This document shows, piece by piece, positions 1-64,000 of a DNA stretch of 64,000 nucleotides. A program made the position numbers and the translations under genes. Source of the DNA: Trichosphaerium sp. ATCC 40318 (Eukaryota; Protista; Tubulinea); the NCBI GenBank assembly GCA_038496445.1, contig JALMLS010000573.1:1-64000 (forward strand). The letters run 5' to 3'. The notes beneath the pieces are model-generated. The model saw only the letters and a list, made by a program, of their open reading frames with translations. It searched no databases and was not told the DNA's origin. Numbering within the stretch: the stretch's first letter is position 1; each line of letters opens with the position of its first letter.

Positions 1-459
1 CTCCAAAGGATGTATGTAACGAATGTATCAAACAAGAAAAATGAAACAACATCAAGAATTACAAACGAAGATATAACATCAAAGAGTAAAGTTGTTTCAG
101 TTGATAACGGACCAAATTCTACAACACGTGAAGATACAACGACAGGAGGAAGTAGTGGTATTAAAAGCGGTACTGAAGAAAACTCAGAGAGTTCTGGGAC
201 ACTTGCAAGTGTCATAGAAGAACAATATGTCACTGGCGGTTTAGCACTTTCTTCATCACCAGGATCTTCAATCGCTTGTTCTGTTTCAGAATCAGGGACT
301 GCTGTACCTGAACCAACGTCTTCTATTGTTTCTGAAACACCTTCAAGTATGAGGAGTTACTCTGTTTCTGTTTCAGAATCACTTACACCAAGTGGTCAAA
401 GTACTCAAAGTAATCAAAGTGATAGTAGTAGCAGTAGTTCAGAAAGTGATGATTTGTAA
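1..459 (+). CDS. 3' end of a Ser/Thr/Glu-rich low-complexity protein (gene begins upstream of window)
   Basis: Open frame from window start to TAA at 457-459, followed by an A-rich AATAAA-like tract. Confidence 0.6.
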   Translation, partial: LQRMYVTNVSNKKNETTSRITNEDITSKSKVVSVDNGPNSTTREDTTTGGSSGIKSGTEENSESSGTLASVIEEQYVTGGLALSSSPGSSIACSVSESGTAVPEPTSSIVSETPSSMRSYSVSVSESLTPSGQSTQSNQSDSSSSSSESDDL

Positions 460-1034
460 ATAAAAAAATATCTATTCTGACCTTAAAACGTTGTCACGAC
501 AGTTTTTGTTGTTAGAATACGCGTGATTGTGGTACGTGTTGGCCTTAAATGTACTTTATACGGCAATCATCAAAACAGCTCAAAGTTCCTATGATGTCGA
601 GGAGAACGTACAATTACGTTGGTTATGTCGATATTACCGCGTTTTAACCAAAATACGTTCCAGATCTCACTTAGAAACCTAGCTACGACGTAACTGTTAG
701 AGAGGCGGTAAAACCGTAATATAATTGTATAGGTAGCGTGTAGGACTGATTTAGTTACTTTTGATGCGATAAAATTGTTTTGTGGTTTCCAGGTAGCTGT
801 AGCGCCTCAAATGTATCACTACGAGCGCACGTTAACATGAGATTTACCAGCGCATGTATTGCGAGTATTTCCAGTCGCAAAGAAGCTGTTGATTTAAAAA
901 AAGCTTTTTGACTAAGAGCGACCTACCCACACCTGCCCACTAATAGCAAAAAACACGACTAACGTCTCCCGAGCGTCTTTTCGTATACTGACTTGTTGTC
1001 AGAGTCTTGACAGCTGACGATTTATAACTCGGAA

Positions 1035-3584
1035 ATGTCTAGTCGCTATACATCTAAGCCGTGGTTACGGTATATGACGGTGAGATGAGTTTTATACTTC
1101 TTTTAAGCTTAAACGCATAGGACGTATTACCTTGGCCTCTTTACCATATTCCACGCATTGCCTTGATAGCGTTTATCATATATAGCATCTTTGCGGTAAA
1201 CGCTATTTTCCTGCTGAATACTGTTTTTATTCTGCCATTTTCTCGACATTACTACCGTAAACTATCGGATAGCGTAGCAGACTGGTTATGGCCTATCTAT
1301 CCGTACCTTTGCGAATACATTTCAGGTACAAAAAATGACGGTGAAGCGAAATACTACACTACGACGCGTAAATAACTGTTTAAAGGTACAAGGTTTGTAT
1401 TTACAGGCGATATACTACCTAAAGAAGAAAACGCAATTATTGTATGCAACCACCAAGGTTATGCTGACTGGCTTATCCCTTTTTGTGTAGCAGATCGTAG
1501 GTACGTTTAATATTAAATAGCGGAAAATCTTTTCCCCTACGCACAACTGAAAAAGGCGCAAATTGGATTTTTTTTTTTGAACAGGCATGGATTTTTTTTT
1601 TCAGTTTTTGGGTTTTGTGGTAGTTTATGACTTTGTTTGTACCTTTAGGGAAGCTATGGGTAAGCTTAAGATTGTAATAAAGGGTGTGGTTAGGTATATT
1701 CCTTTTGTAGGAACAGGTGAGTTGGTGCAGACGAAGAAGAATTTTTTTTGTTTTGACATTTTATTTTTTGACACTTTGAAGGATTGTTGGCTCTTGGTTC
1801 TGTGTTCTTGGATAGAAATTGGGATAAAGATCAAGTTACAATCAATAAGGCATTTAAACGTCTTATCACGGATAAACTACCTTTCTGGTTTCTCTCGTTT
1901 CCAGGCACGACGCTAATATCTTTTTTTTTATTTTTGGGGGATTCTGTTATCCAAAAAATGGAATGTGATTAGTTTTGAGAGGTTAATTTACAGACCTCTT
2001 GTTTTATGTTTGTACAGCGGTTTCGTTAGTTTAAAAGGCAGCACTTAGTTTTTCATTTACATTGGTCGAACATTTTGACACTCATTTGATAAAAAAAAGC
2101 ATTTGACACGGGATTCACTGAAACAGTTCTCCTGATTAATTATTGCGCTCTTTTTACATACAGCGCTGCTTACTTGTTTACAAATATTTTTTTCACACCT
2201 ATGAAGCGTTGTATTACAATCACATTCGTATTGTTTATTCTTCTGACTTTGTCATTAGAAGGTACACGGTTCTCTGAAGAAAAATTGAAGGCATCTCAAG
2301 AATTTTGTAAAAAGAAAGATTTACCAGTCTTCAATAATGTGTTATACCCACGTGTCAAAGGTACGTTAACAGCACGTGAAAAAAAAAAACCAATTCTACT
2401 TTCCAAAAAACAAAACAAGAAAGAAGTCTTGTCTAAAGAGTATCTAACGTACTCACTCTTTTACTGAGAAGTAAAGTGGTTTTGTCTATTATTTATCCTT
2501 ATGTATAGGTCTTCGTGAAGCGATTAAAGTGTTGGGTCAGGACTTAGACGCAGTGTATTATTTTTTGTTGACGGTTTACTGACATTTCATAAATCTAATG
2601 CTCTTTATCTAGATATGACCTGACTGCTTGCTTTAATATAAATCCTGTACCAAATGTACCAATACCAGATTGGTACTACCTTCTATTTGGAGGTAAGAAC
2701 TCACAATACCCATTATTTTTATTAGCAAGAAAAAAACCCCAAAATATTCACACTTCTATTTGTTCAAACTTTTTTCGTTACTACCTCAAGTTTATTGTAC
2801 CTGATATACTATCAATCAAAATGTCACAAAACCATAATGAAGTTTTACAAACATACTTTAATGGGGCTGTGTGTAAAAACGAAGAATTTGAATGAATAGA
2901 ACATCAAATTTACTGAGCTTCTATTATCACCGAAAAAAACAATGTAAGGAGGTTATCAGTAATGACATACTTCATGCGTTTCGTAAATTGTGCTTGCTGT
3001 ATTTTAAAGTACTGTTTGCCAGGGCTTGCCACAGAGCATCTTTTAACTTTTTTTTTATAGGTAATAAGAAAGTTGTCATACACGTTAACATAAGGCGTGT
3101 ACCAATAAGTCAGATTCCAAAGGAGTCCAATGACATAAGTAAATGGATAGTTGATGTATTTGCAAGAAAAGATAAACTCATTCAACATTATAAAGAAAAT
3201 GGAAAGCTTCCTGGATCAATTGTACGCAATCGTCTTTTTTTTTTTTTTACTTTGTCAGAAAAAGTCAGATTTCTTGTTTTCCTCAACCCACGTGCCGACT
3301 ACATTTGTGAAAAACCAAAAAGCGTGTGCATATAGTTGGGACAGATAATTATAAGGGTATTTTTCATGTGTTATACACGTGTGAAAGTATTTCTTTTTCT
3401 GTGTTGTACTTTTGTTTTTTGTTGCTTTTCCTTCTTTTTTCTGACTTTTTCCCCGCTCTAGGTACATGACCCTTACACAGAAAAAAGAAGGAAAAGAACA
3501 GAATTGAGCATCATAAGATGGTTAACTACGAATATAGTTGTAGTTGTACTGCTCTTTTGGATAGCGTATAAGTGCCTGTATTGA
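1035..3584 (+). CDS. Lysophospholipid acyltransferase (AGPAT3-5/LCLAT1-like), ~10 exons
   Basis: Spliced translation gives NHQGYAD (HxxxxD motif, ~1448-1468), FLDRNW, FP|EGTR, NVLYPRVKG, YDLT and a C-terminal hydrophobic segment. Confidence 0.9.
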
Positions 3585-3727
3585 AAGAACAAAAAAAAAA
3601 ACAAACTGTAAAATAAAATTATGAATTGGTGCAACCCTTTTTTCCTTTGCTTTTTCCTCTGTCTACAATAAACTAGTAATTTATTTTTATATATGACATT
3701 ACTACAATCATATTTCTCCAATCAAAC

Positions 3728-6552
3728 TCAGAATTGTGTTGACACAAACCTGGGTTCCTTGTTGTTATCTCCAATTGGCGAGATTGGAAACACTTTTAAG
3801 TTCAAGTTTTTAATCCTCTCTTTAGTGTATCCGTACCTGAGAAGCACCTAAAAAATCCTGTAAGCGTTTGATGTAATATGTAATCGCTGAGTACGTTTTG
3901 GATATTAGTGAGTGGAAAGCATTGTTGTCCAACAGCAGTCGTGAAAGGTTCAAGTAATGTGCTGAACTATTGTTTTTATTAGCAACCAATTTTATATCAT
4001 AAAAGACAAAGACTGTTGAGCCAATAGAAAAGAAAGAAACTGTATGCCCTTGATCTGCGGTAGCTCTTTATAAAAAGGAACCTATTTGCAGTGCAACTAT
4101 TCATTGCAAAAGACAATTGCAAGTGCAACATTCTGGGTTTTTTCTGGATAAGTTGAGGAACGTACATCAATATTCTCTTGAACTAAGTTACCAGCAGAAA
4201 CTCTTGTGTAATCCATGCTATCGGATACGTATGGTATGTCAAGTTTTAAATCGTTTGCTATACGAAATACTGTTAGGAATGACAGTAAAGTTAAAAAGAA
4301 AATACCTTTACTCGTTCTTATCTCATACAATTGTCCAAGCGGCTTTGAAATGTTGTTAGATTTATAACAAGTAGTTTAGTAGTATTGTATGTGTACCGTA
4401 TCATAAAGTTTATATTGCTCTGTTGGACGGCGTGTGAGAATGACAGGAGTTCTCACTTTCACTTTTTGAGCAAATGCTGTAACAAACAGTAAGTAGGTTT
4501 AGAAGAGTGTCGCAATGGTAGCACGTGGGTACATTTAAAAATGATAAGATCTGCTGCCAGAGTATACTCAATAGACGCAATATAAGCCACGTCTTGAGGT
4601 ATTGTAGGTGGTAAGTTGTGAGGTATCTTCATGTTAACTGTTAGCGTTTTTGTCTCTCCTGGTAGAACTGGAAAACAACTTTCATCTTGTATGTGACATT
4701 TCTTCATTGGTAGAAGTTGATTTCTGGTGTGTATTGTTCTCAGGTGGCTTGCATGAGCTGTAACTAATCCACGTATTTCAACAATCATTTTTTGAACTGG
4801 TTCTGAAGAGTTATTTACGATTGTCTGTGAAGTAAAAAAAAGACTTGTAAGCAGAGATAGTATGGTAACAACGACAAAACTAAATCAAAATGTTTTTTAA
4901 CGTACTACAGTATATGAAAGGTTTTCTCCAATATAACAAGGTTGTTCAACATGCAAATTAAGCGATACTTGACCTTCATTGTACTTATCTAGTAACAGAA
5001 TAAGGATGGCAAAAAGAATAAGGCAATCACTAACAATATTAGATTAACGTACCTCCTTGTGCTTTATTGACTTCTATCATTGGAACAGATGGAGGAGGCG
5101 TTATCACAGTGATTTCCTATAAACCATTTGCATACAGTGTTAAGGGTTAAGACGTACCCTTGATTTCACTTTGGGTATTTTGAAGACACCTTTACCAGGT
5201 GTTTTTGCTCGTATTAGATAGTTACACCATGCATGTGCAGCTCTAAATGACGGTGGTACTTGAAGAGGTATAGTAAACTCAAAGGGCCATACATTTTCAC
5301 CTGCATCAGCACTTGACTACAAACACGTTTTTAGTAAGAGAGGTAACATTAAATATACATCATGTACCTCTGGAAAAAATCGAAGTGAGTTATAAAAGAA
5401 AACAATCTCTTCTCTGTATGTATCAGTGTGTCTATTATCACCACTTCCCTATGCGAATGAAATTAATATTTTGGAAGAAAACACATTGAACTTACATGTG
5501 TTTCTGTCCACCAACAAATTTGAGCACCTGAAATAATCACTTGCAAAGAATTATTAGAACAATGCCAAGAAAAAAAAAACCACGTGTTTGAATACTAACA
5601 ACAACTTACATTCTATCCAAGGTATCTTTTTCTTCATGGGTAAATTACACACAAGAACTCCTCGAACTGTCTACATAGAAAAGATAAATAAAAAAATAAA
5701 GCTAAGTCACAACGGTTGGCATTGACGTCTTTGGATAGTAAACACTGATTAAAAAAAAGAAGGAAGGATTTAAGATTGTTGTACCTCTCCAGGTTGGTAA
5801 ACTTCTTTTTCTAGCACAGTCCGCATTTGTCCCAAGCCAAGATTAAAGCGCCTTGCGCGACTATATGGCGTCGTTATCAACAACAGAAAGAAAACGAAGT
5901 GCAACAGAAAAAAGAAAAAAAAGCTGTTTTTGTACTTTGTTGATAATGGACCACGTTTGAATGATAGTTTTATGTGCAAATCTATATGTTCACCACTAGC
6001 ATTTTCCTTCAAGACAACAGTCAAACATTTTAACCAGTTTTAGGCTTTGTTTGCGTACTGTTAACTTGATATGCTTATCATGAATGCTACCTTCCGTTAT
6101 TGTATTGATACTATGTGTGGTTAGTCGATTAAGCTTAATTAAACGGTTTTTGGTATTACGGAATCTGTATATCTCCTAAATGTCTGTTCTTAAACAGTTT
6201 TTTACCCTTGACGTGAATGAGAAGGTTGTTTTGCTCGCAATCAGGCACTTCCATCAAATATTCTTTAAACCACTACCAAAACGGTTAAAAATGTTACATT
6301 ACGATTAAACGAGCGCAGTTTACGTATATAGAACCTTCAACGGGACTCGTTTCTTTAGTTCGGAATTTTGTGGTTTGGTTTGTCTCACAGTCGAGCGTTA
6401 GATTGCAAAACACTAACGTAGCGATTAAAGGTTGGCATACTGGCTTCTGGCGCACCTTCTCCTTTAAAGGAGACATTAGACACGCTTATAACTTGAATAT
6501 AAAGCTGTCCTTGTGTTCCAGAAACGCCAGCGGCAGTAGGTGTCTCAGCCAT
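3728..6552 (-). CDS. C2 domain + arrestin-domain protein (Dictyostelium AdcB/AdcC-like N-terminal architecture), multi-exon
   Basis: N-terminal GQLYIQVISVSNV...VFCNLTLD...FRTK (C2-like); LEKEVYQPGETVRGVL, WPFEFTIPLQVPPSF, NLPPTI...IEYTL (arrestin N and C domains); exons join in frame at GT-AG sites. Confidence 0.8.
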
Positions 6553-7086
6553 GTGTAATGAATGCGTTCTGGTTTTTGGGTTAACCCGATACAGTTTTGC
6601 ACAAAAAGGAGAACTGTTGAATTGCCCGATTCCTAAAAGTTTGGTACCATCATTCGCATCAGAAAAATGTTATGTTAACTTGACTATTTACTAATCACTT
6701 GTAGGATAGGGTGGGGAGCTGCCTAGGATTCTGGAAAAATCCAAACTTTTTTTTGGGTCAAATATTGTAGAAATCGGGCCTCGAAGGGTTCTTACGAATT
6801 CATGAAGACCCAAAAAAGCAGCACAATACCCAAACTTCTTAACCTTTTACAGATAGTTAGATCAACAGAATTTTCAGCAACAGACATGTCATCAGAAAAC
6901 TAATCAGTAAAGGAAGCATCTCTTCTGGAAATTCCGGGACCTTATGCGTCTCCAGACATGCCTGAAAGCCATTCGCTTATTTGCACTGTATACCCTTGAT
7001 ACGGCACACGGAGGATTACTGTCAAAGATATCAGTACGGCTACAGCAGAGGAAATAAGCGAAAAACAATGTAGAACAACTAAATAC

Positions 7087-7802
7087 ATGTTCAACGTCAT
7101 AAAATCAGCGAGCGAATACGTAATGTGCTTTTTAACTATTTATCACGTGATTATTTTAAAGAAAGGGAATTTGTTTTTTCCCAATTGACTTTTTTTTTCA
7201 GGAAAAAGGATTTTCGTTGGTCGTGGAGTGTCAAGGTGATGAAGTTTTGGTTGAGATTATACACCCTGATGTATTCAAACAGTTGAGAAAGTTTAATTTA
7301 GTTTTACGGCAAGATACAGTTGATAAACAAGAGATAACAGAAGAAGCAGTAAGTGAAGTTTTTCCTTTAACTGAACTAGTTTTTATCATGATTTGCAAGC
7401 ACTGTCTTAGTGTTTACTTCCCCGCTTTAAGCCCTGAGAGATCAAGTATGGCTACTACGTCGGTTTTGGCATTAAAGCGGCCTTTGGGAAGCAGTTATTT
7501 ATTGACTAGTAAAACAAAATTTCGTATTTGTTAAATACTGTTCTTAGGTCATTTCGTTGAGTAGAAGGGTTGAAGATCTGGAAGAGCAGTTGCTTAAACA
7601 AATCCATAAAACAAAGCGGATGGAGATTATATTAACAAATCAATCCAGAGTGATAAAGGAGTTAAAGGAGGAAACAAAAACAAGAAATGATCCAATAATT
7701 GCAAAGAAAAATGATGATTATTCTGTTGGCTCTCTTGGTACAGGTGATTGGTTAAATGTTGTCCTTGTGGCAACTATTGTGTCACTTCTTGTATTGAAGT
7801 AG
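7087..7802 (+). CDS. Small coiled-coil protein with C-terminal hydrophobic tail; possibly the remnant of a longer gene starting at 6886
   Basis: Three exons join in frame; LSRRVEDLEEQL coiled coil; ends WLNVVLVATIVSLLVLK*. Confidence 0.5.
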
Positions 7803-8098
7803 TTGCTTAAAGACATAAACGTTGTATCAACCCTGTTTGCACGTGAATACGCTGTTAAGACGAATGTACTTTCGCTTTTGCATGTGGCGTTTGTGGCAAG
7901 CATCATCAACTCGTATTAATAAAGTGTAATACACCAACAAAGCCATGCATAAATTTAAACTTGCTTGTACGTTAATTGTTTGCTTTTACGGTAAAGCAAA
8001 GTCTTGTACTTTCTGGCTTCTGAGTCCCACCTCCTTTAAGTTGGTACTCAAAAAATAACAGATAAGACTTGTAATGACGAAATGATAATAGTTTATTG

Positions 8099-10327
8099 TT
8101 ATTGAGTAACACGAACAAACACCCATTGTTGATCTCCATTGTTAGTAATTGCTGCCATTTTAGCCTAAATTACAATGTTAAGCTACATAAATATCAATCA
8201 CGTGACGTACACTCTGACGTCTTGAGCGCCAACACCTCCATAAAGTGCTCTTGCAGGGGTATACGAAGGTGTTAAAAGTGTAAGTACAATGTTGCCATTG
8301 ACAACAGTTTTCTTAAATCGCTGGTTTATATTACTAGAGCTGCATGCCCACAAGTGTACATTGCTTCCAGGACCACCGCCATCAAGGCAAAATTGAGTAT
8401 TTCTCTTTTGGTAAGAAAAAAGACCGTCACCACGTGGTAATTCGATCCAATGTTGGTTGTTGTTATTCACTCTGTAGTTCCAGAGATACACCTATGTAAG
8501 AAAAGTCATTCAAAGAAAGAAAACTAAGTATACAGTTGGAAAGTCACGTGCGTCATTGCCACTTGCTCCACCCTGGTTCCCATCTAATGCAAAAGCCAAG
8601 TTGTTACTCTTTCTGATACTAAACATATTGCTACTTGGCATTGACGTAGGTCCGTTGTATGGTTTCAAACAACCATTTGCAACAAAATGTTGAATAGTTC
8701 CACAGCATTGTGCTTGAGCTTTGCGTGAGAACCTATCAAACTTATAGTCTCTGTAAAACATTGTTAAACAAGTATTGTATTTGTAATTGCGTAAAATCTT
8801 ACGGATTATTTGTGAGACCTGCCATGATACCTTTATTGTCATGATTACATCCTGAACTATGTCCAATCTCGTGACCAATACAGCGTCTCAACCCTGGGGC
8901 TCGTTGCCAAGAGCACTGAGCTTTTGAGGAGGTCTATAAAAGATAAGTGAAGTTCTTTTTAGCAATGTAATACTATGTTGCGTACACATAAGTTGTTCGA
9001 AGTCGCCGCTCCAGCACGACTTGAATGTTGACAATCGTTCAATAAAATACCTGCTGCGGTATTTGATGGAACATTTAAGTCAGACCTCCAAGTGTTAAAA
9101 GAAGACAATAGTCCTGAAGGGCATTCTCCTGATGCATAAGAACGTGTATTCCATGCTTCAGGTCCTATTATATGTTAGCTTAATAGTTTTAATAAAAAGA
9201 AAAGTGTACCTGAAGTTTCTCTGACCTCAAGTGCAACAACAGTCACGCGAAGGTTCTAGCTAATGTAAGTTACATCTAAGAGTGAGAGTAGATTCAGTAC
9301 AAAGTCAGATTCGTAAAAGATACCCACATCCATCATTGCTAGCAAATAAATGTTCAGAAAGGTAGAGGAATAAAAGATAGTACCTGTTTGAACATAAGCC
9401 AAAGTTTGAGCAGCAGTTCCAGTCCGTTGTTGAAATCCCACGTTAGCAGCAATGGCAAGAGTGAGTTCGTGTTTTGATTGTGGACAAGGTAGCTTTGGGG
9501 GCGAAAAAGGAAGCGTGTCGCCTTCGGGGATGCCAACCCTGCGAATAGTTGCATTAAAAGTCAAGTAGTACAACTTAAGGCTACGTACCTTTTGCTGATC
9601 GAGTGTTGGCTCTCCATCTCGCTTTTGAAAGAGCCAGTAGATTCTCTTTTCAGGTGTTAAAAATGGAGAGATGGAACAAAAGAAGTACCTCAATAGTAAG
9701 TAAGATGCACTTCCAGCTTTCGACAAGTGATTTTGTGACATGAACCTTTTGTGCCTGATAAAAACACGTGTTAGAAGCCCAATGATATTTTTGTATTACC
9801 TTGATACAGCGTCGAAATCAATACGCTTGTTGTTCAATGTAAAGCCGCCAGTGAAAGTACCATCATCACGTGTGATGAAACGCAAATCAAGATGAAAATC
9901 ACCGATTGCCTTGTACATGTTCGAAGGGATTGGTAGAAACGTCCTGTTCCCTCCATTCTGTACAACAATCTAATACAAGTCAACGAGAATTCGATGGATA
10001 GGTGAGTACGACTGTGGCTAATGAGGTCGTTTGTGTTGGCGTACCTTGGCACATGAGAAAAGATTGAGTGTTGAACACAAGTAAATGTCCAGTTTTTGCC
10101 ATTTTCGAACTTGAAAATCATCTCTCCTTCACGTGGAAACGCTCTCTTTAATCCATCAATTGGTTGAAATGATACTATACCACGCGTTAAATAATAATAC
10201 GATAGCGAAGTACGAGTTTATACTGCGGATCCGTACTTTCGTCGATAACGTCAACATGTTGAGTGTTATCCCAGTACTCTTGGTCCCAGCAACAAACAAC
10301 TATCACTAGCGCCACTATTCGAGTCAG
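8099..10327 (-). CDS. Secreted M12B (reprolysin/ADAM-type) zinc metallopeptidase with C-terminal ricin-B lectin domain
   Basis: Spliced frame gives HEIGHSSGCNHD (HExxHxxGxxHD) with the Met-turn GIM at ~8825-8875; upstream prodomain-like region; QxW/QxF repeats NQHW, NQRF, DQQW with CLDGG. Confidence 0.85.
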
Positions 10328-10829
10328 TCAAGATTTACATTTAGGTTCATTTCGCAGTTACGTATAGTAAATATCCTTATCATGAGCTTATGGTGTTGTT
10401 TGAGATAATATTTTGATTGTACTGACACATGTGAACTGGTACCAGGGTATGCCAGGGACACTACCTAATACCTTTTCAAATCGAATACACTCAAAATTAA
10501 CAGTTAGCCTTTTTGGTGTCCATGTAGCCTTTTTATAAAAGTACTAGCGGCAGCTAGCGATAGTTCTACCATGACGTCATAAAACCGATAGTATCTTGTA
10601 TTAAACTGCATTGTGGTTAGTGTCAATTGGTTTCATTTTAAAATCAATTTTCCGTAATGACAGTTGGGATAATTTGATCACGTGATAAAACTGTTGGTTT
10701 TATCGTTATCTATTCAAGACAACATTTAGGACTAGCCCAATAACTTATCGGGTAGATGAAGGTAAATACGACTACCACACGGTAGTTCTTTCCAAGTAGT
10801 GGTTATAGTTGTTCGCCCATGTACACCTA

Positions 10830-11110
10830 CATAACATGAAATGCAAAAGAGTAAATTTTATTCAGCGTTTGACAAAAGTCAAATAGTTGTTTGGAATACA
10901 ACGGACCTACGTCAATGCCAAGCAGCGATATGTTTAGCATCAGAAAGTGCAATATGTTGCATTTAGCTTTAGATGGTAATGGTGGAGAAGGTGGCAAGAA
11001 CGCATGTACCTGACTTGCAATTATAGTTCCACAACTTGTGCTTGAGATATGTATGATCTGTATACAGTTTTATCAGAACTTAACTGCTTACGGATTATTT
11101 GGTTATTTAT
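10830..11110. pseudogene. Scrambled relic of the metallopeptidase-ricin gene
   Basis: 10897-11000 (+) encodes YNGPTSMPSSDMFSIRKCNMLHLALDGNGG, a diverged copy of the minus-strand 8555-8660; 11023-11100 instead resembles 8694-8810 in the same orientation. Confidence 0.65.
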
Positions 11111-11468
11111 TTTGTAATTGTAACTCTACATGATAAGTTGGGACTCTAGAACATGCGGTTCTAAAATAGTTCAAAGGAAGAGTATTTCTAATCAATCGTT
11201 TCTAGTACAACAACACTATCGCCTAAATACTCTTCCATCGATGCACAAATCTCAACTTTGGCAGCTCGGATTTAGACTGCCTCCAGCACGTGACACAAAT
11301 CCTATCTGATATACATGTAAAAGCAGGTACAAGAAGTTATTCACCATACTCTACAAGACAAATAATAAGACGCAAGTCTGCGAGTTAGAAGAATTCTGTT
11401 GACTATGATCTTTTAACTTTCTTTGTACTTTTCTGTTGGTATTCAAATAGTGTTAATTATAATTTCAA

Positions 11469-14400
11469 ATGGATGTTGAAGGTAATAAGACATATACTAC
11501 ATCGATTTGTACGTTTTGTGACTAAACAATTTTAAAAAGCGCCTTGGTACTTCTATAACGCACGGAGAGAGTGTTTTCAAGGCGTTCCGAGTTCATTTCG
11601 CACCTTGTTAAAAGATATTTCACCAAACGGTACGTTTACAGTTAAATGTCATTCTGCTAACAAAAAAACGATTAGGAGAAGACGTAGACATAAATAACGA
11701 TGTTCTTAGATTTTACAAAGTTCGTGTCAAACAAAAAAAAACAGAAAAAAACGTACTAACTTTTTTTTCAGACAAACGATTCAAGTTTTTGGTGTTACCA
11801 GCTTCATGGTGAGGTACATAACACATATATTCCATTAATACAGTTATTAAAAAATTTTAGTGGGTACCTTATAACCCACGTGATAATCACGTTATCGAAA
11901 GAGCGTATCGCAAAAAAGAGAGCGTTTTGTACTTGGATAGTGGTGTGACATTGTTTCTAACCCAGAATTTACAACGTGTTAATGAAACATGGAGCTTCAC
12001 TCCAATAAAACGTATGAATGTATTAGCATCAGGTGTAGCTCCAAAAAAACCTGTGCCGATCCCTGCTGTATTGCCAGCACCAAAAGGCCTTGGCATGGAA
12101 TTTTTTGGCGTTGAATTATCGAAAGATGATAATGCAGGTACATAGCTTAGTTCGCTTGTTAATTTGCTTATGGCCTTCTAAATAATACTCATAGGAGAAT
12201 ATTCTACTGAAGCTGTGTATAAGTTACAACAGTTGCAGAAGCAAGAGGCAGAACTACAAAAGAAGCTAGAAAATACAATGTTAAAGCTAGCCATAAAAGA
12301 TGAAGAGCCAAGTGCTTTTGAAGGTACAACACCTCGACTGGTCCACTTGATATTTAAATTAAGCGTTAGATATATTCGTTACAAAACCTATAAAATCTAC
12401 ACCACCTCCAGTTTCTGACTTTGCACCAAGTACGCATAAAGCTACTAAACACATATGATCATTAACTTTTTTCAAGCACAAGTTGCACCGGCTCAGCCAA
12501 CTGGTTTTGAAGAACTAGACGACGAAGAAGAAGTCAGCTTAGTAAGGAAACCTAGAAGGTACTTTGACATAAAGTTATTCACAAGCGGCTAATTATACTA
12601 GACGTACTAGGACACCACCAAAAAGTAAAATCTCACTTCAAACAGATTCCAGGAAAAAAAGGGTACCACATTGTAACACGTGATTTATAATTAACAAATT
12701 AAAAACATAGCGTTCTAAAAGTCCAATGGTTGACAAAGAAGAGCAAAAAGCTGCAGCGTACGTGCAAATAACTTGAGAACAAAAGTTTTCTTGCGAACTA
12801 CTTCTGTTTGGTTACCAATTTCTTATCTTCTGTTCAGCGAAATCGCAAAGATAAAGCAAGAAACTGAGCTAGCGAAGAGGAAGCTATCACAAGAAAGAGA
12901 AAGAGTAGCACGTGAGCTCAGAGAAGAGGAAGAACGTCTTGAAAAATTAAGACAGAAGAGGAAGCAAGAAGAACAAGAAAGGCAGAAAAGGATAGAAGAA
13001 GAAAAGAACCGTGCTAATAGTTTGAGACGCTCACGTGATAAAAAGATTACTAAACCTGATCCTGTAACATCATACGCACCTTCAGAAACTCACTACGCAC
13101 TTGAGGAAGAAGATGAAGAAGATATCTTTGCAAAGAATCAAGAAAAAGAGAAAGAAGAGCAAGAAAGACGTTATTTTGAAGAGCAAGCCAGGAAAAGACA
13201 GGAAGAACAAGATCGCCAAATCAGAGAAGAAAAAGAGCGAGAGAGACAACAACTAGAAGATGAGCTTAGAGAATTAGAAGAGCAAGAACGAGCTGCTAAA
13301 GCACGCGCAGCACAAGCTCTTCGAGACAAGGAGAGAGAAACTCTTGAACGTGCACGTAGAGCACGTGAAGCACGTGAAAGAGAAGAAAAATTACGTGAAG
13401 AAGCTGAGAGAAAGAGAATAGAGGAAGAAAGAAAGGCAGAAGAAGAGAAACAAAGGCAAAGAGATGAAGAAAAAGAAAGAACAAAAGTTTCAACTGAGCA
13501 AAAGAAGAAGCAGTTTCTTCAAGAACAGCGTGCTGCTGAAGAAGATGATAGGTTGACACAACAGCAGAGGTTAAGATTAGAGCGTCAGAGGCAAGAGAAG
13601 GAAGAAATGGAACGAGAAAGGGCTAGATTGCAAGCAGTACGTGATAAAAAACGAAAAGAACGTGAAGAACAACGCAAAGCAAGACAACTCGAAAAACAAG
13701 TTACAGAGCCACCAAAGAAAGTTGAAGAACCTACTACAATCGACGTTGAACCTTTACCAGAACAAGAGATAGAGCCAGAGGATGAACCTGTTGTCGAGAA
13801 GCCTAAAAAATACACATATGTTCCTGTTCCAAAATCTTTCATTCCTGGAGCCAAACCAAAGCCTAAATCGATCCCAAAGAAGACTCAAACTAAGGTGGTT
13901 GTTCCTAAAGAAGAACCAGAAGAAGATGAACCTATTGAAGAAGAGGTTGTTGAAACGAAAAAACCAGCACCTCAAAAAAGAAGTGGAAGAAAAATTCAAA
14001 GTCCTTTCTTGCAGAATGAGTCTGATACTGCTAAACCTATATTCCCTTCTGGTATGGGTGGTGGTGGACCTGCTATTAAAATAAGGACTAGCTCTAATCC
14101 AACAAAGAGGGCGCAACCTGTACGCCACATGACAAATAATCTGGCTTTTTCTTTCAACCTTTTTTTTTTGTTCAAATACCACATCCTACCTTTACCCTCT
14201 GATGTTATCAAAAGGTGTCATCAAGTGGACGATCTAGTTCTCCTAGTAAACGTACTTCTATCCTTGAACAAGATGATGAAGACGATATATTCTCTAGAGA
14301 TGATACAAAGGTATGTTTTACTTTAAAATTCATGTATTGTTTTTCTTCAACTTGTTAAAACACGCTTCGTGATTGACCTGTTGGGTTTTTTTTTGAAGGT

Positions 14401-15516
14401 CTAACTATATTTTAGCCTAGACGTGGTTCTGGAAGTAGTGAACCAAGGAACCCATCAAGAGTACAGTCCAGTGTATCACAACTATCACAACTATCTCCTG
14501 AAAAAAAGGACGAACCAGAAAAGCCAAAAAAAGAAGCCGTTGGAAGCCGTATTGCTAACTTGAGATCTAATTTAGTAAAAAATAGTAAGCGTGGGTTTGT
14601 GCCTATAATGGGTGTACAAGCTTATCGCCCAAAGGTACACCTATTATCATTTATGGTGACTTTTTTTAGTGATAATGTGTTTTTTACTCTTTCTTCATTT
14701 GTCGTTCTAACAACCTCTTAAGAAACATGATGTAACTGAAGATGAACCTGAAGATACTTCTGAATCAAGGCCTAGACGTAAAAGTAGATCTAAAACGTCC
14801 AGCTCGCAACCAAAGTCTGCAAACCAATTGACACATGTGCGCTAAAACTTGATCCATTACAACCTGTTTTCTTTGTTCCTTTTTAATTTACTTTTTACTT
14901 TTAGCTCACAAGAAACCGTGTAAGAAAGGGCGCAGCAAGGAGACCTCCATCTAGGTTCAAGAAGGTACAATTGCTAATAACTTAGAAATAACAAGTGGCA
15001 TTTTATGACATGTGGCATTTAATCTTACGCTTTTTCACCAGAAACGTGCTGCAGAAACAATTGATAATAGGAAGATTGATATATTTGATAAAATAATTGA
15101 CGGTGATGTACGTTAACCCTTTTTTAATTCAGCACATGAAGTTTTTATTCACAACAGTTATCCCTTTGATATTTGTGTAAAAAAAAACCAAGTTTTTCGT
15201 CTACAATAGTTTTTAGCTTGATATACTAACTGGTTTAATTATAGACATCACCAGGTGCTTCACCTACAAAAGGACCTGTTGGGTACCAAGTTTGGTATAA
15301 AAATCGTGTTGTCTTTACAGGAAAAGATAGATCAAAGGTATAGTTTTTAATAATAACCCATTTAAAAAAAAACCCAAATACAGCTCTTGTTTACTGTAAC
15401 TTTAGGTCAAAAAATGGATATTAGATAATGTAGATCCTAAAAATCATCCAAAGAGGGCATCTTTTATCAAAGTTAAAAAGATATCTAATCCAGAAAAAGT
15501 GTACAAAGGAAATTAG
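11469..15516 (+). CDS. Large charged coiled-coil protein with a capping-protein-interaction (CPI/CAP-ZIP-like) motif near the C-terminus
   Basis: Long E/R/K-rich exon ~12840-14120 plus many short exons; spliced QLTH|LTRNRVRKGAARRPPSRFKK at ~14825-14964. Confidence 0.7.
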
Positions 15517-16064
15517 TGTAGAACAAAAAAAAATAATAAAAAGGTGATGGCCTTCATCACTACTTAATGTACCTAGGAGTTCACACAATGGTACTGCTTA
15601 CATTCCACATAGTACATAATTCCACGAACCAACTGTTACGCTCGTTCCCTGTGTCTAGGTGGCAGCACGTCCAAGGAACTGTCAAAAAGAAAGAATTCAC
15701 TTTTTCTTGTGTTGCCAGATTTGTAGCACATCTCTAGTGTACGTCGTTTTACGACCTTTTCTTTCCTGTAACGTTTGAATGTGAGAGTAAGTGTTTTACA
15801 AGGGATACAAGAACGAAAACTACGCGAGTTTCTATACAGTTCCACAAATGGAAAGAAACTGCCGAATTTAGGCAAAAGCCTTTTTTTTTTTTATGCTGGA
15901 CCAATTGCAGAACAGTTTACACTGATTGGGAGGTTCTACAGAGGTGAAAACGTTCACAGTGTACATTATATCGCGAGTACAACTAAATTACGGAGTTGAG
16001 AAAAGCGCAAGAACTACAGCGACTTTTTTGTTCTTCAAAACGCTTAGTTCGCAACCACAACAAA

Positions 16065-16841
16065 ATGAGACGCTCACAAATCGCATGTTTGTTACTCCTA
16101 GCTATCATTACAGTTGTAGTAAAAGGAGCAAGACCTATTCCCCCAAAAGGCACCATACAGAAGTGCAATGGCCTTGAAAAGCTTGAATTCAATACGACAT
16201 TACCCACACCGGAAGAGAAGCCAGAGTATTACGTTGTAACACTACAACACAACATGAAAGCTGACGGGATCCTTACATACGAAATATACCTTAATGATAC
16301 AATTGTGGCCAATGCAACTCTTGAACTTAATCCACCGCTTTCATATTCGTGTAGATACGTAGACCTAGATAAGGTAACTGTCGACGTTAGTAGCGAAGTT
16401 AAAAAAGAATGGAAGGATAACGGAGAAAACAATATTTGGATAAAAGTTGTTTCAATTTCAAAAGCAACGCCTCCTGGCCTTTGCCCTGGAGTGTATAGAA
16501 ATTGTATTGCTTACAATGCAACGTTCAGTGACCAAGCACCAACATCACAACCCGTAGCACCAACAATGCCACCTACGATGCAAGTACCTACAACTGTACA
16601 ACCTTCGACACGTGCTCCAACTACAAAACCGCCAACTACAAAACCGCCAACCACAAAACCGCCGACGACATTAGCTCCTACTGCGCCTGCGACAATGGCT
16701 CCTCCTTCGATTCAGTACAAAACACCTTCATGGGTTGTACCTATTATTTGTATTCTAGGTATTTTACTTGTTGTTGTTGCTGCTGTGCTCGCTTTTGCAT
16801 TGTATAAACTATATGGAAGATCAAACTACGATACTCTTTAA
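16065..16841 (+). CDS. Intronless type-I membrane protein with Pro/Thr stalk
   Basis: Signal peptide MRRSQIACLLLLAIITVVVKG, TTKPP repeats, TM helix WVVPIICILGILLVVVAAVLAFALY, tail ending NYDTL. Confidence 0.8.
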   Translation: MRRSQIACLLLLAIITVVVKGARPIPPKGTIQKCNGLEKLEFNTTLPTPEEKPEYYVVTLQHNMKADGILTYEIYLNDTIVANATLELNPPLSYSCRYVDLDKVTVDVSSEVKKEWKDNGENNIWIKVVSISKATPPGLCPGVYRNCIAYNATFSDQAPTSQPVAPTMPPTMQVPTTVQPSTRAPTTKPPTTKPPTTKPPTTLAPTAPATMAPPSIQYKTPSWVVPIICILGILLVVVAAVLAFALYKLYGRSNYDTL

Positions 16842-17208
16842 TAAACAACTTTGCTTGCCGACTTTTTCGTTGACATGTTACTAATGCTTTAAACTAAAGC
16901 TTCACCTAAACCATCTTATACCACATAAAAATCAATCATAACTTGTCCGGTTTTGGTCATATTAGGCGACGCTGTTTTAGTAAAATAGTATTCAGCGAAC
17001 GATTAAAGAAAAAGTTCATCGAAATTCTGTTGCAACAACACCAAAATAATTTACATCACAGTGGCAGTAGGAGCATAAAGCAGAACTAAATTATAATAGA
17101 AATCAATAACAGTACATAAGCAGCAAGCCTGGTTTCCAAGTAATTCAATTCTTAGCTGGAAATCGCTACGCAATAAGGCCTAGTGCTTTTGGATTATTTA
17201 TTTACTTA

Positions 17209-18949
17209 TCACGTGGATAGTGAAATAGAGTCACCCAAGTCTTGGCTACTATTTAAGTCTACAGCCCATTCATCTGATTCTCTAGTTATAACAACATTTG
17301 GTTCTGCTTCTTCATCCTGTTAAATATTACATTAGTTTTAAATTCTCATTTCTTCTTTTTTTTTCCTTCACGTACTTCACTATCTCCGAGTATAGGTGGT
17401 TCTCCAAAGATACTCTCAAGAGCAGGCATTTTTGTAACTATGAAATAATGGTATCTAAACAATTTGAAGTTAGTCATTGCTGAGTCTTTCACAAACTTTT
17501 TTTTTTGATGAAAACGAAACGTTTCATTTTGCTCAAGATTGTTGTCAATTTCGTCATCGTCTGTGTTATTTCATTACCTTCTTCTCATATCATAATCAAG
17601 TCCATATATAATAGCATTTACAAAACCAATAATAGAAGCAGAGAAGCCACCTAGAAGGAAAAGAAAAAAGACATCATGTTCTGAAATCCAATTTTCAATT
17701 CTGTTTGCAGTCGGCAAAACCCAGAGCAATATGAAAGCAATAGGGTACGCTCTTAACCTTCTCAATGTTCTCTTTGCTTGTGATTCATGTCCAGGATCGT
17801 CCTTAAAGAAGTATATTAGTACAACAGAGAGTACAAAAAAATCATTTCGTTCTAACCTCCGTCCTTTTTTTAACAGTGTAATAAATAAGACTATACAATA
17901 CTATAACTGCTGTAATACATAAATACAATGGAATATAGAATGCTACAAAACGCCACAGCTAAACCACGATAAGAAAACGCAAAATAACGAATAATAATCG
18001 AGCTCTTCAGAAACCAACAAAATCAGAAAAAAGTGTTCAACTTTCTATTCAAAAAAAACACGTGCAGTTCCATGATTCTTATCAGAGCTTATCCAGCACC
18101 TTTAAAAAATATAGAGTTAGGTAGTCACAAGATATGGTAGTGACGAAAGCTAAAAGGACAAAGGTTGTGAAGTTTTGTTTAAAACTTACCAATAATTCTG
18201 TGCTCCAATGCCATAAGCACTTGTAGTCATCGGAAGGATTGTAAATACAGCAAGAGGTATGGCTACAGCTACTATATACCATTTTTCGTATCGTGACACG
18301 TGATATCTATAGCAAGAGTCAGCAAATTAAAAAAATGGTGAAAAATGTTGTCCAAAAAAAGCTGTTAATTCTTTTTGATGACGAGCTTCAAAGCTATAAA
18401 CAGCGTATTGTGGCTTCCGATAACGTTTCTACGCGGACTGGAGTGGTCCGGTGATTGTTTGAGGTGTTGAGTTAAAAAAAGGTTTCAATGATTGTTAGTA
18501 TCGTACCTTTTGCGCACTACTACAAAGTAAAGGTTTACAGCGATAATAGTCGTCCATAAATACGCTGCAGTCTGAAAAAACTGTAGAAATAGACCTTGAG
18601 CGTAACACGTTGCTATGGTATATCAGTAACGTTTTGACGCGATTGACGTACCTTTATGAGCTTCTTCGTTATTCCAAACGATATAAAGAAATATAACGGA
18701 CGTTATACTCTCGCCCAAGTTGGCACACGTCAGATAGAGTATCAGACGGGAAGACATTTGATGTACGCGCTAATTGCGTTTAAAATCGAAAACCTAATGG
18801 AATCGTACTTTAAAATATATAAGCGATATAAGGATTGCCAGGGAGCCTATCAGAGAAAGTAGCTGAGCTGTAAATCGAGCGCCAACCACAATCGCCTCTT
18901 CATTCGCAGAAAGGAGAACTGCACTATTTACAGTATCATTGGATGCCAT
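17209..18949 (-). CDS. cAMP-receptor-like (Dicty CAR/Crl, GCR1-type) 7-TM GPCR
   Basis: Spliced: LSLIGSLAILIS, RLILYLTCANL, CYAQGLFLQFFQTAAYLWTTIIAVNLY, CWIS, FYIPL, LRAYPIAFILLW, GFVNAIIYG. Confidence 0.9.
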
Positions 18950-19020
18950 GGCGACACTAAACGCTCGCTTCTAAAACAAATAAGTCAGAAACAAGTCCGC
19001 TTTTTTAAAACGCACTTCTG

Positions 19021-20429
19021 ATGGGTTCAAGCGCCACAAAAACTCCACTTAGTACCAAGCCAGCTGAAATGAGGCAAGCTAAGCAGCAATCCACAATCAG
19101 CAACGATAAAAAACGCGAAGAGCTCTCTAAAGTAACGTTAGAGCAATACGTTAACGCAAAGGATGTAATACAACAACATAACTTTAAAATCACCCCGAAA
19201 CTCTTTCCTGAGTTTCATGAAGGTGATACAGATATATCTGAAGTAGTAACGCACTTTATGAAACATCTTGCATCGTATTTAAGCATAAAAGAACCACGTG
19301 CGCTGAAACCGAAAAAAAAAGCCAAATATTAACTCCTTGATAGCTGGACCTGATTTAATATGTTCGTTTGACCTACTTGGCCAGGTGCAACTGTGAACTG
19401 TTTTAATACTTGCTTACATTCAACTTTAGGCAGTACAGTACATTATGGTGAATAGACCAAACTACATGGGTATCAGAATTACATCTTGTGCAAAAGTAAT
19501 ATTTCAGCAAAATTCTAAAATTAAGTTACAAGCTAATTCCGTTGTAAATAGGTTGATGGTATTACTTTACAGCCTTTGGTATACGCACCGTGTAAAATAA
19601 TACGAGGCAAACAAGTTCAAGGCTATCCTTTGCCAGTACGTGTAGTAATCAGCAACAAAGAAAAACTAACGTAGATCGTTATTTTAGGAAGCTAGTCCTA
19701 AACATATTACAATATTTCATGTACATGCACATCTCAATGAATCGAATGAGATGGCTGCTCTTAAGCTCCATAGAGCGTTAATGATGTACATAGGTATGTC
19801 CTTAAAAATACAATTGATAGTACTAAGAAGTTGTAAAGTAAAACAATGTGGAAACAATATAATTAGAAGTAATCGTGTTTTTTATCGCCAAAATGGTCCT
19901 CATATTAAATGGAACTGGCAAGTATATGTTGACTCTCCAGGGGTATTAGCACATGCGTTAACATTTCTAATGTGTAACTCTATAAAAGGTACAGACATAG
20001 AACCAAGTTGTAATAACTAATATTTTTCTGTAGGCATCCCACACCCATTTCATTGTAGGACAATTGATACTGACAGTCACAACGAATATGATGATCATGC
20101 GTATAGACTAGGATGGGTTGGAGAGCCAGATCCTGATCCTTTGTACATTGAGTTCTTTGTAGGATTGTGAATGTATTTACAGTAGGTCCAGCTGAAATTA
20201 AACTAAAACAACCTCCTTGTCATGTCATCACGCTGCGCTTGCATTTTGTATATTTACCGAGGTGCTTTTGTCTACTTCAGTCAGAAAGACAGGATAACAA
20301 TCTTGTGGTCTTATATTCCAGATGGATCTTAAACGCCTCAAACTAACTGCAACATACCCTGTGGAAGTTATTGTTCCAAAACTTGAGTGGACCTCAAACG
20401 GAGTGTTGACATTATCTGCTAAACACTAA
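19021..20429 (+). CDS. Hypothetical multi-exon protein
   Basis: Successive short exons bounded by GT/AG join in frame; no family recognised. Confidence 0.55.
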
Positions 20430-20489
20430 AATAGCATCTTACTGCTCTAGATGTCGCCAGAAAAAATAGAAATTGTTTCGTTGCACGGT

Positions 20490-20800
20490 TTTTGAACAAA
20501 ACGTAGCTGAAACGGTTTCCAATACGCGAAAATCGTAGCGCCAGGGTTTTTGGCGTTTTGAAATATGCGTTGTCTATATTTGAGTAATTTAAATACAATG
20601 AAGTGTATCGACAATCCAGAAAACGGAAGTTATCGTTTAGTCTCACGTTTTTGAACAAAAACATTGCCGATAAGGTTTCCACGTGTGTAAATAGCTATCA
20701 CAAGCCTTTAGGAGTGTTTTGAAATGTGCATTATCCATTTTCGAGTAATTAAAATAGAATTTTCAGTGAAGTAACCTTCTAGAAGCTTCTATTAATACCA
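20490..20800. repeat. Degenerate tandem duplication, period ~160 bp
   Basis: TTTTGAACAAAA..GGTTTCCA at ~20490 and ~20649; GTTTTGAAAT.TGC..T.T...GAGTAATT.AAATA.AAT at ~20555 and ~20716. Confidence 0.6.
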
Positions 20801-21697
20801 CAATTTATTTTTCAGTTGTTTTTATGGGTATAAAAAGAAACGAAAATATGTTGGTAATTGTAGAGTTGGAGTATGTGCACCACGCGTGGGGCTTCCTAGC
20901 CATTTGGTCGAAAATAATTTAAGGGAGTCCTCCGTCTAGCTTAGTGGGTGTATGCATTGCGAGGTGGAATTGTCAAAGTTCCATCTTAATCCGACGTAGT
21001 GTGAAAGCTTGAATCGTTACATTAGCCAGCATGTCCTCGTAAGTAGCACGTAATTAACTTAGGAACTCGGTCTGGGCCAAGAAAATTATAAGGTCCGATA
21101 TAGAGGTGAGTTCTGCCGTTAGGGAAAAGCTCTATATAAACTTTGACTAGGCTCTGCATAGCATCCTATGATCGTTCTTTTTGTTCAACAACATTTTGTG
21201 GATAGATTTCTATTTGTAAGCAGCTGACCACTACTAGCATCTCGAAGGCTGTTTGCTGTACAACAAGGTCCAATTTACTTTTCATTTCTTAACCGCTTTT
21301 GTGGATACTTTACAAAACGAGAGTACGCCTTGGTTATAAACTTTTGTAATAAGATAGTAATCAGTTGTTGGATGGCTTGTGAGGTAAGTAGCCGCGTGGG
21401 TATCAAAAATCTACCAGTGTAGCTCACAAGGTACTAATGGTAGAAAATGATCGAGATACCTCGTTCTTGCTAGTGGTGGGTCATAGAAAAATAAACACGT
21501 GCAAAAATTGTAGATTCGCCAAATGTCAGCATTAATAGCGACGAGAACATTCGACTGATTTTTCTGCCAAAAGATACAAGAACAAAACAGTATTTTATAC
21601 TGAAAACCAGCAAAGCTTGCGTGGTAAAGATGTCACATGTCAAAGAGAAAACTGCTCAAATTTCGTTTTTGGTTGTGTTTACATTGTTAAGAGACGC

Positions 21698-23017
21698 ATG
21701 AGTAGGTTCAGCGTACGGAAACATCATTAATTATACTATTTACAACATATGTAGGGCCTCAGGGCGGCAAAGAAAGAATTTAGGTTCAAAGTAATCGTTG
21801 TTGGGACATTGGGAACTGGTACGCGTTTATCTAACATAAATTTAATCTTTTGGCGTTTTATGGGCCAACACTAACGTTATGAAAAGGTAAAACATCTATT
21901 ATAAAGCGTTTCATTAATAATTACTTTACATCACATTATAAGACAACGGCACGTGACATGGATGAGATGGGTTAAGAAAAACAAATTTCGTTGCTGTTTT
22001 TTTTTTTTTCGTTCTGGTTTTTTCAGAAATTTTATTCGACGCCTCATTGCGTTCATACGCTTATTTTATTACGAAAAGGCGTAGCCGACATTCATTTTTG
22101 ATTGTTGATATTTTATTTTGTTTTCGTTGTTTGTCACGTGATATAGAGAAGGTATTTGGGCGCATGTTAACGCGTATTTTGTAGGTTGGAGTTGATTTTG
22201 CTCTGAAAGTCATTGATATTGATGATGTTATTGTTCATTTACAGCTATGGGATATTGCAGGTCAAGAAAGGTTTACGTCAATGACAAAAATATATTATAA
22301 AGATGCTGTGGGTGCGTTGGTTGTAACAACAACTCAAATCATTTTGATAAAAAGACAATTTTACTTATTGGCTATTAGGTGCATTAATTGTGTTTGACCT
22401 CACACGTCAGAGTACATGGGACGATGTTATCAAATGGAAACGTGACATAGATGATAAATTACGCAGCGCTAATCCAATACCGATAATTCTATTGGCAAAC
22501 AAAGTAAAAAGAAACTCAACTAATTTTAAATAAGCAAAAAAAAACTTACCTCGTAAAGGTAGACCTCATTGAAGACGAGACGGTTCCTTGGTTGAACCCA
22601 GTTGCCCTGGAAGAGTTTTGTAAGAATAATGGGATAAAACAGTGGCACGTACAAGTCATGTTGTAGAAAACTTACACAACGCTTAAAGCAACAACTCAAC
22701 TTTTTCTTTTTTTTTTGTCGTTCAATTTGTACTTTTCCTAATAACCTTTTTAGGTTTAATTGCTCTGCAAAGGAAGGAACGAATGTAAATGAAGCTTTGA
22801 TGATGCTTGTAGAGAATATTGTAGACAAGCAGAAGAATTCACCTATGTTACAAAGAAAAGATACTGATTCAGAAATTGTATCACTAAAGTAAGCTCAAAT
22901 ACGCTATGGACGTTCATATTATGAAGTGCGCTAACATTTATTTCAAGACCAAGGCTATCAAAGAGCCTATCAAGAAGCGAAAGTAGGGAAAAAATCCAAG
23001 AAGGTTGCTGCAGCTAA
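21698..23017 (+). CDS. Rab GTPase, Rab32/38 subfamily
   Basis: [18 protein letters not shown], the subfamily-diagnostic WDIAGQE, LANKVD, CSAK, C-terminal GCCS; two introns need GC donors. Confidence 0.92.
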
Positions 23018-23716
23018 AAGCAAAAAAAAAAAGAAAAGATGGAAAAAATTTTGACCGAGAAGCTCCCGCCATGCCCCAGTCTAGTTCGAATGTAATACAA
23101 TTATATTGTAATGTAAATAACATAAGTTGCTTTATAATGTCTTTTTTAAGTTCCTTCGACTTACCATAAGCTCTATGTTATAACACAAGTTCCATACACT
23201 CCAAATGAACCCAAGATTAGTGCTGGCAATGGCTCGTGTATTGATTAGATTGCTTGGGCTTATTTACAAATAGTGGTTTTGTCACGTGTCATGCTAGTAT
23301 TTTCCTTCAATTGTTACGGGCTTATTTGTAATGTTTAGCTCGTCTAAGTGAAAAAGTGTGAAGTATGTCTTCTAAAAATGTGTACTTTTTCTTGCATACT
23401 TCATACCGCAATAACTTACTTTAGAGGGAACACATTGTATTGGCACCATTCAATACATAAGGGATCAAACGCTTCATCTGTTTCGATAGTTAACAATCAA
23501 AGCAATATCATTATTCAACTCTTCGGAAACTGCCAGTAGACGCAAGGTAAGTGCTCGGAGTCACTTTAAGCTTAAGACATAAAACCTTTATGAACTCGTT
23601 AGTTGTTTTAAACTCTTGACCTACCCTTTGTAACTGGTATCCAGGTTCAACTTCAACCACGTGTTGCGCGCCAAATCTAACCGTAAAACCTTCTTCGAAA
23701 TCCACTATTTCAAGTC

Positions 23717-24505
23717 ATGACAGACAACGAAAAGAACGCTCACGAAGATGTAGAACACCCCAAGCGTTTATTGATTAGAAAAGAAGAGACATCAACAAAC
23801 CTGATGGATATTCCTCCCGAACTTCATCACGCAATGAGTGCAATGGACGCAGATTTGTTTCAGAAATGGAATCTTCTTTGCAAGCGAGCTACCTTTGCTC
23901 ACTTCAATAGTGACCTAGATAAACATGGTACATGGCTTCGTTGGTACCTTAATGGTGAGATAAGAGATACAGTGACATGGAATAACGGCGAAAGAACTGG
24001 TTTAATGATAAAATGGAAAAGAGGTAGGCTTTTCATATCTTCCGAATATAAGAATGACATGCGTCATGGTTTGTTTAAACAATTTCATGATAATGAACGT
24101 ATTCACGTGCGTTGTACTTTTAGTAGAGGTAAGAAACATGGAGAGTTTAAGCAGTGGTATGATAATGGTAAGCTTGAGATACATTGCTTTAAGAACGCTG
24201 GTAAAAATGAAGGTGAATATAAACAGTGGTTCAGAAATGGTAAACTTTACGTTCATTGCTTCTTTAAGAACGGTAAGAAGGACGGATCGTTTAATCAATG
24301 GCATTATAATGGTAAGCTGTTTATTAAGTCAAAGAAGAAAAACGGTAAACGTATAGGAGAGTATACACAATGGCATGATAACGGAAACTTGTGCATACAT
24401 TGTTTTTACATAGACGGGAAAAAAAATGGTGCGTTCACACAATGGGATTACAACGGACGTGTTAGCGTAAAGTGTAATATGAGCGAAGGTATAAGATGCC
24501 TATAA
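23717..24505 (+). CDS. Intronless MORN-variant repeat protein with F-box-like N-terminus
   Basis: 24-aa repeats K(N/H)G.(Y/F).QW..NG.L...C...NG; N-terminal LMDIPPELHHAM...LLCKR. Confidence 0.85.
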   Translation: MTDNEKNAHEDVEHPKRLLIRKEETSTNLMDIPPELHHAMSAMDADLFQKWNLLCKRATFAHFNSDLDKHGTWLRWYLNGEIRDTVTWNNGERTGLMIKWKRGRLFISSEYKNDMRHGLFKQFHDNERIHVRCTFSRGKKHGEFKQWYDNGKLEIHCFKNAGKNEGEYKQWFRNGKLYVHCFFKNGKKDGSFNQWHYNGKLFIKSKKKNGKRIGEYTQWHDNGNLCIHCFYIDGKKNGAFTQWDYNGRVSVKCNMSEGIRCL

Positions 24506-25163
24506 ATAAAAATCAGTACAATCAGCTAAAATCACGTGCATAGAAATGATACATAGCGTTTTGTTAGCTGTTTACTTTTTGTACGAAAAAATCCAGTACA
24601 TTGTTTTTAAGATAGGTAGAGCTTAATCAACGCAATTTGCTGGCGTAGTACCATAAAACCGAGGGTGTATTTTCTTTATCTTCTCTGGGGTAGAATATCA
24701 TTCTAACTGTAGCTTTTCGCTTCTTTGTTGCTATTGTTAACTCTAACTTAACGCGTTTAAGGAGGCGTGCTTATTGTTCTCCGTGAAAAGGTGCTATTAT
24801 CAACCCTGATACTGTCATACTATCTGAACCTACAACTATTGAAGGAATGTTCATAAACTCTGGAAGTCATTTTGATTGATGATGACACCAAGGTAACTTA
24901 AACAATTATGAGTGCTTGGAAATATCAAGTTCTTTCGTTGTTGATGCATCTTGATGTATACCGGAAGTACTAACGTTCTCTGTACCTGGCATAACCTGCT
25001 TGTCTGTTTTAAATAGTGAGGTAATAATCAACGAAGAGAAAACGAAGCCGAAGTTTTTTAAAATAAGTTTTCAATGAAAGTTCTATTTTTATTTTCGGAG
25101 TCACGTTCATCAAAACACAATTATAAAGTAACAACACAAGTAACAACAGCTCCTACAAACAAA

Positions 25164-25739
25164 ATGACAACTGAATACAAACTAGTAATCGTTGGAGGCG
25201 GTGGCGTCGGTAAATCCGCTCTTACAATACAACTCATTCAAAACCACTTCATCGACGAATATGATCCTACAATTGAAGATTCTTATCGCAAACAAGTCGT
25301 AATAGACGACGAAGTAGCTTTTTTGGATATTCTCGATACAGCCGGACAAGAAGAATACTCCGCAATGAGAGATCAATACATGAGAACAGGCACTGGGTTT
25401 ATACTCACTTATTCCATCACAAGTACAAACAGCTTTGACGAGCTCTACCAATTCAAGAATCAAATTCTCAGAGTTAAAGAAGACGACAATGTTCCTATGA
25501 TACTTGTTGGTAATAAAGCTGATCTTGAAGATGAGCGACAAGTCACAACAACAGAAGGAGAAACAAGAGCAAAAGAATTTGGATGTCCTTTTTTTGAAGC
25601 GTCAGCGATGACACGGATGAACGTTGAAGAATCATTTTTTGAACTTGTGAGAGTCATACGCAGAAGGACTGTCCCAGAGAAGAAGGGAAAGAAATCAAAA
25701 AAAGATAAAAAGAGTAGGAAGAAGTGTCGCATTCTTTAA
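25164..25739 (+). CDS. ras: Ras GTPase (RasG/RasD-like), intronless
   Basis: [38 protein letters not shown], polybasic tail and CAAX (CRIL). Confidence 0.95.
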
Positions 25740-26623
25740 AGAAAAAAAAAGTATCAAAAAAATAAACCATTGTATTTTAATCAAAACGCTATTTGTTTCA
25801 ATTTTTCTCAGCTTGTATACTCTGCTTTGGCAAATTCTACTTTCACTTGTTTGCCTATTAAGTTAGTCTTGATTATTGCATACAGGTAAGTCGCCAAAGA
25901 TGCTTATAATTAGAACACAAGATAACATGTATGTAGTTTTCAAATATCTTGGTATTATAGTGTAGTTTTGATAATCATAGCCGATGGCATAATAAAAGCT
26001 TGCTCAACTATAAAATTACAAGTTAAAGAAGTGAGGAATATTGATACAGTACCATTACTTGCGTCTTTGGCTGATGTTTTCTCGATCGATTGGCAGCGAA
26101 AACAACTGTGGCTTCTGTGATTAGAGTATTAACGTGTGATCCACTTAGTTGTCATTATACCTGGCGAAGCGTTAGAGTCTCGACCTTTCAGCGCTACGTA
26201 CGCTAGAGAAAATAAAGCCAGACAAGGCAACAAAAGAGGCACGTGATATTAAAAAAGAACTTGTGCCATTCCTTGCAAAGCATCGTAGCTGTAAACAGTC
26301 TGAAACTTAAGATCTATATTCAATGATGATGAATACAAGAGTTTCTACTGGAGGATAGTTCTATTGATGTACGTACAGAGTGTAATTGTAACATTTCAAT
26401 ATGAACTTTTCCACTTTGGAGAAAAAGAAGTTCCGGCTTCCGCTGTAACAAAAAAGATAAAAGGTAAAATGTATTTAATGGCATTGGGTTGTTTGATGGA
26501 CTTCGGATTAAACATTTTGATTACACAGTGTGCCAAAGTGGTAGAGCGCGTGCTTTGTTCACAGAATAGTTCACTAACTAACTACTATTTACAAAGGCAC
26601 GCTGAAAGCAAAGCAATTTCTTG

Positions 26624-28554
26624 ATGATGCTTAACACACTCTTGGTTTTGTTACTTATTTCAGTACCAGGTAAATAACAATCTTCCTGAGGTTCTAACTG
26701 TGATGTTGTAGCTACAATTTACTCTTTGGGTTTAAACGAATGGGGAGATCTTCGCAACTTGGGTTTCAATACAGTATTGAACGAGACCAAAACTGAAGAA
26801 TTTGAGGACATTCAGATTGAATCAGGTATTCTTCCTGGCAGAGGAACAATATTATGTATTGCTGCTCTTATACAAGCTCACAATGGCATCTCTTATGACA
26901 ATACGGGTGTGGCAGTTATGGTTGGTAGCAGGCAAGGTATGAACGATAAAAACCATTCGCAGGCTGCCTTAAATTTGCATAGAGATAGCGAATGGTACAG
27001 CTGCAGTAATACGACTTGCTGTTTCAAATGTAAGGTATTTTCAACTGCGATATGGCAACGAAGAGTTTGCTTTGTTGACTGTCGAGAACGGTGATAGGAC
27101 AAAGTACCAGTTGGCTCTGCGGTTTGTTACTGTTTCGACAGACGGTGTACGTACTATTTCTTTGGCAACTTTGCCCTCTCTTCCTTACCTGGAACGATTA
27201 CTTTAGATTGTTTCTATCTCAGATCCAATAGTGCTATTGACAAGGGATAATTGGTATATTTCTTCAAATGGCATGGCATATGCACCAGGCACGTGTTGGT
27301 TGAGTTTTTCCAAAAATATTCTTGGTTTTTGACTTTTGTGTAGCAACAAAGACTTATATGATACCTTATTATATAAACCAAGACAGAATACAACTTATCT
27401 TTGTAGACGATTCCCGAGCAAGAGAGTCATTCAACAGTACATCTTTTCTTTTTTTTTTCTTGAAATTCAAAGAAAATCGCTCGATCTTAAACTTAAACTA
27501 GTTCTTGCCCCCAATAGCGCTCTCAGATCATCTACTATTGCTATGGAAGGATGCATGCTATTAATTTTTAAAGGATTTCCAGATTTTCGAAACCTTCTAT
27601 CACATGTCATACGAACACCCTATACATCAGTAAGTACACAGTTTTTATCCTTTTTTTTGCAGATAAACTAACTTCATAATTTTTAAAGACTTCCGGTCCC
27701 ACAGCCATCGACTTATTTACTTCTGATCAATTTTACCAATTTACAGCCTATGACAGCATGTCAAAACATGGCATTGCAGTTCGTGCATCAGGAGGACTAT
27801 ATAAAGCAGTCCAGTTTACTCTAAACTGTCAATCAGTTGCACCTACTCCATCAATAATCGGTAGCGTTGATCTAGCAAGGGTACAAGCCAACAGTAACCG
27901 CGTACATGACATATCTTCATCTGGAGTGCCAAGCCATGCCTTCATTGCTGCACTTTCCGTGTCACAACAAACACAAATTGCAACAATCACGGCCGACAGC
28001 AAAGTTCATATATCAACCGTACCAGGGGCGCGCTATCCTCCTGGTAGGCAAGGTATCACATGGATAGACGAACCTGGAACAACCTGTGGTGTTGGTGTTG
28101 TACGTGAGAAGGAACTTTACTTTTTATTTGACTACTAAAACCAGAGTAGCTTGTTACTGTAGGACGAAACACAACAGCAATCGGAGCGTATGGAGCATCT
28201 ATTTTCTTTGCGGAAGACTTGACGTACTTGTGCCCACCTGAGCCGACTACCATTGTGCCAACTGTTGAACCAACGGATTCGCCCATCTCTGATGTACCCA
28301 CTGAGTCAACAGGTGAACCAAATACGCCTAGTCCAACCAGTTCATCGCCCTTAACTCCCACTTCACCATCTCAAACACCTACCAATCCAAATTCTACCGT
28401 AGCTCCATCGGAGATGCCAATAGCAAGTCCACAAAACATGACGAATGCACCAGTGGTAACACCAATAGCTCTTGTGAGTGCTTTCACAGCATATAGACCG
28501 AACCTTATTGCTGTAACCTTTCTTGTATTCTTCGGCGTAGTTAAATTACAATAA
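26624..28554 (+). CDS. Secreted/cell-surface protein with P/T/S-rich stalk and hydrophobic (GPI-like) C-terminus, multi-exon
   Basis: Signal peptide MMLNTLLVLLLISVPA; exons join in frame using one GC donor at 27289; ends LIAVTFLVFFGVVKLQ*. Confidence 0.7.
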
Positions 28555-28645
28555 ATTGAAACGCAGAAATTCATATTGTACTATTTTGCTGTAAGAATGT
28601 AGTCTTGTAAAACAAGCTACATAAAGATTTATTGATAGTCTATTA

Positions 28646-30973
28646 CTACCTTGAAATAGCTCGCACACAAACACCATTTTCGGACATTAATGTAACAGCC
28701 AGAGCTAATTTTGGTGGGTCAACACCGACAACATCCAACTTGTATTTTTGAAGTACACAACACAACAAAGCAGCAACCTCAGTGTAAGCCTAAAAACAAC
28801 AAATGACCAATTAGAATGATAATAAAACTCTCCAAGGGCGTAAAAAGTAAATGATTAACAAGGGTACCATTTGTTTCCCTAAACAAGTACGTGGCCCTGC
28901 GTGGAAAGGAATAAATTGATAAGGATGCTTCATCAGATTTTCTTTTGAGTCTCCAAGCCAACGTTCAGGTAGAAACTTGAGAGGTTCATCCCAGTACTCT
29001 TCCATACGACCTTGAGCGTAAGCGAACCATACAATGTCCGTCTAAAAGAGTGGTTTAGAGTTGTATGAGTTGAATCTTGATGTGACGAGAAAAAAATAAG
29101 AAAGCATATAAAACTCACTCCAGGTTGTATGACAGTCCCGTTAGGTAGTTTATCATGATCAACCGATTCTTTAGGATCAGCAGGAACAGGTGGGTATAGC
29201 CTAAGTGTTTCATCTATGCAAGCTCGAAGGTATGACAACTTTTTGATTGTATCATAATCGGGTAATTGCCCGTTAGTATGCTTGTCAATCTCAGCAATAA
29301 CCTAATCTTGAATAAGCGTTATACTTTACAAAAAGTACCTTTTCTTGTTTATCAGGGTTTTTTGCTAGTAAATAAGCACAAAAAGCTGATGCAGCAGATG
29401 TTGTATCACGTCCAGCAAGCCTTTAAAAAAAAATTAGAAAAAAAAGTTTAGATTTGTCTCCGTACATGAAGTTAAGTGTTATATCTCGTAGGTATGTATC
29501 TGAAAATACGACATTGTTCTTCTTAGCATATTGAAAGAATCCAGAGAGTAAATCCTAGTCAGGATTTTAAGTTATAAAAACATAGTAATGGAGAGGCACG
29601 CACTTGTCTTTTTTCCAGTTGATGGTCTGTATCAGTTTTACGCTTGTTAATAATGTGGTAAATGACGTCATCCATTTTCTTTATACAAGCTGTTTGTTCT
29701 TCCATCTCTTTACCGAAAAACAAGCGTTGAAGCCAAGGTAATTTACGGAGACCCTAAAAATCAAGCAATTGAGAAAAAAAACGTTATCCGAAAACATTCA
29801 GAAAAAAAATAAAAAAAAAGCCATTGAAGTGCTTCAAGTTTTTTAAATCTAGGTGGCTTATAAACATACGTAGTAGAATGGAGAAAGGAAAGTCCATGCT
29901 ACAAGTGCACTTGCTCTATTAAAGGACGATGCAAACTCTTTTTTAGTTGTATCCTGGGACTGCTCATTCAAGCTATCAAGTTCGTATCCAAACGCAATTT
30001 CAGCGATAGAGTCCAGTGTATATCGAGCAAACAGGCTTTGTATGTCTATGGAAGATCCACTTGATGCACTCTTATTAATGATATGCATTACCTAGTTGTT
30101 GATGCATTAGAGCAATGAGAAGAAAGGTTTGACGAGGATAGAAGTTTGCACATACTTGTTGAGCATGTTTGTTGAATACGTCCAACATTTGTCTGATCTC
30201 TCTTGTTTTGAATAAATGACTTGCTACCTTACGTTGCTTTTTCCATTCTTCACCATTTACATTGAATATACCATCTCCAAAAAGCTCTTTAAAACAGTAC
30301 TGGAACTTAGGACCTTGAAAAGGATAAGTTTAAAACTAATAGCTGCTTTTTGAAATTTTTTTAAATGCAAAAGTTTTTTACCTTTGATGTAGTTTCCGAA
30401 TTTACCCTTTAGTACATGCTCTAAGCAAGATGGTTCTGCAACTAATAATTTAGTACGACCGTCAACTCCTTTAAGACCCCAAACAGATCCAAACTAAATC
30501 ACGTGTTAACGAAAAAAAAATCAAAATCAAAAATAAAAGGATTATCTTTTGTTTGGACTGTTAAGAGTAACCTCAACGGCGACACTTTGTTAAAATTTAC
30601 TACTCTAGTAGCTTTTATTTTTCTGTAGACGTCAGAATAGGTTTTTATAAATATCACGTGCTAAGTTGGCCACGTGTTGCCGAAAAAATAAACAGGGAAA
30701 TGGAATTGTACCATTTTAAACCTTTCTACTATAAATGGGTACAAACCGATCTCTAGGACTCTTTTTCTGTAAGACAAAAACAACAGTAACTTTCCTATGC
30801 CCATGATAGGTACGAAAGGACCAGGTGCGCTTAGTTGTTTCTATAAAAAGGGAAATACAGTCAGTTCGTTATTTTTTTGTACGTTAAAAATGTTTTACCT
30901 TGTAATTCGATATATAAAGCGTGTTAAGTATTAGAAATACAACCAGTGATACGCATACTACTAATAAAAGCAT
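28646..30973 (-). CDS. Cytochrome P450 (CYP86-clan/CYP704-like fatty-acid hydroxylase type)
   Basis: N-terminal anchor, LAGRDTT I-helix, ETLR, PERW, haem motif FHAGPRTCLG. Confidence 0.93.
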
Positions 30974-32844
30974 ATTACGTTATTTCACGCGTGTTACTAC
31001 GTTGTCAAAATAGAAATGCTGGGGTTTTGTGACAAAACGATAAGCAATGCTATCTTAACCACTTGCTTGATAAGTACGCCACTAACAAGTCTTCATACTA
31101 ACATGTCCACAGTGGAATGCAACACGCTACAGTAAGTCTAAATATTAGTCAGTAGTCTTGATAGCGTCATACAAATGAGACTGAGTGCAGACAGATTCTT
31201 TTAAAAAAGAAAAAAATTGTGTTTGTTGCTCACCTTTAGCACGTTCCAGTTGTTGCGAGAAGTTACTTATATGTCGTACCAAGCAACTACCAACTAATCC
31301 ATGTTGCTTTTTGACGCTGCCTTGAAGTTGAGTTGCACTGTCACAGAAGTACATTAATTTATTTCTTCGGCAAATACTTAGGTCAACCAGTAGTTATCAC
31401 ATCGATTACTTGATCCAGTGATGAAACAAAAGCCTCAATATGAACTAGCTTATCTGGTACCGTAATCGCGGAATACTTACATACGTTAACGTAATACTTG
31501 TAATGTCCGAATTAAATATCAAGCAACAGGACATTGTGTCGCTTTTCGGTCTACCATACAGATACTCTGTAGGAGACAGTCATAACTACAACCTCCAACT
31601 AGTGGTTATTTGTTTGGTTATATACCCAAGGTGATGTGTATTTTGCTTGAGAAGAATAGCAGCGTTTAACTACAAACCGAATTACTCTTTAACGGACAAA
31701 AACAATCTCCGGTGGTCTTAAGAACTTTACGTCTCTTTATAGATGTCGTCTAGCTATGCATACTACGCCAAATACCTTTCAACAATTAAGTTGCCTATAC
31801 GAAAGTAAGAGTTTGTAGCGCAGATCAGTTCTACAGACTATCAACCAGTTTGTAGGTTTTCTCTATTTTGTGTTTTCTTCGTTTTATCTCGTACTCCTTC
31901 TCAAACCGTCTAACTTCATAATCCATCACCAAACGTGATGCCACATAAGTAGAGGAGAAAACTGGTAACATCTAAAACTATTCGCCGATTTTGCCAAAAC
32001 ACGAGAAATCTCGAAAAAATACCCGACACATATTCCTCCCAAACTTGGTCTCCCTGTAAATCACGCACTTGCCGCATGAAATATCTTCATTATCTAAACA
32101 CACAAAATCATAGAGATCATGCATATGGCGTCAACCATTTCAGGACATTCGACTACACAAGTGAGTCTATTCAAGTAATGTGATGGGTGTACCATCTTTG
32201 GTTTACTGTCACGTCAAATCCAAGTATTATTACGCATAAGAGGGAGTATGTTATTGCGTAAAGTAAAACAGAATATGTTGCGATTCAAGCATGAATTTGC
32301 AGAATCTTAGTCACGTGATTTGCTAAAACAAAATAGAAGAAGCTCAGGATAGAATTAAAAGAGATGATTGAAGCGATTGTGGTAGTCTCTGACAGAACAA
32401 ACTTTTTGGGCTTGTTTTTTGTGATTGGAGTTTTTTGGCGACTTTTTTGTTTGCGCCATTACTTTCTTACGATAGTCACGTGTTTATACGCTTAGTATGC
32501 ACAGGGCATACTATAAACAATATTCTCGTGAACGAATACCGATTTTCATGCGTTGGCATCACTGATTCAGCAACTCGGGACAAATTTATTGCGCAGTTAA
32601 ATACGTACGCAGACAAGCCATAGAACGCTTTTTGGAGCGCGTGTCTCTTCGAGATATTATGGAAAAAAACTATTTTCCCCTATTAAAACCGACTCTAATA
32701 GCTTTGTATACATCCACATACGCATGTCAAGGTATTAGATGTCCGTTTGATGGTTTTGTCGTCATGAATCACATGCTCGTTCTACCAAACACAGTATTTT
32801 TTTATTATTCCACACTATCCCAAGAACAACAACTACTCTTAACA

Positions 32845-33183
32845 ATGTCCACAATCAACTACTCCGACTGCTCATTCGAATGGCAATGCAATCCAATATC
32901 TCGCACTAAAGTAATAGAGATGGCATTCTTCAACTCTTTCCCAATACCACGCAAAGGACAACAACTTAGATATTTAAACCCACAAGAGCCATATCAACTA
33001 CAAAACTCAATTACCCAATACAGACACAAAGCACGCGGTTGCGAATTGAAGTTTCCACCCGTAGAACAAAGACTATCTTGCCCACTCAAACCGACAATAA
33101 AACCAAAGAAGACAGCATTTATTAAACAATCAAAACAAATCAGAAAGATAAACAGAATGTATGTCGGATTTTTATTAAACTGA
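32845..33183 (+). CDS. Small intronless basic protein ending RMYVGFLLN
   Basis: ATG at 32845 within the 183-aa ORF; downstream AATAAA. Confidence 0.5.
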   Translation: MSTINYSDCSFEWQCNPISRTKVIEMAFFNSFPIPRKGQQLRYLNPQEPYQLQNSITQYRHKARGCELKFPPVEQRLSCPLKPTIKPKKTAFIKQSKQIRKINRMYVGFLLN

Positions 33184-33608
33184 GCCGCATGCAAAAAGAA
33201 AGACACACTCACTCCTCACTGTATCATAAAAAGAAATAAACACCCACTGTATAGTACCCTGAATTCAAGTCTATGTTAATTGTGAAACGTCATGTTACGT
33301 TGTTTGATTTTCAAAGAAGATACAACAAATAGCCTTGTTTGAAATATCACGTGATACTATTAAAAATAGTTCATACCAAACTATGACGTACAGCGCCATC
33401 CAGGTAGGTATTTATTTGTTTGATCACCGTCCTATCTATTTTGCCGGAAAAGAAAGTCGAGTTTTATTGAGAAGCTACCACAGTAAGCTTATGAGCGCCG
33501 TACAACGTTTGGCGATAATATTATAATGGTTGACGCTTTTTTTACTGAGGTAATTAAAAAGTCAGGCGTTTTCTAAGCGTTTTTTCAAACATGAGTAAAT
33601 AGCAACCA

Positions 33609-36600
33609 ATGGATGTTTGAGCGATGGCATGCAGTTTTATATCATGGTTTACTTGTTTAACATCAATTTAGAGTAAGGCTGGCAGTAATAAAACCCCAAA
33701 GAAATCTAATCCCTTCCAAAAGGGTAGTAGAGGGTCTGGGGTTAAAAAACGACGCGTTGCTACCCCTTCAAAAAAATCAAGCAATCCTAGCACGCCTAAA
33801 TCCACAAAAGTGCGTTTAAACAGTATCATTACAGTATTTGCGCGCAGTTTTTTCACTTTTTGTCTAACGTAGACAGTTTCGTTTACAATTAAACTAAATG
33901 TTCTACTATAGCCTAAGAAAGCGTTCATATCACCAAGTCTGCTAGAAAAGGTGAGCAAAGCAAAAGCACGTAGCAAAGGCAGCACGACTCGTGTACTCGG
34001 TTCAACACCGTCGAAAAAAGGCATACCAACCGCTGCGGCCAAAAAGGGTCGATCAACGCCAACTACAAAAAAATCAACTGCAACAATAAAAAGGACGCCT
34101 ACGCGAACATCACCGCGCAAGGCTAAGACAACAGGCAACGTTTTTCAATCGCCGTCTAGACTTTCTCGAAAGCGTTCAAGAAGCGGCAAAGAGGAAGAAG
34201 ACCAACCGCCAACGCCTGCTCGTACGCCTACGGTTAAAGATACGCCAGTAAGAAAAGCAAAAAAGAGAAGGACATCAGTAACGATTTCTGCAAAGTGCGT
34301 TTTTGATTTTTTGAGCTTTTTCTTCGCCGTGGCTTGTTCATACATCATGAATTACAGCCCTGTATACTTGTATAATATATTATTGTACTGATTTCATTTG
34401 TAGCAATGATCCTATGGACGTTGAAGAAGATACTGTTTCAGGAACAAATAGTGGAAAAAAACCAACAGCCACAGTTTCAAATCCATTTCAAAGACGTCGT
34501 AGCCCTGTCAATACCGTCACAAAGTCTCCACCAAAGAATTACGAAGCTAGCCCTGCTTCTAACAGACCTTATTTAGCAAATAGTCAGGGTAACGTACGTT
34601 AATGAACTTTTCTGCCACGTCAACGTGTTGACGAGTGAGTTTTTTTGAATAAGAATATTCTTGATTTTTTTAACCGCTATTTTTTTTCTGAAAACGAAGT
34701 TGTACTGATTTTTCAGTTACCTTGATATTTTTTTTGTATTTATTTACTTTTATTTAGTCGTTCCAATACTCTACACCTAATAGATCTACAAATGGACTTA
34801 ATACTCTTAATCGTAAGTACTGTACACATTTTTGTTTTTTGACACTTTTTTTCTCATTTTTTTCCTAACATTTTGACATTTAGCTGCTTTGAATACACTT
34901 ACACCGATATCCTTGAATGATCAGAGTACTGGGTTCTCTCCTTTAAGTAACTATAATGCTTCTCCTTATGTGGCTGCTTCAAACACTCCTGAGTATTTAT
35001 TAACGAACTCAGCTGCGGAATCGCCGTATCGTCAACATCGCAACTATTATACAACAAGTACACCAGCACAACGAACAACACCATCTAGAGCACCTCGTCG
35101 TGTCTCTGTAGGACCAATTCCTCCTGGTCCAAGGCCTTTAGGTCTATGGGATGATGTTGGTGAATCAGGGGAGGTATTACGATACGAGCAATTAGATGAG
35201 CCGGAGTTCATTGATTATGGAATGGGCAGCAATGTACATATTTTTTTTTTTTTGATGTCATTAATAGTTTGTCTTTAGATTTCTTGTATCAGTACAATAG
35301 CTGCTGCTGTTATTGGTATTATATTGCTATATTTTATGATATTTATTGTTCGTGGTCCAACATCTCTGAACCCTGTGTACGTACCTTTTTTTTTTTTTTT
35401 TTTTTTTTTGCTGACTCCTTTTCTTCAAAATGTTTTTTGATTTCTTGTTCTCTCATAAATACCTTATGTTTTCTTTCGTGTATTTAAACGTTATTCGAAC
35501 GAGTTGGACTGTATGTTGTAGTTTGTGGAATTAATTTATTTTCTTTAACAGAGTAGCTTTTAATGACATTATACGAACTGGTAACAATAATCGTTTAATG
35601 AAAGTTCGTGATATTATAGCTGGGAAGATGCACCACCAACTTCGTATAGCAAGAGGGAATTATGCATGTACACCTAGTCGTTATAGTCCTGGAGGAGCTT
35701 CAAGTCAATGGGGGATGTCTAAATCACAACTCTTAAAATTTGGAAGTAGTCTAGGATGTACACTTGGTAAAGAATCTTGTGAACGTACGTAATATGAAGA
35801 CCAATTTTTTCTGAGTTTTGTAACCAATTGGTTAAGTTTTTTTTAAAAGTTTTTATGTAAGCCTTACTCTTTGCTTTAGAGGCTTCTTTAGAGGCCTTAG
35901 CTGCTCTTAGTGATATGTCTGATGTTTCTTCTTACTTGGAAGGAGGAGTACTGTATTATTATGTTGGTACTGCTAGCGCTATAATGCCTTTAACTTGCAG
36001 GGTACTGTTGTTTTGAAAATAGTTTTTTGGTCTGATTTTTTGTTTTTAGTGGAATCGGTTTGTTGAGGACAATAAGATGTACTTTTTTGGTGCATTTATT
36101 GTTATTGCTATACTTGGTTACTTCATATCCACGGGTAGACGTAAGAGGCGCATTAATAAAGCAGTTGATGAACTTGTGGCCAAACTAAAGAGAAGGTATG
36201 AAATTCTGAGCCTAACACATTACTTTTGGTTTTTTGGGCTTGAAGCTGAGTTCGCTCCACTGAAAATTTGAGTGTGTTGTTGTTATATCGTTCTTATTTC
36301 TCATAAATAGGTGTATGGATCAAGCACAGAACAGTGAAAGGTATGGAGTGTTAGCTTTGAACTCTTTTATTTTTTTTTTTTCTCTTTTTTTGTCTTTGTG
36401 TTGTCCTTTTTCTTCAGTGTTTTGATATACGATTAGACCATGGATTGCTAAAGAATGGCTTAAAGCTGAATATATGGAAGATAGAGGTGATATAAATGTT
36501 TGGAACAAGGTATGTCACATGCAACAGAAGTTTTTTCGATTGTTTTCACAAAGTGGGTTTCTAAGTTTTTTTCTCTTTAGGCAAACTTTATTATGGAGTC

Positions 36601-36682
36601 TGATCATAGACTTCTTGATGCGCCAAAATTGTATAAAGGAGAAGACTTTCATACTTGGGAATGGGTTGGTGATGCCACATAG
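33609..36682 (+). CDS. Inner nuclear membrane Src1/MAN1-like protein
   Basis: Long basic S/T-P-rich N-terminus, two TM helices (~35285-35350, ~36077-36130), C-terminal WNKANFIMESDHRL...GEDFHTWEW typical of the MAN1-Src1 C-terminal domain. Confidence 0.75.
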
Positions 36683-37124
36683 ATAAAATGGTTGTAGCTA
36701 AAACAAGTTCGATTTTAATCAATTACCCATTCAAAAAAAAAAACAAAAGAGGAAAAAAAAAATGGTGATAGTTTTCACAACCTTTCTTGAAGAAAGATTT
36801 AATTTTGAATATTGTAAAAGACTAAAAATCCCCCTTCTTTTGTACTTCAAAACTTTAAACGGGAATGTAAAAACTCACCAAATGTAATTAAACAAACAAA
36901 ACTATTCTTCTTTTTTTTGGAGCAAATTGTTCTTTGTTTTATCATTTAAAGTGTTTCTTGAGTCCGTTTTCCCCAGCTGAAGGTTCTTCTAGAATGGCGC
37001 TACGTATTTTGAGAAACCACGTGTGATAGTAACAACTTTGAAAGACAAAACTTCATTTCATCAAAAAGTTCCAAGTTTGTTTTTATTGCGCTTCTTAGCT
37101 TGTACAATATGATGGTTGTTTGAT

Positions 37125-38015
37125 TTACTCTATTATCATGTATAACTGATAACTTCTCAACATGCCAACCTTATAAACTGCAGTCTGAGGGTTGCTTATG
37201 TTGTTAATATCTGTGAACCAAACTGCCCTACTGTGTTTTCGGTTTTTTGCACATTCCTCTTCTTCTTCGCATGCCTCAATAATTTCTTTTAACTCATTCT
37301 TATTTGCTTGCCTTGTGTCACTGTTTATGTAATTCCAACCAAACCTGGCTTTGTTTGACGCTATTCTTACTTGTTTAATCAAATTTAAGGTTGCTGCAAA
37401 GAAGCAATCATAGCAGGATACTTGACCATTCTTGGGCATGAAGTAATCATTGTTCATACTTTGCCCTTTGCAATTCATGCATTCTATTTGTTTAAATGTA
37501 AGGCTTGATCCATTTTTAATACTAGCAGAAGCACATTTAGAACATGCAAAAATATTGACATAGTCATCTACCATAGAGACAGAATGTCTTCTCTCACTAA
37601 GCTGACATTTGAGGGATCCTAAGCCTACGGATGTACAAAAGGCATCTAAATAGGTGCTGAAGAGTTGCCATAAACTATCTGTCATTAACTCAACTTCATA
37701 ATCTCTAAGCAACAAGATCTTGACTTGATCTTTGAGCACATGACGAATGAGCTGTTTCTTCATATTCACATCAAAGCAGTATATCTGTATTATCGCGACT
37801 TCCTTCAAAATATGTGTTCCAGTCTCGGGAATGGTTTTGAGACGTTGGTATAATGATTTAGATGTCATTTTCAAGTCATTGACACTCCTAAAGTCGAGAT
37901 AAAGAGACTCTGTAATAATATCGCTTAGATTGTCGTTACAGAGCGCTAACATACTTGCGCACGCTGTATCGGTGCGTGTTGGATCTGTAGAGAGATGCTT
38001 GTGGTAGCTTGCCAT
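37125..38015 (-). CDS. Intronless hypothetical protein with F-box-like segment and three CxxC motifs
   Basis: ~300-aa uninterrupted ORF; LYLDFRSVNDLKMTSKSLY; CSKC, CMNC, CYDC. Confidence 0.7.
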   Translation of the reverse strand: MASYHKHLSTDPTRTDTACASMLALCNDNLSDIITESLYLDFRSVNDLKMTSKSLYQRLKTIPETGTHILKEVAIIQIYCFDVNMKKQLIRHVLKDQVKILLLRDYEVELMTDSLWQLFSTYLDAFCTSVGLGSLKCQLSERRHSVSMVDDYVNIFACSKCASASIKNGSSLTFKQIECMNCKGQSMNNDYFMPKNGQVSCYDCFFAATLNLIKQVRIASNKARFGWNYINSDTRQANKNELKEIIEACEEEEECAKNRKHSRAVWFTDINNISNPQTAVYKVGMLRSYQLYMIIE

Positions 38016-38109
38016 GTTGCAATCAGATTCCAAGCTAAAGAAAAATGCTATGACTTAATTTACAATCACTGAACTTATTTTGTTAAGCTACTCAACTTCA
38101 AACCTGCAC

Positions 38110-40312
38110 ATGTTATCTGCGGCAACAATAAATGCTTCAGCATATTGTTGTACAAAGAAGGTGTATTTACGGCGTCAGAAGCGATATATTCCTACACAAA
38201 CATCCACTGATGCTCTAGAAAGAGTTAATGCGTGGTCTTCTAAGACGGAACCACGTTTGGCTGAATTATGTACGTGAAATGCAGCCTGGATGGCACTGTT
38301 TTTTTTTTAACGCAAGCAATGAATTTAGGGCCTGAGAAAGTACCAAAAGGTCAAATCATAACAAAGAAGTTAGATAACCCAGCAAAACTTTATAGAGGTA
38401 CCAATCTTTTGAACACGTGAACTCACAAAAGCACTAAACTCAGCCATTTTTTGAAAAGTGTGGAAGGCCTTTTGTTAATTCATTTCAGGCTTTCTCAGGC
38501 TGACTTCAACTCCTGAGTACTACAATAAAAACTTTGCTCAAAGATCCATATTCCGTTATCAAAGGTACATCTGCATTATTAGAATGCAGCGATTAACGTG
38601 CTTAAGAAACTAACATGTAGTATTTGTTAAAAGGTTTTTGACTCTAGCAAAAGAGCTTTCTGAGTCTGGGAGAAACCCAAGTGAGCTTGTACCTACACGT
38701 GATATATCATTAGCGTGGGCAGTTCATATGCAAACACCTCAACGATATGCAACAGAGACAAAAGTACTTAGTACAGCAAAATTGTAGTTCTTTTAACTAG
38801 TTATTTTTCTTCTTTAGGGTGCTTTTGGTGAGCACTTAGGGAACTGGTACTACCATCAAAATTTGCGCCTATTGGATTATAAGTATAAAAATGATGACAC
38901 GGTGATTAACAAGGCATCAAAGCACTTAGAAAGATGGAAAGAGCGATATGAGAAGACAGCAGCACTTTGGGTAACTTTGCGTCTTTTACGAATGCTAGCA
39001 ATGAACTTTGCTGTCCAAAAGCTTTTACTAGCGTTGTCTATTGACGTCGTGTATCTCAAAAAAGCCACAAACACTGATGTCATTGACATTCGAAACAAGA
39101 AGAGCAAATTAAAACATATCTTCTCTGTCTTTTTTTATTTTTCAATTCTGTTTACAAGTTGGTAACCTCCTCTTTCTTTAGCAAGAAAAATTTGACGAAG
39201 AATACTTAATGAAAGAAAAGACAACATTTGAGATATTCATAGATAATTTTAAACGTGTTCAATCCGAATGTCCTAAAATAGATGATCAATTCAAAGACTT
39301 GGAATTACTTCAACTTTTTGGTACATATACCGCTACAGTAATGACAATTGTTCTGTAACACGATCCCCTAGTAAATCACCAAAGGTTTGGCAAGAGGATT
39401 CTTGAACTTGGGACGTTAAAAAACTCTTACTTTGATCAAGCTAGTGAAGAGTATAATAAGTTCCATGCTATCCTAAAAGAAAACAAAATGTCAGAAGGCT
39501 TCGGTACTAGTATATGTGTACCAACCCTACAAATTGATTTGGCTTGGCACGCTCATATGTTGAGGTACGAAAACGGACACGCCTAGATGTTAAACTCAAG
39601 CTCTTGTCTTGTTAGATAAGCTTATTTGAATTAATCTAGAATTTCTTTCATTGATATGATCTTTGCATTACTGATGCTCATCTTGCTAATGTTGTTTATT
39701 TACTTAGTCCCAATGACTATATTGATGATTGTATGGATATACACGGTCGCTTGATTCATCATAATACACAGCTTGATGACTCTATTTTAAAAAGTAGTCT
39801 CCTAAAGACAGCATCAACTTATGAATCAAAATACGGACGTCCATATATAAAAAGAGGAAAAAAGAAAGATTACAGTGCCAGTAAAAAAAGTGCTCTTGGT
39901 TGTGCCTCTTGTGATTTCGGAAGTGAAGATTTTCATCAAGTATGGCAACAGAATCTATCTCAAAATATAAAAATCGTTTTTTGGTTGTATACTGAACAAT
40001 CGTTAACGTGTTGTTCTTAGGGATTGTTCCATAGTACAGACGACCCATCTGACATTCCTACTACTATGCCAAACGAATATGATGAAGTTGTTGGTGTTGA
40101 ATACCCGCAAGAGACTAATGTGTATACAAACAATATAATTCAAGATCTATTGTATGCTTGCCAATGCAAAAAGGTATTTTTAACACTTACGTAGTTTTGG
40201 TGATGATAGCATCTTTGGCAGTGATAGCGGGGATAGCTGCGATAGCAGCGATAGCGGTGATGGCGGTGATGGAAGTAGTTGTGGAAGTAGCTGTGGTGGT
40301 TGTGGTGGATAG
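38110..40312 (+). CDS. Glycine-rich-domain-containing protein (GRDP/DUF1399-like), multi-exon; start uncertain
   Basis: Two copies of the family motif, LVPTRDISLAWAVHMQTPQRY and VPTLQIDLAWHAHMLSPNDY; ends SSCGSSCGGCGG*. Confidence 0.8.
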
Positions 40313-40670
40313 AAATAAACCAACAAAGTGAAAGAAATAGTACCTCAACGCAAAGAAAATCTCACTACCAAGTATCTGCCCTTTATTTGAGGTTACTGTA
40401 CTTAACCCTCCTGGACTACTTATCCATGCGGAGTGGACGCTACATAATCATAAGGGAAAGAAAACGCGAGTGTGTGATTACTTGGTTGTCACAGATGTTG
40501 TAGGTTGATACAAGTACAGCTAAGGTCACAAAGCAATTGCATCGAAACAATTTTTTCCGCTACTCTTCAAACGTTTGTCAATACTCTCACCGGTGTATAT
40601 TTTATCCTTTCTAAAGACTGTGTACAACAGGTAACGAGCAACCGACAGAACTTAATTTTTTGTAAAAGGT

Positions 40671-42205
40671 CTATTCTTTAACATCAATATGTGCAACTCT
40701 TGGAATGTACATGAAGCGCTCAAGAACAGATGTGTACGCTGGCTTATCAAAGTAAGTATCTGGCGCAGACCAATAGCTAGCGTATAGTGGCATAGGTGGT
40801 GAGGGACATTGAGAAGTGAAAGTGAACCTAGAAGAATGTTAAGTTGGAGTTAACAGCAAAGATTTGAGAAAAAAAAGAGAATTTCTTTTTTACAGAAACG
40901 ATGACGTACTGATGTACTAGTTTTTTGTCTATTGAGAAAGATACACTAGTAGGAGATAGAATAATATCATAGTCTTCTACACCATTCGCAAGGTTTTGAG
41001 TTGTTGTTGTATTCGTAAAATGACAAACATTTCCAGCCTTATCTTTTATCCTAATAACACCAACAAACGCTTCGTTGTTTGACGGGCTAGGACTTCATAA
41101 AATGGGTTAGAAAAGTAATCAATGATGTCTCAAGATAGACTTACGTTAGTATCCATTGAATACTACCTTTACACTATGAGGAGAATTAGACAAGAACAGG
41201 TAAGGGATTCACTTACGTCCGAGCAAGAAATTGTATTATCCAAGGTGAAGATATCTTGAGAATGCTCCACAGCCTTATTATTATCATCATGCGCTGCATG
41301 TACACTCCAAATATAAGATCCAGTACAATGAGCATGTCCAGTTTGGATATTCATTGCGTGAAAGTTCGCTGGTTTGGCATAGCAGTTATCCGCTTGAGCG
41401 CCTGTTCAAAAAGAAAAAAAAGTTAAGAACGTTTCAAGAAATAAGATTCTTACCTCTACAAATACAGTCATCGCACTTGCTCGAAGAAATGGATAGTCCG
41501 TTAGGTGTAACTTTACATCCAGTAGAGCTCAAAAAGTAACGGCAATCGCTTGAACACGCGTCGAAAACGTGCCATTCATCAACGCTTTGACAACTCGAAG
41601 TACTGTTGAAAGTGTAGACGAACGCTTTTGTTGGGCACGTGAAATCCTTTGTACAACCTTGTTCGCTACAATAAGGACACATATTACCTGCGAGGTGGCA
41701 GTCATGATCATTCACGCACTAATAGACGAGTTAGAAGGTCAGTAGCTGTAGACTTTGCGTTATTTTTTCTTTCTCTTACCAACTTGTTCTCACAAGCAGC
41801 AACGGTACATAGATTATCCCTGCAGTACTTACAAGCATTATTTTGATCACAGTCAGTATCCTAAACGTTCAAAATTAACATAATCTTTTTCCTAAGTAAG
41901 CTTACCGCATCACAACGTCCATAACACTTAGCTCCATATGTACATAACCCTTTAGGTGAAAAAAAGTTAACGACCACCAGGCAAGCATTGTTTTACCTTT
42001 TGACCAGTTGTTTTGGTATAACGGAAAGCACCTTGTACAGTCTGAGGATGTACAGTCGTTATTACCGTATGGACACTAAAAAGACAAAAAGGTAAGAAAA
42101 GTCACGTGATTGTTAACCTCATCTTACTTTTTCGTTACAATCAGCAGCTATAGTGAATACCACAACATAGGCGCATAGTAAAATAAAGAGACGTGAAGCT
42201 GTCAT
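40671..42205 (-). CDS. Secreted Cys-rich protein with a probable C-terminal GH16/ConA-like domain
   Basis: Signal peptide MTASRLFILLCAYVVVFTIAA, Cys-rich N-terminal exons, then YDIILSPTSVSFSIDKKLVH...PSPPMPLYASYWSA. Confidence 0.65.
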
Positions 42206-42613
42206 TGGCACTCTGGTTTTCAAAAAAAAGAGAACGCTCTTGACTTACAGTTCAATCTATTCCACCAAACAAAAAATGCTCAGACGCCTTTGTATCTTTG
42301 CGCTTAGCGTAATTACTTTGTTTATAGTCCCATATGCATGTACGTATCATCTAGAAACATAATAAAACAAAACTTTATGCACGTGATCGGAAACGCGTTT
42401 CTGCGCGTCGAAAATCAAAAGAACGCTTTTAACTCTTTAACACGTAACTTTGGCGAAAGAAATCTCCGCTTAATATCTTTTACGCATTCATACCGTTATA
42501 AGGGTGGTGCTTTAAACCTTTTAGTAAATATCTCAATAACCACGTCACAGATTTTGAAAAGATGAAATTGTTTCACTTTGCGATTTTTTTTAAACTTTTT
42601 TCCAGTATGTCAA

Positions 42614-43192
42614 ATGGGTATAAGAAAAGGACAAACTCTTGGAGAAGCACATGGCCGTATAGCCCGGTTAACTGATGAAATGAACGAAAAAACAGACGAG
42701 CTAATTTTTGGAAAGTCTTTCGGTGAGATAACCAAGGATGAGTTCTATCCTCTTTTGAAAACATGGAATAATGAGTTGGAGGAGTTTACAAAAGAAGTAA
42801 GTAGTATGTTATTGTCTTCGTTTTAGTTACATTCTTGTAGACTATAATGGGATGGGAAGAACCTGATGAAGATGATATGGCTATAAGAGTTCGTATGTGT
42901 GTTAAGTTGATGTATAGAATAAAGTCTTGCGAGCACGTGATGAAGGAATGTGGATCTTTTTGTGAAATAATGAATAGGTACTTTTTTCTCTTTTTTTTTG
43001 ATTTGTTATCACGTGATTTGCAGTTAACTAACACGTGAGTTTAGCCAAAAATTGGATATTTGTACAGAGCAGAAGCGTGGTATGAAGAGTTTATACATGA
43101 GATCATCGTGTAGTGATTATGAGAAGATTATGAAAGATAATCAAAGCAAAGCAGCCGCTGCAGAAGCCTTAAACCCAAAAACAGAGCTATAA
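42614..43192 (+). CDS. Small hypothetical protein (at least 3 exons; true start may be upstream)
   Basis: Exons join in frame at GTAAG/GTAC donors; ends NPKTEL*. Confidence 0.55.
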
Positions 43193-43830
43193 AACACATG
43201 TCCATGTATCAAAACCATGCCTTAATAAAAAAACTGAAACCACTTGATAGAGGACTTCGATAAATAATTGAGCCAATAATCTCTTTGTAGAATTCCTACG
43301 AGTCATCCGTTACTATTAACAATATAGTTGTAGATTCTAAAAGCGTGCACATTAATGGTGGGTCTTTGCTTAGCAAAGTGATAATCCATTGTTTTAGAAG
43401 TAATAGGTTGCTCTCCTGTTACACGAGAATCTTTAAGAACTTTAAGGCAAAGATACGATTCACAACCAAATTAAACCGCTTTTCTATTGAAATAGAAGAC
43501 TTACATCAAGTCTTTTTTATGGAAAGACGGTAATGTTTTAGTGGCTTGTTTCATGGTATCCTGCGTTTGGCACAATCTTGAACAAAGAAGCACGTTTGAT
43601 ACGAAAGCTATTCGTTTGTACCTTTGTGTGCCGTTTAGTGCTAAATACTGAGAATAAATTAAGTGTTGCCTTATGTTAAGGCAGCACAAACAGATTGGAG
43701 TGGGCGAATAGATAGTTGCGTTTTTTTACACTCACACGTGATTATTGAAGCGTAAGAGGGTATTTGAATAATCATCACCGCGTTTAAACGTAGTTTAATC
43801 GCATGTTTAGATAAATAGGGTAAACAAGTT

Positions 43831-46213
43831 ATGAAAGCATTGGAGAAGCGTAAAAAAAGTAAGACATTGTCCTGGCGTCTTATCCAAGATGCTTTACAAT
43901 AAGTTTGCTCATATCTTGACTTACAGGTTGTTGCCGTGGTATGCTATCTCGCTATCAATGTATTATGGTAGTTGGATGTGTTTTGGTAGCATTACTTCGC
44001 ATATTGTTTTATTTCTCACAAAATCACGTGGCTGTGATAGAGCTGTTAGAAACAGAAGCAGTACGCACCTTATTTTTGTTTCACTATGCAAGTCTTTACC
44101 TAAAGAAGGTAGAACCAGCCATCTCTTCGACTACAGGAGATGTCCACAGAAATCAGGTCAATTATAAAGTTGTGAACACACGTACAAGACCTCCTATTAC
44201 AAAGCATAAGGCCTCACCAACAACAATACTAACAACAGCACCTACTACAATACCTACCCAAACTCAGTCTACAAACGCACCAATACCTCCACCGACTTTT
44301 TCTCCAACAAATTATCCAGTTCCTCCACCAACACTTTCACCAACAAACTCACCAATACCTCATCCTACCTTTTCTCCTGTTAATTCTCTAGTGCCACCAC
44401 CAACTGCTCCTACAAACTTTGATCCTTGGTTCCCCGAATCTGAACTCGGACCTGTACTCAAACTTCTATTGACTCACTGTTTATTGTTTTCCGCAGAGTA
44501 TTATTCCACATGTTGAAGGACGATATTGTAGAGAAGATATGCCTGAAGTAGGAATTGAAAGTGAGGCATCATGTTACGCGTATAAAGCATGGAACTACAT
44601 GCACCCACGTTGTGTTAATGTGCAAGAATCTGAGGAGTTTTTTTCAAATATTTACAGGTACTCCTTTCTTTTTAGTTATACCTAAACCTATGTTAACGCT
44701 TTTGAAAAAGGAGTTTTGAAGAACCACAAAGTAGAGATTGTAGCGATTCAGGAACAAAAGTAATGTTATACTATCCTCCTACAGTGTACGTAAAGAAAAC
44801 ATGAAATCCTATTTTATTCTTATTTTCATTTATTCTAGTGCTTGCGGATTTGGCTGTGAAATCTCTTACATATCAAATGCATTTCATTTAGCACTAAGAA
44901 CAAATTATACTTTAGTACTTGTACCTTTTGAAACTACATGGGATGTACGCTATCACATGAAAAATACACAAAACCAACACAACAAAACTCTTACTTTTAT
45001 TTTGTAGCATTGGAATGTATCTTATTGTAATAGACGAGAATTAGATTGTTTTTTTAAACCACTTGTTAACAGAAACTTATGTAACACTTCAGAGATATGG
45101 AATACTGAACAAGTACGAATGTTTTGGGTTCATATTCTTAAGAATAAAATGAGAAAGATAACAAAATGTCAACTTATTCTGTGTAGATGGTTCCACGACA
45201 TCCACACGTATATGTTAATACAACAGCGAAATATAATTACCAATACGATGCAATAATACCTCACATTAAAAATGAAACACATGTTTGGCTAGACAAAGAA
45301 TACGTAAACAACTCTTTGTTGACTTTAAAAACCGTATGTTTAGGAAGGTCTCATTCTTACAGGAATATTCCAAGAATATCACAAGTACATTAGGTAATAC
45401 ATCACATTCTTACTAATTACACTCCTCTGACTTGGATACTATAGGCTAAAGGCTGTGATTCTTAAATATCTTCTAAGACCAGGACCTGAATTGAAAGAGT
45501 TCATACAAAAAGAGAAGAAAAGATTAAACTTTGCTGAGCTTTCACAGGATCCTATTATTGTTGTACACGTCCGACGAGGTGATTCTTATTACAACAAAGG
45601 AAGAAAAATGCTTGAACTTAGTGGTAAAAACTAACCGATTTTGTGATACCATCCGTTGAGACTAAAAGCTACTCTAAGATTACATGCCACATGCTAAGAA
45701 GTTTGGTGAGATTTATGGTTCCAAAACGATTTACTTGCTCACTGTACTTTTGGTTCAGTTGATGATGCTGTATTGTTAATGGCTCTATAGGCTTCAAGAA
45801 GGATTGTTAGTCAAACTTCAGATTATCCAGAATGGAATTGGATGTACGCCGATATAAAGTATTTATGGGATGGTACAATATTTAGTATTTTTTGTTTTTT
45901 GGTTCTTTTCGTCTTTGTTACCTGACTGTGTTCTTAGATGGCCATAAAACTGGCGATGGTGATTCAAAAGAATCAAGCCTATCAACATTTGCGTCATTGT
46001 TAATAGCAGGCGAATGTGATATGTTTGTAGGCACTCATCATTCCAATTTTGGAATTATAGTGCGAATGTTACAAGTTCGAAAAAATCGATTTTTTTTGTT
46101 ATTTTACACATTCCTAGATAGGTAACAATCGTGGACTTATACAACCTCATAAGTTGATTACAGGCAATGATTGGGAACAAGGGAAAGAACCAAAAGAAAG
46201 TTCACGCCGTTAG
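43831..46213 (+). CDS. Type-II membrane glycosyltransferase, GT23 (alpha-1,6-fucosyltransferase/NodZ-like)
   Basis: N-terminal TM, P/T stem, CGFGCEISY, VHVRRGD, ECDMFVGTHHSNFG. Confidence 0.8.
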
Positions 46214-46361
46214 ACGTACAATCATGATTTCACTGAACAAAACGTGGAATTTTCGCTTACAGTCAGGCTGACTAATGAAGACTTTGCAACAAACCTTTTT
46301 CGTGCTTGTACGCATAAGTAGTATCAAACAAACGCTTTCATACTATCAATATATCTGTTTT

Positions 46362-47005
46362 GATGGAAACAAGCACTAATGGGATAATTAACAATGTACC
46401 AGCCGAAATATGGATAATGATCCTTAATTTCCTACCCAACAAATATTTACATTGTGTAAGAGCTGTATGTACTGTATTGTTATTTTTCATAACAGATTTT
46501 TTGGATTACACTCCCAAACTTGTTATTAAAGATGAAAAACAGTAATAACTTCAACAGTTCAACAAAACTGCCCTTTTCATTGGAAAACATGCAAAGTTGA
46601 GATTCTTTATAAAATGAAAGCAAAACACTTTAAGGCATATACTCAACGAGCTTTTTCTGTTCATAGCATTTGTCCAAATGTGAACGAGAACTTTGTTAAA
46701 GTATTGGCTGGAGTGCATACAGTCGATCTTAATTGTACAGATGTGACAGATGAAGGTTCAAAGCGTTGGCAGGAGTTCACAATTTACCTAGCCAGGTGTG
46801 AACATATTACAGATAATGGCATTAAAGAATTGGCTGGCGCTATAGCATTACCTTGCTGACACTTTAGTCACAGATGAAGGCGTCAAAGCACTTGCTGGGG
46901 TCCACACTATTAACCTCTCTTGCACTTCAGTAACAGATGAAGGTGTCAAAGCATTGGCTAGTGTACATACAAGTGACCGACCAAGGTGTTAAAGCACTGG
47001 GTGGA
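46362..47005 (+). pseudogene. Disrupted F-box + LRR gene (paralogue of 60003-61208)
   Basis: NNVPAEIWIMILNFLP F-box; LAGVHTVDLNCTDVTDEG repeats broken by in-frame stops and frameshifts. Confidence 0.75.
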
Positions 47006-49170
47006 GCTGTGCCTGAGTCTCTACTTCCGTGATTTCTTACAATAAAACCATCAGTGTAGTATCTGTATGACAAAGCCATAGGGATAAGGAATAACATAAT
47101 ACCCACTATTCTCTAGTAGCTCCTAGGCTTTCAATGCTTCTGATTATTTGAGAAAATGGAGTTGAAGAAAAAGTTGCAGCAAGGTTAGAAATACTTCCTT
47201 TCGAAGAAATAGTGTCTAAACCAGCATTACAGGAATAAAAAGTTAGTTTCGCGCCAGTGGTTTGCGTATAAAGCACGGAACTCATGCACCCAACGTCTTT
47301 GTTTAAGTTAGTTCTTGAACTGCGGAGTTTGTTTTGCAAACGTCGATTAAAGCCAGCTCCATTTCTTGAACGAGTTTTGGCGCAAATAATAAGTTATCCC
47401 TTTTGTAAAATAGTTTTGATTGAACCAAAACTGTTTTTTGAACCTGATTTTTTGTTACCACATTAAACCATACGACCTTAACAGCTACGCGATTTCACAT
47501 ACACGCGCTTTTGCCACATACCCAAATTAAGCAGTAACCATTTTTTTCATTACTTGTTTCGACAGCTTTGTTGGTAAATGCTAAATTCATTGTGGTGTCA
47601 ATCTCTTACATTATCAAGATGGATTGTGCTTATATCAGAGAAAGAAAAATTAGAAATAAGCATACTCCGTTACAGACGTTTGGGTAAACTTCAGTTGACT
47701 TCGTATCAATCAACAATAACAAAACCAACAAACAAAACATCTTACAATCATTTTGTCCCATTGGAAAATTTCTTATTGTAATAAAAAGAATTAGATTTTT
47801 TTTTAAAGTGTTCTTGTATAATAGAAACAAATGCTTGGCGCTTCAGAGCCACAAGACATTTTGTCTTCCTCCCAACATCGTCTTAGGTTCACGTTCTTAA
47901 GAATAAAATGAGAAAGATAACAAAATGTCAACTTATTCTGTGTAGATTTCCACGACTTCCACACCTTTATGTTAATACAACAGCGAAATATAATTACCAA
48001 TACGATGCAATAATACCTCACATTAAAAATGAAATCACATGTTTGGCTAGACAAAGAATACGTAAACAACTCTTTGTTGACTTTAAAAACCATATGTTTA
48101 GGAAGGTCTCATTCTTACAGGAATATTCCAAGAAATCACAAGTACATTAGGTAATACATCACATTCTTAGACTAAAAACTACACGTTAACACAAACTTGC
48201 AATTACAATACTCGCTAACGGTTTGAGAAGTTCTGTTCAAAAGCCCAACTACCACGGACCTGAATTGCTAACAGCTCACCCTACGATAAACGCAGAAGAA
48301 AAGATTAAACTTTGCTGAGCTTTCACAGGATGTATTATAGTTCGTATTGGTTGTTTGGAGGTGGTTCCGCTTACAACAAATGGTAAAAAATGTTGAACTT
48401 ATTGGTAAAAACTAGATAGATTGTTGTGTATAGCACGCTGTTAGATTGAATGCTACTCAAAATAACCCATGCCATATTCTAAAACTCTGGTAGCGATTTT
48501 TTGTTCCAAAAGCTGTTTTGACTGTGCTCGTTACTAGTACTTTATATTTTTTTTACTAGCCCGCTAGTATTATTACTGTACGCTCTGTACACGCCAATAC
48601 AGGTTGGTACTTAAAAATTAACGAAACAAGATGTGGTGGTTTTATGTCACGTGCGTGTAATAAAATAAAAACGCTTGGTAACAATTCCTCTGAGTATTTT
48701 TTGTTTTTTGGTTCTTTTCATCTTTTGTTACCTGACTGTGTTCTTAGATGGCCATAAAACTGGCGATGGTGATTCAAAAGAATCAAGCCTATCAACATTT
48801 GCGTCATTGTTAATAGCAGGCGAATGTGATATGTTTGTAGGCACTCATCATTCCAATTTTGGAATTATAGTGCGAATGTTACAAGTTCGAAAAAATCGAT
48901 TTTTTTTGTTATTTTACACATTCTAGATGGGTAACAATCGTGGACTTATACCACCTCATAAGTTGATTACAGGCAATGATTGGGAACAAGGGAAAGAACC
49001 AAAAGAAAGTTCACGCCGTTAGACGTACAATCATGATTTCACTGAACAAAACGTGGAATTTTCGCTTACAGTCAGGCTGACTAATGAAGACTTTGCAACA
49101 AACCTTTTTCGTGCTTGTACGCATAAGTAGTATCAAACAAACGCTTTCATACTATCAATATATCTGTTTT

Positions 49171-49812
49171 GATGGAAACAAGCACTAATGGGATAATTAA
49201 CAATGTACCAGCCGAAATATGGATAATGATCCTTAATTTCCTACCCAACAAATATTTACATTGTGTAAGAGCTGTATGTACTGTATTGTTATTTTTCATA
49301 ACAGATTTTTTGGATTACACTCCCAAACTTGTTATTAAGATGAAAAACAGTAATAACTTCAACAGTTCAATAAAACTGCCCTTTTCATTGGAAAACATGC
49401 AAAGTTGAGATTCTTTATAAAATGAAAGCAAAACACTTTAAGGCATATACTCAACGAGCTTTTTCTGTTCATAGCATTTGTCCAAATGTGAACGAGAACT
49501 TTGTTAAAGTATTGGCTGGAGTGCATACAGTCGATCTTAATTGTACAGATGTGACAGATGAAGGTTCAAAGCGTTGGCAGGAGTTCACAATTTACCTAGC
49601 CAGGTGTGAACATATTACAGATAATGGCATTAAAGAATTGGCTGGCGCTATAGCATTACCTTGCTGACACTTTAGTCACAGATGAAGGCGTCAAAGCACT
49701 TGCTGGGGTCCACACTATTAACCTCTCTTGCACTTCAGTAACAGATGAAGGTGTCAAAGCATTGGCTAGTGTACATACAAGTGACCGACCAAGGTGTTAA
49801 AGCACTGGGTGG
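49171..49812 (+). pseudogene. Second copy of the disrupted F-box + LRR gene
   Basis: Almost identical to 46362-47005 and shares its lesions. Confidence 0.65.
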
Positions 49813-52409
49813 AGCTGTGCCTGAGTCTCTACTTCCGTGATTTCTTACAATAAAACTATCAGTGTAGTATCTGTATGACAAAGCCATAGGGATAAGGAAT
49901 AACATAATACCCACTATTCTCTAGTAGCTCCTAGGCTTTCAATGCTTCTGATTATTTGAGAAAATGGAGTTGAAGAAAAAGTTGCAGCAAGGTTAGAAAT
50001 ACTTCCTTTCGAAGAAATAGTGTCTAAACCAGCATTACAGGAATAAAACCAAGTTAGTTTCGCGCCAGTGGTTTGATAAAAATCACGTGATATGCACTTT
50101 GCCGTAACGTCTTTGCACTTTGCCGTAACGTCTTTGTTTAAGTTAGTTCTTGACACTGCGTAGCCCAGCTCAACCCATTGTTGTGAGTGCCTTGATGAAC
50201 GTCGATTAAAGCCAGCTCCATATTCTTGAACGACTCTGTCTTTGGCGCAAATAATAAGAGCATTATCCTTGTTGTAAAATATATTACTTCATTGATACCA
50301 AAACTGTTTTTTGAACCTGATTTTTTGTTACCACATTAAACCATACGACCTTAACAGCTACGCGATTTCACATACACGCGCTTTTGCCACATACCCAAAT
50401 TAAGCAGTAACCATTTTTTTTCATTACTAGTGTTTCGACAGCTTTGTTGGTAAATGCTAAATTCATTGTGGTGCCTCAATCTTACAACCATTATCAAGAT
50501 GGATTGTGCTTATATCAGAGAAAGTTGAAAAGAGGGCGCTGAGAAATAAGCATGGGACTCCGTTACAGACGTTTGGGTAAACTTCAGTTGACTTCGTATA
50601 AATCAACAATAACAACAACCGACAAATCTTAAACAACATGGCGAGCAGCAATCACCCACATCCCACCCAAAAATTTCCTTTTCATTTGTTTTAAAAACTG
50701 TAAAACCTTTCTTTTATTTTCCAAGTGTTCTTGTATAATATAACAAATGCTTGGCGCTGTGCTAGAGCCACAAGACATTTTGTCTTCCTCCCAACATCGT
50801 CTTAGTTAACGTTCCTTGGTTAGTTGATAGAAGCAAGTCAACTGAGAGTGTTAGAACTCTAACCAGTTTCTATTTCTGGCAAAAACTTGCAACTTCTTTC
50901 AGACCTTACAAGACTTGACAGTTCTGAGAACTAGCACAATGTGAACTTGTTTACATGTCACTAGTGTTTAGGATGTAGGCGCAATCAGCAATGTGTACTA
51001 TCACATGACCTTATGTACCGTAAGTGCAAGTAATGTTTCAATTGCAACACAACGAAATAACTCAAGCAAAATGACCATAGTATTTTATCAGGTGCTCGCT
51101 ACACAAACGCATCAAAGAGCTGAAGGGGAATAAAAAAAGCTGCGATGGCTTTTAGACTAAAAACTACACGTTAACACAAACCATGCAATTACAATACTCG
51201 CTAACGTGTTTGAGAAGTTTCTGTTCAAAAGCCCAACTAGCACGGATTACTTTCTTCCATTTGCTAACAGCTCTACCCTACGATAAACGCACGGCCCTCA
51301 TGAATTTCATGATCTCTTTAGGTTTGATTGGTGTGTTTCACGATGTATTATAGTTCGGATTGGTTGTTTGGAGTTGTGGTTTCCGCTTTTCTTCCGTATG
51401 GTAAAACACGTGGTTTCAATTGTTTTTTTTTATTAAATGTAGATAGACTTGTTTTGTAGGTGAGCACGCTGTTAGATTGAATGCGCTCAAAATAACCCAA
51501 GTTAGGCCTGATATTCGTAAACACTCTGGTAGCGATATTTTTGTGTCTGGGAGAACCTTCCAGCTGTTTTGAGCTGTTTTGACGGAGCGTTACTAGTCCT
51601 CTTATATTTTTTTTACTAGCCCGCTAGTAAACACAATCAATATTACTGTACGCTTTGTACACGCCAATACAGGTAGGTACTTAAAAATGTAACGAAACAA
51701 GATGTGGTGGTTTTACAAAAATCACGTGCGTGTAATAAAATAAAAACGCTTCGTAACAATTCCTCTGACCTGTAAACCGTGTTATGCAGCCCTTTCTGCC
51801 GTTAGTGCGTTAGTTGTTACGAACTTGTTGCTACCTCCACTACGAGTTGCTCATTGTACGATAGCGTGTACGTGACATCTAAAAATCAGCAGGTGAAACC
51901 AGCATAGATAGAAAAACAAAATAAAGCGAATAAAATCTCCACTGGAATAAAGTAAGCAACAACATTTTTTACAGCCGAAAAGATACAACAGCACAACATT
52001 CTTGTATTTTGGCGTGTTATAATAATGCTAATTCTGTCTGGTTACAATAACGGCATTATGATAATATCCTTTGTGCTTGCCTATCGGGGTAAAAAATAGC
52101 CCGCAAAAGAGTATTCCACTTTCGAGCGATTGAAGGTCTCCAAGCGGTTAAAAAAAAACCCAAACCAGAACGCAAACCAAATTACAAAAACACTTCACTG
52201 AAAAATCTCATGTATCAAGGTATCACCGACTTAATACTGCTTTGTGATAACCTCAAGGTGACAACACGTCATGACAGAATCGCAGAATGACAAAAACCAA
52301 CATTTTGAACAGGAAGAACCAACCCACAACATCCATCTCCCCATAATTGAAATTGTGTTTTCTTTTGCAGGTTTGTAATGCTTGGTAAGCAAATAGTTGA
52401 CAAAGTATA

Positions 52410-54935
52410 GCAACAAATGGCTACAGTGAAGTTGTATCAACATTACTCAACGCCAATGCTAATATTGAAGTTGTTGATAAAGATGGAAAGACAGCTTTGA
52501 TTTACACTACAGGTAATAGCACAAATGAGATAAAAACTATGTTTACTTACAATCATTTGAGATTTTGACTATATATCAATGCTAATGTTGAATTTAATCA
52601 AACCAAACGCAAATAATATTGATACTATTGATGAAAGTGAAACCACCAAGGATTCAGGTATTGGGCACATTACAAAAAATTTGGTGAAATAATAGCTAAC
52701 ACTGTAAGTAGTAGTAACTCCGTGCCAAAGAAAGTGGCAAGACTTTATGTTCATTTTAATTAGAGAAGTGGTATCAAATACACCCTCAGCTGGAGAAAAA
52801 TTCATAACTTTCTTAAAATACTGTCCAAGTGGTAAACAATGCCGTCCACTGTGGAGATACTGTAAAAAGCACTATTCGCAAAATGTCAACGTAAAGGGGA
52901 GAAAAAAGTTTGACGAATGGCTTCGTAGCTTGGTACACTTTATTGAATACCAATACCTTAAACTAACCATACAACGTTTAGCCAACACGGTATTATTTCA
53001 AACTGGCAATGGAAAAAGGTATTTGTTATTTAATTTGTTCTGCATGCGATCCCAAAGTTGTATTGTCTCCAGTACGATATCTTCACTGTTAACGTCTACA
53101 CTACAAACAACATTCTTTTTCTACAGGAATTCTGGAAACAAGATGGGCTATCAATGCAAGGTATTCTGCATGATATGCCCAATGATGCTTGGGGTAATAA
53201 CAGTCAAGACGATTCCTTAAAAGAAGAGTGTATTGAAGGTAAGAAGTGTGTGGTGATATAATACTAAAAAAAGTTTTCAAAAGGATTAAAAGGTGAAAAC
53301 GCATGGAGTTTAAATCCGCGATTGTATTTTGCAAATAATTGGGACAGCTCTAACACGTGCGTTCAATTTCTTTTTATTAATTCTTATATTATAAAAAGAG
53401 GCATTGTTGCAAAGGCGACACACTACAAAATACTGAATCTCCTCGATACAAATGACAAAGTGGCTGTCAGGGAGTTCAACATCCTCAAACAGGAGATGTC
53501 AAAACTACATGGCTGTGACAATTACGATATCATTGAAGCGACTCTCGTTTATAATGACATCTTGACAGAAAACTTTGGTCGATTCAACGAAATACTGACA
53601 CACAGACATCAGTACGGTTGCTCCACACTTCATAGGCATTTTTGTGATTCTAAACATGCACCTACTAGAGAACTGCCCAAGTTGTTTAAAAAACAAAATT
53701 GGAAAGAAAGTACCTACGATGAATACAAAGAGACTGTGTACCAAAAGTTCAACTCCCTCACTGCTTTTAATGATTGTTATACTGAAAAAAAAGATAAGGT
53801 AATGTTCTTGGTACTCTTGCACTACAAACATTTTATTTAGTTACCAGTGATATTGATGGTCCATGGAACAAGCGAAGAAGCAGCTTACAGTATTGTAAAG
53901 GCTGGTTTTGGAACTGTGAGTTCTTTAGATGCTGGGTACTATGGTCAAGGGATATACTTCACTGTACGTTATTACCCAATTTTTGCAGGTGGTCAGTATT
54001 CATTTTCGCCAATAGAGAAGCATAAAGTATGCTACTTCATATGATTTATCAGGAAGAACTGCAAAAACACTGGTTTTAAGTCTTGTTACTCCTGGGAACG
54101 TTTATCCGGTAAGCAAACAATAATATCAATGTGGATATTCTTTACTTACTTGACAAAAAGCATGATCCTCTCATACCTATAGCAAGCAAAGATGGTGCCA
54201 GATACCGCACTGAAAGCTTACATGGAAAGCCAATAAAACCAGGCTATCAAAGTCACTATGCATTGGTAGACCGCACTGGTAAACTTCTGCCACCAAATAA
54301 ACTTAAAGATGCAGTATACGATGAGCTGGTAGTGGCACAAGGTACACTCAGCAATACAATTGAAAAATGTGATTAAATTCTCAAACACTATTTTAGATAC
54401 TCAAGCTGTTGCTCGGTACATCATCAAAGTTGAACGTAAAGAACGTCAAACTTCAAAAGCCAAGAAAGTTGATAAAAAGACAAAGAAAGAGATAGGCGAT
54501 AATGAACAAACTGAAGATCAAGCTTCAAAGGTAGATACTGATGGTTCAGCTGGCGAGCTACCTGATGATGAACTATCTGATTCTGACGACACTTTTATTT
54601 CTAACAGGTATAATTTTATATCTCTTTCTTTTAAACTTAAGTTTTGTAATAGAAAACTGTGGGCTGCCCATGATGATTCAACTGCTGATGAACAGTCAAG
54701 TTACAATTATGTCAATCTCGAACTAAAATTACAAGAATCAAACGAGGTAGAGAAATTAAAGAAGAGCCTGGCTGAACTTCAGCGGAATTCACAGAAAACC
54801 ATAATCAATCTCAAGGAAAGCGTCAGCAACCTTTCCAAAAGTGCCCAAGATCTAATGCGAGACAACACTAGCCTAAAGGAGAGGAATGCCATTCTTATGG
54901 CAAAACTAGCTCTCCTTGAAAGTACAGCAAAGTAA
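52410..54935 (+). CDS. PARP-family (H-Y-E) ADP-ribosyltransferase-domain protein with C-terminal coiled coil; ankyrin-repeat fragment at the possibly decayed 5' end
   Basis: MVHGT...AGYYGQGIYFT...KYATSY...PGNVYP...YDELVV; upstream ATNGYSEVVSTLLNANANIEVVDKDGKTALIY (52410-52510). Confidence 0.75.
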
Positions 54936-55034
54936 TTCTAATGCGTCTGTTGTAAACAAGCAACATTTATCAATAAACAACCACAGTTTAGTTTTCCTCA
55001 TAAATGGCCAATAACTTGTTTTGGCGAACAAATT

Positions 55035-55230
55035 CTTACAAAGTTGTTGAGTTTCATGTGTGAACTTGTTGTAGTTTTCTTGAGTATCCTGCATTTTTAA
55101 TCTCTTTATAGAAACATCCATGGCACCATAATCGCGATACCATACACCTTGCACTGAAGATAAAGGATACTTATAAGTGCAATGTTCAATTGTAATTTGT
55201 TCAACTTTGGAAGGTAAGAGGTGTATGTTG
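55035..55230 (-). pseudogene. Fragment of a TKL-type kinase N-lobe
   Basis: VQGVWYRDYGAMDVSIKRLK...FTHETQQL with no continuation. Confidence 0.45.
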
Positions 55231-56152
55231 TAGATAAAATAACAAGATGCTATTATATGTATTGTTGAAATTTTATTGGTGCCACCAAACCAATAAGAAT
55301 TTGTAATTTATGACTTACTGCATAAATTTAAGCCCAATTTTTTTCCACAATACACTACTCTGTGTTTAACACTGCAGTCGGTGGTAAGTACCGAGACTCC
55401 TGTGAGGTTTTTTTCCAGAGATGAACTCCAACTTTAGCGGTGTTTTAGATGGCAATAGAAATAATATTATAGCTAGTTGTAGAACTAGGAGAAGATTTTT
55501 ATCGATATTGTGCCTTAACACCTTTGAAGATGGCGTTCGCGCAGTGGATTTGGTGAGAACAAATCTAATTTATACTCTGAGGTCAAGGTCTTTGACTGTA
55601 ACAACAGACACTACTATAGTGAATGACGCCACATTGAAAGTGACTTAAAGGACAAAAAGTGCTTTTTCCCTGTCTGCTGTACTATTAGTATTTCATTACT
55701 CTCCTCCAACACGAACTCCAATAGCGTCCAATATGGAATATACTATTCACAGGTGCTGTAAAATCAATATGGCTTTGTTAGCTTTCGTCTGTACACTATT
55801 TGATATGATACACACCACGTGGAGGCCAAAAGCGCTTCTGTTGTGAATGAATAGGCGTGTTCACAGGTATTCATGACTAAAGCTCATTCGTTATTTGCCT
55901 TTGCCTGACCGACGTTTGTTAAGAACAAAGTATAACGTTAGAGTGATTAGATTTACGTGTTCGTGATTTCGCATGGTGCTTCGTGAACCAGGAAAATATG
56001 GAAGTTAGCGTTCAATTTTTTAATTTGCATTTTTTTTTTGTTCTGGTATGGACTTTGACGATATTATTATCACGGATTCGTTGCGAATAAGGTGGTAAAA
56101 ACGCTAAAAAGGAAAATGAGACTTTTTGGCCCATAGAAGACCAAGTTTGAGC

Positions 56153-56518
56153 TAACGCCCTTCCGTTATGAATGAATAATTTGAATATTCAAATACAGCC
56201 TACATTCACAAATATTCACGACTAAAAAAATTCATTCATTATTCATGCACACAGTAAACGGTTGAAAATTGTGCAATTTGATGGCTGATTTTGACTGGAT
56301 TTGTGGGTTTTGGTGTTCTGTTGACTATTCCGATTCGGTTTTCAAATGCAACTTGTTGAATCTATCCATTTGGAACATCGCTAGGTGCTACAAACCAAAA
56401 GCTCCTCAACTTCCTGACTCGCCAAACGCCCATGAATATTCATGAATGAATATTAATGAATATGGCTTACGGGACAATGAATATGAATATTGCTTGTATT
56501 CATAACGGAAGGGCGTTA
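56153..56518. mobile_element. 366-bp non-autonomous hAT-like MITE
   Basis: Perfect 21-bp TIRs TAACGCCCTTCCGTTATGAAT (56153-56173 / 56498-56518); 8-bp TSD GTTTGAGC/GTTTGAGA; subterminal GAATATTC/ATGAAT repeats. Confidence 0.8.
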
Positions 56519-58680
56519 GTTTGAGACACTTTCGATTTCCAACCAAGTACAGAACAAAACCCAAAATAGATAAGGAAATCATATCTCCCGAAATTTCGCC
56601 ACCGCAGAGTGTCACCTAGCGTATTCGTCAAAAGAGGCATGATTCTTCGTTTTCGTGCAGATAGGAATTAGTGTATCTAAATGAGTAGTTCATAATGCCA
56701 CTTACTTTAATTAAAGTGATAAAAACTTTGATCTCAGCTTCAATAGACATGGAAGATGACCGCAATATTTTACCTACGCACATTGTAGCGGCACGGTACG
56801 ATCAAAGCACAGAGTCTTCAATGATATAGAAGGGAATTAAAAGATGTGATGTCCTACAAAGCTATCGCATTACCAGCAAACACGGTATGAAGGCACCTCA
56901 AACACTATTTGCTGTTTGTTTTGCTTCAAAAATGAACGTACGTCTATAACTTACTACCCCACGCTAACAAAGCGCTATTGCAAACAGCAAGTCACGTGTA
57001 ATAACGTTAAAAGCCTCCAAAAAACCACCAGTGTAGCTGTAGGCTTTGTGAACGCCGCTAGGTTTCAAATATAAATGTAATAACCATTTTTAAATCACGT
57101 GGTTTGCAACGGTTGGTAGATCACAGATAAAAAGTGAGATTGCAAGATCTGGCAACACTATCACATACGTTAGATCTTACAGATCGAACTAGCGAAAATA
57201 AATAATGTAGTTGTTCCAAAGAAAAAACGTGTCACACAAAATCACAGCTATTTTCCAAGTGGTTTTTTTAACCTCAACTTAATCTGAAGAGCTTCTTGTC
57301 AGACACATATGATATAATCATACGTGATACTTTCTACTAGGATAAATGACATGTGGAACGTAACTTTGACACCCAATCTTGCACAAAGGTATTATCATAA
57401 CACCAGAATTGTATCGAGAACAAAAATTTCATTATTATAATGAGAACCACTACACTGATCTTTTCGCCTCATGAGGAGCCATAGACTTTATTATAATTCT
57501 CACAGTAATACACAAGCACTTTCGCACAATGGTGCGTAGCAGTGGCTATTGGACTGGTTTTATTTGCGCTTAACAATTGGTTTTTTATACCGAGGATGTG
57601 GTATGCATATAACATAAATAAAGCCGACTGGTTTCGGTTACGTGGCCAGTTGCATGTGCAAAGCAACGACTTGCGCAAAACGCCCTTTCGCTTTTTTTTT
57701 TGCTCAACTAACACCGTAGCAACCCTCAGCACGCGTGTGCGACTACTACACAGAAAAAAAATCAACTAATTCTGCAATAACACTAAACGCAATCTCAGCA
57801 CTGTATATGCGTGCACCACGAGCGTTGTAACCTCAAAACAAAATAGAACATAATAACAAGTGGTTTTGAGCGAGAGCCTTAAAAGAAGGATCACTCGGTG
57901 CTGTCTAGTTATGAGCGCTGTGCTACTGACAAAGATGAGAAGTTGCACAAGAAATTGAATTAAGGTTACCTTATGCTGTATTGAGTACAGGCTATGGAGA
58001 AAAGACAAAAAAACCACAACAGAGCTGCACGAGGTAACAGTAAACCCTTATCACCTACGAATGGGATACCTCTACAATAAAAGCCAAACAAAGTTCAGGC
58101 TAATACTCCTGTGTTGTTGCAGCTTTAGGTCTTCCTCCACAAGCAAAGTCATGACTTTTCGTTAACGGTAGTTTTTTTTTTCTGTTGACTTTCATTTTTA
58201 TGCTAGGTTCGCTCAGTTGCAGGTATGTGCACGTTGCATTAGGTATTATCGTATTAAGGTTGTGTACTGTTTTTACTTGGACAAACAAGGTATTTAGACT
58301 TCAGTTGCACAGAGATCGAAAGCTGTATTGTTTACATCGACTGTGACATGACTTATAGTCCGTATTGTTATTCTTGCTCTCTTTGTTGCAAAAAGTCAAA
58401 ATACTGCTACAGTAGCATCACCTACGCACAGCGATGACAAAAATAAAGCTGTTGCACTGTTTTTTTGAGCAAGCGAAACTTCTGGATTCCACTTTCCATC
58501 TCATACTTCGACTTTGGTGGTTGCTATTGTACCGTTATGCTCCCTTTGTAAATTCAAACCTGTTTTAAAGCCGTTAATGATGTACAGTTGCATAGCTTAA
58601 CGGCATCTTAAGCGAGCTTATTTGTCATCAATTTCTTTCGGAGTTTATCGCCTATGTCAACTAAGTACCTCGAACATAGC

Positions 58681-59399
58681 ATGTTAAAAGTAAAAGTAAT
58701 TGAAGCAAAAGGTTTAGCTGACGCCGACGCACTCGGTACATTTTTTCTCTTTCCACAAAAGGAACTTCAAACCAATAGCTTCTCAAGGATTTAAATAGGT
58801 ACAAGCGACCCCTATGTTGTTCTACAGACAGGATATGAATACCACTGGAGTACAACCCTCTACAAAACAAAAACAAAGGCTAATACAGTAGCTCCTGTGT
58901 TTAATGAAGAGTTTGAGTACGTTCTTACTACACATAGTGAAAAACAGCACAATCTCCGAAAAGAGCACCAAGCCGTTCTTACCACGCGTGTTTATTGCGA
59001 TTTTTGTTGCATGTGGCTTATCCTTAATTTGTACCTGTTTTTCCGTACTATCGCATCAAGCGTTCTTATAGTACTTAGCGTTAAAGTAAACGATGCAAAG
59101 AGAGACAAACTCAGGCTACGAATCGTTGATGACGATGTTGGCAACAGCGACGACACTGTACGTACTATAACATAATCGTAAAACATACAACGTTGAGAGT
59201 TGCGCATTTCTCGGTTATAATCTCAAACCAAATAATTCTTTGCTGACTAGCTTATTTGCAGCTTGGAGAAGTTGAGTTTGATATTACTGTACTGAAGAAG
59301 GGAGAAATGGAAGATGTATGGTTATCTCTTAAACTTCGCGGAGAGCCAGCTGGACAAATACGTGTAGAAATGACTGCTGTAGATTTTGGTATTGAATAA
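58681..59399 (+). CDS. Single C2-domain protein (Ca2+-binding type), 4 exons
   Basis: MLKVKVIEAKGLADADALG|TSDPYVVL...PVFNEEF...IVDDDVGNSDDT|LGEVEF. Confidence 0.9.
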
Positions 59400-60002
59400 A
59401 AGAGGCTACTCAACTTAAAATTGTGTTACTAAATAAAGCCTTATCAAGGCGTCTTTTGATAAAGAAACTATGTGAGTGAATGAGTATGGTAGAGGTCAGT
59501 TGTGGAAAATTAAGTTACAAATAATTGGAGGCGCTTGTAGTCCTATACTCGCTAAGATGACTAGAAATGAAGGGTTACGAGCAATTTAAAAACATTATAC
59601 TATCACGTGTCTAATTAGAAGCTTATTGAAATTCAGCACTACACTTCAAAATGTATGCGGTACATTTATTGTCATTGTACCTGAAATTCCCAGTCAGTTC
59701 TTTGTATAGCTGCACCTTGGTTAAATTACAGTCATTGCGTGCAGTTAGTAAACATATTGTTGCAACATTTTGAAACAAACTTGCTTAAACATGTCACTTC
59801 AGATTTTTCCAACAAAACAACCCCTGTTAAATTCTCAGAGTTTTATTTGAGTTGGACTACGAAGGTGCCAATCCATGCTTTTTAACAGCCTCTTTAAATA
59901 GGGTTATTGTAAAACGAATGTACATTTCTTTGCACATTTCTAGAGTAGTCAACTGAGTTCAAGAGCATAGCGATTGGAAAGTGTTGGTCTTGTTTTACAA
60001 GG

Positions 60003-61208
60003 TTAATTATAGATACTGCTTTTAATAAGTAGTTTGTTACTTCTAATGTCAATTGAAGTTCCACGAACAAAAAGTACATGAACACCTGTTAGTTCATTAA
60101 TACGTTTTTCAGTAACGGAAGTAAAGCGAAGACAAATTGTATGAACATTCTTTAAGACCTTGATACCTTCATCAGTAACTGAAGTGTTTGAAATAGAAAT
60201 CTCATGAACATTTTGTAGGAATTTAATACCTTCATCTGTCACTCCAGTATCATTAAGGAAAATAGTGTGAACACCCTTTAACTCCTTAATACCTTGATCT
60301 GTCACTTTGGTGTGATTTAAGTAAATAGTATGAACTCCAGCAAGAAATTTAATACCTTCATCTGTCACTTTGGTGTGATTTAAGTGAATAGTATGAACTC
60401 CAGCAAGAAATTTAATACCTTCATCTGTCACTCCAGTATCATTAAGGGAAATAGTATGAACACCCTTTAACTCCTTAATACCTTCATCCGTCACTTTGGT
60501 GTGATTTAAGTAAATAGTGTGAACACCTTTCAACTCTTTAATACCTTCATCTGTCAACTGAAGACAACCTATAAGATTTATGTTTTGAAGGCCAGGTGCA
60601 ATTGCTCTGAGATCTTCATCATTGATTTCAGAATTAAATACTTTTGCTTTAACATGACGACACCCAGATAGCATTGAATATAATGTACCAGTAATCTTCA
60701 TCTTAATTTCACTGTTTTTTTTAACACCTTGATACTTTCTCATTTTCAATACATCTTGTACAGTTCTTAGTAGAACAGTTTTATACCCAACAATATCATG
60801 AATAATATCAGCTAATAAATGACATGATTGAACCACTGAAAATCTTGTTTTTGCATCTGTATGATTTAAAATATTTGAAATAACTTCAATTGGAAAATTG
60901 AGAATATTTAGTTGTTGTTCGCAAAGTGTTGTTTGTTTACTTCTTGGTACCACTTGAGCCTTGCAAAGTAGGTCAAGTTCGGTACTGCTATGTACTACGT
61001 GCTCTTTTTGTGGGCTAACAGTTGTATTCATGTCATTAAACAGAGTATTGAGTTGTTTAACAAGTTTGGTGTTTGAAGAGTTTAAAATACTCTCGAGCTG
61101 TGTAACGAAGGTTTGGCGTCGTTTTGTCATAACTTTAACAAATTCTTCTGGGTTTCTCTCTTTAAAGTATGTGAGTGCTTGGTCTATTGATACACCTGAG
61201 AAACTCAT
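60003..61208 (-). CDS. Intronless F-box + leucine-rich-repeat protein
   Basis: ILNFPIEVISNILNH F-box; 22-aa repeats VTDEGIK.L.GVHTI.LN.T. Confidence 0.9.
   Translation of the reverse strand: MSFSGVSIDQALTYFKERNPEEFVKVMTKRRQTFVTQLESILNSSNTKLVKQLNTLFNDMNTTVSPQKEHVVHSSTELDLLCKAQVVPRSKQTTLCEQQLNILNFPIEVISNILNHTDAKTRFSVVQSCHLLADIIHDIVGYKTVLLRTVQDVLKMRKYQGVKKNSEIKMKITGTLYSMLSGCRHVKAKVFNSEINDEDLRAIAPGLQNINLIGCLQLTDEGIKELKGVHTIYLNHTKVTDEGIKELKGVHTISLNDTGVTDEGIKFLAGVHTIHLNHTKVTDEGIKFLAGVHTIYLNHTKVTDQGIKELKGVHTIFLNDTGVTDEGIKFLQNVHEISISNTSVTDEGIKVLKNVHTICLRFTSVTEKRINELTGVHVLFVRGTSIDIRSNKLLIKSSIYN
60100..60560. repeat. 66-bp coding tandem repeat (LRR units)
   Basis: AATACCTTCATCTGTCACT-type unit recurs every 66 bp. 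Confidence 0.9.
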
Positions 61209-61811
61209 GATTTATGCGGGGTTATATGTAATTTACTGTGAAGAAAAGACCAACTTAATGAAGTTTGTTAAGCGATGATCCAGAATGCGACCACGTGTTT
61301 TGTTTGTCTAGACACTAATATTGCCAAAAGGGAAAAAGATACATTAGTAGTATGTGTATGCTTAGAAAAATAAAAAACGTGGAAGTAAAATTGTAGAATT
61401 CTAAGAAGTAGACTCAACGACGAGATGTCACGTTTATCTCAACCATTAGGTTGGTAGCATCAATATGTAAGGAAGTGGTCTTGCCCGCCTTTTGGCGTAG
61501 CTGTAAGCTAGACTTCCTTATAAATACAGCAACAGAAAGCTTACCAATGCGACCTAATTTGGAGAAAAGCATACCAAACCCGGTTTTGTTCATGCGTTTG
61601 GTGAAGTGTACAATAGGATACTTGTGCCACACAGTAGATTGGCTAGTGCTTCTATGAACTAAGTTTTCGTTCACACGTCGCGTGTCTCCCCACGCGAAAG
61701 AAGATACCTTGTAGCAGTATAGACGCTATGTAGTGTATTTCATAGGGTAGAGGAACAACTGTGAAACCATAGTTGACTGGCACGTGCCATTATTGTCGAA
61801 AAACAGCTACA

Positions 61812-64000
61812 ATGTGGCAGCAACTCCTTGTTATTTCATCCGTCCTTTCTGTGATATCAGTAGTGGCGACTATGACGCTTCTTCCGCCTGTTATTGAAGT
61901 TGATACAATTCTCAATATTACTTCCGGCCCTTATCTTTTTAACGCTTCTTTTGTGACTATACTAGCAAAGCTCGAAATGCAGCCAGGATCAGTTTTGTAT
62001 ACCACCGGGAACATCAATTTCAAAATGAATGGTTATCTTAGAGCTCATGGTAATACCACACATAGTGTTGAAATAATCGGAAAGAATATAAGAAGGACAA
62101 CGCTTGGTGATGATTATACATTTAGCAATGCAATCAATATCCAATACGGAGATCTTTCAAACTTGGCTTTCTTCACACGAAGTACAAAGGTTAACAATAT
62201 CAAATGCGAAGACGTTAATATTATAGTTAACGCACCTGTCGAAGACGGATACAGTTTTGTTCAAATGAGAGAATCAACTATAAGCTATACCTCCAAGGAA
62301 CTTATACTTTTTGATGATAGTACTTTCTTCAACACCCAGATACTTCCTATTTTTTATCATTACGATAAACCTTCAATAGTGTTCCGCAGCAGTATCTTCT
62401 CAACTGATGATTCTTTTAAAATACAAGCTCATCCTATCCTCGCTTCTGTTTACCTCTCTAAAAGTACATGGAACACAAAAGGTATTGGAAAGAATATTAT
62501 TATCTCTCATGCTATTCACTCAAACATAACAATAAACAGTCCACGTGATAAACACAACGCTATGACGATATACCCAATCGAAATAACTTTTTCAACGTTC
62601 ACAGTAACTAATACAGATATAACCATTCAATTCTGTATTCTACCATCACGTGACAATGGTTGTGATTACTGTGGACTCGATTTTAGCTATAACACTTTGG
62701 ATGCCGATAAACGCTCATCAATATCCATCTTTAAAAAGAAAGTCAGTCTGAGCGAAGTTTCTGATAATATTCTTGTTTCATCCAATATATTCTTGTACAA
62801 TTCATTAGGAGTTATGTCATTCAACAACACTTTTTCGCCTTCACGTGATGATAGTACGAATAACGGAGTATTGACATTTACTGGGATCTTGTACCAAAGC
62901 AGAATCAACAATATGAAGGTAAACATACAAGGATCAATAGAACAATCTTCTTTGTTAAACTCTACAATTAACTTGATAGATGCGGTCAATGCATACTTAG
63001 GAAGTAATTATTGGGGTACAACAAACTTGACAGATATCAAATCAAGAGTTTGTGACGTACACTGTAACGCTTCAAAAGGGTTGGCTACTTTCGAACCTAT
63101 ACTTTCACTTCCTTACATGTCTCCTGTTACCCCTTCCCCTCGAGCTCCTACAACAACACCATCGCCAACAACAATCCCTGCTGTACCAAGTGCTGTACCA
63201 CCTACAGAATCGCCTCCATATCATTCGCCGAATACAAATACAACAGCTCCAACATATAACACAACAGCTCCTACAACACCAGGTCCAACAACAATTCCTG
63301 CTGTACCAAGTGCTGTACCACCTACAGAATCGCCGCCATATCATTCGCCGAATACAAATACAACAGCGCCAACATACAACACAACAGCTCCTACAACACC
63401 AGGCCAACAACAATTCCTTCTGTACCAAGTGCTGTACCACCTACGGAATCGCCTCCATTTCATTCGCCGAATACAAATACAACAGCGCCGACATACAACA
63501 CAACAGCTCCTACAACAATACCGTCTGTTCCAAGTGCTGTACCACCTACGGAATCGCCTCCATATTATTCACCGAACACAAATACAACAGCTCCAACATA
63601 CAATACCACAGCACCAACTGAGGCACCATATTACAACACTACGGCCCCTACAACACCTACAAGTACGCCTGCGAGGCAACCCATAACTCGTGCGTCCTTA
63701 TTGTTTAGATGACTAATACTAACCTACACCACAGCGCCAACATCAACACAGCCACCTGCTAAACCACATCCTCCAGCCATCGCACCGTCACTTCCTCCAT
63801 TTGCTCCACCGAGCACATCCCCGCCCACACATTCCTCTCCACCAAATGTGAATCCTGGCACACCAACAACAATAGTACCATCGTTTAGTCCCACACATTC
63901 TCCTCCACCTACTGTGAATCCTGGCATACCTACAACAACGGAACCTTCGTTTAGTCCCACGAAAAAACCCACGATCACTCCAACTTCAGCTACAACAAAA
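61812..64000 (+). CDS. Large secreted/surface protein: beta-helix-like region, NYWG module, mucin-like P/T stalk; runs off the window end
   Basis: Signal peptide MWQQLLVISSVLSVISVVA; NYWGTTNLTDIKSRVCD...ATFEPIL; P/T repeats with apparent frameshifts from ~63404. Confidence 0.75.
63165..63610 (+). repeat. ~120-bp coding tandem repeat, ~3.7 copies
   Basis: CCAAGTGCTGTACCACCTAC at ~63186, 63306, 63425, 63530. Confidence 0.9.

Follow-up and report, generated by a model that had tools for sequence, protein, structure and literature searches.

Why does a eukaryotic stretch of DNA carry the palindrome CACGTG about once per 900 bases, and what could hold it at that density? We addressed this question in a window of 64,000 nt (the whole stretch analysed), in which an exact count gives 69 copies with a mean spacing of 922 bp; the original prediction had claimed at least 69 by eye, and the sites it named lie where it placed them. 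CACGTG is the best-known eukaryotic transcription-factor core, yet here it behaves unlike a regulatory element. The answer would be new on either outcome. No report of a comparable iterated-palindrome signature in any eukaryote was found in the searchable literature.

Copy number and distribution of CACGTG

Base and dinucleotide composition predict 7-10 copies in the window, an excess of 7-9x, and in 100 shuffles that preserved dinucleotides the count averaged 9.9 and never exceeded 20, against the 69 observed. Markov models of orders 0 to 4 expect 7.4, 9.8, 11.7, 18.8 and 37.7 copies, and under each of these orders CACGTG ranks first of all hexamers in the window by enrichment. The strictest, the order-4 (5-mer) model, still leaves 69 against 37.7 (z = 5), its expectation being raised largely because the counts of CACGT and ACGTG include the CACGTG sites themselves; the excess thus outlives correction for 4-5-mer frequencies, a point on which the original prediction had staked its claim. 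Among palindromic hexamers in the window the runner-up reaches only 1.9x, and in seven loci (120 kb) of other Amoebozoa-like genomes CACGTG is not in excess. The gaps between the 69 sites are Poisson-like (CV 1.05; variance/mean 0.89 per 4 kb), and we detected no regular spacing, periodicity or clustering within the window, nor any association of the sites with poly(dA:dT) tracts or local GC. Self-BLAST of the window found shared flanks for a single pair of sites (48648/51723), while direct and inverted flank matches around CACGTG equal the permutation expectation, with no signature of homologous flanks or target-site duplication. The excess in the window has no explanation in repeats, codon usage, local composition or promoters, as the following comparisons of compartments also bear out.

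Long ORFs and the remainder of the window have the same density, 1.08 CACGTG per kb. By predicted compartment, the density is 0.82 per kb in CDS, 1.35 in introns and 1.19 in intergenic DNA, or 6x, 17x and 11x over expectation; these compartments are our own crude gene predictions from a constrained Viterbi model (24 genes and 89 introns, with 6-7 of 9 RNA-proven introns recovered), and the conclusions drawn from them were cross-checked with ORF-only and with Pfam- or contig-validated sets. Two other gene finders were dropped, a codon-only scan that was too noisy and an unconstrained Viterbi finder that over-predicted introns (850-1370, then 200-290, in successive versions). The ORFs hold 15 CACGTG against 2.7 under synonymous shuffling and 2.1 under codon-order shuffling, and the 4.5 kb of coding DNA backed by Pfam or by run contigs hold 6 against 0.49 expected. 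The tripeptide [SPTA]-R-[VADEG] is not itself overabundant (31 against 26 expected), and 12 of these 31 use the spelling NCA-CGT-G where 3.3 are expected (P = 4e-5). The excess in coding DNA arises, that is, through synonymous codon choice. The sites occur in the frames that had been claimed for them, nCA-CGT-Gnn at 13032 and 62647 and CAC-GTG at 24104 and 44025. Upstream of the 23 predicted start codons there is no promoter-proximal excess, with 3, 7 and 13 sites within 100, 250 and 500 nt against 2.5, 6.2 and 12.4; these counts equal the genome average, and proven introns and exons carry sites, in agreement with the earlier claim that CACGTG is not promoter-restricted. Taken together, CACGTG, most enriched as ATCACGTGAT, is favoured at the DNA level wherever possible, in exons, in tiny introns and between genes.

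Flanking bases, related words and tandem copies

The full extended palindrome had been read at 7142, 10677, 33346, 43008 and 50082, and all five prove to be ATCACGTGAT, against 0.07 expected in the window; the AT-flanked 8-mer (ATCACGTG/CACGTGAT) is 24x enriched. Counted over half-sites, A stands at -2 in 51-52% and T at -1 in 43%, whether the site is coding or not, and 35 of 138 half-sites are AT-flanked where 10% are expected (P = 2e-7). Each AT flank multiplies the enrichment of CACGTG about 2.5-3x, the effect at -2 being stronger than that at -1. The flank preference is identical on the two sides, yet left and right are uncoupled. A transposon footprint (CAC...GTG termini with an AT target duplication) was rejected, since left and right flanks are statistically independent. 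This grading of enrichment with the flanks points, indirectly, to affinity-like recognition by a dimeric protein that would read about 10 bp.

Words that differ from CACGTG by one base stand at 0.96-1.07x of expectation, and half-sites outside full sites at 0.8x. Both CATGTG/CACATG (33 against 33.3) and TACGTG/CACGTA (23 against 23.7) are close to dinucleotide expectation, at 0.99x and 0.97x. Near-expected one-off words and half-sites fit a boost to the full palindrome alone, since a path of single-base mutations would have shifted certain neighbours. The boost is limited to the complete palindrome; as a stationary enrichment it amounts to about e^2 where the core is considered and to about e^3 where the AT-flanked 8-mer is. 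The observed/expected ratio of CpG in the window is 0.83, which gives little sign of heavy methylation. In the tandem copies, the sister copy lacks 3 of 4 CACGTG sites, and several differences lie close together at the site (Table 1); the sites show no visible conservation there and turn over rapidly.

Explanations for the excess and known counterparts

We favour, at a probability of roughly 0.38, the explanation that CACGTG is the genome-wide site of a putative dimeric DNA-binding protein and is held by a weak, position-independent fixation bias. CACGTG is the class-B E-box, and ATCAC is a half-site of the SREBP/Cbf1 type. The reader would be a dimeric sequence-specific protein with the half-site A-T-C-A-C, the likeliest candidate being a class-B bHLH-ZIP of the USF/SREBP/TFE/Cbf1 kind, and the bias would hold the site at about 1 per 0.9 kb. 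Its source might be weak selection acting on some genome-wide role, for example in organising chromatin or chromosomes, or a gene-conversion advantage of bound sites; gene-by-gene regulation would not be the selected property. Sites of bHLH-ZIP proteins (class-B E-box, G-box and CDEI; USF, TFE/MITF, SREBP, Max, Cbf1) share with the window the identical core, the palindromic ATCAC extension and an affinity-like grading of flanks. They differ in that known E-box, G-box and CDEI sites are concentrated in promoters, enhancers or centromeres, with no enrichment across the genome, whereas CACGTG here has no promoter preference and recruits synonymous codons. Several observations count against the favoured explanation, namely the lack of promoter excess, of association with poly(dA:dT) or GC and of regular spacing, and the non-conserved tandem sites. 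Two further points weigh against a bHLH reader: we know of no eukaryotic transcription-factor site with equal enrichment in coding and non-coding DNA, and bHLH proteins do not usually show a -2 flank that outweighs the -1 flank, as is seen here. There is no bHLH gene in the window. If a bHLH-type protein does read CACGTG, its binding site would be selected or driven genome-wide, even via synonymous codons. A related idea, a general regulatory factor that combines CACGTG with a poly(dA:dT) tract, was rejected for lack of association.

CACGTG is also the recognition site of type II restriction-modification systems (PmlI/Eco72I). A drive by methyltransferase and repair, doubtful as it is, ranks as nearly as likely as the dimeric protein. 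It would be a true analogue of HIP1, the highly iterated palindrome of cyanobacteria (GCGATCGC; Elhai 2015, PMC4390886; Xu et al. 2018, PMC5861425): a methyltransferase would mark CACGTG and linked mismatch repair or nicking would favour the methylated palindrome, a molecular drive with no need of function at each locus. The original prediction had likewise described a HIP1-like, context-independent over-representation rather than a promoter element, and the densities, the synonymous-codon controls, the Poisson spacing and the lack of both promoter excess and shared repeat context all bear that description out; as possible causes it had put forward a methylation/repair bias or a chromatin-organising binding site. 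HIP1 and CACGTG are both short palindromes in many-fold excess that occur about once per kb, inside and outside coding DNA, and belong to no longer repeat; HIP1 also has a core with flanks that add to the enrichment, as here. Poisson spacing and position independence are what a drive predicts. HIPs have been tied to methyltransferases that recognise the HIP core, and a ratchet of methyl-directed repair, its set point lying near 1 per 1000 nt, was proposed for them (Elhai 2015, PMC4390886), whereas the spacing of CACGTG in the window shows no set point, periodicity or regularity. HIP1 further differs in its cyanobacterial host and its sequence, as against a eukaryote with spliceosomal introns and an E-box core, and in a reported excess of 15-300x as against 7-9x (24x for the 8-mer); eukaryotic genes, GT..AG introns and the motif itself make CACGTG an analogue of HIP1 and not a member.

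Other features speak against such a drive. A T:G correction of the Vsr kind, acting at a single position, should distort CATGTG/CACATG and TACGTG/CACGTA, which are neither depleted nor inflated; a 2.5-3x gain per AT flank is what graded binding affinity, more than a type II enzyme, typically produces; and the CpG ratio shows little sign of heavy methylation. The same holds for the comparison with very-short-patch repair by Dcm/Vsr (CCWGG, E. coli) and with the ScmA/Vsr-like pair of Caulobacter (PMC12907096), in which the frequency of a methylated palindrome may be shaped by sequence-specific repair: the signature expected of Dcm/Vsr, distorted T-containing one-off words, is absent here (CATGTG 0.99x, TACGTG 0.97x). 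We consider unlikely the specific form of this idea, a eukaryotic HIP system in which a C5 DNA methyltransferase paired with a mismatch nuclease, or some other sequence-specific repair activity, would turn near-cognate or heterozygous sites into CACGTG. The pair would have been horizontally acquired, and molecular drive would have multiplied CACGTG into tens of thousands of copies, even against codon preference within genes. If true, no motif-specific biased-repair drive would have been described in a eukaryote before it, and the unsolved problem of HIP1 would gain a tractable model; methylation plus repair would more generally offer an accessible eukaryotic model for the origin of iterated palindromes. 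A TET or CpG-protection mechanism (an idea prompted by 10.1101/2021.12.29.474486) was rejected, since one protected CpG cannot yield 9x where CpG observed/expected is 0.83.

Many-fold, context-independent enrichment of a palindrome or motif is known from bacteria (HIP1, uptake sequences, Chi) and points to genome-shaping DNA-processing machinery. The uptake sequences (USS/DUS) and Chi resemble CACGTG in their context independence, in their density of about 1 per kb, in their permissive coding frames and in being maintained by such machinery rather than by local function. They differ from it as non-palindromic, strand-oriented motifs tied to natural transformation or to RecBCD, neither of which has an evident counterpart here.

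That the excess is a by-product without function seems improbable to us. CACGTG might mutate more slowly, for instance if shielded, or might suppress nearby breaks in cis so that the site-less homologue is converted (a cold-spot conversion drive). Loss rates about 9-fold lower, or conversion bias, would yield exactly the observed equilibrium, the site boosted and its neighbours neutral, and the position independence of CACGTG fits as well; the rapid turnover between tandem copies, with 3 of 4 sites missing from the sister copy and clustered differences, is however unlike hypomutability, and a sequence-specific reader would still be required. To our knowledge such a by-product has no precedent.

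That these are ordinary promoter or enhancer E-boxes, the compact genome having a large bHLH regulon, is very improbable and already contradicted by the present data. CACGTG is indeed the canonical E-box/G-box core, and in a few genes one copy precedes the start codon by 30-90 nt (23658, 61292, 61781), but upstream regions carry only the genome average, the enrichment is 6x in exons and 17x in introns deep within genes, synonymous codon choice is skewed in favour of the site, and the sites are not clustered. One practical consequence is that promoter motif-enrichment analyses in this organism will flag CACGTG spuriously unless the background is genome-wide. The tests run already refute an artefact, whether its source be composition, a dispersed repeat family, assembly or polishing, for although the 5-mer model lifts the expectation to 37.7, z = 5 and the top rank persist under it, half-sites outside full sites stand at 0.8x, flanks are unrelated save for one duplicated pair and uncoupled between left and right, and contigs of other public runs carry the sites.

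Sites and genes in the window

The window encodes Ras, MORN, F-box/LRR and GPCR genes with spliceosomal GT..AG introns. Its Ras shares 98% identity with an MMETSP transcript, and among named matches the best are from Amoebozoa; an exact-protein look-up found no public record of the Ras, F-box/LRR and MORN proteins, and Rfam and tRNA scans of the window gave no matches. Four public runs yielded sparse contigs over 7100-13099, which prove 9 introns and 5 site contexts and show 6 variants. These contigs carry the sites 11877, 12909 and 13032 and place 7144 and 12677 in spliced-out GT..AG introns, so the sites are no artefact of this assembly. A role as splice donor was rejected: the GTG of the site starts four predicted introns (8545, 19295, 27290 and 53354), 0 of them RNA-supported, which would account for 4 of 69 sites at most.

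Table 1. Positions of CACGTG sites and related palindromes in the window, with their context
Position	Strand	Feature	Support or count
7142..7151		ATCACGTGAT within 82-nt intron 7120-7201	RNA-proven, joint 7119>7202, GT..AG ends
10677..10686		ATCACGTGAT, no predicted gene there	
11877..11882		CACGTG, taken as exon	Under contig 11859-12138 of run X3 (labelled 'RNA?')
12677..12682		CACGTG within 48-nt intron 12663-12710	RNA-proven
12909..13037	+	Two CACGTG (12909, 13032) in one exon, both nCA-CGT-Gnn	Independent-run contigs over 12899-13089, zero mismatches
13362..13376	+	Two CACGTG 9 nt apart in a Lys/Glu/Arg-rich coding stretch, peptide AREARE	
17210..17215	-	CACGTG over predicted stop of GPCR-like gene, peptide ISLST*	
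20881..20888; also 30986, 57730, 58983		CACGCGTG, related 8-mer palindrome	4 copies vs 0.3 expected, Poisson P = 3e-4
33346..33355		ATCACGTGAT, no predicted gene there	
43008..43017		ATCACGTGAT with second CACGTG 22 nt downstream at 43032	
48648..48653		CACGTG homologous to 51723 of next tandem copy; missing from 86.5%-identical copy 1	
50082..50091		ATCACGTGAT in tandem copy 2 only; copy 1 has AGCACGGAAC there, after about 85 almost identical bases	
51723..51728		Homologue of 48648; only CACGTG pair with common flanking sequence	
61292..61786		Divergent intergenic region, one CACGTG upstream of each start	61292 about 85-90 nt from F-box/LRR gene start; 61781 31 nt from 61812 ORF start

The site at 17210 overlaps the predicted stop codon of the minus-strand GPCR-like gene, as had been proposed, and exon 17577-17765 of that gene matches Pfam GPR_Gpa2_C (E = 1.2e-6). 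Three CACGTG lie in the 625-residue ORF 61812-63683, for which no homologue was found among 5.8 billion proteins. The divergent region upstream of this ORF is the sole promoter-like arrangement of CACGTG in the window.

Size and specificity of the CACGTG excess

The window has a G+C content of 36.9% and contains exactly 69 copies of CACGTG (hereafter sites) in its 64 kb; the original prediction had counted at least 69, and the coordinates it gave hold. Dinucleotide-preserving shuffles gave a mean of 9.9 copies and a maximum of 20, and Markov models of orders 0 to 4 predicted 7.4, 9.8, 11.7, 18.8 and 37.7 copies. Under order 0, CACGTG ranks first among hexamers by ratio, and under the maximal-order model it leads by z-score (z = 5; 2.9 for the runner-up word). 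The second of the 64 palindromic hexamers reaches 1.9x, and GTGCAC, which is CACGTG reversed and has the same base composition, occurs 6 times. The AT-flanked palindromic 10-mer extension of the core, ATCACGTGAT, had been placed at five positions and is present at all of them (5 copies vs 0.07 expected). The excess is real, strong and unusual. A full-text literature search found no comparable palindrome excess for any eukaryote, and the nearest published descriptions are those of HIP1, the highly iterated palindrome of cyanobacteria (PMC4390886, PMC5861425). Seven loci around Ras homologues (120 kb, from Balamuthia mandrillaris, Acytostelium subglobosum and metagenomic eukaryote contigs) showed no excess, with 9 CACGTG vs 9.1 expected, so that the excess is specific to this lineage.

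The boost is limited to the complete palindrome. Relative to the order-1 expectation, the one-off variants AACGTG (1.07), GACGTG (0.96), TACGTG (0.97), CAAGTG (1.03) and CATGTG (0.99) are neutral, and CACGT and ACGTG outside full sites stand at 0.8. Among non-coding half-sites (a half-site being one arm of the palindrome plus its flank), counting outward from the core, position -2 is A in 52% (P = 1.5e-5) and position -1 is T in 43%, and coding sites show the same tendencies. AT-flanked half-sites make up 35 of all 138, where 10% are expected (P = 2e-7); enrichment climbs to 24x for the 8-mers ATCACGTG and CACGTGAT and to ~70x for the 10-mer, with left and right flanks contributing independently.

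CACGCG, without the AT flank preference, is the sole enriched variant (2.55x), largely because of four copies, at 20881, 30986, 57730 and 58983, of the palindrome CACGCGTG, which is CACGTG plus an extra central CG (0.3 expected). Such copies could be variant targets of whatever reads CACGTG, or could stem from duplication of the CG inside a site. ACGCGT stands at 1.9x. The GC-rich palindromes CCCGGG, CCGCGG, GGCGCC, GGGCCC, GCCGGC and CGCGCG (~2.5 expected each) and TCCGGA (7.4 expected) are missing from the window, ACCGGT, GTCGAC and CGATCG have one copy each vs 7.4 expected, and CTTTGC and GCAAAG are mildly enriched (35 and 37 vs about 21-25).

Sites in genes, introns and intergenic DNA

The window is eukaryotic and densely packed with genes, among them a Ras GTPase with 98% identity to an MMETSP transcript and closest named relatives in Amoebozoa, a MORN-repeat protein gene and an F-box/LRR protein gene. 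The Pfam match of the last gene's C-terminus to a 2-hydroxyacid dehydrogenase catalytic domain is probably spurious and derived from LRR sequence. The 625-codon ORF has no Pfam match and, within search length limits, no homologue among 5.8 billion proteins.

Coordinates of genes, open reading frames and repeats in the window
Feature	Position	Strand	Details
GPCR-like gene, multi-exon	17209-18949	minus	exon 17577-17765 matches GPR_Gpa2_C, E = 1e-6
Tandem duplication, unit ~2.9 kb	44951-53800		copy 1 44951-47896 vs copy 2 47704-50814, 86.5% identity; copy 3 partial, 77%
82-codon ORF in either full tandem copy	46614-46859 and 49422-49667		
F-box/LRR gene, intronless	60003-61208	minus	internal repeats 60064-60556, period ~63 nt
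625-codon ORF	61812-63686		internal tandem repeats 63143-63618; three CACGTG sites

Gaps between sites have a CV of 1.05, counts per 4 kb a variance/mean of 0.89, and the longest site-free gap (4,623 nt) is what Poisson sampling gives. Within the window, sites were not associated with A/T homopolymer tracts, and G+C around them followed no trend. Density is 1.078 per kb both in the twenty long ORFs (15 sites in 13.9 kb) and in the other 50 kb (54 sites). A constrained gene finder predicted 24 genes, with CDS totalling 22 kb and with 89 introns; it recovered 6-7 of nine proven introns and is crude, labelling a contig-supported exon around 11877 as intron. In these crude models, CDS, introns and intergenic DNA hold 0.82, 1.35 and 1.19 sites per kb, which is 6x, 17x and 11x the expectation from each compartment's own base composition. 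Upstream of 23 predicted start codons, 3, 7 and 13 sites lie within 100, 250 and 500 nt, no excess over the 2.5, 6.2 and 12.4 of the genome average, and 3' of stop codons counts are lower if anything. With upstream counts at the average and ORFs as dense as the remainder, the original claim that sites are not promoter-restricted holds; counts, compartments and controls together bear out the HIP-like pattern originally described.

Contigs from public runs of two organisms, aligned to 7100-13099, proved nine GT..AG introns (7120-7201 and 11479-12837) of 43-82 nt, six of them at 43-48 nt, whose 5' splice sites are mostly GTAC (GTACGT, GTACCA, GTACAA) or GTAA, and not GTAAGT. Sites 11877, 12909 and 13032 are present in these contigs, and 7144 and 12677 fall within introns spliced out in them; independent data thus confirm the sites, both in genuine exons and in genuine introns. 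Hexamers starting GTAC are ~2x enriched across the window, and four introns of the crude models, at 8545, 19295, 27290 and 53354, open with the GTG of a site, though none of these four has RNA support in the window.

In the long ORFs, synonymous-codon shuffling yielded 2.7 sites and codon-order shuffling 2.1, vs 15 real ones, a number never reached in 500 trials of either, so that the excess outlasts the codon-shuffled controls proposed with the original prediction. Coding DNA backed by Pfam or contigs (4.5 kb) holds 6 sites vs 0.49 expected (P = 1e-5). The frame nCA-CGT-Gnn accounts for 11 of the 15 long-ORF sites, and in predicted CDS [SPTA]-R-[VADEG] tripeptides are spelled NCA-CGT-G in 12 of 31 cases where codon usage gives 3.3 (P = 4e-5), even though Arg is here encoded more often by AGA and CGT is not its favoured codon. 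Neither this tripeptide (31 vs 26.2 in codon-order shuffles, P = 0.19) nor His-Val is over-represented in predicted CDS, which places the pressure on DNA at synonymous positions, too weak for detectable protein change.

Possible causes

One word raised ~7-9-fold among neutral mutational neighbours points to a whole-word fixation bias or to a uniform drop in all loss rates. A fixation bias would be weak selection or conversion bias, with a scaled strength of ~2 acting on the core, rising to ~3 where the core is AT-flanked. The undistorted CATGTG and TACGTG argue against a boost along one mutational path (e.g. Vsr-type T:G to C:G at methylated C). We tentatively favour, at a probability of about 0.38, a putative dimeric DNA-binding protein that would recognise ATCAC half-sites, and the graded flank effect resembles one of binding affinity. 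CACGTG is known as the class-B E-box, and bHLH-ZIP proteins of the SREBP/Cbf1 type have ATCAC as their half-site. Since the distribution of sites is nothing like a regulatory one, the function of such a protein would have to be global.

A methyltransferase or repair drive of the HIP1 kind is possible but doubtful: the pattern in the window agrees with that of HIP1 throughout, down to the ~1 per kb expected under Elhai's HIP model (PMC4390886), but the neutral counts of one-off words and the graded effect of the flanks speak against it. It is unlikely that function-free hypomutability or cold-spot conversion lifted this single word. Ordinary promoter E-boxes are very improbable given the lack of an upstream excess and a density as high in genes as elsewhere, and an artefact has next to no probability. 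What these five readings leave falls to causes beyond them.

Repeats and turnover of sites

Self-BLAST of the window found the tandem duplication as the sole site-carrying repeat, through which 48648 and 51723 are homologous; the flanks of all other sites are unrelated. Direct or inverted matches of left vs right flanks are at permutation level, hence without a target-site-duplication or footprint signature, and on both counts a dispersed repeat or transposon footprint was rejected as the source.

In the aligned DNA of the tandem copies, three of four sites are absent from a sister copy, and in every case the site itself shows clustered changes or an indel: one copy has, at 50084, AGCACGGAAC and the other the 10-mer palindrome after ~85 near-identical bases, 51407 differs by three substitutions plus a 9-nt insertion, and 48648 by substitutions and indels. 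These cases, few and anecdotal and at spots bordering rearranged sequence, suggest that individual sites are not strongly conserved and hint, from sequence comparison, that sites may be gained or lost through multi-base events. A diverged inverted pair, 8546-8679 vs 10880-11007 (~130 nt, 80% identity), is probably a pair of paralogous exons on opposite strands; CACGTG starts one, and the other has TACATG.
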